DNA of 61,587 bases, filler included, from Candidatus Woesearchaeota archaeon (GCA_023266675.1; 4 parts of 4 records of this genome joined end to end with filler, not necessarily neighbours in it); one strand, 5' to 3'; shown: positions 1-61,587, counted from the whole stretch's first letter. Numbers and translations are program-made. The notes: generated by a model not told the origin, from the sequence alone.

Positions 1-119
1 AGATATACACTCATATCAATCCACAAGATTTAGTTAATAGGATGTGGGAATAATTAATAAAAAATATATTTAAATAAAAACAGAAAGATTAAATAACTTA
101 AAGTGTGTAAGAAAGAATA

Positions 120-536
120 ATGAACATAAAAGATTATATTTTACCAATTGGTGTAAGTATTATTTTTTTAGGTGTTACTCTTATTTTCTCAAGTAATTTT
201 AGTATAATTTTGAAAACAAAAGATATTTCAACTGAAATTTTTACTTTCTCATCAACCTTATTTGGTTTAGTCTTAACTGCTTACGCTATACTTTTTGGAA
301 TTTTACCAGTCATGTCAAAAAGTTTTAAACAATCACAAACAGTAAGTGATATTAATCAATATTTTAGAATGTGTTTATATGTATTAGTTTTGCATATAAT
401 TATCTCTTTCTCATATATCCTATTTAATAATTATACAATGTTTGTAATTAATTCTTTCTTTCTAGGTGCAGATATAGGATTTTTTATATATATCATAAGT
501 TTAATAAATACAATCTTTGAAGAAATAAAAATATAA
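120..536 (+). CDS. Hypothetical multi-pass membrane protein, cargo of an integrated element
   Basis: 138-aa ORF with about 4 hydrophobic segments in a very AT-rich region. Confidence 0.6.
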   Translation: MNIKDYILPIGVSIIFLGVTLIFSSNFSIILKTKDISTEIFTFSSTLFGLVLTAYAILFGILPVMSKSFKQSQTVSDINQYFRMCLYVLVLHIIISFSYILFNNYTMFVINSFFLGADIGFFIYIISLINTIFEEIKI

Positions 537-538
537 CT

Positions 539-1378
539 TTAAAAACTTAATAATCTTTTTTCTTCTTCAGCATACACTCTCTTAATTTCTTTCTTAAATG
601 ATTCAAACTCAGATAATCCTGATTTATTGACAGAAACATCACAAGAAAATTTTAGATAAAATTTATCAAGAATATCAATCTTACCAATGTTCTTTCCATC
701 AATTATAATACTCTCATATCCTCCTTTATCAAAAAGCGGTTTGAATATACTAAAAAGTTTTTCTTTTGACATTTTACTAACTCTTTGTATCTTTATTATA
801 TCTTCATGCATGAGGGTATACCCTTTAATCTTTTTTTTACTGCTTCCTTCTACATTTTCCTCATATTTTACATATTCAGGTCTAGCTTTTTTAAGGATGA
901 TATGTTTTACTTTTTCAAGTAATTCTTCCTTTTCATTCTTTTTAAAATCTCTAGCTAGAGTTTTACATTCAGAAATTTTAGTTTTTACTTTATTCTCAAA
1001 ATAGAGTGTTAATGTTGGTGTTATGTACCCAAATCCGTCATGGTCATATAAAGCTAAAAGTACATTGTTTTTTTTTATTAATGCAAATAATGAATGGTGC
1101 TTTACTTTTTTATGTTCATCTAAATAATCTGGTTTATCTTCTTTTTTCTCAAAATCAGAAATAGTTATATTATCATTTTTACATTTTGATAAAGAGAAAA
1201 ACATAAAATCCTTATCTTCTTCGATAAAGGATAATGATGCAGAATATTTTTTATCATCTAAAGCTATAAAATTATTGAAACGATTTTTTTCTGAAAATTC
1301 TTTATTAAGTTTATCCCATTTAGGAGGAGTTTCAAATGTTATTTTAAAAGGATAAATAGTTTTGTTTGTGATAGTCAT
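539..1378 (-). CDS. Hypothetical soluble protein, element cargo
   Basis: 279-aa Lys/Glu-rich ORF; AGGTA SD-like sequence upstream. Confidence 0.65.
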   Translation of the reverse strand: MTITNKTIYPFKITFETPPKWDKLNKEFSEKNRFNNFIALDDKKYSASLSFIEEDKDFMFFSLSKCKNDNITISDFEKKEDKPDYLDEHKKVKHHSLFALIKKNNVLLALYDHDGFGYITPTLTLYFENKVKTKISECKTLARDFKKNEKEELLEKVKHIILKKARPEYVKYEENVEGSSKKKIKGYTLMHEDIIKIQRVSKMSKEKLFSIFKPLFDKGGYESIIIDGKNIGKIDILDKFYLKFSCDVSVNKSGLSEFESFKKEIKRVYAEEEKRLLSF

Positions 1379-1504
1379 AGCTTACCCTTTTTATTAAGTT
1401 TATTTAAATCTTTCTTGAAAAGCGAAAGTTTCTTTGTTTTCTTTAGGTTAAACCATTATCAAACTTTCGCATAATGGAACAAAACACGAAAGAAAAAGAA
1501 TTAA

Positions 1505-1987
1505 TTATTTAATAAAGATTAACCCGAAAACAGCTATTAAAAACCACAGAACAATTAATGAAGTTATGATATATCTGATAATTTGCCAACTTAATAATAA
1601 GTTTTTACTTTTTACATTAATCTTTGGGTGTATAAAGCGATTATAAAGATACATGATTAAATAAAAAAAAGCAACATATGCAAGAAAACTGCCAAGCATA
1701 CCAAAAATACCCCCACTACTAACCCCCTTTATTATATCTTGGTGGATGTTAGAAGCTAGCATCAAAAAAGATATATAAAATAATATAACCTTTTGAAACC
1801 AAGACAATTTTCTAACTTCAAAACTTTCTAAACAATAAATACAAAAACCCGCTTCTTTTTTTACAATATTTCCACATTTATAACAAAAAGTATCACAATA
1901 TTTACATCTATGAAAATTACCTACTTTTATTAACTTCCTTTTACAATATTTACAATAATTTTGTTTCATTTTTTCAGCTATATCCAA
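1505..1987 (-). CDS. Double zinc-ribbon membrane protein
   Basis: Four CxxC pairs at the N-terminus followed by about 3 TM helices. Confidence 0.65.
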   Translation of the reverse strand: MDIAEKMKQNYCKYCKRKLIKVGNFHRCKYCDTFCYKCGNIVKKEAGFCIYCLESFEVRKLSWFQKVILFYISFLMLASNIHQDIIKGVSSGGIFGMLGSFLAYVAFFYLIMYLYNRFIHPKINVKSKNLLLSWQIIRYIITSLIVLWFLIAVFGLIFIK

Positions 1988-1999
1988 TTAATACTTTAT

Positions 2000-2620
2000 T
2001 TATGAGGGATTGTTTATTGAACAATTTGCATAGACAATACTGTAATTCATATAAACTTCTTGAGCATAACAAGTTCCCCAATAGTCTTTTGGCATTCCAA
2101 ACCAAGTTTCCCCTTGAATTTTATCCAACCAATCCCAGTTTCCACCAACTATTTGTCCCAAAGGTTGTAAGACAAGATGGATAGAATAAACTCTATTCTC
2201 TTTTTTTAATATATTTCCTTCTTTATCAACCTCCTGAACAAATTTATTATAAACTAATGAATTACAATATAAAAAATTTACATTTTCTCCAACATCTTTC
2301 CCACTATGACACATATCACTAAAAGTGTAATGATAATTTACTATCCACCCGTCCGAAGGAATGCTTGTTCCATCTGCCCATGTAGAATTAAATTTTTTAT
2401 CACCTAATCCTGTTTGTATTTTATGTTTATCTGGACTTTGTTGACAAGTCCAAATATTTATTTCATCGACAGCTACTTTATTAGGAATTATATTTTTTGG
2501 ACAACTTTGATATTTATTATCAAGATTATCATTAATTTGAGAGTTATTAAATATTTCACAACCAACTATAAACAAGGAGGATATTAGTATTAAGAATATT
2601 AAAATTAGTTTAGTTTTCAT
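2000..2620 (-). CDS. Putative lipoprotein
   Basis: Basic N-terminus, hydrophobic stretch and lipobox-like FIVGC. Confidence 0.6.
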   Translation of the reverse strand: MKTKLILIFLILISSLFIVGCEIFNNSQINDNLDNKYQSCPKNIIPNKVAVDEINIWTCQQSPDKHKIQTGLGDKKFNSTWADGTSIPSDGWIVNYHYTFSDMCHSGKDVGENVNFLYCNSLVYNKFVQEVDKEGNILKKENRVYSIHLVLQPLGQIVGGNWDWLDKIQGETWFGMPKDYWGTCYAQEVYMNYSIVYANCSINNPS

Positions 2621-2737
2621 AATAATCTTACCAATACTTCCTTATATTAAATATTATATTTAAATGTATTGGTACTTGATGGGTACTTGAAAAAGTATAT
2701 CTATTCTAACATCGAATTATGGTTTAGGTGAATTTAT

Positions 2738-2890
2738 TTGACAAGAAAAAACTATTCCAATGTTTCCATACCTGATACTTTAATTAAAGAAATAGATGAA
2801 ATTATTAATAAAAGTATTAAGGGTTATTCTTCAAGAGCTGAATTTATTAAAGACGCAATAAGGGATAAACTAAAAAATTTAAAAAATTGA
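2738..2890 (+). CDS. CopG/ribbon-helix-helix regulator, 50 aa (absent from ORF track)
   Basis: Manual translation from TTG: MTRKNYSNVSIPDTLIKEIDEIINKSIKGYSSRAEFIKDAIRDKLKNLKN; AGGTGA SD upstream; YSSRAEFIxxAIR is typical of RHH proteins. Confidence 0.8.
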   Translation: MTRKNYSNVSIPDTLIKEIDEIINKSIKGYSSRAEFIKDAIRDKLKNLKN

Positions 2891-2899
2891 TAGTTATAG

Positions 2900-4147
2900 T
2901 TAAATAAATTTATTTCTTTTATTAAACTCTTCAAAGCGTTTTAATAAATCTGGATTTTTCATCATATCCATAAAGTTCTTAAGAGTATTATTCATATCTG
3001 AATTATATCTCTGTTCATCTTTCAAAGCTATTTCAACGCTTAAGGGTTTACCGCATCTATAACAATATCTTGATTTATTGTCGTTTATAGCTGTGCAACT
3101 GCATTTTATTGGTAATCTTTTATTATCTTCTTTCTTAACTAATCCATTTAATTCCATAAAAGCATTTTCTACTTGTTTTGCACATAAATGAACATATCGT
3201 TTAATCTGTTTAGAACCTCTAACCCATCCCATATAATCACAAAGAACTACTTCAACAAGATTAGGTGCTAAAAGAGTAGCTCTAGAATGTCTAAACCAAT
3301 GAAGATTATGTTTTTTATCCAATAATTTTGCTCTTTCAAAACAATCATTAACTATTTGTTGACATCCAATATGAATCAAAGGTTTATTCAAACTTCTACC
3401 ACAATTACTTAGCCATACATGTGCATTCTCATTATTTTTAAAAGGATGTAAATCTAGCCATTTTGTTAATAAAGGTAAAGAATGTATTATGAAAACTCTT
3501 CGTTCACCAGTTTTTCCATCTAAACGAGCTAAAGCATAATTATCTTTAAATTCAATATCTTTAATTTTCATATTAAGAAGTTCTCCAGCTCTACATCCTG
3601 TTTCGTGTAAAAATTTAATTAATGCTTTTTCTTTGTAAGTTTTACAGCCATATTCTATTATCTTGTCAATATCCTCTTCTTTTAAAATATTACTATAATC
3701 AAGACTTCTAATCTTACAACTCGTTTTTATCTCTTTTTCAATTATTTTATAAAACTTATTAGCTTCAATTATCTGTTGTTTGTCTTCACTTTCTAATCTT
3801 TTGTCTATTTCTTTAAACCATAAGAAGAATTGTTTAATGCATCTTCTATAATCTGTTTTTGTTTCTTCTGAATAGGTTTCTTGTTTGTTATAATAAGCTA
3901 ATAATCCAATAAGGTCATCTTTACCTACTGCATCAATATCTTTGTTTAAAACTAAGAAAATACGTCTTAGTTGACTACTGACTTTACTAACCCTATACTC
4001 ACTAACATTTCCTTTAGAAAACATATAGTTATGAAATAAAGTCATTAATTCTTTATTTCTTGGCGTTGTTTCCCATTTTTTAATAAGTTCTATCTCTCTT
4101 TGATATGCTCTTTTCTTATTTGGGTATATCTCAAGTTTTGTATTCAT
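2900..4147 (-). CDS. Tyrosine recombinase/integrase with C-terminal zinc ribbon
   Basis: TGCRAGEL (Arg I), GKTG (Lys), HWFRHSRAT (HxxR), MGW, RYVH (catalytic Tyr), C-terminal Cys cluster. Confidence 0.92.
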   Translation of the reverse strand: MNTKLEIYPNKKRAYQREIELIKKWETTPRNKELMTLFHNYMFSKGNVSEYRVSKVSSQLRRIFLVLNKDIDAVGKDDLIGLLAYYNKQETYSEETKTDYRRCIKQFFLWFKEIDKRLESEDKQQIIEANKFYKIIEKEIKTSCKIRSLDYSNILKEEDIDKIIEYGCKTYKEKALIKFLHETGCRAGELLNMKIKDIEFKDNYALARLDGKTGERRVFIIHSLPLLTKWLDLHPFKNNENAHVWLSNCGRSLNKPLIHIGCQQIVNDCFERAKLLDKKHNLHWFRHSRATLLAPNLVEVVLCDYMGWVRGSKQIKRYVHLCAKQVENAFMELNGLVKKEDNKRLPIKCSCTAINDNKSRYCYRCGKPLSVEIALKDEQRYNSDMNNTLKNFMDMMKNPDLLKRFEEFNKRNKFI

Positions 4148-4307
4148 TTCTATCTACTAAAAATATAAGAATTAAGTTTTATAAATAATATCCACACTAT
4201 TTTACTTAAATGTGTAAATACGGCTTTTTGTCTAATAGACTAGATGCGGAGCTGCGGCGTTTTTTTTATTAAAAAGATTTATATAAATAATTCAGATTAA
4301 TCTAGTT

Positions 4308-4640
4308 ATGACCTTAAATGTACTTATTATTTTGGTTATTATTTTATTTTTAACTTATTTCTTAATAAAATTTATTAGAACTCTCTTATCAATACCTAAC
4401 AGATTATTTTTATCTAATAAACTAAAATCTAAAGCGGATTATAAATTTAATAAACTTCTTATGAACTTTAAGTGGGAACATAATCGAAATCCCACTAAAA
4501 ATGAGCTTTTTAGGATAATAATAAATGCTAGTCACATAACAATAAGAAGAAGAGGTTATATTGGTCATTGGGGACGTCAAAAAGTAAGAAAATATTTATT
4601 AGAAAAATATAATGTTGTTAATAAATATATCATGCGATAG
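4308..4640 (+). CDS. Hypothetical protein with N-terminal TM anchor
   Basis: 110-aa ORF with hydrophobic N-terminus and basic C-terminal domain. Confidence 0.55.
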   Translation: MTLNVLIILVIILFLTYFLIKFIRTLLSIPNRLFLSNKLKSKADYKFNKLLMNFKWEHNRNPTKNELFRIIINASHITIRRRGYIGHWGRQKVRKYLLEKYNVVNKYIMR

Positions 4641-4684
4641 CTTTACTCTTGCAAAAAGTTTCTTATCATTCTAATAAAGAAAAG

Positions 4685-4781
4685 TGGTGCCGAAGGCGGG
4701 ATCTGAACCCGCGACCTCAAGATAACTCAAAATCAATGATTTATGAGTCTTGCGCTCTAGACCAGGCTGAGCTACTTCGGC
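4685..4781 (-). tRNA. tRNA-Met(CAT), elongator type, with an 18-nt intron at 37/38 and encoded CCA
   Basis: Reverse complement folds: GCCGAAG/CTTCGGC acceptor, CAAGA-CTCATA^A-TCTTG anticodon arm, GCGGG-TTCAGAT-CCCGC T arm; CTCA/TGAG central BHB helix. Confidence 0.92.
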
Positions 4782-4946
4782 AACATCATGAAAATCCATG
4801 ATTTCCAGGACGCAGAAAATGCTTTTTGCATTTTCAAGCGTTTTAATAAAAACCTTGACTAAAAACAGAGCGAGTTAAAACAAGTTTAACTCACTGTAGT
4901 TCAAAACTTAGAAAAAATAAGCTATTTAAAAACTTGTCGGCGATTA

Positions 4947-5366
4947 TTAAACTATCTCGTCAGCAATAAGTCTTTGGAGTTTTTCTATTTCTCCTTCCTT
5001 ATACTTTGTTGACGGCCAGTGTTTTAAACCATCATCTTTAAACCTTGGAACAATGTGGATATGCGCGTGCAAAACAATCTGTCCTGCAGCCTTAAAATTG
5101 CTCATAAGGATGTTTATCCCGTCAGCGTTTGTGGCTTTCTTGACTGCGTCAGAAACAAGCTGCACTGATTTGAATAAATTCATTGCGTCTCTTTCATCCA
5201 TGTGTAAAAGCGTTTCTGAGTGCCTTTTTGGTATTACAAGGACGTGCCCCTTGTTTACCGGAGCTATATCCATAAAAGCGAATGTGGAGTCATCTTCATA
5301 TACTCTGACACATGGCAACTCTTTTCGTATCAATTTACAAAATATGCAATCAGGGTCTTGGTGCAT
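4947..5366 (-). CDS. HIT family nucleotide hydrolase
   Basis: DCIFC N-terminus, GHVLVIPK, HAHIH histidine triad. Confidence 0.95.
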   Translation of the reverse strand: MHQDPDCIFCKLIRKELPCVRVYEDDSTFAFMDIAPVNKGHVLVIPKRHSETLLHMDERDAMNLFKSVQLVSDAVKKATNADGINILMSNFKAAGQIVLHAHIHIVPRFKDDGLKHWPSTKYKEGEIEKLQRLIADEIV

Positions 5367-6065
5367 TTATTTCAACTCTTCAATTGTTTTTCTGATTTCT
5401 CCAAGGTCTTTGATTTTTAAATCGTGTTCTCGGACATTTCGCCTGTCAATAAGAATTCCGATTATGCCTTGCTTCTTTGCGCTTTCTATATCGGAGTCCA
5501 TACTGTCTCCAATCATTACAAGTTCATCAGGCGTAAATCCTGTTTTTTCCATTATCTTTTCAAAACCGCCTTCTGACTTTATGCATCCAATCTCATATGA
5601 TACTGCTATTTCATCAAAATATTTCTTAAAGCCAAACCTGTCAAGGATATCTTCCTGTGTTGAAGGCAGATTTGAAAGCAAAATAAGCTTGTAGTCTTTT
5701 TTTAGCTCTTCAAGCGTTGCCAGTGTTTCTGGGTAAAGGTTTGACATTATCTTTGCTTTGTTCCAGAGTCCAACAAGCCTGTCAACCCTGTTATATTCAT
5801 TAGGTGATACATTGAACTCTTCAAATACTCTCTGTAGTCCCTCTTTTATGTTGTCATACTTTGTTGTCATGAATGCTCTTTCAAATCTTATGACAAACTC
5901 AGGATACGGCATGTCAAACAAACCTAGAATCTTTTTTGTCTGTTTTGTCGGCGAAGGATAAACTCCATTTTCAAGTATAGTTCCCCATAGATCAAATATA
6001 ATTGCCTTAATCTTCTTTTTATGCACTGCCTTTTTTGTAGTTTTTGTAGGTTTTTTTTCTGTCAT
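5367..6065 (-). CDS. HAD superfamily hydrolase
   Basis: FDLWGTI motif I, LLSN motif II, IGDSMDSD motif IV. Confidence 0.9.
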   Translation of the reverse strand: MTEKKPTKTTKKAVHKKKIKAIIFDLWGTILENGVYPSPTKQTKKILGLFDMPYPEFVIRFERAFMTTKYDNIKEGLQRVFEEFNVSPNEYNRVDRLVGLWNKAKIMSNLYPETLATLEELKKDYKLILLSNLPSTQEDILDRFGFKKYFDEIAVSYEIGCIKSEGGFEKIMEKTGFTPDELVMIGDSMDSDIESAKKQGIIGILIDRRNVREHDLKIKDLGEIRKTIEELK

Positions 6066-6269
6066 CCCCCCAATTATTAAACCAGTATTTAAAAGGTTTT
6101 TGGTATGCTAATTTTTAAAATATATTCAATGCTATTTTTTGTTAATAAGCATGTTTACACCATCTATTATGCCATAATTTACGGCACTTTTGTTTTTGTT
6201 TACTTTAATAGTAAGATTTTTAAACACCTGTTAAATCCTGACGAAGTAGACCACATTAGTCTGATATTT

Positions 6270-6409
6270 GAGCCCGTAGCTCAGACTGGTGGAGCGCCGG
6301 TCTTATATGGCAGCGCTTTACATAAAGCTCACTTAGGTTAGCCGGTGGTCGAGGGTTCAAAAATTTATATGAGCAATTATATAAAAAAGTGAAAGTCCCT
6401 TCGGGCTCA
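6270..6409 (+). tRNA. tRNA-Ile(TAT) with two introns (37/38 at 6308-6339; 59/60 at 6362-6395)
   Basis: GAGCCCG/CGGGCTC acceptor; CCGGT-CT-TAT-A^A-GCCGG; GAGGG/CCCTT T stem; both inserts form bulge-helix-bulge-like motifs (CTTA/TAGG and TTCA/TGAA). Confidence 0.85.
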
Positions 6410-6414
6410 TTTAT

Positions 6415-6525
6415 GCTCCGGTAGTGTAGTCCGGTAATCTTTTAGGAAAATATTCCTTAAGGTTGGATAACCAATCATTTTGCCCTTTCGAGGCAAAGAC
6501 CCGGGTTCAAATCCCGGCCGGAGCA
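6415..6525 (+). tRNA. tRNA-Glu(TTC) with an intron of about 35 nt in the D-loop
   Basis: GCTCCGG/CCGGAGC acceptor, TTGCC-CTTTCGA-GGCAA anticodon arm, CCGGG-TTCAAAT-CCCGG T arm; extra hairpin-forming insert at about 6436-6470. Confidence 0.88.
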
Positions 6526-6563
6526 TTTTATATTTATTAAAAAATAGTTAGGAGGAATCAAAC

Positions 6564-6665
6564 TTGAAACGAAGTTCACGACGCTGGAAGAAAAAAGGAC
6601 AGATGAGATGGAAATGGCAGCGAAAGAGAATGAGAAGAGAAAAGAGAAAAAGAATGCAGAAATAA
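6564..6665 (+). CDS. rpl41e: Ribosomal protein eL41 (eS32), 33 aa (absent from ORF track)
   Basis: TTG start after GGAGG; MKRSSRRWKKKGQMRWKWQRKRMRREKRKRMQK matches the archaeal L41e pattern. Confidence 0.85.
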   Translation: MKRSSRRWKKKGQMRWKWQRKRMRREKRKRMQK

Positions 6666-6876
6666 GCATTTTTAACTTTTTTTAATATTCTTAGCCTTTC
6701 TTTTTTATCCTTATTATTAATCTTTTAAGATATGATCTTTATTCTACATTTAGTTTATTCAAAAACACTTGTTTCTTTTATCTTTTCTAATATGTATCCT
6801 TGAGAATAGCAAACTTTAAATACTAGTATAATCAATACTGGTATACTAAAATAGTATATTGGTATGGTGAATTGAT

Positions 6877-7554
6877 ATGTATGAACATAACACAGATAAA
6901 TCTAATGCACAAAAACTAGCAGAAACACTAAAACGATGCGGTCTCGCATCAAGCGTTTCCCAAGCACATCAAATGGCAGGGGAGATAACATCAACAGAAC
7001 GAAAAGTTCAAACATTTTTTGATCAAAAAAGACAAGAAATGAAAGATGACCATATGCGAATTGTTCATCCTAACAGGGAAGAGTTTCAAAATGCAAAAGC
7101 AAAAGACATTGTTTCTACGCAAATAGAAAATTTTAGAAACGGAAATTCAAAGCAATCAGTTGAAATTTCTACTCCACCAAAAGTAGATATGAATGTTGAA
7201 GTAAAAACAAAAGAACCATGGAGTATTGTTGAAGTTTCAAAGCCAGTGTTTACTGAAGAAAAAGTAACACTTACCATTCAAGAAGTTGTCAAAACTGAAG
7301 AGTCTTCAAAAACAGTTGAAACTGAAGATTATGTTAATAAATTCATAAATAAATCAGAAGAAAAATCAGCTGAAGAAACGCCGTTGGTAATACATTTACC
7401 TGAAAATAAAGAAGTTAAAGAAACTGAAAAACATGTAGAAACACATGCAAAAGCTAATCATACACCAGAACCTGTTGTATCACATCCCAAACCTGCACAG
7501 CCAAGCATAGACATAAATAACTTCTTTAATTTTCAGAAAAAAGGAAAAGTTTAG
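6877..7554 (+). CDS. Hypothetical protein, largely low-complexity/disordered
   Basis: 225-aa ORF with GGTGA SD; Glu/Lys/Thr/Pro-rich. Confidence 0.65.
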
Positions 7555-7658
7555 ATAATTTTATTATTTTATCATTTTTATTCTCAAATTATTTTATTTT
7601 ATCAGAGGTAACCATTTCTAACAAAACACTTATATATAACCAAAAATCTATTTTTCTC

Positions 7659-9176
7659 ATGATTAAAGGACAGGTTATAAGCGGAAAATTCGGTGAAATC
7701 GCAATCAGGCAGAAGAGCGGACAAGAGCTTGAACTTGGCGAGTTATTGATAGGAAAGAATGAGGATTCAAAAATTCTTTTGCAAGTCTACGACTTAATGT
7801 TTGGCTCACAGATATCAAAGGAAAACCTGGAATTAATCTCCGGCATGATGCTTGAAGAGAATTCTGAAATGAGTTTCATGGAGCCGCACCTAAGAAATTA
7901 CAATATCGCTTTATTAAAAAACCTAATCACAATTAACGGCAAGGATGCAAAGACATCAAAAAACCTTCCTTCATTCTTTTCAGAAGTCAGGGAAGTGACC
8001 AAAGAAGATTTAACGTTTTTAACAAAGCCAAAAAATGCTTTGTTTGTAGGAAACCTTCGAAGCGGTTCAAAAGTATTAGACATTGATTTATACCTACCTG
8101 GCGAAGAAGTGTTCTCTCATCACATCCTCATCCCTGCAACAACCGGCCGAGGAAAATCAAACTTAACATCATGCATGCTTTGGGATGCTGTTGACAAAGA
8201 CTACTGTGGGATACTGGTTCTTGACCCTCATGATGAATACTATGGAAAAAACAAGCTTGGGCTTAAAGATCATCCAAAAAAAGAAAATGTTATCTACTAC
8301 ACGCCAAAAAATCCTCCAGTCGGAGCACTCACACTCTCAATAAACATCGAAAACGTCAAGCCATGGCATTTTAACGGCGTCATAGAATGGTCAACTCCGC
8401 AGACAGAAGCACTAGGCGCATATTTTAAGAAATACGGTAAGAAATGGATAGAGTCAATAATCCTTGACAAGCCAATTGACGGATTTTCAGAGGGAACACT
8501 GGCAGTTCTTAAAAGAAGACTGCTTCAGCTGTTAGATCTTCAATTCTCAGAAAACGAGCTGACAAGCTATGGTGTTTTCAAGTTAAACTCAGGTGACACA
8601 ACGATAAAAGACATTTGCTCTCACTTGGAAAAAAGCAGGATAGTAATAATTGATACATCAAACTTTTCAGGAAACGTTGAGATATTAATTGGGTCTTTAA
8701 TCACTACAGAGATATTTGACAAATACAAAAGCTACAAGATGAAAGGAGAGCTTGACAATAAACCTGTAATCTCAATAGTGCTTGAAGAGGCACCGAGAGT
8801 GCTTGGAAAAGAAGTCTTGGAAAAAGGTTCAAATATATTCTCAACAATAGCGCGCGAAGGAAGAAAATTCAAAGTCGGCCTTGTTGCAATAACACAACTC
8901 CCTTCATTGATACCTAGACAAATACTTGCAAATATGAACACGAAAATAATACTTGGAATTGAAATGGCTCCAGAACGGTTGGCAATAATTGAAAGCTCAG
9001 CGCAGGATTTATCGTCAGACAATCGAGCAATTGCATCTTTGGACAAAGGCGAAGCAATAATCACATCAAACTTTTCCCGTTTTGCAATGCCAATAAAAAT
9101 CCCATTCTTTGAAGATCACATCAAGAAAAGTATAAATACGAGCAAAACAAAAAACTCATTTGAAGGAATCAAATAA
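7659..9176 (+). CDS. herA: HerA-family DNA translocase/ATPase
   Basis: N-terminal HAS-barrel-like region, ATTGRGKS Walker A, DPHDEY, LEEA Walker B, AREGRKF, ITQLP. Confidence 0.88.
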
Positions 9177-9190
9177 CAAGGTAAAACAAA

Positions 9191-9625
9191 ATGTCACTTT
9201 TTTCATCAGAACCATCAAAACATTTAATCAAGGATGTCAAGATTATAGCAAAAGAGGCAAAAGATTCTGAAGAAGAAATATCACATATAATCCGTGATGT
9301 TGATGCACAGCTGTATGCCATAACTGAAGCATGCAAAAAATATCAGGCATTAACTCCCATAAAAATTGACATAAAAACAAGGCTCTTAAAGCTTGAAAAA
9401 ATATTTGAAAATCTCCATGACGGATTTCCTCATGTAGATGTCTATAAAGAGGTATCACAAAGGCTAAGAGAGAGGCAAAATGAATTAAATACAAACATGT
9501 TTCAAACTTCTTCACAGTTCTTAATCCAGCTAAACCATCTTTTACCATATATAGAACAGTCAAAAAGGGACTTGATGATTGAAGCCGGGAAATTCAAGAG
9601 CATAAGCAGTCAATACAGGCAATAA
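9191..9625 (+). CDS. Hypothetical helical protein
   Basis: 144-aa ORF between herA and mre11. Confidence 0.6.
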   Translation: MSLFSSEPSKHLIKDVKIIAKEAKDSEEEISHIIRDVDAQLYAITEACKKYQALTPIKIDIKTRLLKLEKIFENLHDGFPHVDVYKEVSQRLRERQNELNTNMFQTSSQFLIQLNHLLPYIEQSKRDLMIEAGKFKSISSQYRQ

Positions 9626-9675
9626 GCTTCTATAAAAAACCAATCTATTAAAATAACTTCTCATTATCTGATTCT

Positions 9676-10875
9676 ATGAAATTTGCACATTTAGCTGACT
9701 GTCATATTGGAGGGTGGAGAGACCAGAAGATGAAAGACCTTCCTTTGACATCATTTGCATATGCAATAAACGAATCAATCAGTGAATCTGTGGACTTTGT
9801 TCTTATCAGTGGCGACCTTTTTAACACAAGTCACCCTCAGATAGACAGTTTAAAAGTTGTTGTAAAAAAACTAAGAGAGCTAAAAGAAAAACATATCCAG
9901 GTTTATATGGTTGCAGGCTCGCATGATTTCTCTGCAACTGGAAAAACAATAATAGATGTTCTTGAAGAAGCAGGGTTAATAATCAACGTTGTAAGAGGCG
10001 ATGTTATTGACTCAAAATTAACCCTTAGATTTACAGTTGACAAAAAAACAGGCGCAAAAATAACAGGAATGCTTGGAAAAAAAGGGAGCCTTGAAAAAAA
10101 ATATTATGACAATCTTGACACACTTATGCTTGAGAAAGAAAACGGGTTTAAAATATTCATGTTTCACACAAGCATCACTGAACTCAAGCCAAAAGAACTT
10201 GAAAGAATGGAATCGTCTCCTATCTCAATGCTTCCAAGAGGGTTCGATTATTACGCAGGAGGGCACGTTCATATAGTTGAAAACAAGACGCTAGACGGAT
10301 ACAAAAACGTTGTTTACCCAGGACCCACATTTCCAAACAGTTTTAGCGAGCTTGAAAAACTTAAAACAGGAGGATTTTATATCTATAACAACGGACACGT
10401 AAACTATACTCCAATACCTTTGTACTTAACTCAATTTTTAAGATTTGATGCAAACAATAAACTTCCTGAACTGTTAAACCAAGAGATAATCAAGAGTATC
10501 TCAGACAAGGAGTTTACAGATAAAATAGTTCTATTAAGGTTTGAAGGAACACTAAAAAGCGGAAAAACTTCAGACATAGATTTTTCAAAGATTTTTCGGA
10601 CATTATATGCAAAAGGCGCGTACTTTGTCATGCGAAACACCTCAAGACTTGAGTCAAAAGAGTTTGAGGAAATCCAGATAAAAGAGGATTCAGTTGAAAA
10701 GATTGAGGAAAAAATAATGGATGAGCATAAAAGCGGCACAAACCTCTTTAATGATGAGAAAGATACAATAAAACATTTAATGGGCGTGCTGTCACAGGAA
10801 AAAAATGAGGATGAAAAAAACAGCGATTACGAAAAAAAGATAATAACAGAATTAGACAAACTCCTCACGCAATAA
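9676..10875 (+). CDS. mre11: Mre11/SbcD DNA repair nuclease
   Basis: ADCHIG, GDLF, GSHD, MFH and GHVH metallophosphoesterase motifs. Confidence 0.9.
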   Translation: MKFAHLADCHIGGWRDQKMKDLPLTSFAYAINESISESVDFVLISGDLFNTSHPQIDSLKVVVKKLRELKEKHIQVYMVAGSHDFSATGKTIIDVLEEAGLIINVVRGDVIDSKLTLRFTVDKKTGAKITGMLGKKGSLEKKYYDNLDTLMLEKENGFKIFMFHTSITELKPKELERMESSPISMLPRGFDYYAGGHVHIVENKTLDGYKNVVYPGPTFPNSFSELEKLKTGGFYIYNNGHVNYTPIPLYLTQFLRFDANNKLPELLNQEIIKSISDKEFTDKIVLLRFEGTLKSGKTSDIDFSKIFRTLYAKGAYFVMRNTSRLESKEFEEIQIKEDSVEKIEEKIMDEHKSGTNLFNDEKDTIKHLMGVLSQEKNEDEKNSDYEKKIITELDKLLTQ

Positions 10876-11316
10876 TTATTTCTTCACGTGTTCTTCCATA
10901 AACTTCTTTATGGCGTATTTTGCCTCTCCAAGCGTTTGGTATTCATACACTTCTACAGGTGACTTCACATACTTTGAATTCATTTTTCCGATTATATACC
11001 TTGAAATCTTTTTAACACCCTTCTTATATAAACACAATACCGGTTTTTTTAGTGTTACCATATCTGAAACTTCTGCACCAACCCCCAAACTTGGGTTTGA
11101 TATCTCAAAAATACCTGCATCAGCGTCCTTCATCCACCCATAATCCAAATCATGAACCTCTGCATCTTTGTCAACAATAAAATTTCCGTTCTCTGAAAGC
11201 TCAGACATCAGTGTGTAACCTAATGCTTTTATTTCATGAACTATGTATGCGAGCTCCTCAATTGAAACATTTGAGTGTCCTCCTCTTATTGAGCATCCAA
11301 AATATATTTTGACCAT
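10876..11316 (-). CDS. Nucleoside 2-deoxyribosyltransferase / DNPH1 (Rcl)-like N-glycosidase
   Basis: KIYFGCSIRGG and EISNPSLGVGAE motifs. Confidence 0.8.
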   Translation of the reverse strand: MVKIYFGCSIRGGHSNVSIEELAYIVHEIKALGYTLMSELSENGNFIVDKDAEVHDLDYGWMKDADAGIFEISNPSLGVGAEVSDMVTLKKPVLCLYKKGVKKISRYIIGKMNSKYVKSPVEVYEYQTLGEAKYAIKKFMEEHVKK

Positions 11317-12735
11317 TTATTTCACCAATGATTCCATCATTTTCTTAACTTCCTGCGCGCTTGCCTTGCCTTTACTCATCTTCATAACCTGCCCAACCAA
11401 ATAATTTAGCGCCTGATCTTTTCCTGACTTATATTCATCAACAACAAGTGGGTTCTCATTTATAACTTTATTGGACATATCAAGCAGCGCATTATTGTCT
11501 GAGACTTTTTCAAGATTCTCATTCTTAACATATTCTTTTACATTAAAACTGCCTGCTGCTAACTTTTCAAGTATTTTCTTCCCGACGTTTTCAGTTATTT
11601 TATCCTTTGAAATAAGTTCAAGGATATCAGCAAAATGCGATGAATCAAACTTTATGTCAGATAGTTCCATCTCATTATAGTTTAGCACTCTTACAAGCTC
11701 ACGCCTCACCCACTTTGCAGCAAGTATAGGATTTGTTTTTCTTGCAACTTCATCAAAAAACCCTGACAAATCATAATCAAGTGACAGAACTTTCGCATCC
11801 TCAAGTGAGATACCATATTCACTTACATATCTCTTAACTTTTTCGTTATGAAGTTCTGGTAGTGATTCCTTTGCTTTTTTAATCCATTCCTCAGTTATAT
11901 CTGTAATCACAAGGTCAGGATCAAGGATGTAACCGTAATCCTCTGCAGTTTCTTTTGTCCTCATTGAACGTGTTGTTTTTGAATCAGCGTCCCATGCGCG
12001 TGTTTCCTGAATAATAATTTCTCCACATTTCAAAGCATTTCTTTGCCTGCTTATTTCATACTGTAGCGCATTTTCAATCTCCTTAAACCCAGTTATGTTT
12101 TTTACTTCAACCTTCACATATCCGCTTTCTTTGACTGAAATATTTGCATCAGCCTTTATTATGCATTCATTCACATCAAATATTTTTATGTACTTTAAAA
12201 CATTGATTAGGTTTTTCATGAATTCGCGAGCCTGTTTTGGCGTTGTCATATCAGGTTCAGTAACAACCTCGCAAAGCGGTCTTCCGCTTCTGTTATAATC
12301 AACAAGAACAAATTCCGAGTTCCCAATGCCTCCAGGATGCGTTATCGATGCAGGGTCTTCTTCAATATGGATTCGTGTAATCCAAACTTCTTTATTATCG
12401 GATAATTCAACTTTCCCGTTTTGTCCAAGCGGAAGTTCATACTGTGTTATTTGGTAATTCTTTGACATGTCTGGATAAAAATAACTCTTTCTTGAAAATA
12501 CAAGTTCAGGTGATATTTTGCAGTCAAGCGCAAGGCACAGCATAAGCGCATACTCAACTGCCCTTTTATTTAATACTGGCTTACTGCCAGGGTAGCCAAG
12601 GCAAACTGGGCATGTCAATGTATTTGGCTCAATATTTCCATATGTCCTGCATGCGCAAAAAAGCTTTGTTTCTGTATCAAGCTCAACATGAACCTCAAGT
12701 CCAATTACAACATCAGTGTTAAATTCTTTTATCAT
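11317..12735 (-). CDS. gatB: Asp/Glu-tRNA amidotransferase subunit B
   Basis: IGLEVHVEL, RKSYFYPD, HIEED, DYNRSG. Confidence 0.97.
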   Translation of the reverse strand: MIKEFNTDVVIGLEVHVELDTETKLFCACRTYGNIEPNTLTCPVCLGYPGSKPVLNKRAVEYALMLCLALDCKISPELVFSRKSYFYPDMSKNYQITQYELPLGQNGKVELSDNKEVWITRIHIEEDPASITHPGGIGNSEFVLVDYNRSGRPLCEVVTEPDMTTPKQAREFMKNLINVLKYIKIFDVNECIIKADANISVKESGYVKVEVKNITGFKEIENALQYEISRQRNALKCGEIIIQETRAWDADSKTTRSMRTKETAEDYGYILDPDLVITDITEEWIKKAKESLPELHNEKVKRYVSEYGISLEDAKVLSLDYDLSGFFDEVARKTNPILAAKWVRRELVRVLNYNEMELSDIKFDSSHFADILELISKDKITENVGKKILEKLAAGSFNVKEYVKNENLEKVSDNNALLDMSNKVINENPLVVDEYKSGKDQALNYLVGQVMKMSKGKASAQEVKKMMESLVK

Positions 12736-12739
12736 TCAT

Positions 12740-13558
12740 TCATCTCTCATCAAGCGCCTGATTGACAAGCGCATCAGCTTTTGATTGGTACAAGTCTTCC
12801 CTAAAAACATGATTATATCCTACTTTACTAAAATTCTTCTCTTCTTTTTTGACTTCATCAAATAAAACTTTCAGGTGATCTTTTGAGATTTTGTATTTTC
12901 CGGTAATCTGCCTTACTACAACCTCAGAATCAGATGAAAGGATGATTTCGTTATTAGTATAATTCTTTGCAAGATTTAATGCCTTTATGATTGCTTTATA
13001 CTCTGCAACGTTGTTTGTGGTTACACCAATCTTTTCTTTGTATAACTCAATTATTTTATCATTTTTATCACGGATAATTATGCCTATCGCGGCTAATCCG
13101 GGATTTCCGCGTGAGCCGCCATCCGTATTTATAAAAATCATACCATTTTTTTCTGCATCATTATTTATCCTGATAACTTTTTTGCTTTCTTTCTCTTTTT
13201 TTTCCTTTTCTTTTTCCGCTTTCCAGACTCTTTTTTCTTCATCCAGCGAAACAATTTTCTCCTGAAATACATGAGGCTTTCTTCTTTTGAATTTATCAAT
13301 TACAGATCCTATCGCGGAATCTATGCTGATTCCATATTTTTCTTCGCATATGGCCATCATTATCAATGCATCCCAAAGCACGTCACCGAGCTCTTCCTTC
13401 AGGTTTTCAAGGTCATTATTTTCAATTGAGAGTATGACCTCTTTTGCTTCATCAAGCAATTCCTTTGAATAACTTTCAATATTCTGCTCTTTGGTCCAAA
13501 CACTGTATTTCCTGTTTTTTCTTACAGCTTCAATTAGTTCATTTAATTTTTCACTCAT
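12740..13558 (-). CDS. MazG nucleotide pyrophosphohydrolase fused to RNase HI
   Basis: N-terminal WTKEQ...LKEELGDVL...RRKPHVF (MazG); C-terminal TDGGSRGNPG, TNNVAEY, SDSE, ADALVN (RNase H); start placed at MSEKL, overlapping the gatA stop. Confidence 0.88.
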   Translation of the reverse strand: MSEKLNELIEAVRKNRKYSVWTKEQNIESYSKELLDEAKEVILSIENNDLENLKEELGDVLWDALIMMAICEEKYGISIDSAIGSVIDKFKRRKPHVFQEKIVSLDEEKRVWKAEKEKEKKEKESKKVIRINNDAEKNGMIFINTDGGSRGNPGLAAIGIIIRDKNDKIIELYKEKIGVTTNNVAEYKAIIKALNLAKNYTNNEIILSSDSEVVVRQITGKYKISKDHLKVLFDEVKKEEKNFSKVGYNHVFREDLYQSKADALVNQALDER

Positions 13559-14966
13559 TTTCAAATTCCTTTGCAACCTGAATAAGTTTTCCTTCCTCAA
13601 GATGATTTGAGATTATCATCATGCCAACAGGGAGATTCTTTTCAAAACCAACAGGTATATTTATATGTGGAAGCCCTGCAAGATTTGGTCCTACTGTCAT
13701 CAAATCGACTTTGTAGTGCTGCAGCGGTGAAAGCTTTTCCAACTCATCAAACCTTGGAGCAAGCATTGGCATTGTCGGAGAAATCAATGCATCAAATTTT
13801 TTGAATGTATGACTATATTCTTCAATTATCTTTGTTCTCACTTTAAGCGCCTTGATATAATATGCGTCCCTTTGTCCTGACATTCTGGCAAAAGTCCCAA
13901 GCATTATTCTTCTTTTGGCTTCCTCTCCAAAATTCATTTCGCGCACTTTGGAGAAATACTCGTTAAAGTTTCCTTTAAGCTCCTCTTCTTTGCCGTATCT
14001 CATGCCGCAGTATCTTGCTAGATTAGTTGAAGCCTCAGAAGTAGCTATCAGATAATATGCTGATATACCATACCTATTTGTTTTAGGAAGAGAGACCTCG
14101 TGGTATTTTGCGCCAAGTGATTCAAGAGTTTTTATTGCATCCCAAACTTTTTTTTCAACAGATAAATCAACACCTTCTCCAAATGTCTCTTTGATTATTC
14201 CAAAATTCATTCCTTTTACATCTTTTTCAATGTATAAACTGTAATTGTCAATATTATTTTTTAATGATGTTGAATCATTGGAGTCATGTCCTGATATGAC
14301 TTCCTGGACGCTTGCAATACCATACAACTCTTTTCCCATTGGTCCAATCTTGTCAAGTGAGTTTGCATAATCCATGAGTCCATACCTTGAAACTCTTCCG
14401 TATGTTGGGCAAAGTCCAAAAACTCCGCAAAAGGAAGCAGGATTTACTATTGAGCCGCCTGTTGATTCACCAAGAGAAATATGCGGAAAACTTGCAAGTT
14501 GCGACATTCCTCCACAGCCTCCTGATGATCCGCCTGTTGCGCAATCCTTATCAAATGGATTAAGTGGATGGTTTAAGCCGACATTAACATTAGTTGAAAA
14601 TCCTCCAAATCCAAATTCATCCTGCGCAGTTTTCCCAATAATTATGGCGCCTTCATCAACTAGTTTTTTGACAGCTGTTGAGCTAAAAGGAGGAATATAT
14701 CCATTAAGAATTTTAGAGCCTCCTCTTGACTGCACGCCTTCAACAAGTATTGCATCTTTTACTGAGATGAACAACCCTGAAAGGCGACCTGTGGCGTGTT
14801 TTTTTAATTTTTCAGCCTGGCTTAAAGCAAGTCGTGCGGATATCTCATTCATATAATAATATTCTTTGTTTATCTTCTCTGTTTCTTCAAGCGCTTTATG
14901 AGTGGCTTCAACTATGTCAATCTCGCCTTTTTTTACCTTGTTTATATGTTCGTGAATTTTATTCAT
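13551..14966 (-). CDS. gatA: Amidotransferase subunit A
   Basis: SVKD, GGSSGG, ESTGGSI amidase signature. Confidence 0.95.
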   Translation of the reverse strand: MNKIHEHINKVKKGEIDIVEATHKALEETEKINKEYYYMNEISARLALSQAEKLKKHATGRLSGLFISVKDAILVEGVQSRGGSKILNGYIPPFSSTAVKKLVDEGAIIIGKTAQDEFGFGGFSTNVNVGLNHPLNPFDKDCATGGSSGGCGGMSQLASFPHISLGESTGGSIVNPASFCGVFGLCPTYGRVSRYGLMDYANSLDKIGPMGKELYGIASVQEVISGHDSNDSTSLKNNIDNYSLYIEKDVKGMNFGIIKETFGEGVDLSVEKKVWDAIKTLESLGAKYHEVSLPKTNRYGISAYYLIATSEASTNLARYCGMRYGKEEELKGNFNEYFSKVREMNFGEEAKRRIMLGTFARMSGQRDAYYIKALKVRTKIIEEYSHTFKKFDALISPTMPMLAPRFDELEKLSPLQHYKVDLMTVGPNLAGLPHINIPVGFEKNLPVGMMIISNHLEEGKLIQVAKEFENE

Positions 14967-15258
14967 TTTTCATTGTTTTTTTAATTATTCTTTGCAGAAT
15001 ATTTCTTTCAACAGGTCCATATTTATAGATAACCTTAAAATTTCCGCGGGTTTTATTGTTTGATATCACAAGGTCATCAATTATTACCTTTGCATGCGGA
15101 ACAAAGTCATTGTTCACAAGGTCAATTGGCATTCCTCTCGGATAAAGCCGTTCTTCCTGCTTTTCAAAAAGATAATTTTTGTTAACTTCTATTTTTTTAG
15201 GAAATCCTTGATCGCTGTTTAATTTTAAAATCCAGTTGAATTCAATTTTGTAACCCAT
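14959..15258 (-). CDS. DUF2584-like small beta protein
   Basis: MGYKIEFNWILKL...RLYPRGMPIDL resembles this family, recognised from memory. Confidence 0.55.
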   Translation of the reverse strand: MGYKIEFNWILKLNSDQGFPKKIEVNKNYLFEKQEERLYPRGMPIDLVNNDFVPHAKVIIDDLVISNNKTRGNFKVIYKYGPVERNILQRIIKKTMKNE

Positions 15259-15259
15259 T

Positions 15260-15547
15260 TTACACCGCTTTTGGTCCCTTGAAATATCCTTCTTTTTTGT
15301 TGTTTTTGCTTAGCATTAATGCTTCACTTTGCGTAAAACCTTCTTTTGGTGTATCTTCACGAAGGATGTTTCTAATTTCAATTGGTTGGATGGACATCTT
15401 GGTGTCTTTCACATCAACTTCATTTAATATCTCAAAAGATTCCAGTATTTCCTTAAATTGTGGAACAAACTTCTTAATTTCACCTTCAGAAAGATTCAAC
15501 CTTGCAACTTTTGCTACGTGCCTGATTAGTTCTTCATCCACCCTCAT
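15260..15547 (-). CDS. gatC: Amidotransferase subunit C
   Basis: IRHVAKVARLNL, LRED, GYFKGPK. Confidence 0.93.
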   Translation of the reverse strand: MRVDEELIRHVAKVARLNLSEGEIKKFVPQFKEILESFEILNEVDVKDTKMSIQPIEIRNILREDTPKEGFTQSEALMLSKNNKKEGYFKGPKAV

Positions 15548-15577
15548 GGTTGTTTATAGAATGCACTTTATTTAAAA

Positions 15578-15677
15578 NNNNNNNNNNNNNNNNNNNNNNN
15601 NNNNNNNNNNNNNNNNNNNNNTTAATTAATTAANNNNNNNNNNNNNNNNNNNNNNNNNNNNNNNNNNNNNNNNNNNN
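15578..15677. other. Artificial contig linker
   Basis: 100 nt: N44-TTAATTAATTAA-N44 (stops in all frames). Confidence 0.98.
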
Positions 15678-15876
15678 CAACGTAATCGTGCCATCCTTTA
15701 GTTTTGCCTCTGTAATGTCCTGAATAAACAACAGTGTATCTGTCAGCAGTTCCATGTTCTTTTTCGTGTCCACCGTTATCATAACAACGAATATAACGTG
15801 GAACTCCATTTGGAATAAGTCGAGCCTTGCGTTCTTCTTTTTTTGCTTCTTTTTTACTTAATGTCGTTGTTGCCAT
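15678..15876 (-). CDS. Hypothetical phage-type protein, 3' truncated by contig end
   Basis: YDNGG...TADRYTVVY; preceded by repeat copy 15901. Confidence 0.65.
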
Positions 15877-15928
15877 TTTAGTTTGTTTTTGTTATAAACT
15901 TATAGGTCAAGTAAAAGAAAAAAAAGAA

Positions 15929-16126
15929 TTAGTCTTGTGCTTCTCCTTCTAATATGTCTGAATTAGAAAGCCCTTCTATAAATATTTGTGGCTGACTATC
16001 CAATTCACTCATTCCAATAATTTTATCCATAGTTTCCAATACATCTTGTACACAAGATAATTCAGGTTTTCTGCCTGTTGGAAAAATGTCCATTTGAATT
16101 TGAACGGTTACGGTTATTGTTTTCAT
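15929..16126 (-). CDS. Hypothetical protein, array unit
   Basis: Stop codon abuts the repeat at 15928. Confidence 0.7.
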   Translation of the reverse strand: MKTITVTVQIQMDIFPTGRKPELSCVQDVLETMDKIIGMSELDSQPQIFIEGLSNSDILEGEAQD

Positions 16127-16134
16127 ATTTTTTT

Positions 16135-16341
16135 TTATTTACGTTTTACAAAATCTTTGGTATCAGTACAGAATTTTTCAGCATCTTTTTGAAAACAGAA
16201 CTCTTCAAGTACTTTATTGTTTGGCGTACCAATTTTGAATTGTGTAACTGCCACAGATTCATCCAAGAATATTCTCAGGTTATTTATCTGCTTTACTTTT
16301 TTTAATCCTCTAAAGGGATTGTATCCGATTTGTCTGCTCAT
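16135..16341 (-). CDS. Hypothetical protein, array unit (leaderless class)
   Basis: ATG (MSRQ) 5 nt after the repeat TATA. Confidence 0.7.
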   Translation of the reverse strand: MSRQIGYNPFRGLKKVKQINNLRIFLDESVAVTQFKIGTPNNKVLEEFCFQKDAEKFCTDTKDFVKRK

Positions 16342-16374
16342 AATATTATAGGTCAAAGAAAAGAAAAAAAAGAA

Positions 16375-16584
16375 TTAAGCAAGATTAGAATAAATCGAAT
16401 TAGTGTGAACAATTTTACCATGCTTAGTAATTTTGTTTGGATTCCAAGGACTTGGAGCAAGATATTCCTCTTGAACTGTTGCATAAGTTTTAAACCCATT
16501 GCATTTATCAATAGCTTTTTGTTTGCTCTTAAAGGAATATCCTGAATAAATTCCTGCTGAATAATGAATTGTGAATTTTGCCAT
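16375..16584 (-). CDS. Hypothetical protein, array unit
   Basis: ATG (MAKF) 1 nt after the upstream stop; own stop abuts a repeat. Confidence 0.65.
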   Translation of the reverse strand: MAKFTIHYSAGIYSGYSFKSKQKAIDKCNGFKTYATVQEEYLAPSPWNPNKITKHGKIVHTNSIYSNLA

Positions 16585-16585
16585 C

Positions 16586-16861
16586 TTATAAGTGATAACC
16601 AATTTGTTTAACATTTTTCTTTACTTCTTTTTCAAATGATGTACCTGCACAATTGTGTTGGTCTGCCTCATCAATAAGAATTGCAACAACGATTGCTTTT
16701 GGAATAAGCATTGGATTAGAATTTTCATCCCAAGCATCAATGTCTATTGCGCTTGAATTCAAAGCTCTGTCAACTTTAGCTTTTTGTTTATCAAAACTTT
16801 CTTTCAGCATTTTAAGTGCCAATTTTTTGATTTGTGCTTTCTTTTTGTCTGTTGCGTTCAT
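16586..16861 (-). CDS. Hypothetical protein, array unit
   Basis: 91 aa; repeat 15 nt upstream. Confidence 0.7.
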   Translation of the reverse strand: MNATDKKKAQIKKLALKMLKESFDKQKAKVDRALNSSAIDIDAWDENSNPMLIPKAIVVAILIDEADQHNCAGTSFEKEVKKNVKQIGYHL

Positions 16862-16905
16862 GTCTTTGTTTTTTATTATAGGTCAAGGAAAATAAAAAAA
16901 AGAAA

Positions 16906-17133
16906 TTACCAAGTCATTACAACCACATCATCCAATTTAAAAAATTCACAGATTGGTTGTTTACGAGATGGTTTGCCTGTTGTATATAAAATTCTAACAG
17001 CAACCACAGGAAATTTTAATTCAGCATCAAAGCCAAGAATTTTATATTGTTTTTTACCAATCTCAAAAAATTGTCCTTTTTTACGACCTGCAAGTTCATC
17101 AACGAGTTTTATATCTGAAAATTTTTTATCCAT
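16906..17133 (-). CDS. Hypothetical protein, array unit
   Basis: 75 aa, flanked by repeats. Confidence 0.7.
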   Translation of the reverse strand: MDKKFSDIKLVDELAGRKKGQFFEIGKKQYKILGFDAELKFPVVAVRILYTTGKPSRKQPICEFFKLDDVVVMTW

Positions 17134-17177
17134 GATGTTTGTTTTTTATTATAGGTCAAAGAAAAGGAAAAAAAGAA

Positions 17178-17681
17178 TTAGAATTGAGTATTATGTTCAT
17201 TGAATACTTTGAGTTTAACTAAGCTTATTTCATTTTTAACTTGAACAAATTTTTCTTCAAGTTCAGACAATAAATTTTTAGCCTGAGTTTTGCTTAATTC
17301 ATGTTGTTGTATTCTAAAATCAAAATCAAGCGCTGATTCTATTGTATGATAAATACCCCAACTTTCTTTTTTAACAAAAATTGTTTTATCAAAGTTTGCT
17401 ATTTCTTGTTTTAAATTACCAATAGCAAATTCAAGGTTACTATACTTGAATTTACAATAAGCTTGTCCAATGCTAAAGTTTTTAACCCAACTTTTATGCA
17501 AGTCATTTTTACAAATAGCTTTCAGTACATCCACGTGCTTACCAACAACTTTACTTGATAAATGCCCATGATATTCATGGTCTTGAAATTCCTGGATAAT
17601 TCCTGCCTTAACTGGAAAGCATATTGGTAAACCAAACATCCTGTCAATGTAAAAATCTGTATCAATGCGTTTTGTTTCCAT
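17178..17681 (-). CDS. Hypothetical protein, array unit (leaderless class)
   Basis: 167 aa, flanked by repeats. Confidence 0.75.
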   Translation of the reverse strand: METKRIDTDFYIDRMFGLPICFPVKAGIIQEFQDHEYHGHLSSKVVGKHVDVLKAICKNDLHKSWVKNFSIGQAYCKFKYSNLEFAIGNLKQEIANFDKTIFVKKESWGIYHTIESALDFDFRIQQHELSKTQAKNLLSELEEKFVQVKNEISLVKLKVFNEHNTQF

Positions 17682-17714
17682 ATTGTTATAGGTCAGGGAG
17701 AACAGAAAAAAGAA

Positions 17715-18698
17715 TCAATATTTTACTAACGGAATGAAATTTTCTTTTGGATAAGTTTCTTTAAATAAAAATACTTCATCAGATAAATCTTCTTCTTTAT
17801 ATGTAACTGCTTCGCCAACTTTCAAATTTCCGCCTTGAACATAAACTTCTCCTTGATAAAAATAAATCTTATCTTGAAAAATAGAATCAAAATAATATCT
17901 TGTCAAAGAGTAAATATCTTGAAAATTACTTTCTTTACTATCATTTTTAATTAACGTCATACCAACACTATGATAATAATCATCTTTATCTCTTTTAGTA
18001 ATTACTTTACCTATGGTATAATACTTATTTAATTTTTCGCCAACTTTATTTTTATACTCTTTAAGTTTTTGAATCATTGTACTTTCAGCAAATAATTCTA
18101 AATAGATTGTTGAAAGCTCTTCCATACAAAAAGCAAAATTATCTATTGAACTAATTGTATTATCAGAAAAAATCAATTTAATTTCAACATGGTCAGGTCT
18201 TTTTAAAGTTGCAGAGTTCCAAACCCAATGAACGCTTCCATCTTTTTCAAGTAATAATTTTAGCAAATTTTTAATAATTACATTTAAGTCTATAAATGGA
18301 TTATTCCAATATTTGTCCATCATTTCATCATGCTTATCTCCAAACTTTTCAAAATTGGTTTTAAGCGTAAAAGCCCCGTATTCGATTTTATGTCTTCTTT
18401 CGTTAGCATCAGAATTTTTAACAACCTTTGTGAAAATTGTTAAATGTTGTTGGTATCTCCTAACTACTAAGGTAACATTACCATAGGTAAATGTCGACCA
18501 ACTATAATTTTTGCCTTTGTTCTCTTTAACTTTGTTAAGGTCAATTTTTTTATCCAATGATTCGATTGTCATTGAATTTTTAAGTCGTTGCAAGCCTTTG
18601 ATAACATAATTCAAAGGTTCTTTAAACTTTTGCGTAGTTTTTAATTCATATTCTATATGACGAGTTATTTGTTCTTTATCAAATTGAAATATGTCCAT
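17715..18698 (-). CDS. Hypothetical protein, array unit
   Basis: 327 aa, flanked by repeats; TGA stop abuts the repeat. Confidence 0.8.
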   Translation of the reverse strand: MDIFQFDKEQITRHIEYELKTTQKFKEPLNYVIKGLQRLKNSMTIESLDKKIDLNKVKENKGKNYSWSTFTYGNVTLVVRRYQQHLTIFTKVVKNSDANERRHKIEYGAFTLKTNFEKFGDKHDEMMDKYWNNPFIDLNVIIKNLLKLLLEKDGSVHWVWNSATLKRPDHVEIKLIFSDNTISSIDNFAFCMEELSTIYLELFAESTMIQKLKEYKNKVGEKLNKYYTIGKVITKRDKDDYYHSVGMTLIKNDSKESNFQDIYSLTRYYFDSIFQDKIYFYQGEVYVQGGNLKVGEAVTYKEEDLSDEVFLFKETYPKENFIPLVKY

Positions 18699-18742
18699 GT
18701 TGTTTGTTTTTTATTATAGGTCAAGAAAAATAAAAAAAAGAA

Positions 18743-18817
18743 TTATGGTTTTTTCTTAGAATAAAATCCAAGCCACATAGCAGCAAAAATAAGATATGCA
18801 GCGAATTTTCTAATCAT
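18743..18817 (-). CDS. 24-aa hydrophobic micro-protein MIRKFAAYLIFAAMWLGFYSKKKP
   Basis: Manual translation; stop abuts the repeat as in longer units; A-rich leader. Confidence 0.55.
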   Translation of the reverse strand: MIRKFAAYLIFAAMWLGFYSKKKP

Positions 18818-18825
18818 AATTTGTT

Positions 18826-19182
18826 TTAATTGAAAGTAATTGCTGCATCAAAATCTTTATTAGAAATAAGGTCAAGGAATTTTTGAAAACCATCTTCTGA
18901 TTCAATTTCAGATGCAGGAGAAAGTGATTTTACAAGTGCGAAAATTGCATATTCATTTTGTGGTTTAAAATGTAAACCTTGTCTGCTTATAAATGAATGT
19001 GAAGACATCTCTCTAATAACTTCATCAACTGTGTCCATCTCAATATCGTGAACACTTACACTATGAGCAAATGCAATTTGAATCTTTAAGTTTTCAAGTT
19101 CACGTAAATCAATTTCATCTCCATTAATCGTATCAACTTCTTTGCCATTGATTCTGAATACTACTTTCTTTGTCATTTTCAT
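18826..19182 (-). CDS. Hypothetical acidic protein, array unit
   Basis: 118 aa; repeat upstream. Confidence 0.7.
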   Translation of the reverse strand: MKMTKKVVFRINGKEVDTINGDEIDLRELENLKIQIAFAHSVSVHDIEMDTVDEVIREMSSHSFISRQGLHFKPQNEYAIFALVKSLSPASEIESEDGFQKFLDLISNKDFDAAITFN

Positions 19183-19243
19183 TTGTCAGGGAGATTTTGG
19201 TTTTCTTATATTATTATAGGTCAAAGAAAAGAAAAAAAAGAAT

Positions 19244-19495
19244 TTAATATACAGCAACCTCTTCCAAATCAAAATCTCTCATTTCAATTTCATTATCTTC
19301 ATCAGTTGATTCGGCTGTCAATTTCAATTCATCTTCAGCTCTGAAAACTTTTGTTTTAGATACAATAAAATGTTCATTGATAGCCAAGGCAATTGCATTG
19401 TTAAACTCAGAGGGAGAGGCTTTGTCTTTTTTAGATATTACCGCAATATTGTTTCCTTCTTTATCTGTCAGTAAAAAATGTCTGTTGCTTTGCAT
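19244..19495 (-). CDS. Hypothetical protein, array unit
   Basis: 83 aa, flanked by repeats. Confidence 0.7.
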   Translation of the reverse strand: MQSNRHFLLTDKEGNNIAVISKKDKASPSEFNNAIALAINEHFIVSKTKVFRAEDELKLTAESTDEDNEIEMRDFDLEEVAVY

Positions 19496-19552
19496 GATGT
19501 TTTGTTTTAGATTATATTGTTATAGGTCAGGGAGATTGGAAAAAAGAAAGGG

Positions 19553-20365
19553 CTATAAACCCTCTCTAAATAATTTGACTGCATCAATTATTAATTGAAT
19601 TTTTGCCTCTTCAGCAGGGTTCGGTTCGCACCAAATAAAAGGCATATTACCATGATTCCAACTACCTTTAACTTCCATGTCTTTGTCCTTTTCAAGACTT
19701 TGAAGTAGTCGGTCAATAGCTTTTATTTTTGTTGTGGATTCTACAACCAAAAACCTTGTGTTAAATCTCTTTTCTTTTGAAAGGTTATATTCAATGTCAT
19801 ACATACGAATCCTATAAGAATCGTCATAAAAGAACTCATTTTTTCCGTCTTTGCCTGTACGATACATTGTAGGTTGACCAATAGAATAAACCGTATTTGG
19901 TATTTGTTCAAAATTTTCCTTTAAAGGGTTTCATTTAACCCTGCTTTTGTGCATTTTATGAAATTCAAGAAAATTTCTGTCAGTCTTAATTATTTCAATA
20001 ATACTTGCATCTACAAAAGAATAATGAAGGCAACCATTATGATATGAAAATCCTGCAACTCCAATTAATTTATCCCAAAATGTTGAAATATTACCAAAGG
20101 TATTAGAACGGTCAGCGGATATAAGTTTATTATCAGATAGAATAACCGAATAAGTAGTATCATACCCTGATTTTGTGGTTACATCAATACGATAAAATTC
20201 ACATACTTTTCCTTTAACCTTAAAAGATTCATATAAGTAAAATTTATTTTTGAATTTATTGAAATAATCAAATAGCGGTTTTTTCTCTTGAAAGGCAAAG
20301 AAACGGCAAGCCACTTCATATAAGTCTTTCTCGTTAAGTTTTTGAGGTTTTGGTTCTGCTGTCAT
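19553..20365 (-). pseudogene. Single 271-codon frame interrupted by one in-frame TGA (19931-19933); alternatively two genes
   Basis: ORFs 19931..20365 and 19553..19867 share a frame, 21 sense codons lie between them, and no repeat separates them. Confidence 0.5.
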
Positions 20366-20420
20366 TTTCTTTGAGTTTGTTGGTTATATCTTTATAGGTC
20401 AAACAAAACAAAAAAAAGAA

Positions 20421-20891
20421 TTATATTAAACTCATCTCATATAACTGTTGAGGTGTTTTAGTCCCAGCGTGTTCGGTAAACAATTCAATCAGTTTCTCGT
20501 TTTGTTCTGCCGTATCCCATAAATATTGTGCGCAGCCCTCAAAGGTATTGAATATCAAAATAAATTCCAAGTTCTGTCCTTCAGTTTCGCAATAAGGCGC
20601 TTCCATTGTTTTTGCATCGTATTGCTTTGCCAATGCTTCAGCTCTCGTTTCTCCAAATATTCCATCCCAAGTGTAAAACGATTCATCTTGCATCATTGGT
20701 GCAAAGATGTTTCCAAGCCCATGCTTCAAGCCGTAAACTCTATGTTGAATTTGTCGGTTTCCAAGTTGCAGCTCGCAATAGTCCATAGATATGTTTCCTT
20801 TGCGAAGGTCGGAGAACTCCTGAATGTTTAACCACTCTAAGAATGATGCGAAGTCTTTAAATTGTTTTTTTATGTCCAGGAATTTTTTCAT
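20421..20891 (-). CDS. Hypothetical protein, array unit
   Basis: 156 aa, flanked by repeats. Confidence 0.75.
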   Translation of the reverse strand: MKKFLDIKKQFKDFASFLEWLNIQEFSDLRKGNISMDYCELQLGNRQIQHRVYGLKHGLGNIFAPMMQDESFYTWDGIFGETRAEALAKQYDAKTMEAPYCETEGQNLEFILIFNTFEGCAQYLWDTAEQNEKLIELFTEHAGTKTPQQLYEMSLI

Positions 20892-20946
20892 CTGTGTTTG
20901 TTTTGGTTATATTCTTATAGGTCAAACAAAACAAAAAAAAGAATTG

Positions 20947-21342
20947 CTATCCAAAAATAATGTTTTCATAGAACACCGTTTGCAAAATCACATCAGCCGT
21001 ATCTGCATCATCATTCTCTTCAATCATATCGTTTAAATGGTCGAGAGGTGTCTTTTGTACACGATTGTGGACATCTTCAAGTGTAATTGACTTATCCATA
21101 TCACCATCTCCTTCAATGTCCTTAAAAGAGAGTTTTTTGCCCATTCTTAAAATTTCCATAAAAACATCTTCAAAACAAACGCCTACATTTGGAGATTTTG
21201 CGTTAAGACTTTCTTTTGCTGCTTTATAATCATCAGCATCATAATCAATATCAAGACCGTAACCCATCATTTGACTTAGACCATTGCATAGTGCATTGTG
21301 GAAGTATTCTTCTGATTCTGCGGGCGTTAATTTGATTTCCAT
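20947..21342 (-). CDS. Hypothetical acidic phage-type protein
   Basis: Ends DDADTADVILQTVFYENIIFG; flanked by repeats. Confidence 0.75.
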   Translation of the reverse strand: MEIKLTPAESEEYFHNALCNGLSQMMGYGLDIDYDADDYKAAKESLNAKSPNVGVCFEDVFMEILRMGKKLSFKDIEGDGDMDKSITLEDVHNRVQKTPLDHLNDMIEENDDADTADVILQTVFYENIIFG

Positions 21343-21386
21343 GTTTGTTTTTTTATTATAGGTCAAAGAAAATAAAAAAAAGAATC

Positions 21387-21701
21387 TTATAACATTATTT
21401 TTAATTTTGCAATTAATGGTTTATATAACACATCTCCAACTGTATGTTGAATCATAGAATCCAATTCATTCGGAGATTCTTTTGCTAAAAATCTAATAGC
21501 GTCCGCATAAATAGAATCAGGTGATTCGATTGCTTTTTTAACTACATGTCTAATAGCTTGTTTGTCATTTTGGAAATTTAGCATATCTCCAAGTCTTTGT
21601 AACTCAAAGATATTATGCACAGCATCTTGTAAGCCAGTATTTACTATACTCCATCCTTCTGATTCTGCAACAACATTTATTTGATTCAGTGTATTTTTCA
21701 T
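21387..21701 (-). CDS. Hypothetical protein, array unit (leaderless class)
   Basis: ATG 5 nt after the repeat TATA. Confidence 0.7.
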   Translation of the reverse strand: MKNTLNQINVVAESEGWSIVNTGLQDAVHNIFELQRLGDMLNFQNDKQAIRHVVKKAIESPDSIYADAIRFLAKESPNELDSMIQHTVGDVLYKPLIAKLKIML

Positions 21702-21734
21702 ATTGTTATAGGTCAAGGAAAATAAAAAAAAGAA

Positions 21735-21920
21735 TTAATACTCTAACTTCTTATATTGTTTTAGCGCCTCTTCTGCTGAAATTTCACCTGATACAAAAGC
21801 GGTTTGAATAGAAAGAGCTTTTAGTACTGGCTTAACGAGATTTCTAATCATACATAGTTTGTAGCCGATTATTGCGCCAATAAGCATTGATACTGCTGAA
21901 ACCAAGATAAAGATAATCAT
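21735..21920 (-). CDS. Small membrane protein, array unit
   Basis: MIIFILVSAVSMLIGAIIGY TM segment; stop abuts a repeat. Confidence 0.65.
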   Translation of the reverse strand: MIIFILVSAVSMLIGAIIGYKLCMIRNLVKPVLKALSIQTAFVSGEISAEEALKQYKKLEY

Positions 21921-21931
21921 TTGTTTGTTTT

Positions 21932-22150
21932 TTATAATAAAATATAATATTCCCAGTCGCTCATTCTTGAAAAGGCACAATCACTTCTAAAAACTGCTTT
22001 CTGAATTTTATTTAAGTCTTCATAATTACCACCCATCAACACAGCTATTTTTTTAATAACATTAGTTGCTAATAATGTTCTGCCAGTAGAAGATGTTTTT
22101 TCATTTTCACGTACCAACTCGATTATTTGTGTTATTAGTTCGGCTTTCAT
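21932..22150 (-). CDS. Hypothetical protein, array unit (leaderless class)
   Basis: ATG 5 nt after the repeat TATA. Confidence 0.7.
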   Translation of the reverse strand: MKAELITQIIELVRENEKTSSTGRTLLATNVIKKIAVLMGGNYEDLNKIQKAVFRSDCAFSRMSDWEYYILL

Positions 22151-22186
22151 ATTCTTATAGGTCAAAGATAATAAAAAAAAGAAAAC

Positions 22187-22381
22187 TTAATTCCAGTTAT
22201 CAGGATTTGCCGAACCGCTTTTGATTATTGCAGCAATAACATCGCAGTTATCCACGATTGCATTACCACCATGTTTTGTTTTCAGCTTAAACAACTTATC
22301 TTTAAGTGTTTTAATATCAGGGAACTTTTCAATATCCTTGTATTTACTAAGTATTTTATCAATTGATTGGTTGATGGTCAT
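22187..22381 (-). CDS. Hypothetical protein preceded by the second motif rather than the main repeat
   Basis: 64 aa. Confidence 0.65.
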   Translation of the reverse strand: MTINQSIDKILSKYKDIEKFPDIKTLKDKLFKLKTKHGGNAIVDNCDVIAAIIKSGSANPDNWN

Positions 22382-22428
22382 AGGGAGAATTTTCTATAAA
22401 TATAAAATAATTTCCTTTGAATCTAAAG

Positions 22429-22773
22429 TTAATTTTTCTTAAAAAATGTCCAACCTTTATCATCCAAGTCAAGTGTATAATTACCGTTCTGAATCCACTT
22501 TGGAACGCTGTCAGGGCAAAGTTCAATAAGAGGCTTTAAGTTGCGTAAATCAACACGTTTAATAACTTCAGCACAATCGTCTTCAACTTCTTTTGCTAAT
22601 TCAAAAATACGAGTAAATTTACCTGTTTGTTTAAATTTTACCAATGTAGCGATTCCAAATTTGCCGCCATTGTTTGTGCCACATCCTAATGACCCATGAG
22701 TAGCACGTGTATTTTTATAACAGAACTCTCTTACGCAGTTTTCTTTTAGTTTATCAAATGTTATCTGTGCCAT
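22429..22773 (-). CDS. Hypothetical protein, array unit
   Basis: 114 aa; repeat upstream. Confidence 0.7.
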   Translation of the reverse strand: MAQITFDKLKENCVREFCYKNTRATHGSLGCGTNNGGKFGIATLVKFKQTGKFTRIFELAKEVEDDCAEVIKRVDLRNLKPLIELCPDSVPKWIQNGNYTLDLDDKGWTFFKKN

Positions 22774-22819
22774 TGCTTTGGGGTTTTTTATTATAGGTCA
22801 AAGAAAAGAAAAAAAAGAA

Positions 22820-23107
22820 TTAATAAAACATATCAGGAGAAAATCTCCTATAAACAATTTCATCATCTCTAACAACTTCTCCGAGCCAATGGGCAGGAAC
22901 AGGTATTGGTTCTGTTGACCAATCTTCTGTATCAATCAAATCATCAGTTTTATACCTTGTTTCGTGTAAATGTCCAAATAATACCGCATATTTCTTACCT
23001 CTAATCATTTGAGTTGGAATATCTGAATTTTCCTTCTCAAATTTAATATTTCCGCCATAGAATTCATCCTCTGCTTTTTCTCTTAAATCATCGGCTATAT
23101 CTCCCAT
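22820..23107 (-). CDS. Hypothetical acidic protein, array unit
   Basis: MGDIADD start; flanked by repeats. Confidence 0.7.
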   Translation of the reverse strand: MGDIADDLREKAEDEFYGGNIKFEKENSDIPTQMIRGKKYAVLFGHLHETRYKTDDLIDTEDWSTEPIPVPAHWLGEVVRDDEIVYRRFSPDMFY

Positions 23108-23150
23108 TGTTTTATTTTTATTATTATAGGTCAAAGAAAAGAAAAAAAAG

Positions 23151-23197
23151 AAAAACCCCCTTATATATTTCAGGCTCGATAGCCGAAGGGGGTTTTT
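23151..23197 (-). terminator. Intrinsic terminator-like hairpin
   Basis: AAAAACCCCCTT...AAGGGGGTTTTT 12-bp stem followed on the minus strand by the T-tract of the repeat. Confidence 0.7.
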
Positions 23198-23466
23198 ACT
23201 GTGTAGTCAATATGTTATCTATCTATGTTCCGTTTATGTTGTATAGCGATAGTGTTTTATAAATCTGGCGCTCTAATTGGGTGCATCCTCTTGGGCTTTT
23301 AGGTGAATAAAAATCGGGCAAAAAATAATTGTGCAATTTTTCTCGACTGCTTACGGCTCTGTGCTGCGGACTTACATTAGTTCTAAGTTTTTTTAATTAA
23401 TATTTTTTATATGTTTGAGTGTTACTCTGAGAACTTATAGGTCAAGGAAAATAAAAAAAAGAAAGA

Positions 23467-23811
23467 CTACATTTTTTCAAGTTTATATTCAGCAAAATCT
23501 GCAATTGCATCGTCCCAACATCCAATAATATAAGGAACTACTTCTCTTTTTTGATTTAATCGTGTTCTTATAATTCTTTTTTTCTGAAACTTCTTTGATA
23601 TGGGGTGCATAGTATCATTTTCTAATACATCCTCCCAATTGGTTTTTTTATGTTTTTCAACAAATTCAATAGCCCAAGATGAAATCAAATCCACAACTGC
23701 AATGTAGCCTATTTGACTTTTATTATACAATCTCTTTAGAATATGGTCAGCTATAATAGCTGCTACCATTGAACATTCTCTTGCATAATCCTTTTTATTT
23801 AAAGTTTTCAT
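23467..23811 (-). CDS. Hypothetical protein, array unit
   Basis: Flanked by repeats. Confidence 0.7.
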   Translation of the reverse strand: MKTLNKKDYARECSMVAAIIADHILKRLYNKSQIGYIAVVDLISSWAIEFVEKHKKTNWEDVLENDTMHPISKKFQKKRIIRTRLNQKREVVPYIIGCWDDAIADFAEYKLEKM

Positions 23812-23857
23812 CTTTTGTTTTTTATTATAGGTCAAGGAGAATAGAAAAAAGAAAAAG

Positions 23858-24427
23858 TTATTCAATCAAATTCATATCTTCACTAAAAAATTCAGTAGAA
23901 AAACATACATGATTTTTATTTCCTTTCATATCAGATAAACCATGAACTAATACAGTATAAACATAAAATGGTTTACGATTTTCTGTATTGTAACTAATAT
24001 GAAAAGGACAAATTGAACTTTCAAAGTTTAAATTGGCTTTAACTCCAATCACAACAACTCCTTTTACATTATCAATACATTCAACTATTGTTTTAAACCA
24101 ATCCTTTGATTCTTCGTGCCTTTTAAATACAGATGATTCACACGCTTTTTTTCCTTTAATAATTTTACTATATGTATTTAATGTTTTTTGTGTACTATCA
24201 AATTTATATACAAAATTTCTTTCAATTTCAGTTTTAAGATTTGTTATAGAGTTATTTCTCCATTCGTGCATAATTGCATCAATTACCTTGCGTCTATTAG
24301 ATTTTCCTTCATAACTCTTTTTATCCCATTTAATTGATACTTTATCTCCAATATTAAATTTTTGTCCAGTCAAATTTATTTCGACTTCTTTTGTACTATC
24401 GTGCGGATATATTGGTCTGTTTGGCAT
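23858..24427 (-). CDS. Hypothetical protein, array unit (leaderless class)
   Basis: ATG 5 nt after the repeat TATA; KFNIGDKVSI SH3-like start. Confidence 0.72.
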   Translation of the reverse strand: MPNRPIYPHDSTKEVEINLTGQKFNIGDKVSIKWDKKSYEGKSNRRKVIDAIMHEWRNNSITNLKTEIERNFVYKFDSTQKTLNTYSKIIKGKKACESSVFKRHEESKDWFKTIVECIDNVKGVVVIGVKANLNFESSICPFHISYNTENRKPFYVYTVLVHGLSDMKGNKNHVCFSTEFFSEDMNLIE

Positions 24428-24460
24428 ATTGTTATAGGTCAAGGAGAATAGAAAAAAGAA

Positions 24461-24742
24461 TTATAATGTATATTCCATACTTGAAACTTCTTTGTATGAT
24501 TCAGGCAAAGCGCCAAAAACATTAAATTCAATTCCGTATGTACCTTTGTAATGCCTGCCTGCATAATGTTTAATATCTGCATTGTCAGGTGTAATATGAG
24601 GAAAATCTTTTTTTACTTCATCAAACAATCTTTGAAAGAAACCAAAGCTGCTTCCATAGCTATTTGTACGAACAATAACTCTTTTCTCATCAATAGAGTT
24701 AGGTTCTTTGTCAAATTTAGCGAACTCTTTTATAAAATTCAT
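24461..24742 (-). CDS. Hypothetical protein, array unit
   Basis: 93 aa, flanked by repeats. Confidence 0.72.
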   Translation of the reverse strand: MNFIKEFAKFDKEPNSIDEKRVIVRTNSYGSSFGFFQRLFDEVKKDFPHITPDNADIKHYAGRHYKGTYGIEFNVFGALPESYKEVSSMEYTL

Positions 24743-24791
24743 GGCTGTTTGTTTTTTATTATAGGTCAGGGAGAACAGAAAAAAGAAAGAC

Positions 24792-25130
24792 TTATTTTAA
24801 TGTACATTCAAAGTGTTGAATTGCTTCTTTTACTGCTTCATCAACAGTATTAGATGAACCTGATGCGTGAATGTTGTACTTCCCGCTATAAGAATTACAG
24901 TCAAATTTTAATTTCGCCTTATCTACATCATCAAAACGACTAAAAACAGTATAGCAATAATTGTGTTCATTGTATAGATTAATCACTAAACGCCCAACAA
25001 TTGTTTTAAGTTCAAAGGAAGTCATAAAATCCATACGATTAACAATAGGGAGCGCACCAAGTTCTAAGATTTTTTCTATGAACTTTTTATTGAACTCTGC
25101 CGCTTTTTTCTTTGTGATTTTACCTGACAT
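24792..25130 (-). CDS. Hypothetical protein, array unit
   Basis: VFSRF...NSYSGKYNIH; flanked by repeats. Confidence 0.72.
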   Translation of the reverse strand: MSGKITKKKAAEFNKKFIEKILELGALPIVNRMDFMTSFELKTIVGRLVINLYNEHNYCYTVFSRFDDVDKAKLKFDCNSYSGKYNIHASGSSNTVDEAVKEAIQHFECTLK

Positions 25131-25175
25131 GGCTGTTTGTTTTTTATTATAGGTCAAAGAAAAGAAAAAAAAGAA

Positions 25176-25697
25176 TTACTTACAATTTGTCCTTAATGAT
25201 TCTAACAAGTCAGCATAATATTTATCTTTCAGCTCAGGGGATTTTTCCCAAAGCGCATTGCGTAACGCTTCTTGTTTTTTCCACTCAATATGTTCAATTG
25301 TTAATTTTTTTTCTAAATTTAGAGCAGCATCAAACACATTTTCAAGATTTTGTGATGAAAATGAAGTTCCAACTCCATGAGCAGTTTTATAACGATATTT
25401 TGTTTCATCCATTATATTGCCAAAATCAGCCTCTTTGTCAGATTGTTGAACATCGTGATACTTTCTATCATCTGTACCATCGTACACCTGCAATTCAATT
25501 TCGTGCCCATCATGTAGGTCTTCAGTTTCGCAGATTGTTTTTATAAGATAGATGAATCCATTATAAGAAACATCATTTTGTAATGTGAAGCCGTTTTTAA
25601 TTGCCCATTCTTTTGCTCGTGCATAGTTCGGACAATCTTTGTTTTTTTCTATTTCCCAGTTTTTAAGACGTTCTTGATAAGGGTTTTTTGTTTCCAT
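25176..25697 (-). CDS. Hypothetical protein, array unit (leaderless class)
   Basis: ATG 5 nt after the repeat TATA. Confidence 0.72.
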   Translation of the reverse strand: METKNPYQERLKNWEIEKNKDCPNYARAKEWAIKNGFTLQNDVSYNGFIYLIKTICETEDLHDGHEIELQVYDGTDDRKYHDVQQSDKEADFGNIMDETKYRYKTAHGVGTSFSSQNLENVFDAALNLEKKLTIEHIEWKKQEALRNALWEKSPELKDKYYADLLESLRTNCK

Positions 25698-25732
25698 ATT
25701 ATTATAGGTCAAAGATAACAAAAAAAAGAAAT

Positions 25733-26071
25733 TTAATGCGTAGAAATATGACTTTGAGCGCCTTCTTTATGCAAAAAACAAGCAGACGAACCTTTAACAT
25801 CAAAACAAAATAATTCTGTGGTTTCTTTAATCCTAAAACCTTTATTTGTTCTTATTACATGAAAATAAACAATCGCAATATCTTCAGGATTTGTGCTTCC
25901 CTGGATTGTTGGATTGGTTTCCCAAGCAGCTTTCATTGAAACGTACCCAAGTCGTTTGTGGATATTGTAATTCCTGCAATACTCTTTGAATTCTTTAAAA
26001 TCGCCATTGTAAACTTTTTGCAGTTTATCTTGCCAACCTCTTGCTCCTGACATACAAGTTACTTGTTTCAT
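25733..26071 (-). CDS. Hypothetical protein, array unit
   Basis: 112 aa, flanked by repeats. Confidence 0.72.
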   Translation of the reverse strand: MKQVTCMSGARGWQDKLQKVYNGDFKEFKEYCRNYNIHKRLGYVSMKAAWETNPTIQGSTNPEDIAIVYFHVIRTNKGFRIKETTELFCFDVKGSSACFLHKEGAQSHISTH

Positions 26072-26114
26072 CTGTTTGTTTTTTATTATAGGTCAAAGAA
26101 AAGAAAAAAAAGAA

Positions 26115-26306
26115 TCACTCCACATCAGCACTCAATACAACATTTTCATCTCCAAGAACATTTTTAACGTGCGCTATTCCTCCTTCAGAAGCACTTTTTA
26201 TTCTTGTCTTGCCATCGGCAATATCTTGATGGAATACAGAACCTCTAAAGTATCTATCATAATTCTTTTTAAATTCAGCAGAATCAACAATATATATTTT
26301 TGCCAT
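26115..26306 (-). CDS. Hypothetical protein with a degenerate upstream repeat
   Basis: 63 aa; TGA abuts the downstream repeat. Confidence 0.65.
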   Translation of the reverse strand: MAKIYIVDSAEFKKNYDRYFRGSVFHQDIADGKTRIKSASEGGIAHVKNVLGDENVVLSADVE

Positions 26307-26340
26307 TGTGTTTTTTTATTATAAGATTAAACAAAAATAA

Positions 26341-26619
26341 TTATGAACCTATACCAAAGGGAGAGCGTTGTGTTCCACGATTTTTAGGAAAATCAAATTC
26401 ATCAGGCAGTTTTTCAGAATGTTCTTCAAGAAACAAATCGTTGCCCCTTAAATATGCTTCCTTTGAATCTAAACTTAATCTTCTGATTTGGCTCGGTCTT
26501 TCACAGCCTCCATCGCTTAATAGAAACTCAATTCCATCATTTATGGCTTGTTTTCTTGTTTTAGAATTTAGTCCTGTATTAAGATAATCCCCTTTATCTC
26601 TGTCGAATAGTGAATACAT
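26341..26619 (-). CDS. Hypothetical protein, array unit
   Basis: 92 aa; repeat upstream. Confidence 0.7.
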   Translation of the reverse strand: MYSLFDRDKGDYLNTGLNSKTRKQAINDGIEFLLSDGGCERPSQIRRLSLDSKEAYLRGNDLFLEEHSEKLPDEFDFPKNRGTQRSPFGIGS

Positions 26620-26662
26620 ATCTGTTTGTTTTTATATTATAGGTCAAAGAAAAAGAAAAAAA

Positions 26663-26682
26663 GAAAGGGAGATTTCCCTTTC
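26663..26682 (-). terminator. Intrinsic terminator-like hairpin
   Basis: GAAAGGGA-GATT-TCCCTTTC followed by the repeat T-tract; the same 18-nt core recurs at 28725-28742. Confidence 0.7.
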
Positions 26683-27376
26683 AATCAACATCATACCCGA
26701 TGAAATTATCATCATTGATAAGCAAATAATAATAACCATTACCACAATCTTTAAATTCGAGGGAAAGATAACCAATAAATTCACCCACTTCTCTTTTTGC
26801 TGTGCTTAAACTCATGTCATAACCTGCAAAACTTACACCGCTGCAAATATGCCCCTCTGATTGATTTTTTATTGCTTCACGTAGTCTTTGTGCATAATGA
26901 GGATATTGTTTGCCTATGCGCTCAATTGATACCACTTTGCCATCAATTTTGTTTCCTGTGGTAATGTGCAAGTCATATAAACTTTTAGGACGAGGTTCAC
27001 GAGTTGAATCGTATTCATCTTTTTTTAAATCTTTTACCCAAGTTTCAAAGTCAGGCAATTTCTTACAGTCCTCAATAAAACTATTTGTAAATGTTGCCAA
27101 ACTTGCAAGTTTTTTATATTTGGCAATTTCATTATATTGTGATTTCAATTTAGCTTCTGCTGTTTTTGGCTCAGGTTTTCCTTGAAAAGTTTTAAAGTCT
27201 GAAAATAAACCTTCGCCCACAACATAACCAACACGACTTTTGCCCTTTGGAAAATAACATAAACGCTCATTGGTTGCAACGAAAAGTCTATAAAGTTGTC
27301 CTTCTTTTGTTTTGGCTGAAACAATATCTTTATTTTCAACTGCATCTTGTAGTTCGTAAATATTTTTTGGTTGCAT
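26681..27376 (-). CDS. Hypothetical phage-type protein
   Basis: 231 aa ending SLEFKDCGNGYYYLLINDDNFIGYDVD. Confidence 0.78.
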   Translation of the reverse strand: MQPKNIYELQDAVENKDIVSAKTKEGQLYRLFVATNERLCYFPKGKSRVGYVVGEGLFSDFKTFQGKPEPKTAEAKLKSQYNEIAKYKKLASLATFTNSFIEDCKKLPDFETWVKDLKKDEYDSTREPRPKSLYDLHITTGNKIDGKVVSIERIGKQYPHYAQRLREAIKNQSEGHICSGVSFAGYDMSLSTAKREVGEFIGYLSLEFKDCGNGYYYLLINDDNFIGYDVD

Positions 27377-27429
27377 GGTTCGTTTGTTTTGGTATATTAT
27401 TATAGGTCAAAGAAAACAAAAAAAAGAAT

Positions 27430-27906
27430 TTACAAACTTGAAAGTAAATTATTTACATCATTTAAAAATCCAATATGTTTTTTTAAATCATAATCAAAAA
27501 TTGTTAATGTAAAAACACTAATATTAAAATGTTCTTTATTTGATAAACAAGATAACGAATTTGTTTGTTCATCATACCCTGCCTCTTCAAATTCACTCTC
27601 AAATATCGTAGGAGGATTTATAAGAAAAAATAATTCATCATATTTCTTTTTATTTAAACTTGCGAATCTTTGTATTAATTTTTGATTAACTTCTTTTGTA
27701 ATAGCAAAGTATATATAACTTTGTTCATCTCCACGAAGAACGCCTCTTTTTGAAAATAAAGTTTGTACATTTTGATTCTTATTGATATTAATTAATATTT
27801 CTTTTAAGCCTGAATCAATTGCCCAATAATCATTTATACAAGGGAGAACATTCATATTGAAGTCTTCCATGTATTTCTTTTTAAGTTCTGCAGTTAAAAA
27901 TTTCAT
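27430..27906 (-). CDS. Hypothetical protein, array unit
   Basis: 158 aa, flanked by repeats. Confidence 0.72.
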   Translation of the reverse strand: MKFLTAELKKKYMEDFNMNVLPCINDYWAIDSGLKEILININKNQNVQTLFSKRGVLRGDEQSYIYFAITKEVNQKLIQRFASLNKKKYDELFFLINPPTIFESEFEEAGYDEQTNSLSCLSNKEHFNISVFTLTIFDYDLKKHIGFLNDVNNLLSSL

Positions 27907-28006
27907 ATCTTGATTTGTTTGGTTATATCTTTATAGGTCAGACAAAACAAAAAAAAGAAAGGGAGAGATTTGGCCCGCCCTTTCTTTTCATCTTAAAGTA
28001 AATTAT

Positions 28007-28306
28007 TTATTTTGTTACAAAGCCAATATTTTTTTTGAACTTCTCAACATCTAATACTTCAAATGGCAATAAATCATCAAAAAATTCTTTATCATTACCT
28101 GCTAAACTTTTTAGCCCAATAACTGCCCTGCTGACATGGGCACGAGCAACACGAAGACTCATTCCGTTTTTCTTAGCATACTTCTTTGCTAATACTTCAG
28201 GTTTTCGTCCTTTAACAAGATTAATTGTTACCTCTTGTTTAAATGGGGAGAGTATATCAATATACTCATCTAACATTAAAGATTTTTCGTTACCAAATCC
28301 ACACAT
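28007..28306 (-). CDS. Small basic HTH-like protein, paralog 1
   Basis: YIDILSPFKQEV...LAKKYAKKN...HVSRAVIGL resembles sigma region 4/LuxR-type HTH spacing. Confidence 0.6.
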   Translation of the reverse strand: MCGFGNEKSLMLDEYIDILSPFKQEVTINLVKGRKPEVLAKKYAKKNGMSLRVARAHVSRAVIGLKSLAGNDKEFFDDLLPFEVLDVEKFKKNIGFVTK

Positions 28307-28370
28307 ATTTTTAAGTTTTAGATTATTTATTTTATTATACGATAATTAGATAAAAAAGTTTCAAATTATA

Positions 28371-28640
28371 TCATTTTACATTTTTTGCTTTTGTCTTTGC
28401 TGCTCTTATACCTGCTCCAAGCCCCTTTACTTTGCCACCTGTAATTTCATTCAATCCATTAACTACCATAGTAACAAAAGCCTGATAAGTAGCAACTGGT
28501 TTTTTATTTTTCTTTGCCAATAACTTAGCTACATTATGCGGTTCTACTCCTGATAGAATAGTTAGACCAATTGTTTTTTTAAAGGGAGAGAGCATAGACA
28601 CATACGTTTCTGCTTTTTGTCTGTTAGATTCTTTTTTCAT
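28371..28640 (-). CDS. Small basic HTH-like protein, paralog 2
   Basis: YVSMLSPFKKTI...VAKLLAKKN...FVTMVVNGL aligns without gaps to paralog 1. Confidence 0.6.
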   Translation of the reverse strand: MKKESNRQKAETYVSMLSPFKKTIGLTILSGVEPHNVAKLLAKKNKKPVATYQAFVTMVVNGLNEITGGKVKGLGAGIRAAKTKAKNVK

Positions 28641-28741
28641 AGTTCTTTGTTAGATAATTGTTAATTTATCTAACAAAGATATAAAAAATTTTCTATAAAT
28701 ATAAAATTAACTTATAAAAACTAAAAAGGGAGATTTCCCTT

Positions 28742-29575
28742 TTAGTCTTTTATCCTTTGAAGTTGTGCAAATATCATTTGATTGCCTTTTTTATCTTTAT
28801 TGTCAGTATATACTTCAGGCATAGAATATATTGCATATCTTCCATCTAAACATAAATCTTGTAAAAATTTTAAAAGAGTTGAGAAAACTAAACTTTTATG
28901 GTCATTTTTAAGTTGCTCTACTTTTGCGCCACCTAAAATTTTAGTAGCAATTGTATTAATATTTTTGTCTCTTGTTGCGAATGTCATAGATATAATTCCT
29001 TTTTTCTTTACAAGATTTTTTTCAACAGTTTTTGACACTAAGCCTTTATATATTGAAAATGTTTCACACATATCAAAATCAGCATGAGCAAGTGAATCTG
29101 AATCCAAATAATTAAGATGTTCTCTAACAGAATAAGGGTAAAGGTGCAATTTTAAATTAAACTCTTTTGTTTTTCTTTTAATTTCATTTATTGCTTTTGG
29201 ACAATTTTCGTTGCCAAGAAATGTAAAATTATTGTTTGGAATTAATCTATTTATTCTAAAAACATCATCACAAGTTTGGCTGGGCATAAAAAATAAAAAA
29301 CCTTCTATAATTCCTGAATCTAAATAAGAAAATGTTTTTTTATCTCTTATTCTATCTTTCTCTTTTCCTTCAGTATTTTTAAATTTAAAATTTGCTTCTG
29401 CATTTTTCTTTCTTGTTATCCAAGCCTTATTTGCTCTGTCAGAAAGTTCTTTTTTGCGTTTTTCAATTTCAATATCTTTAGACCGTAAAACTATTTCTGA
29501 GTTTTTTCGTCTTGTTGCCCATGCTTTATTTGCTATATCAGAAAGTTCTTGCTTACTTTTTTGTAGGTTTTTCAT
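28742..29575 (-). CDS. Protein with tandem ANKAWxTR repeats and a possible Rossmann/methyltransferase-like domain
   Basis: ELSDIANKAWATRRKN and ELSDRANKAWITRKKN; later HADFDMC and GIISMTF. Confidence 0.6.
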   Translation of the reverse strand: MKNLQKSKQELSDIANKAWATRRKNSEIVLRSKDIEIEKRKKELSDRANKAWITRKKNAEANFKFKNTEGKEKDRIRDKKTFSYLDSGIIEGFLFFMPSQTCDDVFRINRLIPNNNFTFLGNENCPKAINEIKRKTKEFNLKLHLYPYSVREHLNYLDSDSLAHADFDMCETFSIYKGLVSKTVEKNLVKKKGIISMTFATRDKNINTIATKILGGAKVEQLKNDHKSLVFSTLLKFLQDLCLDGRYAIYSMPEVYTDNKDKKGNQMIFAQLQRIKD

Positions 29576-29630
29576 TTTCGATAAGTTGTTTTTAGTTATA
29601 TACTTATAGGTCAAATAAAAGAAAAAAAAG

Positions 29631-29658
29631 AAAGGGAGAGGTTTAAAATTCTCCCTTT
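29631..29658 (-). terminator. Intrinsic terminator-like hairpin
   Basis: AAAGGGAGA...TCTCCCTTT directly after the gene stop and followed by the repeat T-tract. Confidence 0.7.
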
Positions 29659-29662
29659 ATAT

Positions 29663-30460
29663 TTAAGCGGCTACTCTTAAATAAGTGCCTTCGTAGATGG
29701 CTTTTAATTGATTTGCAATACCACTTTCATCGTTACCTAAATCTTCAACAGTTGCCCTACAAAGATTTGCAATAAATAAACCAATACTAAATTTTTCAGT
29801 GTTTAATATTAACAATACAAGTTTTTCTTGATATTGACGTGTTTTTGGAAGTGTATTATTAGATGAATAACAATTTTTTATTGCATTAATTGTTTCATTT
29901 GCTTTTTTATTCACAATTTTAAATTCGCCACTTTTAATATCTGCGCTTACATCTTTTCTGCTTTTTAAACTGAAAATCATTGGCAAAACACTACTGGTTA
30001 CTATTTTGCCTTTCAATGCTTCTGCTAATATTATATAGTCTTTTTTACCCTCTTTTACGCTTTGTTTAACATACTCTAATAAAGCCCACGGTTTTTGTGT
30101 ATTATTTAATGTTCGCATTGCTGCAGACTTGTCCTTACCATTATATACAATACAATAAATTTCAGATTGTTTTGTTTCTCTACTACCTTTAAAAAGATGT
30201 TGCCCATCTAAAATAATATATTTATTTGTTTTTATATCAAATGTAACAACAGGACAACGCAATAAACCCAAAAGCTGCAAACTAATAGACATTTTTTTAA
30301 TATGACTACTATTGGAATCTCTATTTGTTTTATCAAATTGTAAAATTCCATCTTCTTTTATAAATTCTGAATATGGAACTGCAAGAATTAATAAATTAAA
30401 AAGTTTAAACAAAGTTGTTTCTAAAATTTTACCGAATTTAATTGTTTTGATAGTTTTCAT
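29663..30460 (-). CDS. ParB/Srx-like N-terminal domain protein
   Basis: NRD..SHIKKM..S...G...P.V...YIILDGQHL, then LNNTQKPW. Confidence 0.7.
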   Translation of the reverse strand: MKTIKTIKFGKILETTLFKLFNLLILAVPYSEFIKEDGILQFDKTNRDSNSSHIKKMSISLQLLGLLRCPVVTFDIKTNKYIILDGQHLFKGSRETKQSEIYCIVYNGKDKSAAMRTLNNTQKPWALLEYVKQSVKEGKKDYIILAEALKGKIVTSSVLPMIFSLKSRKDVSADIKSGEFKIVNKKANETINAIKNCYSSNNTLPKTRQYQEKLVLLILNTEKFSIGLFIANLCRATVEDLGNDESGIANQLKAIYEGTYLRVAA

Positions 30461-30923
30461 AATGTTGTGGTTTTTAGTTTGTTTATATTATTATAGGTCA
30501 GAGAAAAGAAAAAAAAGAAAATTTCTAAATTTAGAATTTTTATATATCTTGTTTTCTTTTCATATTATTATAGGTCAGACAAAACAAAAAAAAGAAAATA
30601 CTTTCAGCCTGAACAAAAATATAACATACCAAAATATAAGGCAGGAGTGGATTAACCCTGACCCTTTTCGGTGGTCGACTCAAGTTGTAAACTTTCTGTC
30701 TTACATTATTATAGGTCAGAGAAAAGAAAAAAAAGAAAAGGAAAAAGAGAAATAAATCCCTTTGCCCATCCAAGCGGTTAACCACTCCGCAAACCAAAAC
30801 TAAAACTAAACCAACCAAAAAAAACTATTTAATGTGTCATTGTGAGGTTCAATGTGCAAACAACCGCCCCGTTTGCATTGGGACAACCTGTAAAAATCAG
30901 GTTTCACAATATTTTTAAGCAAC

Positions 30924-31070
30924 TTATTTTCTTATACTTAAAGCTGCATTATATTTTTTTTCATATTCTTCTGCTATTAACGGATAACCTTCTTTTAATC
31001 TGTCCAACGTAGGCAAAACATCATTAACTGTCTTTGAGCCCGTTTTAAGTCCGATTAATAAACCTGTCAT
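30924..31070 (-). CDS. Hypothetical protein, possibly 5' truncated
   Basis: Manual translation MTGLLIGLKTG...NAALSIRK at the contig edge. Confidence 0.45.
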   Translation of the reverse strand: MTGLLIGLKTGSKTVNDVLPTLDRLKEGYPLIAEEYEKKYNAALSIRK

Positions 31071-31073
31071 TTT

Positions 31074-31173
31074 NNNNNNNNNNNNNNNNNNNNNNNNNNN
31101 NNNNNNNNNNNNNNNNNTTAATTAATTAANNNNNNNNNNNNNNNNNNNNNNNNNNNNNNNNNNNNNNNNNNNN
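31074..31173. other. Artificial contig linker
   Basis: N44-TTAATTAATTAA-N44. Confidence 0.98.
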
Positions 31174-31183
31174 TTTTAGTGGG

Positions 31184-34100
31184 GTGCTTCTAAATTATTC
31201 AGCAATACCTGGAATTTCAATATCGCAGGAAAATGGAACATATCTTCTAAATTTATTATCAAACGGAACTGTATGGATTAACATTACTGTATACAAAAAT
31301 TCTTCATATGCAAATGAGATGGCTGATTTCAGCTCCAGAGGACCTGTTACATGGGGAAGTAAAAAAATAATAAAACCAGATATTACTGCGCCTGGTGTAA
31401 GCATTTGTGCAGCAGAATGGGCAAATGCATGGAGTGATAGCAGATGCATTGATTCAATGCACGTTTCAATATCAGGTACATCAATGGCAACACCACATGT
31501 TGCAGGATTAATAGCATTAATCAAGCAGAAAAATCCGACATGGACGCCTCAGGAAATAAAAAACGCGTTAAAAAATACAGCAGTTAATCTTGGATACGAC
31601 CATAACACTCAAGGGTATGGACGAGTCAATGCGACAGCAGTAATAACACTTACAGAAAAACCACCAGTAGCAACGCTTGACGCAATAGACTATTCAAGAA
31701 CAACTTTCAATATCAGCGGAAGCGCGTCTGCTTCATCTTTTACAAATTATTCATTATATTATGGAGTTGGAACTGAACCTTCAACATTTTTTCTTATATC
31801 AATTTCAAACCAAAGTGTGGCAAATGGAAATTTATATGCCAATTTTAATTCATTAACTCTTCCAAATGCAACTTATACAATAAAATTGATTACAAACACA
31901 ACAAATAATGTTGTCAGTGAAGACAGAGTACTTATAATAGTTAATACAACTACAACTCCTCCTTATTTTATAACTAACAACACGTTAAACTTAGAATACT
32001 ATTATCCATTAAATTATGATATAAACGCAACAGGAACAAATAATATAAACATGATTTACAGTATTAACAACTCGAATTTTAACATAAATTCTTCATCTGG
32101 TGTAATCACTAATACTTCTCTTCTTTCTTTAGGAAATTACAGCATGCAGCTTAACGTCACTGACACAGTAAACGTTAACAGTACAACATTTACTATAATT
32201 GTGGCAGACACGCTTAATCCAAATTTTTCAGAAGCAGTTCAAAATCAATATTTAGAATACAATTCAAATTTTTACTATGACATAAACGCAACTGACCAGA
32301 ACGGAAGAATAACTAGCAGCATTGTTTACACAATAAATAATTCTACAAATTTCACTATTAACCAATCAACAGGTATGATAACTAATATATCCTTTCTTGA
32401 ATTAGGCAATTTTCCGTTAACTATTTTTATAAACGACACAAGAAACCATATTTCAAATCAATCTTTTACTATTTTTGTAAATGATACAATACTTCCACAT
32501 TTTACGAATCTTTCAATAATTCATTATGTGGAGTTTGGAAACAATTTTTATTATGATGTCAATGGAACAGACAATTATCCTTCACTAGCAACTTATTCTA
32601 TTAATTCAAGTATTTTCACAATAAACCAAACTACTGGCGTAATCGTAAACAATTCATACCTAAACATAGGCATGTACTCATTAAACTTAACAATCACTGA
32701 TTACTCAAATAATAGAAACAGTTCAATCATAACGATAAATGTTTCAGATACAATTGCACCAATAATAAATGATACAAAAACAAATCTGACAATAAGTTTT
32801 GGAAGTGACGGGGGAATATTTTTAATGTGGAATAACGATACGCAAGTTGAACAATTCTCATATAATCTGTACAAAACAAATAGCAATATATTCACGTTGC
32901 CGCTAAATATTTCTCTAAAAATATTATCAAACACAACGTTACTTAATTACACTGACAATTCAAGTAAAGAAAAAAACTTAACTTATTTTTATGTATTAAC
33001 AGAGACAGACAGTCATGGAAATGAAAACTTGAGCGCAATAACTGCAGTACTTAACTTAACTACTCCTTTGGACTGCTCAAATGATTATGATATTCTTGGC
33101 TCTTTTAGCGCATGTGTTTCAGGAAGCAAATCAAGAACAAACACTAGAATTTGTTACATACTTAATGGAACAACTACAAATCCAATACCTGAAACAGCAT
33201 CATGTACCAGTGGCGGGAGTAGTGGAGGCTCTCCTGGAGGAAGTAGCGGTGCAGCTACAGGGTCAGCAAGCGAACTTTCCAGCATATCATCAACACTTCC
33301 AGAATTAAAGTCTGACACACCAACAAGTGTAAGCATTGATAACTCAGCAACAGGACTTTACGAGGCAGAAGTAAATGTTGCTGAGAACATTCAAAACATT
33401 AAATTCACTTTTTCAAAAATAGACACGCTTCCTGAAGGAACATCTTCACCAAAAGAATCAGAGAAAGTTTTCAAATACATAGAAATAAAGATGTCATCAG
33501 ATAAAGACAAAGTCAAGCAGGCAAATCTGAAGTTCAAGATAGAAAAAACCTGGATTACACAAAATAATATTGATAAAAATAACGTTAGACTGTTCAGATT
33601 CACAAAACAGTGGGATGAACTCTTAACAAAAGTAACAAACGAAGACCAAACATATGTTTACATGGAAGCAGAAACACCAGGATTCAGTTTTTTTAAGATA
33701 TCCACAATCCAAACCAATCAATCAATTCATCAAAAAAATACAGAAGACGAAAAAACACCAAATGTTTCATTGCCACAAAACATAATAATTAAACCAGAAT
33801 CAGAAGAAAATAAAAACGAAACAATGTTCGTTAAAAATACCTCATTAAAAAATAATTTATTTCAAAAAAATAAATCATATACTTCTATTTTCATAATCTT
33901 ATCAATATTGATTTCCTCAGGAATAATATTCTTTATAGTGGAAAAACACAAGCATACAATTGTAAAATCAATAATAAATGAGGAAAGATATTCCAAAATA
34001 CTGGATTCATTTTTTGAAAAAGCAAGAGAGCATGGAGTAAGCGCGGAAATTGTAAAGCAAAAACTACTTGATAAAGGATGGAACAGGGAGAGGGTTTTGG

Positions 34101-34246
34101 AAGCATACAACAAAGCAAAAACCATTTCTCAAGCAGCAAAAGAACCGGAGAAAGCGCAAGAGCCAGAAAAAACAGATGCAGAATCTAAAAAACTAAGGCA
34201 TAAATTACTGCATAAACTGATGCCTCACAGAAAAAGGATAAAATAA
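31184..34246 (+). CDS. Membrane-anchored S8 subtilase, 5' truncated, with cadherin/Ig-like repeats and a PGF-pre-PGF domain
   Basis: FSSRGP, KPDITAPG, SGTSMATPHVAG; repeated YDINAT/FTINQSTG; ETPGFSFF; C-terminal TM; catalytic Asp/His region missing. Confidence 0.88.
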   Translation: MLLNYSAIPGISISQENGTYLLNLLSNGTVWINITVYKNSSYANEMADFSSRGPVTWGSKKIIKPDITAPGVSICAAEWANAWSDSRCIDSMHVSISGTSMATPHVAGLIALIKQKNPTWTPQEIKNALKNTAVNLGYDHNTQGYGRVNATAVITLTEKPPVATLDAIDYSRTTFNISGSASASSFTNYSLYYGVGTEPSTFFLISISNQSVANGNLYANFNSLTLPNATYTIKLITNTTNNVVSEDRVLIIVNTTTTPPYFITNNTLNLEYYYPLNYDINATGTNNINMIYSINNSNFNINSSSGVITNTSLLSLGNYSMQLNVTDTVNVNSTTFTIIVADTLNPNFSEAVQNQYLEYNSNFYYDINATDQNGRITSSIVYTINNSTNFTINQSTGMITNISFLELGNFPLTIFINDTRNHISNQSFTIFVNDTILPHFTNLSIIHYVEFGNNFYYDVNGTDNYPSLATYSINSSIFTINQTTGVIVNNSYLNIGMYSLNLTITDYSNNRNSSIITINVSDTIAPIINDTKTNLTISFGSDGGIFLMWNNDTQVEQFSYNLYKTNSNIFTLPLNISLKILSNTTLLNYTDNSSKEKNLTYFYVLTETDSHGNENLSAITAVLNLTTPLDCSNDYDILGSFSACVSGSKSRTNTRICYILNGTTTNPIPETASCTSGGSSGGSPGGSSGAATGSASELSSISSTLPELKSDTPTSVSIDNSATGLYEAEVNVAENIQNIKFTFSKIDTLPEGTSSPKESEKVFKYIEIKMSSDKDKVKQANLKFKIEKTWITQNNIDKNNVRLFRFTKQWDELLTKVTNEDQTYVYMEAETPGFSFFKISTIQTNQSIHQKNTEDEKTPNVSLPQNIIIKPESEENKNETMFVKNTSLKNNLFQKNKSYTSIFIILSILISSGIIFFIVEKHKHTIVKSIINEERYSKILDSFFEKAREHGVSAEIVKQKLLDKGWNRERVLEAYNKAKTISQAAKEPEKAQEPEKTDAESKKLRHKLLHKLMPHRKRIK

Positions 34247-34372
34247 ACAGATAACTTTAAAAAACACAAAAAACGTCAGATTTTTATATATGTAACTTAA
34301 AACGAGCATTAAAGATATGGGGGATTATATATGACAACAAAATCAAGGGAAAATTTAGAGGATAAAAACACG

Positions 34373-35116
34373 ATGAAACTCACACTTGCAGAGCCAAAAT
34401 ACCTAAAGGAAAGCGTAAGTATAATATCAGACCTTGTGAACGAAGCAAGGTTTCTTGTGCGAAAAAATGCAGTTGAATTAATAGCAATGGATCCTGCAAA
34501 TGTTGCAATGGTAATATTCAAACTTTTATCTTCAAGCTTTGTTGAATACAAAGTTGAAAAAGAAACCGAGATAGCAATAAACTTAACAAGTTTAAAACAG
34601 GTTTTAAAAAGGTCAAAGCCGTCAGATATGATATCACTTGAACTTGAGGAAAATAAACTAAAAATATTACTTAAAGGTGTAACAACAAGAACGTTCTTTC
34701 TTCCAATAATTGAGCTTGAAGAAAACTCGCAAAAAATTCCTGATTTGAAGTTTCCCGTGACAATCCAGATGCAGTCATCAATGCTTGTTGACGCAATAGA
34801 AGATGTTGACATAGTTGCAGAATCTGTAAGTTTCATTGCTGAGAAATCAAAATTCATGATTTCAGCAGAAGGAGACCTTTCAAAGGCAAAAATTGAGATA
34901 AGCGAGGATGAACAGACAAAAATACTCTCTGAAGCAGCAGGTCAAGTTAAAGCAAAGTACTCAATTGAATACCTGAAGAAGATGATACAGGGCGCAAAGA
35001 TATCTGACGACGTAACAATACAGTTCTCAAAAGACTACCCGCTAAAGCTTGAATTCAAGGCAATGAACAAAGTCCAAATAGCATTCATCCTTGCGCCAAG
35101 AGTCGAGAACGACTAA
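34373..35116 (+). CDS. pcn: PCNA sliding clamp
   Basis: AMDPANVAMV, KYSIEYL, DYPL, FILAPRVE; start placed at MKLTL after GAGGA. Confidence 0.96.
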   Translation: MKLTLAEPKYLKESVSIISDLVNEARFLVRKNAVELIAMDPANVAMVIFKLLSSSFVEYKVEKETEIAINLTSLKQVLKRSKPSDMISLELEENKLKILLKGVTTRTFFLPIIELEENSQKIPDLKFPVTIQMQSSMLVDAIEDVDIVAESVSFIAEKSKFMISAEGDLSKAKIEISEDEQTKILSEAAGQVKAKYSIEYLKKMIQGAKISDDVTIQFSKDYPLKLEFKAMNKVQIAFILAPRVEND

Positions 35117-35200
35117 ATCTTTTTAATCTTTTATTTTTTTATAATTTTATTTTCTCTAAATCATTAAATTAATATAATACATCCAAAAGAAATACTCCTT

Positions 35201-35893
35201 ATGGAATCAAATGTAGATTTTGCAGAGATACTTGAATCATTTTTAAAAGCAGAAGGTGATAATTATTTTTTTCTGTCAGAAAAACTTATAGTTCAGACTA
35301 GCAAAGTATCAAAAGAAATTTTGCAGGAATTAAAAGAAAAGGGATTCACACCTTTACCTCACCGTTCAAAAGAGTTTGACTTTAAGGTAAAAGAAGGATT
35401 TGTCTACGAAATAACTGACCAGAAAGTTGCAGAGAAATTCTTTGAGGCAGTAACTCACAAAAATCCTAAAAAAACCTTTGACGAACTAATAGCTGAAACT
35501 AACTTATCAAATAGTTTCAACGATTACAGAAAAAAGATTTTCTCAGATACTCTAATAAATTGGATGGGAAAAAACAGCATCTCTCTTCCAGGACAGGTTT
35601 TAATACCAAAAATTGAAATCATCATTGCAGACAAAAAATCAATTCCTGATGAAATGCTTGCACTAATGCCAAAATCATGCAATAAATGCAAGAACACAGT
35701 AGGATTATCGCCTTTATACTTCAAATCAAACGTTTCAATCGATAACGTTCTCATGGAAAATGAGCTCAAAAAACTTTTTCTTGAAAAAGGGGTAGAACAT
35801 TATAATTTTCTTGGAGAAACAAAAAAGGATTTGTTATCAACATGTAAATGTCAAAAGTGCGGTAGTACAGACATAAATTGGGACTTTAACTAA
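35201..35893 (+). CDS. Hypothetical protein with C-terminal Cys pairs
   Basis: CNKC and CQKCGS. Confidence 0.6.
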   Translation: MESNVDFAEILESFLKAEGDNYFFLSEKLIVQTSKVSKEILQELKEKGFTPLPHRSKEFDFKVKEGFVYEITDQKVAEKFFEAVTHKNPKKTFDELIAETNLSNSFNDYRKKIFSDTLINWMGKNSISLPGQVLIPKIEIIIADKKSIPDEMLALMPKSCNKCKNTVGLSPLYFKSNVSIDNVLMENELKKLFLEKGVEHYNFLGETKKDLLSTCKCQKCGSTDINWDFN

Positions 35894-36546
35894 AAATCCT
35901 TTCCTTTCCATTCTTTATAGAATCTGTTTAGAAATTCAAGCATAAACTTATGCCTTTCTTTTGCAATTTTCTTTGCAGTTTTTGTATTCATCATATCTTT
36001 TAACAAAAGAAGTTTTTCATAAAAATGATTTATTGTAGGACCGCTGTTTTTTTTGTATTCTTCAAATGAATTATGTACTTCAGGTTTGATGTTTGGATTA
36101 TAAATTTCCCTATTTTTATGTCCGCCATATGCAAATGTTCTTGCTACGCCAATTGCTCCGATAGCATCAAGCCTGTCCGCATCCTGAACAACCATTCCTT
36201 CCTTGCTGCTCATTTTCGTTTTTACGCAGCTTCCCTTAAATGAAACTTCTTTGGTTATTTTGCAAACATGAGAAATTATTTTCTCATCAACTCTCATCTT
36301 TATTAGCCATTCTCTCGCAAGCCTTGGACCAACATCATCATCGCCATCATTAAACTTCCAGTCGGATATATCATGGAGAAGAGCTGCAAGTGAAACTACA
36401 AATAAATCAGCGCCTTCTTTTTTCCCAATATAAACAGCATTTTTCCAAACGCGATAAACATGCCACCAATCATGGCCAGAGCCTTCACCGGATAATTTAT
36501 TCTTAATATGCTCTTTTGTTTTTTTAAGAACCTCTTTTTTATTCAT
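35890..36546 (-). CDS. HD-domain phosphohydrolase
   Basis: GHDWWHVYRV, LLHD, QDADRLDAIGA, HFYEKLL. Confidence 0.92.
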   Translation of the reverse strand: MNKKEVLKKTKEHIKNKLSGEGSGHDWWHVYRVWKNAVYIGKKEGADLFVVSLAALLHDISDWKFNDGDDDVGPRLAREWLIKMRVDEKIISHVCKITKEVSFKGSCVKTKMSSKEGMVVQDADRLDAIGAIGVARTFAYGGHKNREIYNPNIKPEVHNSFEEYKKNSGPTINHFYEKLLLLKDMMNTKTAKKIAKERHKFMLEFLNRFYKEWKGKDF

Positions 36547-36609
36547 GAAAAAATAAAGAATGATTATGAAATATAAACCTTTTGTAGAAAACTTAGAATA
36601 ACAATACTA

Positions 36610-37470
36610 TCATTTCTTAAAAACTTTTTTTATATTGTATCCTATTGACAAAAAGAACTCTGCAAAATCAGGATTTATCATCCTTGAATTCTTGTTTAAC
36701 CCGTCAATTAATGCAGCGTCTTCTTTTTTTAGCTTGAAATCAAAAACATTAAGGTTTTCTTTTAGATGTTCAAAACTGCTAGCTTTTGGTATTACAATAA
36801 TATTTTTGTCAATCATCCATCTAAGCGTTGTCTGCCCTGGGGTCTTATTGTATTTTTTTGCCACGTCAATTATTGTTTTGTCATCATTAACTTTTCCTCT
36901 TGAAAGAGGAGAATAAGCTGTAACGACTATGCCATTCTTCTTGCAATAACTCAAAAGTTCTTTTTGGTTAAGGTATGGATGAAACTCAACCTGATTAACA
37001 CTTATTGGAATACTGCATACTCTTTTTGCTTCTTCAAGATGTCCAACTGTGAAGTTTGATACACCAATCGCCCTGACTTTTCCTTCGTCATAAAGTTTTT
37101 TTAGCGCTTCAAAAGTTTCCTTGAAATGAATGCTTTTGTTAGGCCAGTGTATTAAATATAAGTCGATATAGTTCGTTTCAAGTTCTTCAAGCGCACGCTT
37201 GCATGAAGAGAGCACATTATCATATTTTAAATTATCATACCAGACTTTTGTTGTTATGAAAAGTTTTTTTCTGTCAGTCCCATGAATCGCTTTTGCAATC
37301 TCTTTATGATTGCCGTAGAAGTCTGCAGTGTCAATGTGAGTGTATCCAAGCAGAATTGCGTCTCTGACAGCTCTTTCACAAGTTTTACCTGTAAGCTGCC
37401 ATGTGCCAAGGCCAATAACTGGCATTTCAACGTCGTTGTTTAGCTTGATATTTGGAATCTCAACTTTCAT
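36610..37470 (-). CDS. Aldo/keto reductase
   Basis: GLGTW, IDTADFY, DLYLIHWP, IGVSNF, IPKAS; start at MKVEIP. Confidence 0.93.
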   Translation of the reverse strand: MKVEIPNIKLNNDVEMPVIGLGTWQLTGKTCERAVRDAILLGYTHIDTADFYGNHKEIAKAIHGTDRKKLFITTKVWYDNLKYDNVLSSCKRALEELETNYIDLYLIHWPNKSIHFKETFEALKKLYDEGKVRAIGVSNFTVGHLEEAKRVCSIPISVNQVEFHPYLNQKELLSYCKKNGIVVTAYSPLSRGKVNDDKTIIDVAKKYNKTPGQTTLRWMIDKNIIVIPKASSFEHLKENLNVFDFKLKKEDAALIDGLNKNSRMINPDFAEFFLSIGYNIKKVFKK

Positions 37471-37584
37471 AATATAATTAATGTCTATATCTATTAAAAA
37501 GCTTTTGTTTATAACATCCACATATAACTTTATAAAAAACAAAAATAAGTTATTATAAATTCTTATAAAAATCGAATTATTAAA

Positions 37585-38310
37585 ATGAGAAAATACATCA
37601 AAGAACTTGAGAATGAATTAGGAAGAAACATCGACTTGAAATATAAAGATGGTGCTATTCGCTTTTTTAAAGAAGAAGTAAATCCACTTGGTGTCCGTAC
37701 AGGAAAAGTTAGAAAAATAGCATTAATATTTTATTCAGAAAACAAAAACAAGTTTTCTAAAGAAGATTGGATAACTTTATGCGAAGCTTTATGGCAGGAG
37801 AAAATAGGCGGTAAATCAGTTTCTTGTTTTGAATACGGAATAATTATCAATCAAATTTTAAAAAAACTAGTGAAAAATTTAGAAAAAAAAGATTTCTACA
37901 TCTTTGAAAAATGGATTGATAAATATGTTACCAACTGGGCTCACTGCGATATATTATGTGCAGGAATAATTGGTGAAATAATCAGAAAATATCCAATTCT
38001 AACAAATGAAACACTAACATGGGTTAAATCAAAAAATCGTTGGAAGAAACGGGCATCAGCTGTTTGCTATATCAAACTTTCTATAGAAAAAAAGTTTTTA
38101 CCAACAATTTTTAAAACATCAAAATTATTGATTAATGAGAGTGACGACCTTGTGCAGAAGGGATACGGCTGGGCACTAAAAGACGCGTCAAAAAATTATA
38201 AAAAAGAAGTAATTGAATTCTTATTAAAAAATAAAAACATGCCAAGAACAGCACTTCGATACGCATGCGAAAGACTTTCTAAAGAAGAAAAAGAAAAAAT
38301 ATTATATTAG
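37585..38310 (+). CDS. AlkD-like DNA alkylation repair protein
   Basis: LGVR, NWAHCD, RWKKR, DLVQKGYGWALK. Confidence 0.85.
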   Translation: MRKYIKELENELGRNIDLKYKDGAIRFFKEEVNPLGVRTGKVRKIALIFYSENKNKFSKEDWITLCEALWQEKIGGKSVSCFEYGIIINQILKKLVKNLEKKDFYIFEKWIDKYVTNWAHCDILCAGIIGEIIRKYPILTNETLTWVKSKNRWKKRASAVCYIKLSIEKKFLPTIFKTSKLLINESDDLVQKGYGWALKDASKNYKKEVIEFLLKNKNMPRTALRYACERLSKEEKEKILY

Positions 38311-38404
38311 TTTCTACTTAAAAATAGTAATCTTTAAATAAAACGTTCCAATTTTTTACAATATTAATTATTTTCAACAAAAAGTGGTGAAGGGGGAATT
38401 AAAA

Positions 38405-39205
38405 ATGGCAGAAATCGAGTATGTCAAGGAAATTGGTAAATTTGTACAAGTTAATCACATTTTTGCTACAGCAACAGACAAGTTAGGTTTGGTAAGCAAC
38501 GTAGAAAAGGATAAAGATGGAAAAGTTATAAGAGAAATAGATGGACTGCCTGAAGATGGTTTAATAGGAGTATTATCTAGAGAAAATCCTAACGCAGTTG
38601 TTATATCAACAGGCGGAACTGCAAAACTTCTTCAAAAAGCAGGATACAAAGTTGTTGAAGTTGGTGATTATACTAAATGGCCAGAGATGTCAACTGGACT
38701 TGTAAAATCAATGCACCCTAAACTTTATGTAGGAATGCTTGCACATCCTTTTACAAAAAGCGATGCACAGTTTATGATTGAACGTGGAATTCCGTCAATT
38801 GATATGGTTCTTGCAAACTTTTATACACTTGATGTTGCAGTTGCTAAATACCCATTAGGCACCTGGCATGAAATGAATGGTGAACTAGTTTCTGCTTTTG
38901 AGATTATAAGGCAGAATATAGATGTAGGTGGACCAACAGCGGTACATACTTCAGATAAAGGTCTTTTGACAACTGCTGTTGCTACAAGGCCTTCTGATTA
39001 TGTGAGATTTGCAAATGACTTAAGAGATTTTAATGGTAGAATAAGCCTTGAGTCAAGAGTGGAAGCGATGAAAAATTGTGTAGAAGATTTATTCAGATAT
39101 CATGAATCATTGTACAAATTTACACGTGGAATTAATGCAGAAGTTGTAGAAGCAGCTTATAAAACAATACATGAGGATAATCCTGTCTTAGTAGGAGGAA
39201 GATGA
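38405..39205 (+). CDS. purH: PurH N-terminal part (IMP cyclohydrolase/MGS-like domain) as a stand-alone gene
   Basis: ISTGGTA, VKSMHPK, IDMVLANFY, NIDVGGPT; no transformylase domain; ATG after GGGGGA. Confidence 0.8.
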   Translation: MAEIEYVKEIGKFVQVNHIFATATDKLGLVSNVEKDKDGKVIREIDGLPEDGLIGVLSRENPNAVVISTGGTAKLLQKAGYKVVEVGDYTKWPEMSTGLVKSMHPKLYVGMLAHPFTKSDAQFMIERGIPSIDMVLANFYTLDVAVAKYPLGTWHEMNGELVSAFEIIRQNIDVGGPTAVHTSDKGLLTTAVATRPSDYVRFANDLRDFNGRISLESRVEAMKNCVEDLFRYHESLYKFTRGINAEVVEAAYKTIHEDNPVLVGGR

Positions 39206-40404
39206 AAATGGCAGCCAAACCTATTCAAGAAGAAAGAGCACAATATAGGACTCCAGTTGTTGAAAATTTTCCAGACAGATTAGGAGTTGTCAATTTGGAT
39301 GAATTAGCATCAAGACTTTCAGAAAGTCTTGATATTTTAGGACTAAGAGGAAAAAAGAGAAGAGAAGTTGAAACAGCAGTAAGAGATAGTGTTGTAGGCA
39401 GTTCCACTATCTTCAATAAAAACCTATCATTAAGATATGGTCAAAATCCAGGGGCTCCTGCAGCGTTTTACAAGGAGATTGGAGCAAGCGGTCCTTCAAC
39501 TGCAACTATGGAAGTTATACAAGAAGGGAAAGGACTTGGATTCATCAATATTGGGGATTTGGATTTAGGTCTTCAATTTGCAAAATCCTGTTATGATATC
39601 TCAGAAGGAAAATTAGTTGCTGCAATTGTCAAGCATGAGATGCTAAGCGGAGTTGCAAGAGGAACAAATCCTTTTGAAACATATAACAGGGCATTTTATG
39701 CTGACGATTTAAGCAATTTTGGTGGAGTTGTGGTATTATCATATGAGCCAACACCTAACATAGCAAGGGTAATTGTTGAACAAGGAAAACTTAGAAACAC
39801 AGAAGTATTAGTCGCACCAGGTTACAGTGATGAAGTCAAAGAAATACTTAAAGGCAGGAAAGATTTAAGAGTTGTTCAGATAGAAAATATGTCAAATCCA
39901 ATAATTAACAATGGAATAACTTACAAAAGAACCGATGGAGGACTTCTTGTTGAGAATAGGTTTAGCCCTAAAACAAAAACCATAGATGACCTAGATTGTA
40001 TATCTGCTACAAAGCCAACAATTAGCGACCTTTATACAGCATTATTTTTATGGCAAGCTACTGCGTATACACGATCAAACGCAGTACTAATCGGAGTAGA
40101 AGACACTGTATATGGAATAGGCTCTGGTCAAAGAAGCAGAATTGATGCAGCAGAAGATGCAATCAAACTTTCAAAAAGAGGATATGGGTACGAGGGAACT
40201 TTTATGGCATCAGACGCATTTATGCCTGCAACAGATGTTGTTGAACTTGCGAAAGAAAGCGGAGTGAGAGGAATAGTATACCCTAAGGGTTCGCTAATGG
40301 ATGATGCTGTTCTTGAAAAAGCAAATCAGTATAATTTGGTAATGCTTATTACAAGGAAGCCTGGCTCAACAGAAGGAGGAGAAAGATGTTTCTTGCATAG
40401 ATAA
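39202..40404 (+). CDS. purH: PurH C-terminal part (AICAR transformylase) as a stand-alone gene
   Basis: LRYGQNP, IVKH, RSNAV, GIGSGQRSRID, MASDAF, final FLH. Confidence 0.82.
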   Translation: MKMAAKPIQEERAQYRTPVVENFPDRLGVVNLDELASRLSESLDILGLRGKKRREVETAVRDSVVGSSTIFNKNLSLRYGQNPGAPAAFYKEIGASGPSTATMEVIQEGKGLGFINIGDLDLGLQFAKSCYDISEGKLVAAIVKHEMLSGVARGTNPFETYNRAFYADDLSNFGGVVVLSYEPTPNIARVIVEQGKLRNTEVLVAPGYSDEVKEILKGRKDLRVVQIENMSNPIINNGITYKRTDGGLLVENRFSPKTKTIDDLDCISATKPTISDLYTALFLWQATAYTRSNAVLIGVEDTVYGIGSGQRSRIDAAEDAIKLSKRGYGYEGTFMASDAFMPATDVVELAKESGVRGIVYPKGSLMDDAVLEKANQYNLVMLITRKPGSTEGGERCFLHR

Positions 40405-40540
40405 TTTTTTAATATTTTTTTCCATTATTTCTTTTATCTTTATCAAATTCTATTTTGACTCCACTCTAAAATAGTAACCTTTATAATTAAGCTGTTTCTT
40501 TGAGAGACTAATTCATTATTTCGAGGGGTTAATTATTCAA

Positions 40541-43500
40541 TTGCACACAATAGAAGTTGTAGGTAAACCTTTACCAAGTTCAAAGACAGTAATTTCTGAT
40601 TTAGAGCATAAACTAATGCAGCTTGGTATTAATGCTCCTGCAGTAAAAAAAACTGCACTTTATACTGTTACTGGAAATAAGAAACTTGAAAAAAGACTGT
40701 CAGATGTTGCTTCTTTAGTACATCACGATTTTACTGAAAAAGCACTGATAGATAAAGAAATTGAAGCAGCAGATTGGGATTTTGCCATAAAAGTTGACAA
40801 AAAACCAGGAGTAACAGACAATCCCGCAAGAGTGCTGCAGAGATCTTTGCCAAAAAAACTTAAATTGCAGGCATACAGTTCTGATGTATATTACATAAAA
40901 GGAGATTTAAGCGGTATAGATATTGAGCAGTTAAAAAGAGTTTATTCAAATCCACAAATAAATGACGTAACAATATTATCAAGAAACGAATTTTTGGATA
41001 ACAACGGATTTGAAAAAAAAATCCATCCTGTACTCTTGGGCAACAGGCCTGATTATTTCTGGTTAAATCTTTCTCAAATGGATGAAGCAGAGCTTGAAAA
41101 AACAGGCAGGCTTGGAACATTAAACCTTAAATTTGTAAAAGGACTGACTACTGAAGAAACTGACAAAATTAGAGGAGGCACACTTGCACTTGTCAACAAA
41201 AATTATGGCCTTGATTATATGCATGCTATACAGGCATATTCTGAAAGTAAATTAAACACAAAAATCGGAAGAAAAAAAGGAAAGATTACTGATACTGAAC
41301 TTGAAGTATTGGCGCAGATGTGGAGCGAACACTGCAGACATTCATTATTCAACGCATCAGTACCTGAAAGCAAAGAAGGAATATTCTCACACTACATAAA
41401 AAATCCAACACTTGAAGTTTTAGCAAAAAAACCTCACCTTGGAGTTTCAATATTCAAAGACAATTCAGGAGTTTTCTCATTCAACGAAAAATGGAATATA
41501 TGCATCAAAAACGAAACCCACAACAGCCCGTCTGCGCTTGATCCATACGGAGGCGCAATAACAGGAATAGTTGGCGTCAACCGTGACCCAATGGGAACAG
41601 GAATGGGAGCTGAGGTCATCTTAAATTTTTGGTCAAATTTTGTCGGACTTCAGAACAATAATCAATCATTTTACAAAAGCAAGTCGAGTGACGGAACATT
41701 ATCTGGACTTATATTAAATCCTCTTCAAATACAGACAGGAACTTCAAAAGGAGTAGAAGACGGCGGAAACCAAATGGGCATTCCTATCTTACTTGCAGAT
41801 TTTAATTATAATGAAAGAAACAATGGAAAACCAACTGTTGTAGTAGGAAGCGTTGGCAGAATGCCAAAAACTGTTAATGGAATCGAATCCTACAAAAAAC
41901 ACATTGATGTCGGGGACAAATTATACATAATAGGCGGACGCGCAGGAATGGACGGCATTCATGGCGCAACATTTTCATCAGAAGGATTAACATCAAACAG
42001 CCCTGCAACAGCTGTTCAGATTGGAGACCCATACACTCAAAGAAAACTCAGTGAAGCGCTTTTAGAATTAAGGGATAAAGGATATATCAAGTTCGTGACC
42101 GACCTTGGCGCAGGCGGCGTTGCATGCGCATCACTTGAAATGGCTGAAGAGACAGGCGGCCTTGAAATGAATCTTGACAAATTACTGTTTAAGTATCCAG
42201 GTATGACAGCAACTGAAGCACTTCTTAATGAATCGCAGGAAAGAATGGCAATTGCTATTGACAAAAAACATAGAAAAAAAATAGAAAAAATACTCAAAAA
42301 ACATGATGTTGAATTTTCAGATGTAGGGATATTTACAGATTCAGGAAGAGCAGAAATATCATACAAAGGAGACACAGTTGTTAATCTGGACATGGATTTT
42401 ATACATCACGGCTTTCCAAAAAGAGAATTGAAACCAGCAGAATACAGGATGTCTGATGCAGAAATTAAAACTATAAACGACGGTTTGGATTTAAGCTTAA
42501 AAAAAGCAAGAAGGTCAAAAAACTATACATTAAAAACTTTCAAAGAAATGATAGCGCGGTCAAATCTTGGCTCTGTTGCACCACACCTTGACAGAATGGA
42601 CTCAACAGTTAAAGGTTTAAGCGTTCAGCACTGCATACAAGGAAAAGGTCGCGTCTCAACAAAAGCCTGCGCATTTGTTCCAGATACAAGTTCAAGCGAA
42701 GGATTAATACTATCATATGGACATGCAGAAAGGCAGTCCTATATTGATTCAGAACAGATGGGGATTAATTCATTTCTTCGAAGCATAGGAAACAATATTG
42801 CAATGGGAGGACGCCTGGATTACATGATTGGAACAGACCAGTTTGTATGGCAGAAAAGTGACGACCCGAAATACCAGCAGATGTTAATTGAGGCAAACAG
42901 AGGCATGGCTAGTGTCATACGAGGATTTGAAGTTCCAGTTATCTCAGGAAAAGATTCAATGTACAACCAGGCAACTGTCTATGACAAGAATGGAAACAAG
43001 ATTGAAAGAGGAGTTTTCCCAATGCTTTTCATGACAACAATCGCTAAGATTGATGATGTTAGCAAAATAGTAACTGCTGACGTAAAGCAGAAAGGAGATT
43101 TAATATATGTTGTTGGCGCAAAAACAAAAGCAGACATGGGAGGCTCTGAATTCAACAACATGTGGTCAGAAAAAGACGGCATTGAATACCATGTAGGAAA
43201 TGTCAGCAGGGAAAAATCTGAAGATGTTCTTGACACATATAAACGAATGAACGTAGCACAATTAAACGGACTTCTTCAGTCTGCACAGTATATTGGAGAC
43301 GGAGGACTAGCACTAGCGCTTAAAGATGCAGCAGTTGCAGGAATGAAAGGAATTGAAGCGGATTTTTCAAAAGTCCATAAAGACAATTCCATCACTAATA
43401 ACGATGAACTGATGTACTCAGTTACAGAGGGAAGATTCTTAGTCACAGTAAAAGCAGAGAATAAAGACCAATTTGAAAAGATGTTCAAAAACAAAATAAG

Positions 43501-43612
43501 CAGGATAGGCATTGTGAACGGAAAAGAAAGCCTCACTTTTAAGGATGGAAGAGATGAACTGATGGATGTCTCATTAAAGGAAATGGTAGAATCATATCAT
43601 GGGATGAATTAA
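40541..43612 (+). CDS. purL: FGAM synthase synthetase subunit with fused N-terminal PurS-like region
   Basis: QMWSEHCRH, ETHNSPS, DGIHGATFSS, DLGAGG, ESQERM, ISGKDS. Confidence 0.93.
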   Translation: MHTIEVVGKPLPSSKTVISDLEHKLMQLGINAPAVKKTALYTVTGNKKLEKRLSDVASLVHHDFTEKALIDKEIEAADWDFAIKVDKKPGVTDNPARVLQRSLPKKLKLQAYSSDVYYIKGDLSGIDIEQLKRVYSNPQINDVTILSRNEFLDNNGFEKKIHPVLLGNRPDYFWLNLSQMDEAELEKTGRLGTLNLKFVKGLTTEETDKIRGGTLALVNKNYGLDYMHAIQAYSESKLNTKIGRKKGKITDTELEVLAQMWSEHCRHSLFNASVPESKEGIFSHYIKNPTLEVLAKKPHLGVSIFKDNSGVFSFNEKWNICIKNETHNSPSALDPYGGAITGIVGVNRDPMGTGMGAEVILNFWSNFVGLQNNNQSFYKSKSSDGTLSGLILNPLQIQTGTSKGVEDGGNQMGIPILLADFNYNERNNGKPTVVVGSVGRMPKTVNGIESYKKHIDVGDKLYIIGGRAGMDGIHGATFSSEGLTSNSPATAVQIGDPYTQRKLSEALLELRDKGYIKFVTDLGAGGVACASLEMAEETGGLEMNLDKLLFKYPGMTATEALLNESQERMAIAIDKKHRKKIEKILKKHDVEFSDVGIFTDSGRAEISYKGDTVVNLDMDFIHHGFPKRELKPAEYRMSDAEIKTINDGLDLSLKKARRSKNYTLKTFKEMIARSNLGSVAPHLDRMDSTVKGLSVQHCIQGKGRVSTKACAFVPDTSSSEGLILSYGHAERQSYIDSEQMGINSFLRSIGNNIAMGGRLDYMIGTDQFVWQKSDDPKYQQMLIEANRGMASVIRGFEVPVISGKDSMYNQATVYDKNGNKIERGVFPMLFMTTIAKIDDVSKIVTADVKQKGDLIYVVGAKTKADMGGSEFNNMWSEKDGIEYHVGNVSREKSEDVLDTYKRMNVAQLNGLLQSAQYIGDGGLALALKDAAVAGMKGIEADFSKVHKDNSITNNDELMYSVTEGRFLVTVKAENKDQFEKMFKNKISRIGIVNGKESLTFKDGRDELMDVSLKEMVESYHGMN

Positions 43613-43613
43613 A

Positions 43614-44450
43614 ATGAAAAAAGAATTAGACTTAATAAGACCAAAAGTGCTTATAGCAACAGGATGGGGATTCAATTCACACGAAGAACTCGGATACTGC
43701 TTTAATCTTGCAGGCGCAGACACAGATTTTATTCATCTGTCAAAAATTCTTGAAAAACCAAAAATTCTAGACAAATATAATGGACTTGGTCTTCCAGGAG
43801 GATTTAGCGGTGGAGACCATCTTGGTGCAGGACAATTTGTAGCCAATATGATAAATCAATCTCCTAAAGGAAGATCTAAACTTGAAGAAAAAGTCAATGA
43901 TGAAAATTTTCCGATAATTGAAGTCTGCAACTCAGCGCAGATATCATCAAAGTTAGGATTGTATCCAGTTGAAGTTGGAACTGTGCAAAATGATGTTGGA
44001 AAACACCAGACACAATACTGGGATTTAAGCATTGATAAAGATTGCAGTTCTGTCTGGTTAAATGAGCTAAGAAAAACAACAGAGCCAATATTTGCACCAA
44101 TTTCTCACGGCGAAGGTAGATTTCACTTAACTGAAGAAGGACTGGCAAAAGCAAAAGAGATAGGGATGATTGCGCTTAGATATTCATCCAATGGCGCAAT
44201 GAGTGAATATTTCAAACATGTCAGAAACGGTGTTTACAATCCAAACGGCTCAGTTGATGATATTGCAGGATTCTCATGGAAAAATAATTTAGCACTCTTC
44301 CCACACTTTGAAAGATTGCATAAAAATTCTCAACGACCAGATAAATATGAAGCTAAAGAAAGAGGAGTCAATCTACATGCAAATTATGAGCCAACAGTAC
44401 TTCTTTTTAAAGGCGCAGTTGATTATATGAAAACGCAGATGCGAAGGTGA
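43614..44450 (+). CDS. purQ: FGAM synthase glutaminase subunit
   Basis: PGGFSGGD, VCNSAQ, SHGEG, NPNGS, PHFER. Confidence 0.92.
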   Translation: MKKELDLIRPKVLIATGWGFNSHEELGYCFNLAGADTDFIHLSKILEKPKILDKYNGLGLPGGFSGGDHLGAGQFVANMINQSPKGRSKLEEKVNDENFPIIEVCNSAQISSKLGLYPVEVGTVQNDVGKHQTQYWDLSIDKDCSSVWLNELRKTTEPIFAPISHGEGRFHLTEEGLAKAKEIGMIALRYSSNGAMSEYFKHVRNGVYNPNGSVDDIAGFSWKNNLALFPHFERLHKNSQRPDKYEAKERGVNLHANYEPTVLLFKGAVDYMKTQMRR

Positions 44451-44457
44451 AAATAAT

Positions 44458-45762
44458 ATGAGAAGACCAATTTTAGTAATCGGTTCTGGTGCAAGAGAGC
44501 ATCAGATAGCAATGATGTATCAAAAATCAGGATATAAAGTAGTTGTTAGTCCAGGTAATCAAGGTATGACTCTAGATGATATTCAAATATATCCCGGAAC
44601 TTCACTCAAAGACGCAAATTCATTTTTGAATGCAGCAAAAGAACTAAATCCGGAATTAGTTGATGTTGCGCAGGATGATGCGCTTGCTGCAGGAACAGTT
44701 GACTTATTATCAAAAGAATTCTTTGTATTTGGCCCTACAAAAGAGGCCGCGCAAATTGAATCAGGAAAAATATGGTCAAGAGAAAAACAAGTCAAATACG
44801 GAATATCAACACCAGAATTTGAGGCATTTGAAAGAGAAAACAGCACTTCTGCCATAGACTACGCATTTCATCTGTTAAGAACTAATGAAACAGTCTTTTT
44901 TAAAGCAGATGGTCTTTATGCAGGCAAAGGAGTCATACCAGCTAGAAATGAAAAAGACATAGAATTCGCTTTACATGAAATTAATAAAATGGGAGACGCT
45001 TCAAAAAGATTCTTAGTTGAAGCAGGAATGGTTGGTGAAGAATTCTCGTTCTATGTTATGTGTGACGGAAAAAATTATTTGACATTTAAATCAGCACAAG
45101 ACAATAAACGAGTATGGAATGGAGATAACGGACCAAATACAGGAGGCATGGGAACAAATTCTCCTGCACTTGTAACAACAGGAATTGAAGATATTATCAC
45201 TAAAACTATAATTGAACCATTAATCAATGGACTATCAAACGATGGCATAGAATATAAAGGAATAATATATTTTGGTGGAATGAAATTAACTGATGGATCA
45301 GTTGGTGTAGTGGAGTTTAATTCCAGATGGGGAGACCCTGAATCTCAGGTTGTTTTGCCATCAATACAAAATCAATATATGGAGCTTGCTTCTCATGCAA
45401 TTGACGGCACATTAAATGAAGTGCAGTTAAGGCAGGATAATCTTTCAAGAGTATGTGTTGTTGGAGCATCATCAGGATACCCAGGTGATTACGCAAAAGG
45501 AAAAGAGATTTTTGTTGACAAACAAGGATTTCCAAAAGATGCATATTTTCTAAGCGCGGGAATAAATGTAAAAGACAACAGAATGTTTACTAATGGAGGA
45601 CGTGTGTTTAATATTATTGGTGTTGGAGAAGATGTAATTAAAGCAAGACAAAATGCGATGCAGGGAATGGCATGTGTCACAATTGAAGGTAACGGACTTC
45701 ACTACAGAACAGACATCGCATGGCGGGATGTTCAAAGAGTGCAGCAGCAAAACTATAAATAA
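44458..45762 (+). CDS. purD: Phosphoribosylamine-glycine ligase
   Basis: IGSGAREH, KADGLYAGKGV, GPNTGGMG, EFNSRWGDPE, YRTDI. Confidence 0.95.
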   Translation: MRRPILVIGSGAREHQIAMMYQKSGYKVVVSPGNQGMTLDDIQIYPGTSLKDANSFLNAAKELNPELVDVAQDDALAAGTVDLLSKEFFVFGPTKEAAQIESGKIWSREKQVKYGISTPEFEAFERENSTSAIDYAFHLLRTNETVFFKADGLYAGKGVIPARNEKDIEFALHEINKMGDASKRFLVEAGMVGEEFSFYVMCDGKNYLTFKSAQDNKRVWNGDNGPNTGGMGTNSPALVTTGIEDIITKTIIEPLINGLSNDGIEYKGIIYFGGMKLTDGSVGVVEFNSRWGDPESQVVLPSIQNQYMELASHAIDGTLNEVQLRQDNLSRVCVVGASSGYPGDYAKGKEIFVDKQGFPKDAYFLSAGINVKDNRMFTNGGRVFNIIGVGEDVIKARQNAMQGMACVTIEGNGLHYRTDIAWRDVQRVQQQNYK

Positions 45763-45779
45763 AATTTATATACAAAAAA

Positions 45780-46560
45780 ATGGAAGAACAAATTATTCCT
45801 ATATATTCAGGAACAAATATTAATTGGGCAGGAGCTGGCTCAGGAAGCGGAACAAATCTTGAAGCTTGTGCAGATAAAGTAAAACCTCCATGCGTAATTT
45901 TTTCTGATAAAAATCCATATGACCCACTAACTGGAAAAGGAGCAAAGGTAGCTGAAACTGATCCAAAAAAATTAAAGGAATATAATTTAGAACATTTAAT
46001 TGGAGTGCCAAGATTAATTCTAAACGGATTTGAATTATGTGGTTCATGGGAAAAAGCAAAAGGCAATCCTGCAGCAGAAGCAGAGTACATGAAAAAAAGC
46101 TTAGTATTCAACCAAATGATTGTTGATGAATTGCACAGATTCGAAGACAAACAAGGATTTGGAATTGACTTAATTATCCTTGGCGGTTATATGAGACTTA
46201 TTCTTGAGCCGCTATTAAAAGCATTTCCTGACAAAATGGTAAATGTGCATCCGTCAACATTGGAATACGCAGCAAATACTCCTCCTTCAAATAGAAAACT
46301 TACCGGGGATGATGCAGTCTATGATGCTGTAAAAGCAGGAGAATTATTTACAAGAAGTTCTGTTATAATAGTTGATGAAAAACCTGATCACGGAGAAATA
46401 TTGACTCAGGGAAGAGATGTTAATGTAAAACCACAATATTCTATAATAAAATCATATGGTCATTTATATGTTAAAAAATTCGTAAGTGAACATCAAGAAG
46501 AGCAAAAGAAAAAAAGTGACTGGCCAGCACTAACAACAGCATTAAAATTAATCTCAGAAG
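45780..46560 (+). CDS. purN: GAR transformylase (folate-dependent), 3' truncated
   Basis: SGSGTN, LGGYMRL, NVHP, VDEKPDHGEI. Confidence 0.82.
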
Positions 46561-46660
46561 NNNNNNNNNNNNNNNNNNNNNNNNNNNNNNNNNNNNNNNN
46601 NNNNTTAATTAATTAANNNNNNNNNNNNNNNNNNNNNNNNNNNNNNNNNNNNNNNNNNNN
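46561..46660. other. Artificial contig linker
   Basis: N44-TTAATTAATTAA-N44. Confidence 0.98.
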
Positions 46661-47482
46661 GTAATCCTCTTTTGTAGCGCCGTCAAGCTTTACTGCGAGG
46701 ACGTTTTCTGATATGCTGCAAAGCTCTGAGAAAAGTGATTCCTTGTAGACTCCATCTTTGTACACAAGTCCAAAATATGCGTCATCAACAAGAACAATAA
46801 TTTTCTTTCCTGCGTCGCTGGCTTCCTTAATTACTGATATTATTTTTGGCGCTTCATCTACCATTGGTGTGTAGCCTGTCGGATTGTTTGGAAAATTTAA
46901 AAGAAGAATCTTTTTTTCGCCACTTGATAAAAGTTTACTCCTCATTCCTTCAATGTTAAATTCTGATTTCTTGAATAATGGAAATGTCTGTATTTTTGCG
47001 CCATATGCGTTTTCAAATAACAAATCATAATTTTCCCAGTATGGGTCAGGAATTATTATCTTGTCATTTTTGTCGCAGAACATGTAGCCGCATATTGAAA
47101 GCCCGTGTGTAAGCGCTGCGCTAACAACCGGCATTGAGATATCTTTTCCCTGAAGAGTTGGATTTTTTTGAAACATCATCTCTTTCCAGACTTTTCGAAG
47201 CTCAGGATTTCCGTATGACGGCGCGTAGTCAAACACTTCTTTTTTTGAAAGCGATACATTTTTTGAGATTGTTGACAACACCAGCGGCGAACCGTCGTCT
47301 TCAAGCGCGACACCGACTGTTGCGTTTATCTCTTTACCTTTAGCTTCAGCGCCCTGCGATAATATCCCTTTTTTTGGAAAGTATATTGCTTTTCCTTTGT
47401 CTGACAGCATATTATAAACATTAACATTGATTTTCTTTATTGACTCGTTTAGTTTTTCTGATTCCTCATTCATAATCAGCAC
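46661..47482 (-). CDS. Class I/II PLP aminotransferase, 3' truncated
   Basis: NFPNNPTGY, DDAY, DGATKE. Confidence 0.88.
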
Positions 47483-47589
47483 CCCACTTTAACACTGATG
47501 TTTAAAAAAATAAAACAGATATTAAAGCTTTTGGTATTGTTAAGAATATTTACAAAAGATATTTAAAATTAGACAAATAATGGTTTTAT

Positions 47590-48015
47590 ATGAAGCCAAT
47601 AAAACGCGCTATTGCTTACGTGATTTACAATAATGATCATTCAAAAATCTTAATTGTACAGCGCCCTCATGATGATGAAAATTTGCCTGATGTGTGGGGA
47701 CTTCCGGCAGGTTCTGTAAAAGATGATGAATCTCTTGAAGAATGTTTAATTCGCTCTGGAAGAGAAAAATTAGGTGTTGAATTAAAACTTGTTAATCTTA
47801 TTGGAAAGAATAATATTGAGCGCAAAAACTATATTTTGCATATGGACGATTACGAAGCTAAAATTATAAGTGGTGAACCCAAAGTACCTCAACAAATTCA
47901 AGGCATAACTCAATATCAACAATGGAAGTGGGGGGTTAGTTCTGATTTAAGAGATGCTGCGAATAAAGGTTCTCTTTGTTCTCAAATTTATTTAAGCAGT
48001 GTAAATAAAAGATGA
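47590..48015 (+). CDS. NUDIX hydrolase
   Basis: WGLPAG...ESLEECLIRSGREKLG degenerate Nudix box. Confidence 0.8.
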   Translation: MKPIKRAIAYVIYNNDHSKILIVQRPHDDENLPDVWGLPAGSVKDDESLEECLIRSGREKLGVELKLVNLIGKNNIERKNYILHMDDYEAKIISGEPKVPQQIQGITQYQQWKWGVSSDLRDAANKGSLCSQIYLSSVNKR

Positions 48016-48070
48016 TAAATCTTTTTTGATAAAGGAAGGTTTATAAATTCTTTTCAGCATTTCATTTTTT

Positions 48071-48748
48071 ATGAAAATAAAAAAGATTTCAAGCGGTGCC
48101 CCTAAGCTTGATTTGTTCCTTGACGGCGGGTTTGAAAGCGATGTTATAACTACAATTTACGGCCCTGCAGGGAGTGGAAAAACGCTTTTTTGCATTCTTG
48201 CGTCAATTGAAGCCGTTAAAGAAGGCAAAAAGGTGATATATATAGACACCGAAGGTGGTTTTAGCTTTGAACGTTTTAAGCAGATTGACGATGACTATGA
48301 CCTTATTTTAAAACACATAATTTTCTTAAAACCAACAAACTTTGAAGAGCAAAAAGATGTTTTTGAAAAACTTAGGGAACTCTCCACAAAAGATATCGGC
48401 CTTGTAATCGTTGACTCGATTTCCATGCTTTACAGAATTGAGATGGGGAAAGGGGAAGGCGTGTATAACACCAACAAGGAGCTTGGCCTTCAGATTTCAT
48501 ATCTTTCAGAGATTGCAAGAAAGAAAAGTATTCCGATATTGTTAACAAACCAAGTGTATGCTGATTTTGAAATAAAAAACAAGGTTAAGATGGTTGGCGG
48601 TGACCTGTTAAAATACGGAAGCAAATGCTTAATTGAACTGATAAAGGAGAATGGAAAAAGAAAGATACACTTAATCAAGCACCGCTCAATCAAAGAAGGA
48701 AAAGAAGTAGAGTTTGAAATAGTGCACAAAGGCGTTGATATAAAATGA
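48071..48748 (+). CDS. radB: DNA repair protein RadB
   Basis: GPAGSGKT, YIDTEGG, TNQVY and the KHR motif of RadB. Confidence 0.92.
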   Translation: MKIKKISSGAPKLDLFLDGGFESDVITTIYGPAGSGKTLFCILASIEAVKEGKKVIYIDTEGGFSFERFKQIDDDYDLILKHIIFLKPTNFEEQKDVFEKLRELSTKDIGLVIVDSISMLYRIEMGKGEGVYNTNKELGLQISYLSEIARKKSIPILLTNQVYADFEIKNKVKMVGGDLLKYGSKCLIELIKENGKRKIHLIKHRSIKEGKEVEFEIVHKGVDIK

Positions 48749-49248
48749 AGCTTTTGTGCGAAATAAAAAATAAAAGTAAATTAAGTGACAACAAGAAAAT
48801 TAGATATAAAATTAGAAGAGCTGCAAGAGCTATAATTTTCAATAAAAATAAAGTACCGATATTGTATGTTTCTAAATATGAATATTATAAATTACCTGGC
48901 GGAGGTTTAAACCATGGTGAGAGTATAAAAGATGGTTTATCAAGAGAGATAATGGAAGAGACTGGATGCACTGCTAAAATTAAGAAAGAAGTTGGAAGAA
49001 TTATAGAGTATAGAAGTAAAATTAAACTAAAACAAACATCATATTGCTTTATAGGAAAAATTGATAAAATAAATAAAAAGCAAGATTTTACAGATAAAGA
49101 GAAATCAGATGGATTTAAATTGATATGGATTACTTTGAACAAAGCAATAAAATTAGTAGAAAAAAGCAGACCTAGTGATTATTCTGGAAGATTTATTGTT
49201 AAAAGAGATTTAATATTCTTAAAAAAAGCAAGAGAGATGTTAAAATGA
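48745..49248 (+). CDS. NUDIX hydrolase
   Basis: LPGGG...REIMEETG. Confidence 0.88.
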   Translation: MKLLCEIKNKSKLSDNKKIRYKIRRAARAIIFNKNKVPILYVSKYEYYKLPGGGLNHGESIKDGLSREIMEETGCTAKIKKEVGRIIEYRSKIKLKQTSYCFIGKIDKINKKQDFTDKEKSDGFKLIWITLNKAIKLVEKSRPSDYSGRFIVKRDLIFLKKAREMLK

Positions 49249-49781
49249 ACAAAACAATAAGTGATGTTAAGAAAATAATTCTTGAATTGTCTGAGAGCAG
49301 AGGGGTTAAGAAAGGCCATATAATCAATGTTGTTAAATATTCTTTATTCTTGGCAAAAAAACTGAAAGCTGACAGGGAGATATGCGAGATTGCCGCGTGG
49401 CTTCATGATATTGACAAGCTTAAGGGAGGAAAGGAAGGACATCACATTAGGGGCGCCAAAGATGCAGAAGAAATTTTAACAAAACTCAAGTATCCCAAAG
49501 ACAAGATAAAAAAAGTCTGCTACTGCATACTCACACATTCATCAGACAAGAATTATCTTCCAAAGACTCTTGAAGCCAAAATTGTAGCATCTGCTGACGC
49601 GCTTGCGCATTTTGATGATTTCTTGGAAATAGTTTATTTCTATTACAATAGAGGATTAACAATAGATGAGACAAGAGACAGGATTTTAAAGAAAGCCGAC
49701 AAAAGTTTTAACAAGATGATGCCTTACGCAAAAAAGCTGGCAAAGAAAAGGTACGATGCGATAAAGATATTGTTGAAATGA
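49245..49781 (+). CDS. HD-domain protein
   Basis: WLHDI, HH, ASADA. Confidence 0.85.
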   Translation: MNKTISDVKKIILELSESRGVKKGHIINVVKYSLFLAKKLKADREICEIAAWLHDIDKLKGGKEGHHIRGAKDAEEILTKLKYPKDKIKKVCYCILTHSSDKNYLPKTLEAKIVASADALAHFDDFLEIVYFYYNRGLTIDETRDRILKKADKSFNKMMPYAKKLAKKRYDAIKILLK

Positions 49782-50696
49782 TTACATCTTCTTAACTGCA
49801 TTCAGGAAATATTTTCTTCCAAAGTCAAAATATTTCTTTGTTATAATCCCTTTTGAATAAATGTAATAATCAATGAATTCATGGCTTAGATATGCATATT
49901 TAATTGCGAGAATAATGTTTGCCTTTTCAAAACTGTTAAGAGTCCGATACTTTTCATAATATTTAATGAAGTTTTCTGCTTTTTTGAAGTTTAAGCCTTT
50001 TTTGTCAGTACAAAACCAGATTATTGATATTCCAATATCCAGGACATAAGGTCCTATCTGGCAATTGTCAAAATCAATTACTCCTGAAAGTTTATTTGAG
50101 TCAACTAGAAGATTTTCGCTTTTAACATCACAATGTATTGTGCCTTTTGGCAACTTCCCTGAAAGCTTATTTTTCAAGAGCTCATCATTTAAGTATAATA
50201 TCTCATCCTTGTATCCCGACAAATTTCTCAGCAGATGGACTGTTATCTTTTTTATTTTTTTATCAGGTAAATCATACCAGGCAAACCTCTTTATAGAAAT
50301 AAAAGATGGGAGTTTCTCTGACTGTGTATGAAATTTAGCAAGAAAATATGCAACTTCCCGTAATAATCCGCTTGATATTCTTTTGGGAGTCTTACCTTCT
50401 ATATATTTGTAAACAACATAGTTATGTCCTTTAAACTTGTTGACATATTTATTATTGATCCCAAGAATATATTTTGGAATTGGTATATTTTTGATATTTC
50501 TAAGAAAGTTAATTTCAAATAAAATGTCGCTTTCTTTTTTTGTTTTCTTGCCAATTCTTAATATATATTTTCCTTTATCAGTGGAGATAATGTAAGTATA
50601 ATTCTGGAATCCTTTCTTTATTTTCCAGTAACCGATTAATCTGCCTATGGGATAATTAGATACAAGCTTTTGAACTGCTGGTTTTTTTAATATCAT
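49782..50696 (-). CDS. Type II homoserine kinase / APH-family phosphotransferase
   Basis: GTIHCDVKSEN, IDFD. Confidence 0.8.
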   Translation of the reverse strand: MILKKPAVQKLVSNYPIGRLIGYWKIKKGFQNYTYIISTDKGKYILRIGKKTKKESDILFEINFLRNIKNIPIPKYILGINNKYVNKFKGHNYVVYKYIEGKTPKRISSGLLREVAYFLAKFHTQSEKLPSFISIKRFAWYDLPDKKIKKITVHLLRNLSGYKDEILYLNDELLKNKLSGKLPKGTIHCDVKSENLLVDSNKLSGVIDFDNCQIGPYVLDIGISIIWFCTDKKGLNFKKAENFIKYYEKYRTLNSFEKANIILAIKYAYLSHEFIDYYIYSKGIITKKYFDFGRKYFLNAVKKM

Positions 50697-50789
50697 AACA
50701 CATACAATTAAGCCAAGGTATTATATACTTTTTTATTATTAGAAATATATAGTTAAATTAAATATAAGAATAAAAAAATAATATAAAAC

Positions 50790-51395
50790 TTATTCGTCTG
50801 AGAAATCGTCAACTGTGTACTTGAATTCTTCCGCTGACGCGATTATTCCCCGTTTTAGCATGTATTCCCGTGCTACAATCCAAAACAATAATCCAAGACT
50901 CTTTTTTCCTTTGTTATTGCATGGAACTACTAAGTCTATGTAGTTTGACTGGTTGTTTGTATCACATAAAGCTACTACTGGAATTCCTTTTTTCTGAGCA
51001 TCCATGACTACGTTTCTGTCTGGCCATGAATCTGTTACAAGGATGAATTTTGTTTCCATGAAATTCTTCAGGTTTGAGTTTGTTAGTATTCCTGGCGGGT
51101 ATCTCCCTGCAACAATCTTTACGCCTGTTACTTTTCCAAAAACCTTTACTGGTTTCCATCCATTTTCTCGTCTAGAAACGATTAATACATCTTCTGGCGC
51201 GAACTGTGACATGAAGTTTGACAACAGCCTTATTCTTTCATCAATTTTCTGGACGTTTAGAACCGATAATCCATCGCTTCTTGTCTTGTAGATGAACTGT
51301 TCCATATATTTTGTCCTGAATTTTGTTCCTATATGGATTCCTGATTTCAGGTATGCGTCTGTTGGCACTAAAAAATTTGCTTCTTCTTCTCCCAT
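50790..51395 (-). CDS. rpsB: 30S ribosomal protein uS2, archaeal type
   Basis: GIHIGT, GRYPPGILTN, PCNNKG; GGAGG SD. Confidence 0.96.
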   Translation of the reverse strand: MGEEEANFLVPTDAYLKSGIHIGTKFRTKYMEQFIYKTRSDGLSVLNVQKIDERIRLLSNFMSQFAPEDVLIVSRRENGWKPVKVFGKVTGVKIVAGRYPPGILTNSNLKNFMETKFILVTDSWPDRNVVMDAQKKGIPVVALCDTNNQSNYIDLVVPCNNKGKKSLGLLFWIVAREYMLKRGIIASAEEFKYTVDDFSDE

Positions 51396-51687
51396 GTTAT
51401 TTTTCCTCCTATATTTACTGAGGTAAAAGTCGATTTAGAATCATCTTTTACCCGCATTATTCTTGCCGATACGGATTTGCCCAAAGTCCTCTGGTTTTCC
51501 AGAGCCATTCTGTCAAGAACAAAGTTCTTGAGCATGCTCAGAAATCATTGATTTCTGACATTTAAGCACGGCTGTAAGAGGAAGAAATAGGGTTTCATTT
51601 AAAAGGATTACGGAAATTTAAGAGTATTATGACTTATTAATAATCACCATTAAAAAGTTTTATAAATATTCAAGAATTATATAAAAG

Positions 51688-52377
51688 ATGACAGTTGCAG
51701 AATATACTGATAAAGAATTTTTAGATAGGTATTTAGAAAAAACAAAAGAACATTGGCAGACTCTTTATTCTCCAATACTTGGAATTCTTGGAAACCCCCA
51801 GGGAAAAATCATTCTTGATATTGGATGTGGTCCTGGAGAGCTTACAAACAGGCTAGCTGAATTAGGGGCAAGGGCTATTGGGATTGACACATCAGAAGAA
51901 TGGATAGATTATTGCAAGAAAAATTATTCAAATAATAAAAATGCAGAATTTTTAACAGGAAATACCAATAACCTTCATATGATTAATAGTGAAAGTATTG
52001 ATACGGTTATAGCAAGCATGGTTTTTATTAATATTGATAGATTGGATGATGTCAAGAAAGCATTTGAAGAAGCAAGAAGAGTTCTTAAGCGCGGAGGAAG
52101 TTTTATTTTTTCAGATTTAGACGTTAAAGGGATAATGGATACAACTATGCCTACAAGAGAGATAATATTTCCTAAATATTTTAAATATGATGAAGGCGAT
52201 AGTTTTAACGCAAAAATAACATTAGAAAGTGGAAAAGTTATGACATTTCAAGACAGGTATTGGCCAAATGAAACTTATAAGAGATTCCTTCATGAAAATA
52301 ATTTTAGATTAATTGAGACTATCGGAACTGGATACAAAGACAGAGAATATAAAATATTTAATTGCAGAAAAGATTAG
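51688..52377 (+). CDS. Class I SAM-dependent methyltransferase
   Basis: ILDIGCGPG, RVLKRGG. Confidence 0.9.
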   Translation: MTVAEYTDKEFLDRYLEKTKEHWQTLYSPILGILGNPQGKIILDIGCGPGELTNRLAELGARAIGIDTSEEWIDYCKKNYSNNKNAEFLTGNTNNLHMINSESIDTVIASMVFINIDRLDDVKKAFEEARRVLKRGGSFIFSDLDVKGIMDTTMPTREIIFPKYFKYDEGDSFNAKITLESGKVMTFQDRYWPNETYKRFLHENNFRLIETIGTGYKDREYKIFNCRKD

Positions 52378-52898
52378 TAGAATTCTTTTATCTTTTCATA
52401 CACTGCTCCGCTGTGAGTTAATGTGCTTTTGTAAAGAACAAATGAATTTACCTGAGAAGTTATTTTGTTTGCTTTTGTTTTCTCAAGTTTATCCATAAAC
52501 ACCTGTTTGTTATCAACTGATTTTATTCTTGCAAGCGTCAGATGAGGTGAGAAATCTTTATCATTTTTGAATTCATGCAAGACACATTTGATAGCGTTGT
52601 ATAAATCGTCCAAAGCATCACTCTTCTCAATTCCTGCCCATAATACTTTTATCATCCCTTCATGTTCAAAAACTCCTAAATTTCCAAGCGTGAGACCAAA
52701 CTCCTTGAATTTTATTTTTTCCAGTTCTTTGACGATTGTTGCAACTGATTTCTTATTGACTTCACCAAGAAATTTTAGCGTGAGATGAAAAGATTTTGAA
52801 CGTGAGCAGTCCAGATTCGCATCTATAAGTTCATTTTGAAGCCGTTCTAATTCATTAAGTGTTTCATTTGATAAGTCAACTGCTATGAATAGTCTCAT
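52374..52898 (-). CDS. thpR: RNA 2',3'-cyclic phosphodiesterase (2H family)
   Basis: RLFIA, HLTLKFLGE, PHLTLAR. Confidence 0.92.
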   Translation of the reverse strand: MRLFIAVDLSNETLNELERLQNELIDANLDCSRSKSFHLTLKFLGEVNKKSVATIVKELEKIKFKEFGLTLGNLGVFEHEGMIKVLWAGIEKSDALDDLYNAIKCVLHEFKNDKDFSPHLTLARIKSVDNKQVFMDKLEKTKANKITSQVNSFVLYKSTLTHSGAVYEKIKEFY

Positions 52899-53006
52899 AA
52901 TTGTTAGTAGAATTAGTTAATATAAAAACGTAAGTAAAAAAATAAGATGAGTTATGTTTTTATAACTCGCCGTGTTTTTGGTCAAGCTTTTTTTAAAAAG
53001 GTTGTT

Positions 53007-53381
53007 TTACTCAAATTTCTCTTCTTCTTTATCTCCTTCGCCAAAATCGTCTGAATCTTCACCAGAGAAGTCTTCTTCAGGTTCTTCTGCGGTTTCTTCT
53101 ACCTGTTCTTCTGATTCTGAACCCGTGTTTGAGCTTGCTGACCCTTGACCTATTACTTCTGAGAAAGCCATTTTTTTAAGGACTCTTGTTACTCTTATTT
53201 TTACAGTTGTGCCTTCTTTTGCGCCAGGTACAAAAATTACAAATCCATTTTTCTTCGCAATTCCGTCTCCTTTTTCGCCGACTGCTTCTATTTTTACGTC
53301 AACTTCGTCTCCTACTTTTACCGGAGCTATATCGCTGCCGCCACTTCTTCCTCTGTTAAATCTATCGTTTTGTTGGTACAT
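53007..53381 (-). CDS. Single TRAM-domain RNA-binding protein with acidic tail
   Basis: APVKVG...IEAVGEKGDGIAK..GFVIFVPG. Confidence 0.9.
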   Translation of the reverse strand: MYQQNDRFNRGRSGGSDIAPVKVGDEVDVKIEAVGEKGDGIAKKNGFVIFVPGAKEGTTVKIRVTRVLKKMAFSEVIGQGSASSNTGSESEEQVEETAEEPEEDFSGEDSDDFGEGDKEEEKFE

Positions 53382-53599
53382 ATATATTTCACCTACTACC
53401 TAATTTATTTTTGTCAAAAACATGCGTTCTTGAACATATATAGAAATCCACTACATACTTTACATATTAATGAACCCCTAATAATACCTTAAGAAAAAGT
53501 TATATTTAAACCTATTGTTTTATAAGCTTAAAGACGACAAGATAAACCAAAAATCATGAAAATAGAAATATTATTAATCTAAGGAAAAAATGGTAAATA

Positions 53600-54178
53600 A
53601 TGAAGTTACTAGTTGTCAACAACCATTCAAGGCACATAAGGAAAATATTGAAGGAGTTCAAAAAAGTAAGAGTTGTGGATTTTAAAAGTTTAAACAAAGT
53701 TGATTATGATAATTATGATGCTGTAATACTTTCAGGTGGATACCCTCTTCCGGTAAAATACCACGAAAAAGAATATTCTGAGGAAATAAAGCTAATAAAA
53801 AAGTACAAGAAACCAATTCTTGGAATCTGTCTTGGGTTCGAACTCATAAATTTCGCATACGGTGAAAAGCTTAAACGGCAAAAGAAAAGAACAAAAGGCG
53901 AGATTTCAATAAAGCTGATTTCAGAAAGTAGGTTATTCACGTCTTTTCCAAAAAGATTCAAAGTTTATGAAGCACACAAATGGATTGTTTCAGAGAATAA
54001 ATTCTTAGAAACTCTTGCATTGTCAAAAGATGGAGTTGAAGCAGTTAAGCACCCAAGAAAAGAGATATATGGTGTGCAGTTTCATCCTGAAATCTTTGTG
54101 AAAAACAGTCATACTAAACGGATTTTTAAGAATTTTATAGAGATAGTTAACTTGACAAATAATAAAACAAGAAAATAA
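53600..54178 (+). CDS. Class I glutamine amidotransferase
   Basis: ILSGG, GICLG, QFHPE. Confidence 0.88.
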   Translation: MKLLVVNNHSRHIRKILKEFKKVRVVDFKSLNKVDYDNYDAVILSGGYPLPVKYHEKEYSEEIKLIKKYKKPILGICLGFELINFAYGEKLKRQKKRTKGEISIKLISESRLFTSFPKRFKVYEAHKWIVSENKFLETLALSKDGVEAVKHPRKEIYGVQFHPEIFVKNSHTKRIFKNFIEIVNLTNNKTRK

Positions 54179-54393
54179 AGTTTTCGATGCACATAAAATG
54201 CTTTTTTGCATTTTCTTGTGGTTTAACAAAACAATTCGGACTATTTCAGTTTTAGAAATAGTCCTTAGCCTCGCTTCCAATTGGCGAGAGAATTGTAAAT
54301 GAGACGTATGGGAACAACCTTTCTAAGGTTGAACAAGGAGATTAGTAATGGACATTTGTCAAAAACACAAAGTCCATCTCCATAATAAAGAAG

Positions 54394-54467
54394 TGAGCCG
54401 TATGGGGTTCGAACCCACGACAACTCGGTTAAGAGCCGAGTGCTCTACCAGGCTGAGCTAACGGCCC
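54394..54467 (-). tRNA. tRNA-Lys(CTT)
   Basis: GGGCCGT/ACGGCTC acceptor; CTCGG-CTCTTAA-CCGAG; GTGGG-TTCGAAC-CCCAT. Confidence 0.95.
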
Positions 54468-54566
54468 AAAGATTTAACAAAAGAATTCTGAATGATTTAA
54501 GAATATTGTGTTTAAAGTCTGCATTAAATAATATAAATAAAAAAGTTAAGAAAAAATTCTTAACAA

Positions 54567-55586
54567 TTATTCCATTGACGAGGAATATTTTCCCTGTGTT
54601 GCAAGCGAGTTAAGCTTTGCCCGATGGACAAATGCGCTTTGTGCTTTATGCATGTTTTCATCTTTTCCTTGCCATGCTTTAAGAGCTGGTTCTTGTAGCG
54701 CTCTTGCGTATGAGAAACTCACGTACCATGGAAGGTTCTTGTCAAGTTTATGCATAGCGTCAAGGTGAGCTGTTGCTTCCTGCGGCGTCTGTCCGCCAGA
54801 TAAAAAGTTTATGCTTGGAATGTCTGACGGCACTGTTGCCTTAAGCACTTTTAATGTTCTTTTTGCAACCTCTTCAACACCTGCCCTGTCCTTTGCCTGC
54901 TTTCCTGATATAACCATGCTTGATTTTAGTATTGTGTACTTCAAATTTACTTTTTCTTTTTTTAGCGCAGAAAAAAGTTCCTTTAATACGTCATGCGTGA
55001 CTCTTTCAGAATCATCTATGCTGTGCTCGCCGTCAATTAATACTTCAGGTTCAACCATTGGAACGATTCCTTCTTCCTGACAAGCTTTTGCGTATTTTGC
55101 AAGGTCTTCTGAATTTCGTTTTATTATTTCCTTTGTTGGTGTTGACGATGATATCTTGTAGACTGCTCTCCACTTGGCAAATTTGCACCCATGTTTTTTG
55201 TGCTCTTTAAGCCTTAAAGGAAGTGTTTCAAGCCCGTTTGTGCATTCCTCGTCAGTGTTGTTGAAATGCGCCAGTCCTTCATCGACTTTTATTCCTGGAA
55301 CAATTCCTTTTAACTCCAGATGCTTTGGGAAAAAAACTCCATCATTTGTTTTCTGATTTAGCGTTTCTTCGTGTAAAATCACGCCTGAGATATATTTTTC
55401 CATATCTTTTGCAGCCAGAACCATTTGTCTGTATTGTCGTCTTGTTTCTGCTGTGGACTCAGTGTTTATGCTTGCAAGCCTTTTTCCTGCGGTTTTTGGA
55501 CTTTCATCAGCTGCAAGTATTCCCTTGCCTGGCACAGCCAAGTGTTTAATCGTGGTTTCTAATTCTTTTTCGTGCATAGTAATCAA
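54567..55586 (-). CDS. Class I fructose-bisphosphate aldolase (eukaryote/bacterial type)
   Basis: KGILAADES, GIKVD, AKWR, VEPEV, FLSGGQ, FSYARALQ. Confidence 0.93.
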   Translation of the reverse strand: MITMHEKELETTIKHLAVPGKGILAADESPKTAGKRLASINTESTAETRRQYRQMVLAAKDMEKYISGVILHEETLNQKTNDGVFFPKHLELKGIVPGIKVDEGLAHFNNTDEECTNGLETLPLRLKEHKKHGCKFAKWRAVYKISSSTPTKEIIKRNSEDLAKYAKACQEEGIVPMVEPEVLIDGEHSIDDSERVTHDVLKELFSALKKEKVNLKYTILKSSMVISGKQAKDRAGVEEVAKRTLKVLKATVPSDIPSINFLSGGQTPQEATAHLDAMHKLDKNLPWYVSFSYARALQEPALKAWQGKDENMHKAQSAFVHRAKLNSLATQGKYSSSME

Positions 55587-55598
55587 TTTCCTCCGTTT

Positions 55599-56561
55599 TT
55601 AGTATTGTGGTTTTTCAAAAAAATGATGATGTGTTTCTAGGAACCTGATTGTTTTTGATTTTGACCTCATGACTATTGAGTGCGTTATCCCACCGTCAGG
55701 CTTGAATACCACTCCTTTCAGAAAATGCCCATCACTTATTCCTGTAGCTGCAAATAACAGGTTGTCTCCTTTTGCTAAATCATCCGTGTGGTAGACTTTG
55801 TCTTTTTTTAGTCCCATTTCTTCTGTTTCCTTTTCTGTTTTTTCATTGTGCGGCCTTATTATCGCCTGTACTTCGCCGCCGATGCATTTCATTGCGGCAG
55901 CAACTATCACTGTTTCTGGTGCGCCGCCGTAACCCATGAGTACGTCAATTCCTGAGTTTTCAATGCCTGCAGATATTGCGCCACTCACAGTTCCGTGTTC
56001 AATAAGTCTTATTCTTGCGCCGCTGTCCCTTATCTGTTTTATCATGTCTGAAAGTCTTGGCCTGTCAAGAATGCATACAGTGACTTCACTGATATCTTTT
56101 TTTAGCGCTTTTGCTATTCGTGAAAGATTATTTTTAACTGAGTCTTTTATGTCAATTGATCCTTTTGCATCTTTACCTACAACTATTTGGTCCATGTATG
56201 TTCCTGGCGCCTTCATTAAGCTTCCGCGAGGCCCAGCTGCAAGAACAGAAATTGAATTTGGCTTTCCGTTTGCAAGGTTTGACGTGCACTCAAGCGGGTC
56301 AACTGCAAGCTCAATGTCATGCTCATTGTCGTTCACGTGCCGTCCGACTTTTTCGCCACTGTAAAGCATTGGCGCCTCATCCTTCTCGCCTTCACCTATT
56401 ATTATTACTCCATGAAAGGCTATGTCGTTAAGCGTTTTACGCATGGCTTCAACTGCTGCGCCGTCAGCTTTTATTTTATCTCCCTTACCCATCCAAAGCG
56501 CAGAGCTTAAAGCAGCCGCTTCAGTGACTCTAACAAATTCCAATGCAAGATTTCTGTCCAT
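55599..56561 (-). CDS. glpX: Class II fructose-1,6-bisphosphatase
   Basis: RVTEAAA, IGEGEKDEAPML, AVDPLE, GGAPE, FAATGI. Confidence 0.95.
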   Translation of the reverse strand: MDRNLALEFVRVTEAAALSSALWMGKGDKIKADGAAVEAMRKTLNDIAFHGVIIIGEGEKDEAPMLYSGEKVGRHVNDNEHDIELAVDPLECTSNLANGKPNSISVLAAGPRGSLMKAPGTYMDQIVVGKDAKGSIDIKDSVKNNLSRIAKALKKDISEVTVCILDRPRLSDMIKQIRDSGARIRLIEHGTVSGAISAGIENSGIDVLMGYGGAPETVIVAAAMKCIGGEVQAIIRPHNEKTEKETEEMGLKKDKVYHTDDLAKGDNLLFAATGISDGHFLKGVVFKPDGGITHSIVMRSKSKTIRFLETHHHFFEKPQY

Positions 56562-56650
56562 AAATTCACCCTTAATAAGTTTCCAGAGAAGTTTAGTATA
56601 TTAAGTTTACGAAAAAAAGTATAAAAGAATTAAAAAAAGTTATTATAAAG

Positions 56651-57532
56651 TTAATCAACATATAATTTGAACAATGCCTGAACGCCGCTGTATTCTTCGC
56701 CTCTTTCAGAAAGCCGCTCATAAAGTGTTATCGTGTGCTTTAGCATTTCTAAGTCAAGCCCTAACTCTTTTGATTCGACAAGCGCTATTTTTAAGTCTTT
56801 TATCAGATGCTTAACATAAAACCCTGCTGCAAAATCTGATGTTAGCATGCGATGACCATGTACTTTTAATATATTGCTTCCTGCAGTGCCTGTTTCAAGA
56901 ACTTTGATTACATTTTGTGGGTTTACTCCGGATTTTTTGGCATACGCGAGTGATTCGCAGACTCCTGCAAGTGTTACTGCCATAGCTATCTGGTTGCAGA
57001 TTTTTGTGTGCTGACCAAAACCTGATTCTCCCTGATAGACTATGTTTTTTCCCATTAAGCCAAATATTGGAAGAATTTCGTCAAAGGTTTCTTTGTCTCC
57101 TCCAACCATTATTGTAAGCCTAGCTTCTTTTGCTCCAATGTCGCCGCCTGTTACTGGCGCGTCAAGAGCGCTAAGATTTTTTCCTTTTGCCTCTTCATAT
57201 ATTTTTACTGCAAGCTTTGGAGATGAAGTTGTCATGTCAACAAGGATAGACCCTTGTTTTGCATTCTCCATTAAACCATTTTCTCCTAAATAAACTTCCT
57301 CAACATCTTTTGGTGTGCCGATAATTGTTATTATAAGATTGCATCTCTTTGCCAAATCCAAAACACTGTCCACCCAAACAGCTCCTTTGTCTAAAAGTTC
57401 CAAAGATTTTTCTTTTGTCCTATTATAAACTACGAGTTTATATCCAGCATCAAGCAGATGTCCTGCCATGCTTTTACCCATAAGACCGGTGCCTATGAAT
57501 CCGATGATAGTGTTTTCCTTTGTAATAACCAT
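56651..57532 (-). CDS. Beta-hydroxyacid (3-hydroxyisobutyrate/tartronate semialdehyde) dehydrogenase family
   Basis: GFIGTGLMG, LDAPVTGGD, TKICNQ, KDLKIA. Confidence 0.9.
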   Translation of the reverse strand: MVITKENTIIGFIGTGLMGKSMAGHLLDAGYKLVVYNRTKEKSLELLDKGAVWVDSVLDLAKRCNLIITIIGTPKDVEEVYLGENGLMENAKQGSILVDMTTSSPKLAVKIYEEAKGKNLSALDAPVTGGDIGAKEARLTIMVGGDKETFDEILPIFGLMGKNIVYQGESGFGQHTKICNQIAMAVTLAGVCESLAYAKKSGVNPQNVIKVLETGTAGSNILKVHGHRMLTSDFAAGFYVKHLIKDLKIALVESKELGLDLEMLKHTITLYERLSERGEEYSGVQALFKLYVD

Positions 57533-57631
57533 ATATATTCACACTCCAATTAAATTATTAGATATAAAACAAGGTTAAAGAGAGTATATATTAAATTTGC
57601 GATGAAGAACTGATAAAAAATAACAATTAAT

Positions 57632-57880
57632 TTATTGTAAATCCTTATGGTATAAATCAAGAAAGATTATCTTGTTTTCTTCTTTTAAATATAAATAAGA
57701 TAATCGGTAAGGAGAAATATAAACCTCTCTTGTTCCTTTACGAAAATTTCTCATTGGCTTTCCTATTTCCGGATTATTTTCAATCTTAATAAATTGTTTA
57801 ACTATTTTTTCTTTAAATGAGTTATCTTTTATCTTGGAGAATTATTTCTGAAAGTGTTCATCAAAACTTGAAATTAACAT
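57632..57880 (-). pseudogene. RelE/ParE toxin with an in-frame TAA at codon 13
   Basis: Manual translation MLISSFDEHFQK*FSKIKD...NPEIGKPMRNFRKGTREVYISPYRLSY...LYHKDLQ; start overlaps the antitoxin stop. Confidence 0.75.
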
Positions 57881-58149
57881 TTTTTAATAATTTTTAAGAA
57901 TTCATCAAAAGGCACCTCTTTGAACTTACCTTCATCATATCTTTTCAAAGCAGCTTCTGTTCTTTTAGCAAATTCTATATCCTCTTTAAATTGTTTACTA
58001 ATCTTATTTGCTTTTTTAATAATTAATTTATCATCGCTTCTTATTACAATAAGTTTTTCTCCAACTTCAAAGTCTTCTCTCATATCAGTTGGTATTACTA
58101 TCTGTCCTTTTGTGCTCATTTTAGTCATTCCAATATCCACATGTATCAC
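57874..58149 (-). CDS. AbrB/MazE-fold antitoxin
   Basis: MSTKGQIVIPTDMR. Confidence 0.88.
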   Translation of the reverse strand: MIHVDIGMTKMSTKGQIVIPTDMREDFEVGEKLIVIRSDDKLIIKKANKISKQFKEDIEFAKRTEAALKRYDEGKFKEVPFDEFLKIIKKC

Positions 58150-58230
58150 CTGAGTAAGACTAATCTTACTAGATATATAAATGTGTCTGTAAAATATGAA
58201 AAAATTAAAGAAAAAAATTAAAAAACTTTT

Positions 58231-59205
58231 TTACAAGTCTTTTATTCCTGCAGTTTCAACTATGAATCCGCACTCGTTGTCAGGAAGGTTTGGAGAATCG
58301 ATAAGTTTTGCAACTCTTGTGCCTTTCTTGCCTTTTCGAAGATAGATTCTAAAAGTGCTTGCGTGTGCAACGATGTGCCCTCCGACTGCCTTTGTTGGGT
58401 CTCCAAAGAACTGTGCTGGGTCTGCCTGTACTTGGTTTGTTACATACACGCATAGGTTGTGTACGTCTGCAAGGCGTGCAAGTGTGTGCATGTGCTTGTT
58501 TATCTTTTGCTGTCGTTCAGAGAGTGTTCCTCGTCCGATAAATTCTGCTCTAAAATGAGCGGTTAGTGAATCAATGATTACTACTCTTACTTTTAGTCCA
58601 TCATTTTTAATGAGGTCTTCAATTTTTTCAACAAGCAACATCTGATGATCTGAGTTGTATGCTTTTGCAACTTTTATGTGCTTTAAAACTTTTTCAACGT
58701 CCATGCCTGCGCCTTCAGCTAGTTGCACAATTCTTTCTGGTCGAAATGTATTTTCTGTATCTATATATACCGCGTAAGCGTCTTCATCTTGTTTTTGTGC
58801 CATTACAGCCAGTGTGTGTCCTATCTGTGTTTTTCCTGAACCAAACTCTCCAAAACACTCAGTTATTGCGTTTGTTTCAAATCCTCCGCCGAGAAGATCG
58901 TTTAATGCTGTTGATGGTGTTTTAATTTTAACTACGTTTAGTCTTTTTGCAAGCAAATCTTGTCCGGATTCAAATCCCATTTCAAGCGCTTGTCTTGCTG
59001 CCTGAATAACTTTTCTTGCAGTTACCTCTGTTAATCCGCCGGATTCCACTAACTCTCCCGGACTTGCAACTGCTATTGCGAGCATACTATCAAATCCTGC
59101 TGATTGCAGTTTTTCAGCTGTTGCTGTGCCTACACCTGGCAGGTCTTCTATTGACATATCTTCTTTTTTTGGTTTCATTTTTAATACTAGTTCTTGCTTA
59201 GCCAT
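58231..59205 (-). CDS. radA: Recombinase RadA
   Basis: HhH DLPGVG, GEFGSGKTQ, FRPERI, GGHIVAHAST, DSPNLP. Confidence 0.97.
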   Translation of the reverse strand: MAKQELVLKMKPKKEDMSIEDLPGVGTATAEKLQSAGFDSMLAIAVASPGELVESGGLTEVTARKVIQAARQALEMGFESGQDLLAKRLNVVKIKTPSTALNDLLGGGFETNAITECFGEFGSGKTQIGHTLAVMAQKQDEDAYAVYIDTENTFRPERIVQLAEGAGMDVEKVLKHIKVAKAYNSDHQMLLVEKIEDLIKNDGLKVRVVIIDSLTAHFRAEFIGRGTLSERQQKINKHMHTLARLADVHNLCVYVTNQVQADPAQFFGDPTKAVGGHIVAHASTFRIYLRKGKKGTRVAKLIDSPNLPDNECGFIVETAGIKDL

Positions 59206-59223
59206 TGTGATTACCTCATTTAT

Positions 59224-59559
59224 TTATATCTTTATTGATTCTTCGCCGTATGCGGAATCCGTGAATTCCCGAAGAACGATTTCTTTGTATGCTTCCTGTA
59301 AAACTACTGCTGCTCTTGGTAGGTCATTTATTCTTAAAGAATTTGTAGTCTGCCAGTTTCCTTCCTTGTCTTTGTAGGAGCGCTCAAATGTGACTGTCTG
59401 ATATTCAGATATCTGACCATCTTTTACTCCGTGGTTTTTCCATACAGTTGCGCATATTGCGCCTGCCCGGAACTTTTTTTCAGGCGTATTATTTACACCT
59501 GAACGTGCGAAGTTTTCTTTTTCGCTTGCACTATTTTTCTCTATTCTTGTTTTATACAT
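59224..59559 (-). CDS. Conserved hypothetical protein, possible ssDNA-binding fold
   Basis: KFRAGAICATVWKN...RSYKDKEGNWQTTNS; 18 nt upstream of radA. Confidence 0.6.
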   Translation of the reverse strand: MYKTRIEKNSASEKENFARSGVNNTPEKKFRAGAICATVWKNHGVKDGQISEYQTVTFERSYKDKEGNWQTTNSLRINDLPRAAVVLQEAYKEIVLREFTDSAYGEESIKI

Positions 59560-59768
59560 TTTTTATGCCTCTTTTGCTTTTCGCATTTTATTTCAATTTA
59601 TTGAAATTTTCGAAAATATTATTTTCGATGTGTTTCAACAAGCTTTCCTTCTATTTTGAACAAGAGGGACCAAAAGGGGTTTGGTCCGTTGTTCCAGAAA
59701 GCAGTGGCACCGGATTTCTCCGATTAAGATGTTTTAGCTGATTTGATTTATATAGCTCACTTGAAGAA

Positions 59769-60020
59769 GTCCAGTGTCCAGTGGGGGTATTTTAAAGACG
59801 ACAAAGATAGTGTCCAGTGGAAACATTGAAAGAGGTTGTTTTAATGATTTTTTAGAAAGTTTATCTAAAGATAAAAAAACGATGTCCAGTGACTAATTAT
59901 AAAAAATTAAAATTATATATTAGTTATTTATTATATTTATTTTATATTAGTTATTTTTCTTACAAAATTGAATAAAATAGAAATATTTATATATATAATT
60001 CCTACATATTAGTTATTATT
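59769..60020 (+). promoter_or_regulatory. Candidate replication origin: ORB-like boxes plus AT-rich stretch
   Basis: Four GTCCAGTG copies (59769, 59776, 59812, 59884), one as TCCAGTGGAAAC, followed by an almost pure A/T tract. Confidence 0.5.
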
Positions 60021-60116
60021 AGCGTAAAAGAGTCGAAATCAGAGATTGAACTTATAAAAAAATTAATAGATAATGTTAGTTCTAACTATAATCTTTCAAA
60101 AACAGAAATTTTAGAT

Positions 60117-60503
60117 ATGCTTCAAGAACCGTCTGATGTTATTGACGCTGCTGTTTTTTCTAGTGAGATACTCGCTCCAACAGAAGTTTTAGTAAAATAT
60201 CTGCGTGAAAAAAAGTTTAACAAATTCTCAGAAATTGCAAAATTTCTAAAACGAAACCAAAACACGATTCAAACAACTTACAAGAACGCTCAAACTAAAT
60301 ATCCAAAAAATATTACATTCAGAACTTCTAACATAAATATTCCACTATCATTATTTTCTACAAATAAATTAACAGTATTTGAATCCTTGATTAAATATCT
60401 ACGTGAAAAAAATAACATGACAAACAATGAGATAGCAAAACTGCTCAACCGGTCAAATAAAACAATCTGGACAGTTTACGAGCGGACAAAAAACAAAAAA
60501 TGA
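60117..60503 (+). CDS. Tandem HTH protein
   Basis: Two copies of E.L.KYLREK...EIAK.L.R...TI.T.Y. Confidence 0.75.
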   Translation: MLQEPSDVIDAAVFSSEILAPTEVLVKYLREKKFNKFSEIAKFLKRNQNTIQTTYKNAQTKYPKNITFRTSNINIPLSLFSTNKLTVFESLIKYLREKNNMTNNEIAKLLNRSNKTIWTVYERTKNKK

Positions 60504-61587
60504 ATAAAAACAAATTAAAACAGAATATTGGAAAGCTGATAATAGTTTTAACTTTCTTAATTTTGTCTGCAAATGTTTTTGGTTCTAGAGTTTCATATAC
60601 GCCGCAGATTTGCTTAAACGGTGATTGCCAGACTTCATGGCCTACAATAAATGGAGCAACAATCGCTGCCGGGTGGACAAACACATCAACAACAACATCA
60701 ACAAATCTTAATGTAAATTTAACACGTTCAAACTTAGCAATAACAAACGGAACATTGAATATTTTTAGTCAGGCAAATAATGTTACTGTATTAAATTCAC
60801 ATATTGGTTTAGTTAATATTACAAATACTGCTACGGGAGGAACGATAACTACAATTCTTGTTAACGGAGTAAACTATACAGTTCACACTTTTACAACTAA
60901 CGGAACTTTTACGCCAAACTTCAATGGAACTGTAGAATATCTAATAGTTGCAGGTGGAGGAGGTGGAGGAGGAGTAAATAATGACTGGCCACAAGGTGGC
61001 GGTGGCGGAGCAGGAGGATTTAGAAATGGAACAAATTATTCTGTAAATTCAACAAATTCTATTAATGTAACTATCGGAAACGGAGGAGCTGGTTCTTCTA
61101 GTGGAGCTAAAGGAGGTTCATCAGGAGGTAATTCTACCTTTGGATCAATTACATCTCAAGGTGGTGGCGGTGGCGGTGGAGTTGATACAAAAGGATTAAA
61201 CGGTGGATCTGGAGGAGGAGGAGGATTTTATGCAAACCCTGATTTATTTTTACCAGGTAATGGAACTAGTGGTCAAGGGAATAATGGAGGTAACGGAACT
61301 GGTGGTAGAAACACACCTGATGCAGGTGGAGGAGGGGGAGGAGCCGGAGGGATAGGATCAATTGGTGTTTCTGGAACTTCAGGAGGTAATGGAGGTAATG
61401 GATTAAACTCATCAATTAATGGATCAAATGTATCATATGCAGGTGGTGGCGGTGGTGGTATAACAGATGCAGCGTCTGGCGCAGCAGGATTAGGAGGATC
61501 AGGTGGTGGTGGAAATGGCGGAAAATCTGCTAGCGGAGCTAACGCAATAACAAACACTGGTGGAGGAGGAGGAGGAAATGGTGGGGG
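60500..61587 (+). CDS. Secreted glycine-rich surface protein, runs off the window (absent from ORF track)
   Basis: MNKNKLKQNIGKLIIVLTFLILSANVFG signal, ICLNGDCQTSWP, ATGGTI..YTVHTFT..VEYLIVAGGGGGG and many GGGGAGG repeats. Confidence 0.85.
   Translation, partial: MNKNKLKQNIGKLIIVLTFLILSANVFGSRVSYTPQICLNGDCQTSWPTINGATIAAGWTNTSTTTSTNLNVNLTRSNLAITNGTLNIFSQANNVTVLNSHIGLVNITNTATGGTITTILVNGVNYTVHTFTTNGTFTPNFNGTVEYLIVAGGGGGGGVNNDWPQGGGGGAGGFRNGTNYSVNSTNSINVTIGNGGAGSSSGAKGGSSGGNSTFGSITSQGGGGGGGVDTKGLNGGSGGGGGFYANPDLFLPGNGTSGQGNNGGNGTGGRNTPDAGGGGGGAGGIGSIGVSGTSGGNGGNGLNSSINGSNVSYAGGGGGGITDAASGAAGLGGSGGGGNGGKSASGANAITNTGGGGGGNGG

What the first reader, a model, noticed from the sequence alone, without database searches (positions are those of the whole stretch)
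15678..30737. Modular gene array punctuated by 29 copies of a length-invariant 28-nt element
Seen: coding-strand TTCT-N15-TGACCTATA occurs 29 times in 15 kb, always intergenic and in one orientation. Both ends are invariant, and the length is exactly 28 nt although the middle is a variable, slippage-prone T-tract. Most units hold one short unrelated ORF and a few hold two or three. Inference: fixed spacing implies a protein reading both ends, such as a dedicated sigma factor/RNA polymerase or a recombinase. Known analogues in organisation are the SPO1 host-takeover module and the PeSL promoter cassettes of T4-like phages, but I do not recognise this motif. The cargo would be a pool of candidate host-takeover or anti-defence genes.
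Basis: partly seen in the sequence, partly recalled or inferred. Interest (0 to 1): 0.9.

Follow-up and report, generated by a model that had tools for sequence, protein, structure and literature searches.

The report
Giant-phage private promoter, borrowed by islands
The repeat is most likely the private promoter that a very large virus of Bacteroidota bacteria places in front of about a hundred small early genes, and small integrated elements in the hosts' chromosomes carry the same promoter in front of their own recombinases, which suggests they switch on when that virus infects.

Summary
Observation confirmed: 29 copies, all on the minus strand (0 in 100 shuffles). The array is a whole contig, misbinned into an archaeal genome along with three sister contigs that carry 75 more copies, an ECF sigma factor, tRNAs and phage genes. 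It reads as a two-box promoter: spacing is identical at 104 of 106 sites, and ATG lies exactly 5 nt behind the box at 98 of 399 sites. It is not the Bacteroidota housekeeping consensus and is at background level in host chromosomes. Related phage contigs carry a different two-box motif of the same length, so the motif changes with the phage clade. A protein from the array region has relatives on contigs of 394 and 539 kb. All 8 GTDB genomes that matched are Bacteroidota. There the motif clusters in integrase-bearing islands, often directly before a resolvase or large serine recombinase; 9 island protein families recur in same-motif phage contigs, 2 in the sister clade. The factor that reads the motif was not found, and no RNA data were usable. 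Site-specific cassette recombination is not supported. Look-ups of this scan by sequence and words found no earlier report. It works like a PeSL array, but is not one.

The parts
15678..31073 (-). Contig C74 in full: a fragment of the early/hypervariable region of a large Bacteroidota phage, misbinned into an archaeal genome bin
   Evidence: Equals C74 exactly. C3, C74, C10 and C68 are the 4 most deviant of 60 contigs of 8 kb or more in tetranucleotide use. No SD-like motif before 26 of 26 ORFs of 80 aa or more.
15901..30737 (-). 29 copies of the two-box element TTCTTTTTT-N10-TGACCTATA, low coordinates: 15901, 16347, 16877, 17150, 17687, 18715, 19215, 19521, 20393, 20916, 21357, 21707, 22156, 22792, 23125, 23436, 23826, 24433, 24760, 25148, 25703, 26087, 26638, 27401, 27932, 29605, 30492, 30569, 30710 (28 nt each)
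30624..30709 (-). Conserved non-coding unit of about 75-85 nt directly behind the first motif copy; candidate small RNA or DNA site
   Evidence: 21 copies aligned from the bin, L137 and metagenome loci; no Rfam match; only 3 consensus pairs, no covariation
29663..30460 (-). 265-aa ParB-like protein behind the copy at 30492
   Evidence: phrog_12305, E 9.8e-14
28674..28681 (-). TATCTTTG, a match to the Bacteroidota housekeeping -7 box, before ORF 28371-28640, which has no 28-nt element of its own
   Evidence: consensus from PMC6847099. A single short match; function inferred.
28338..28363 (-). TGAAAC-N16-CGTA, a sigmaW-type ECF promoter (second class) before ORF 28007-28306
   Evidence: same class 35 times in 11 related loci, spacer 16 in 33 of 35; consensus from PMC5758882
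28007..28640 (-). Two paralogous small ORFs (89 and 99 aa); the 99-aa one has a 49% identical homologue in island L247
24792..25130 (-). 112-aa cargo ORF of a family that also occurs in island L066
23467..23811 (-). 114-aa cargo ORF with homologues in islands L246, L247, L248 (37-40%) and L154, and in arrays L056 and L109
16135..25697 (-). Six ORFs whose ATG lies exactly 5 nt behind the box (starts at 25697, 24427, 22150, 21701, 17681, 16341): inferred leaderless messages that mark the start site
23153..23435 (-). Unit behind the copy at 23436 with no ORF of 40 aa or more; ends in a GC-rich hairpin before the next copy
15678..15876 (-). Last cargo ORF, cut by the contig end; an 84% identical second copy of this unit ends contig C68

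Best explanation
The element is a two-box promoter: a left box TTCTTTTTT at about -33 to -25 and a right box (T)GACCTATA at about -14 to -6, with the start about 6 nt behind it (inferred). It heads nearly every transcription unit of the early, hypervariable region of a large lytic Bacteroidota phage; about a quarter of copies sit on the U-tract of the previous unit's terminator hairpin. It is read by a phage-supplied factor, most likely a sigma-type subunit made first or carried in the virion (inferred; not found). It stands first in a cascade: it drives an ECF sigma gene, whose product then most likely reads TGAAAC-N16-CGTA promoters. Promoter-plus-gene units are gained and lost by ordinary recombination between the near-identical copies, as with PeSLs. 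Small integrated islands of the same host groups carry the same promoter before cargo taken from the same gene pool and before their recombinases, so the phage's factor would switch them on (inferred, about even odds). Shown: the motif, its spacing, the ATG peak, phage context, host phylum, islands and shared genes.
For: Spacing: 104 of 106 GACCTATA sites have the left box at one offset. ATG 5 nt behind the box at 98 of 399 sites, next best offset 21; 26 of 104 in this bin. Other starts follow A-rich leaders with no SD (0 of 19 in the window), as in Bacteroidota (PMC6847099). Bin contigs C3, C10, C68 carry the motif plus an ECF sigma (Pfam r2 and r4), ParB, GP88, DUF932, a Lar-like ORF and tRNAs. 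Three IMG/VR contigs share the C10 neighbourhood (353-aa protein at 49-50%, sigma at 28-33%) and carry TTTAAGTT-N14/15-TCTAT 96, 69 and 17 times, controls 0, with the same ATG peak in G009 (26 of 96), plus endolysin, ligase, HNH, deformylase and NAD synthetase. The 353-aa protein has homologues on 538,531-bp (66%) and 393,507-bp (50%) contigs. The sigma gene lies behind the two-box motif in 4 of 4 phage contigs. All 21 GTDB stretches (8 genomes) are Bacteroidota. 1 of 400 other genomes of the class has a match, controls 4. Hairpins of -8 kcal or stronger precede 25 of 104 copies against 9% of 600 control windows. Islands: motif directly before a large serine recombinase in L066 and L247 and before a resolvase in 8 loci; 9 protein families shared with 67 kb of same-motif phage contigs against 2 with 141 kb of sister-clade contigs.
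Against: No transcript or start-site data. The reading factor was not found in 56 kb of bin contigs or 141 kb of sister contigs. No capsid, terminase or polymerase gene was linked to this clade, so 'phage' rests on accessory genes and on the sister contigs. The 539-kb and 394-kb contigs could not be read; they are not shown to be phages or to carry the motif, and CheckV completeness of the sister contigs (41, 18, 16%) implies about 190 kb. The island right box is looser (G before ACCTATA in 38 of 72, against 106 of 106 in phage contigs). No island with the sister motif was found in 68 genomes. Island sharing of cargo could reflect a shared host range alone. Early timing is inferred from gene type and the sigma gene's position.
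Confidence: 0.65

Rival explanations
1. Same promoter, but read by the ECF sigma found on C10, in a positive feedback loop; the TGAAAC-CGTA class is then read by a host ECF sigma.
For: The C10 sigma gene has only the 28-nt motif upstream. The sigma differs between the clades (28-33% identity), as the motif does. ECF promoters have strict spacers and -35-proximal T-tracts (PMC5758882).
Against: Its closest named phage hits are annotated sigma-W-like, and a sigmaW-type class exists in the same contigs and overlaps the sigma gene's promoter in 3 of 3 sister contigs. Both boxes differ strongly from that consensus. Something else would have to start the loop.
Confidence: 0.13
2. An 'establishment' regulon: host polymerase reads the motif with help from, or under repression by, a regulator that each element encodes itself, for example the shared 160-170-aa protein. 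Islands are then autonomous and need no phage.
For: That protein occurs in 11 of 13 island loci, in C68 and in all 3 sister contigs. Its N-terminal part weakly resembles AP2/WGR DNA-binding folds (Z 6.4, rmsd 3.2, 59 residues). Island cargo includes ArdC, DUF932, DUF2958 and DUF6876, and self-regulated repeated promoters of such genes are known (PMC6294495, abstract).
Against: The protein is no closer between same-motif carriers (18-27%) than to the sister clade (20-22%). The fold match is within the range of chance arrangements. It is absent from 2 of 13 island loci. Host chromosomes hold no regulon of this motif, and no separate operator was seen.
Confidence: 0.13
3. The element is a site-specific recombination site of an integron-like cassette array.
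For: One gene per repeat, fixed length, and high turnover: among homologous units in different arrays the next unit was of the same family in 17 of 108 pairs. Islands carry recombinases.
Against: The motif is not palindromic (sequence). No recombinase among the 34 + 89 array ORFs scanned. The 4 units shared by C3 and L137 keep their order. Back-to-back pairs and the ATG peak fit promoters. The 15 joints listed have only 20-43 nt on one side, come from single contigs and mostly have unknown letters between.
Confidence: 0.05
4. The array belongs to the archaeon, or is an assembly artefact.
Against: Separate contigs with outlying composition; bacterial sigma factor; motif found only in Bacteroidota genomes; arrays recur in many unrelated metagenomes; exact pieces span several copies.
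Confidence: 0.02

Closest known systems
PeSL promoter-terminator cassettes of T4-like phages (PMC2839356, passages; PMC4122927, first third)
   Same: Repeated intergenic promoter, often with an upstream G/C stem-loop, in regions of small orphan genes that differ by gain and loss of units.
   Different: PeSL promoters match the host sigma70 consensus; this motif does not match the Bacteroidota one and differs between phage clades. About 100 or more copies. Only 25 of 104 have a strong hairpin. Mini-circles not shown. No island counterpart in the passages read.
SPO1 host-takeover module (recalled; the paper was not held)
   Same: A block of small early genes, each or each few behind a strong, near-identical promoter.
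   Different: SPO1 uses host sigmaA promoters in a roughly 12-kb module (recalled); here at least 56 kb and a non-host motif.
Phage satellites that follow a helper's programme: P4 with P2 Ogr/delta (recalled; title seen in a reference list), PLE with ICP1 (PMC13595925, passages), I55 with jumbo phage JPTI55 (PMC12595487, passages)
   Same: Integrated, integrase-bearing islands with defence cargo and no recognised capsid genes, tied to a lytic phage.
   Different: Here the link would be a direct copy of the helper's early promoter before many genes, including the recombinase. For PLE the sensing step is described as open; for I55 no shared promoter appears in the passages read. Induction and packaging are untested here.
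Establishment-gene regulon of plasmid p576 (Reg576; PMC6294495, abstract and outline)
   Same: Repeated upstream elements before ardC and similar genes on a mobile element.
   Different: Those are host-read promoters with a dual-heptamer operator and an RHH repressor; no operator or RHH repressor was identified here, and the main carrier is a phage.
B. subtilis sigmaW-type ECF promoters (PMC5758882, passages)
   Same: The second class here (TGAAAC/TGTAAC-N16-CGTA) matches; the 28-nt element shares strict spacing and a -35-side T-tract.
   Different: Both boxes of the 28-nt element differ from that consensus.

Membership tests
PeSL | Repeated intergenic element in a region of small orphan genes | tested here: met
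   29 copies; 0 of 34 ORFs reach a Pfam cut-off
PeSL | Promoter identical to the host housekeeping consensus | tested here: not met
   No TAHHTTTG in the motif; background level in host genomes
PeSL | Adjacent terminator stem-loop | tested here: inconclusive
   25 of 104 copies against 9% of controls: enriched, but a minority
PeSL | Unit exchange by recombination between copies; mini-circles | tested here: inconclusive
   Neighbour turnover 91 of 108 pairs; no very close pair of genomes; contig joints uninformative
PeSL | Carried by a T4-like phage | tested here: inconclusive
   No core structural genes reached; the 353-aa protein has no match in INPHARED
Integron cassette array | Imperfect inverted-repeat attC sites (definition recalled) | tested here: not met
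   The 28-nt consensus is not self-complementary
Integron cassette array | Linked tyrosine integrase | tested here: inconclusive
   None among 34 + 89 ORFs scanned, but the replicon is incomplete
SPO1-type host-takeover module | Host-sigma early promoters (recalled) | tested here: not met
   As for PeSL
SPO1-type host-takeover module | Genes shut off host synthesis | not testable with these tools
   Needs expression tests
Phage satellite (islands) | Chromosomal integration with own integrase | tested here: met
   Tyrosine integrase or large serine recombinase in L138, L139, L140, L149, L066, L247, L248, L261; next to tRNA genes (L139, L154) or a cut comM-type gene (L247)
Phage satellite (islands) | No own capsid, packaging or conjugation genes | tested here: inconclusive
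   None among 139 island and flank proteins scanned with Pfam; not all ORFs scanned; many have no family; one Rep_trans gene in L261
Phage satellite (islands) | Helper-induced excision, replication and transfer | not testable with these tools
   Hosts and phage are uncultured
Establishment regulon (Reg576 type) | Element-encoded regulator that binds the repeat | tested here: inconclusive
   Candidate shared protein: no clear fold, no tracking of motif type

The most novel reading that the evidence does not exclude
An undescribed lineage of very large Bacteroidota phages starts infection from more than 100 copies of a clade-specific promoter read by an unknown phage factor, and a family of chromosomal islands in at least two host orders has wired its recombinases and captured phage genes to that same promoter. 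They would be satellites that sense the phage by copying its first promoter, with promoter change between phage clades as the escape route.
Probability: 0.4. Interest if true: 0.88.

Novelty: new variant of a known kind. Interest (0 to 1): 0.72.

Why it matters
How large phages start their programme when they do not use the host's promoter is largely open. Here the target sequence is known from hundreds of copies in two clade-specific versions, which makes the reading factor findable in a complete genome and testable in vitro. It could give an orthogonal expression system for Bacteroidota. The islands offer a direct, sequence-level answer to how a satellite can sense a lytic helper. The units also mark hundreds of small candidate host-takeover and anti-defence genes, and the motif can be used to rescue array fragments that assemblies break and bins misassign.

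Tried and rejected
IMG/VR pattern scan: 3 stretches, single copies, taken as chance. Single-protein scans of IMG/VR with ParB, sigma and the 353-aa protein: none; the alignment scan returned only the 3 known contigs. The 353-aa protein was not found in 5 motif-bearing genomes or INPHARED; its model (pLDDT 91) gives only weak zincin-like matches (best Z 6.4, rmsd 5.2, 208 residues), so it was dropped as a sigma or polymerase candidate. Five published huge phages that were top hits for a sister-contig reductase each encode a related sigma, but a relaxed motif was not above control in them, and the two 49-kb stretches read showed no such array. No RNA holder listed; the one RNA run laid gave next to no cover: no evidence either way. 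The non-coding unit has no Rfam family and no supported structure. Three conserved island genes have no Pfam family; two are paralogues. Atlas searches gave no usable hit. Of 11 single host copies fetched, 3 lie beside a Pfam-supported recombinase, 1 more by eye, and the rest look like chance. In the tree I labelled P0009 as an IMG/VR protein without checking; that label is not used. Literature searches found no description of this motif; for GACCTATA only 30 of 373 listings were seen, all unrelated by title. No supplements were read, and motif tables in supplements of huge-phage papers could bear on novelty.
Full report
OBSERVATION. The pattern occurs 29 times between 15901 and 30737, all on the minus strand, against 0 in 100 shuffles. 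The window is four contigs joined by N-linkers, and 15678-31073 is contig C74 in full. The flanking contigs look archaeal (PCNA, RadA, HerA/Mre11 and GatAB are my reading of the translations, not a tool result; earlier notes call the bin a DPANN archaeon). They say nothing about the array. The exact pattern also occurs in bin contigs C3 (34), C68 (28) and C10 (7) and in none of the other 79. These four are the 4 most deviant of 60 contigs in tetranucleotide use.

ANATOMY. Over 98 sites the left box is TTCTTTTTT and the right box TGACCTATA(A). Of 106 GACCTATA sites in the four contigs, 104 have the left box at the same offset. Over 399 sites from the bin and from metagenome and genome loci with two or more copies, the first ORF starts exactly 5 nt behind the box at 98; the next most common offsets have 21 each; 60 have no ORF nearby. 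I infer that this ATG is at or near the start site. That puts the boxes near -33 and -10, the geometry of a sigma-type promoter. Longer leaders are A-rich and lack SD motifs (0 of 19 in the window, A at -3 in 10 of 19), as described for Bacteroidota (PMC6847099, passages). In 21 of 104 sites the motif begins right at the previous stop codon. In 25 of 104 a hairpin of -8 kcal/mol or stronger precedes the T-run, against 9% of 600 control windows, so some copies probably double as terminators. A conserved non-coding unit follows some copies, including the first in the window.

WHAT CARRIES IT. The window's 34 ORFs are nearly all orphans: none reaches a Pfam cut-off, and one is ParB-like. The other three contigs add an ECF-type sigma directly behind a motif copy, ParB, GP88, DUF932, a Lar-like ORF and tRNA genes. 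A DUF932 scan of IMG/VR gave 59 loci; the best 3 (61-65%) share the C10 neighbourhood. They lack this motif but carry TTTAAGTT-N14/15-TCTAT 96, 69 and 17 times, with 0 in controls. The spacer is 15 in 69 of 69 and 17 of 17 sites, and 15 or 14 in G009; the ATG peak at 5 nt recurs in G009 (26 of 96) but not in the other two. These contigs encode endolysin, DNA ligase, HNH nucleases, peptide deformylase and NAD synthetase. The 353-aa C10 protein has 195 homologues. In a tree of 120 of them it falls in a 75-row group with the protein from a 538,531-bp contig, apart from a 45-row group holding the sister proteins and one from a 393,507-bp contig (SH-aLRT 99, midpoint root). I could not read those long contigs, and CheckV values imply about 190 kb, so the size is somewhere from jumbo to mega. 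No capsid or terminase gene was reached. The near-identical end units of C74 and C68 (84%) leave open whether the bin holds one phage or two.

WHO READS IT. Not the housekeeping sigma: the Bacteroidota consensus is TAHHTTTG at -12 to -5 (PMC6847099), which the motif lacks, while such boxes occur separately before some phage genes. Not a host regulon: 1 of 400 other genomes of the class has one match, controls 4. With a relaxed pattern, 15 of 68 and 12 of 151 genomes of two orders match, but clusters are confined to islands or array contigs and singles are near control level. A second class, TGAAAC/TGTAAC-N16-CGTA (spacer 16 in 33 of 35; one copy at window 28338-28363), matches the sigmaW consensus (PMC5758882, passages) and is the likelier target of the ECF sigma, whose best named phage hits are sigma-W-like proteins of crAss-like phages at about 30%. 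The sigma gene sits behind the two-box motif in all 4 phage contigs, which places that motif upstream in the cascade. The 353-aa protein folds weakly like a zincin peptidase, and the shared 160-170-aa protein has no clear fold. A review notes that jumbo phages without their own polymerase often encode sigma factors for phage-specific promoters (PMC13282480, passages), which is the default model here.

ISLANDS. The GTDB scan returned 21 stretches from 8 genomes, all Bacteroidota by title. One is a dense array contig (L137). Most others lie in long chromosomal contigs, within elements that have a tyrosine integrase or large serine recombinase, a resolvase, defence or toxin-antitoxin genes, and 2-11 motif copies. 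A profile search with the shared protein matched 6 of 68 genomes of one order and added three islands with 9-11 copies and a looser right box. The motif lies directly before the large serine recombinase in L066 and L247 and before the resolvase in L044, L139, L140, L143, L246, L247, L248 and L256. Cargo includes ArdC, DUF932, DUF2958 and DUF6876. Of 191 protein families in 13 island loci, 9 recur in same-motif phage contigs (67 kb, 173 ORFs) and 2 in sister contigs (141 kb, 288 ORFs); three window ORFs are among them. Against the satellite reading: no island with the sister motif in 68 genomes, a looser right box, and no test of induction or packaging.

MOBILITY OF UNITS. Among homologous units in different arrays, the next unit was of the same family in 17 of 108 pairs; some short loci counted as arrays may be island fragments. 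The 4 units shared by C3 and L137 keep their order. This fits gain and loss of promoter-gene units by homologous recombination, as shown for PeSLs (PMC2839356, passages), rather than an ordered site-specific system. Contig joints (15 shown, 26 not shown) have 20-43 nt on one side and are best read as motif copies from other contigs.

COMPARISON AND VERDICT. It works like a PeSL or SPO1-type early array but fails their host-consensus test, so it is not filed as a member. The islands meet the integration test for satellites; the rest is untested. Ten literature searches and two look-ups of this scan found no description; supplements were not read. The finding is real and not an artefact, though misbinned. 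Novelty: new variant of a known kind. Interest 0.72. Most novel open reading: islands that sense a giant phage by copying its first promoter (probability 0.4, interest 0.88).

Noticed in passing
window 30624-30709 (-); L153:8090-8172, 4256-4333, 9745-9822; L151:602-682; L137 (three copies): Multi-copy non-coding unit behind the motif with a conserved 3' core of about 25 nt; no Rfam family, structure unresolved.
   Followed up: partly
L153 near 9543-9850; L137 near 3678-3988; L035 near 1024-1333: A motif-driven peptide of about 24-26 aa converges on a motif-driven copy of that non-coding unit, just after the DUF932 gene; recalls a type I toxin-antitoxin layout.
   Followed up: no
L144:8797-9728, L146:8229-9525, L247:2181-3467, L256:6463-7761 and other islands: Conserved three-gene island module (two paralogues of 110-135 aa and an 80-aa protein), no Pfam family; 46 distant representatives for the smallest.
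   Followed up: partly
L151:7147-8208 (contig C10): Conserved 353-aa phage protein with an invariant HE..K motif and a weak zincin-like fold; 195 homologues; a useful marker for this phage lineage.
   Followed up: partly
L157:3022, 5576; L158:855, 4725; L151 near 8254: TATTTAT(A) before homing-endonuclease and other genes: a possible late promoter class.
   Followed up: no
window 15678-15927 and C68 16317-16560: Both contigs end in the same unit at 84% identity: a duplicated unit or two related phages in the bin.
   Followed up: no
L247:17021-19469; L066:2037-8616: Large-serine-recombinase islands beside a shortened comM/YifB-type gene (Pfam-checked for L247, by eye for L066).
   Followed up: partly
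window 2900-4147 and 4685-4781 (contig C73): An integrase-like ORF (my reading) near a tRNA gene with an intron-like insert in the archaeal contig; unrelated to the array.
   Followed up: no
W02 (LR756500.1): The reversed control pattern matched 26 times, and one 29-nt stretch recurs three times at 182974-192225; not explained by the stretch read.
   Followed up: partly
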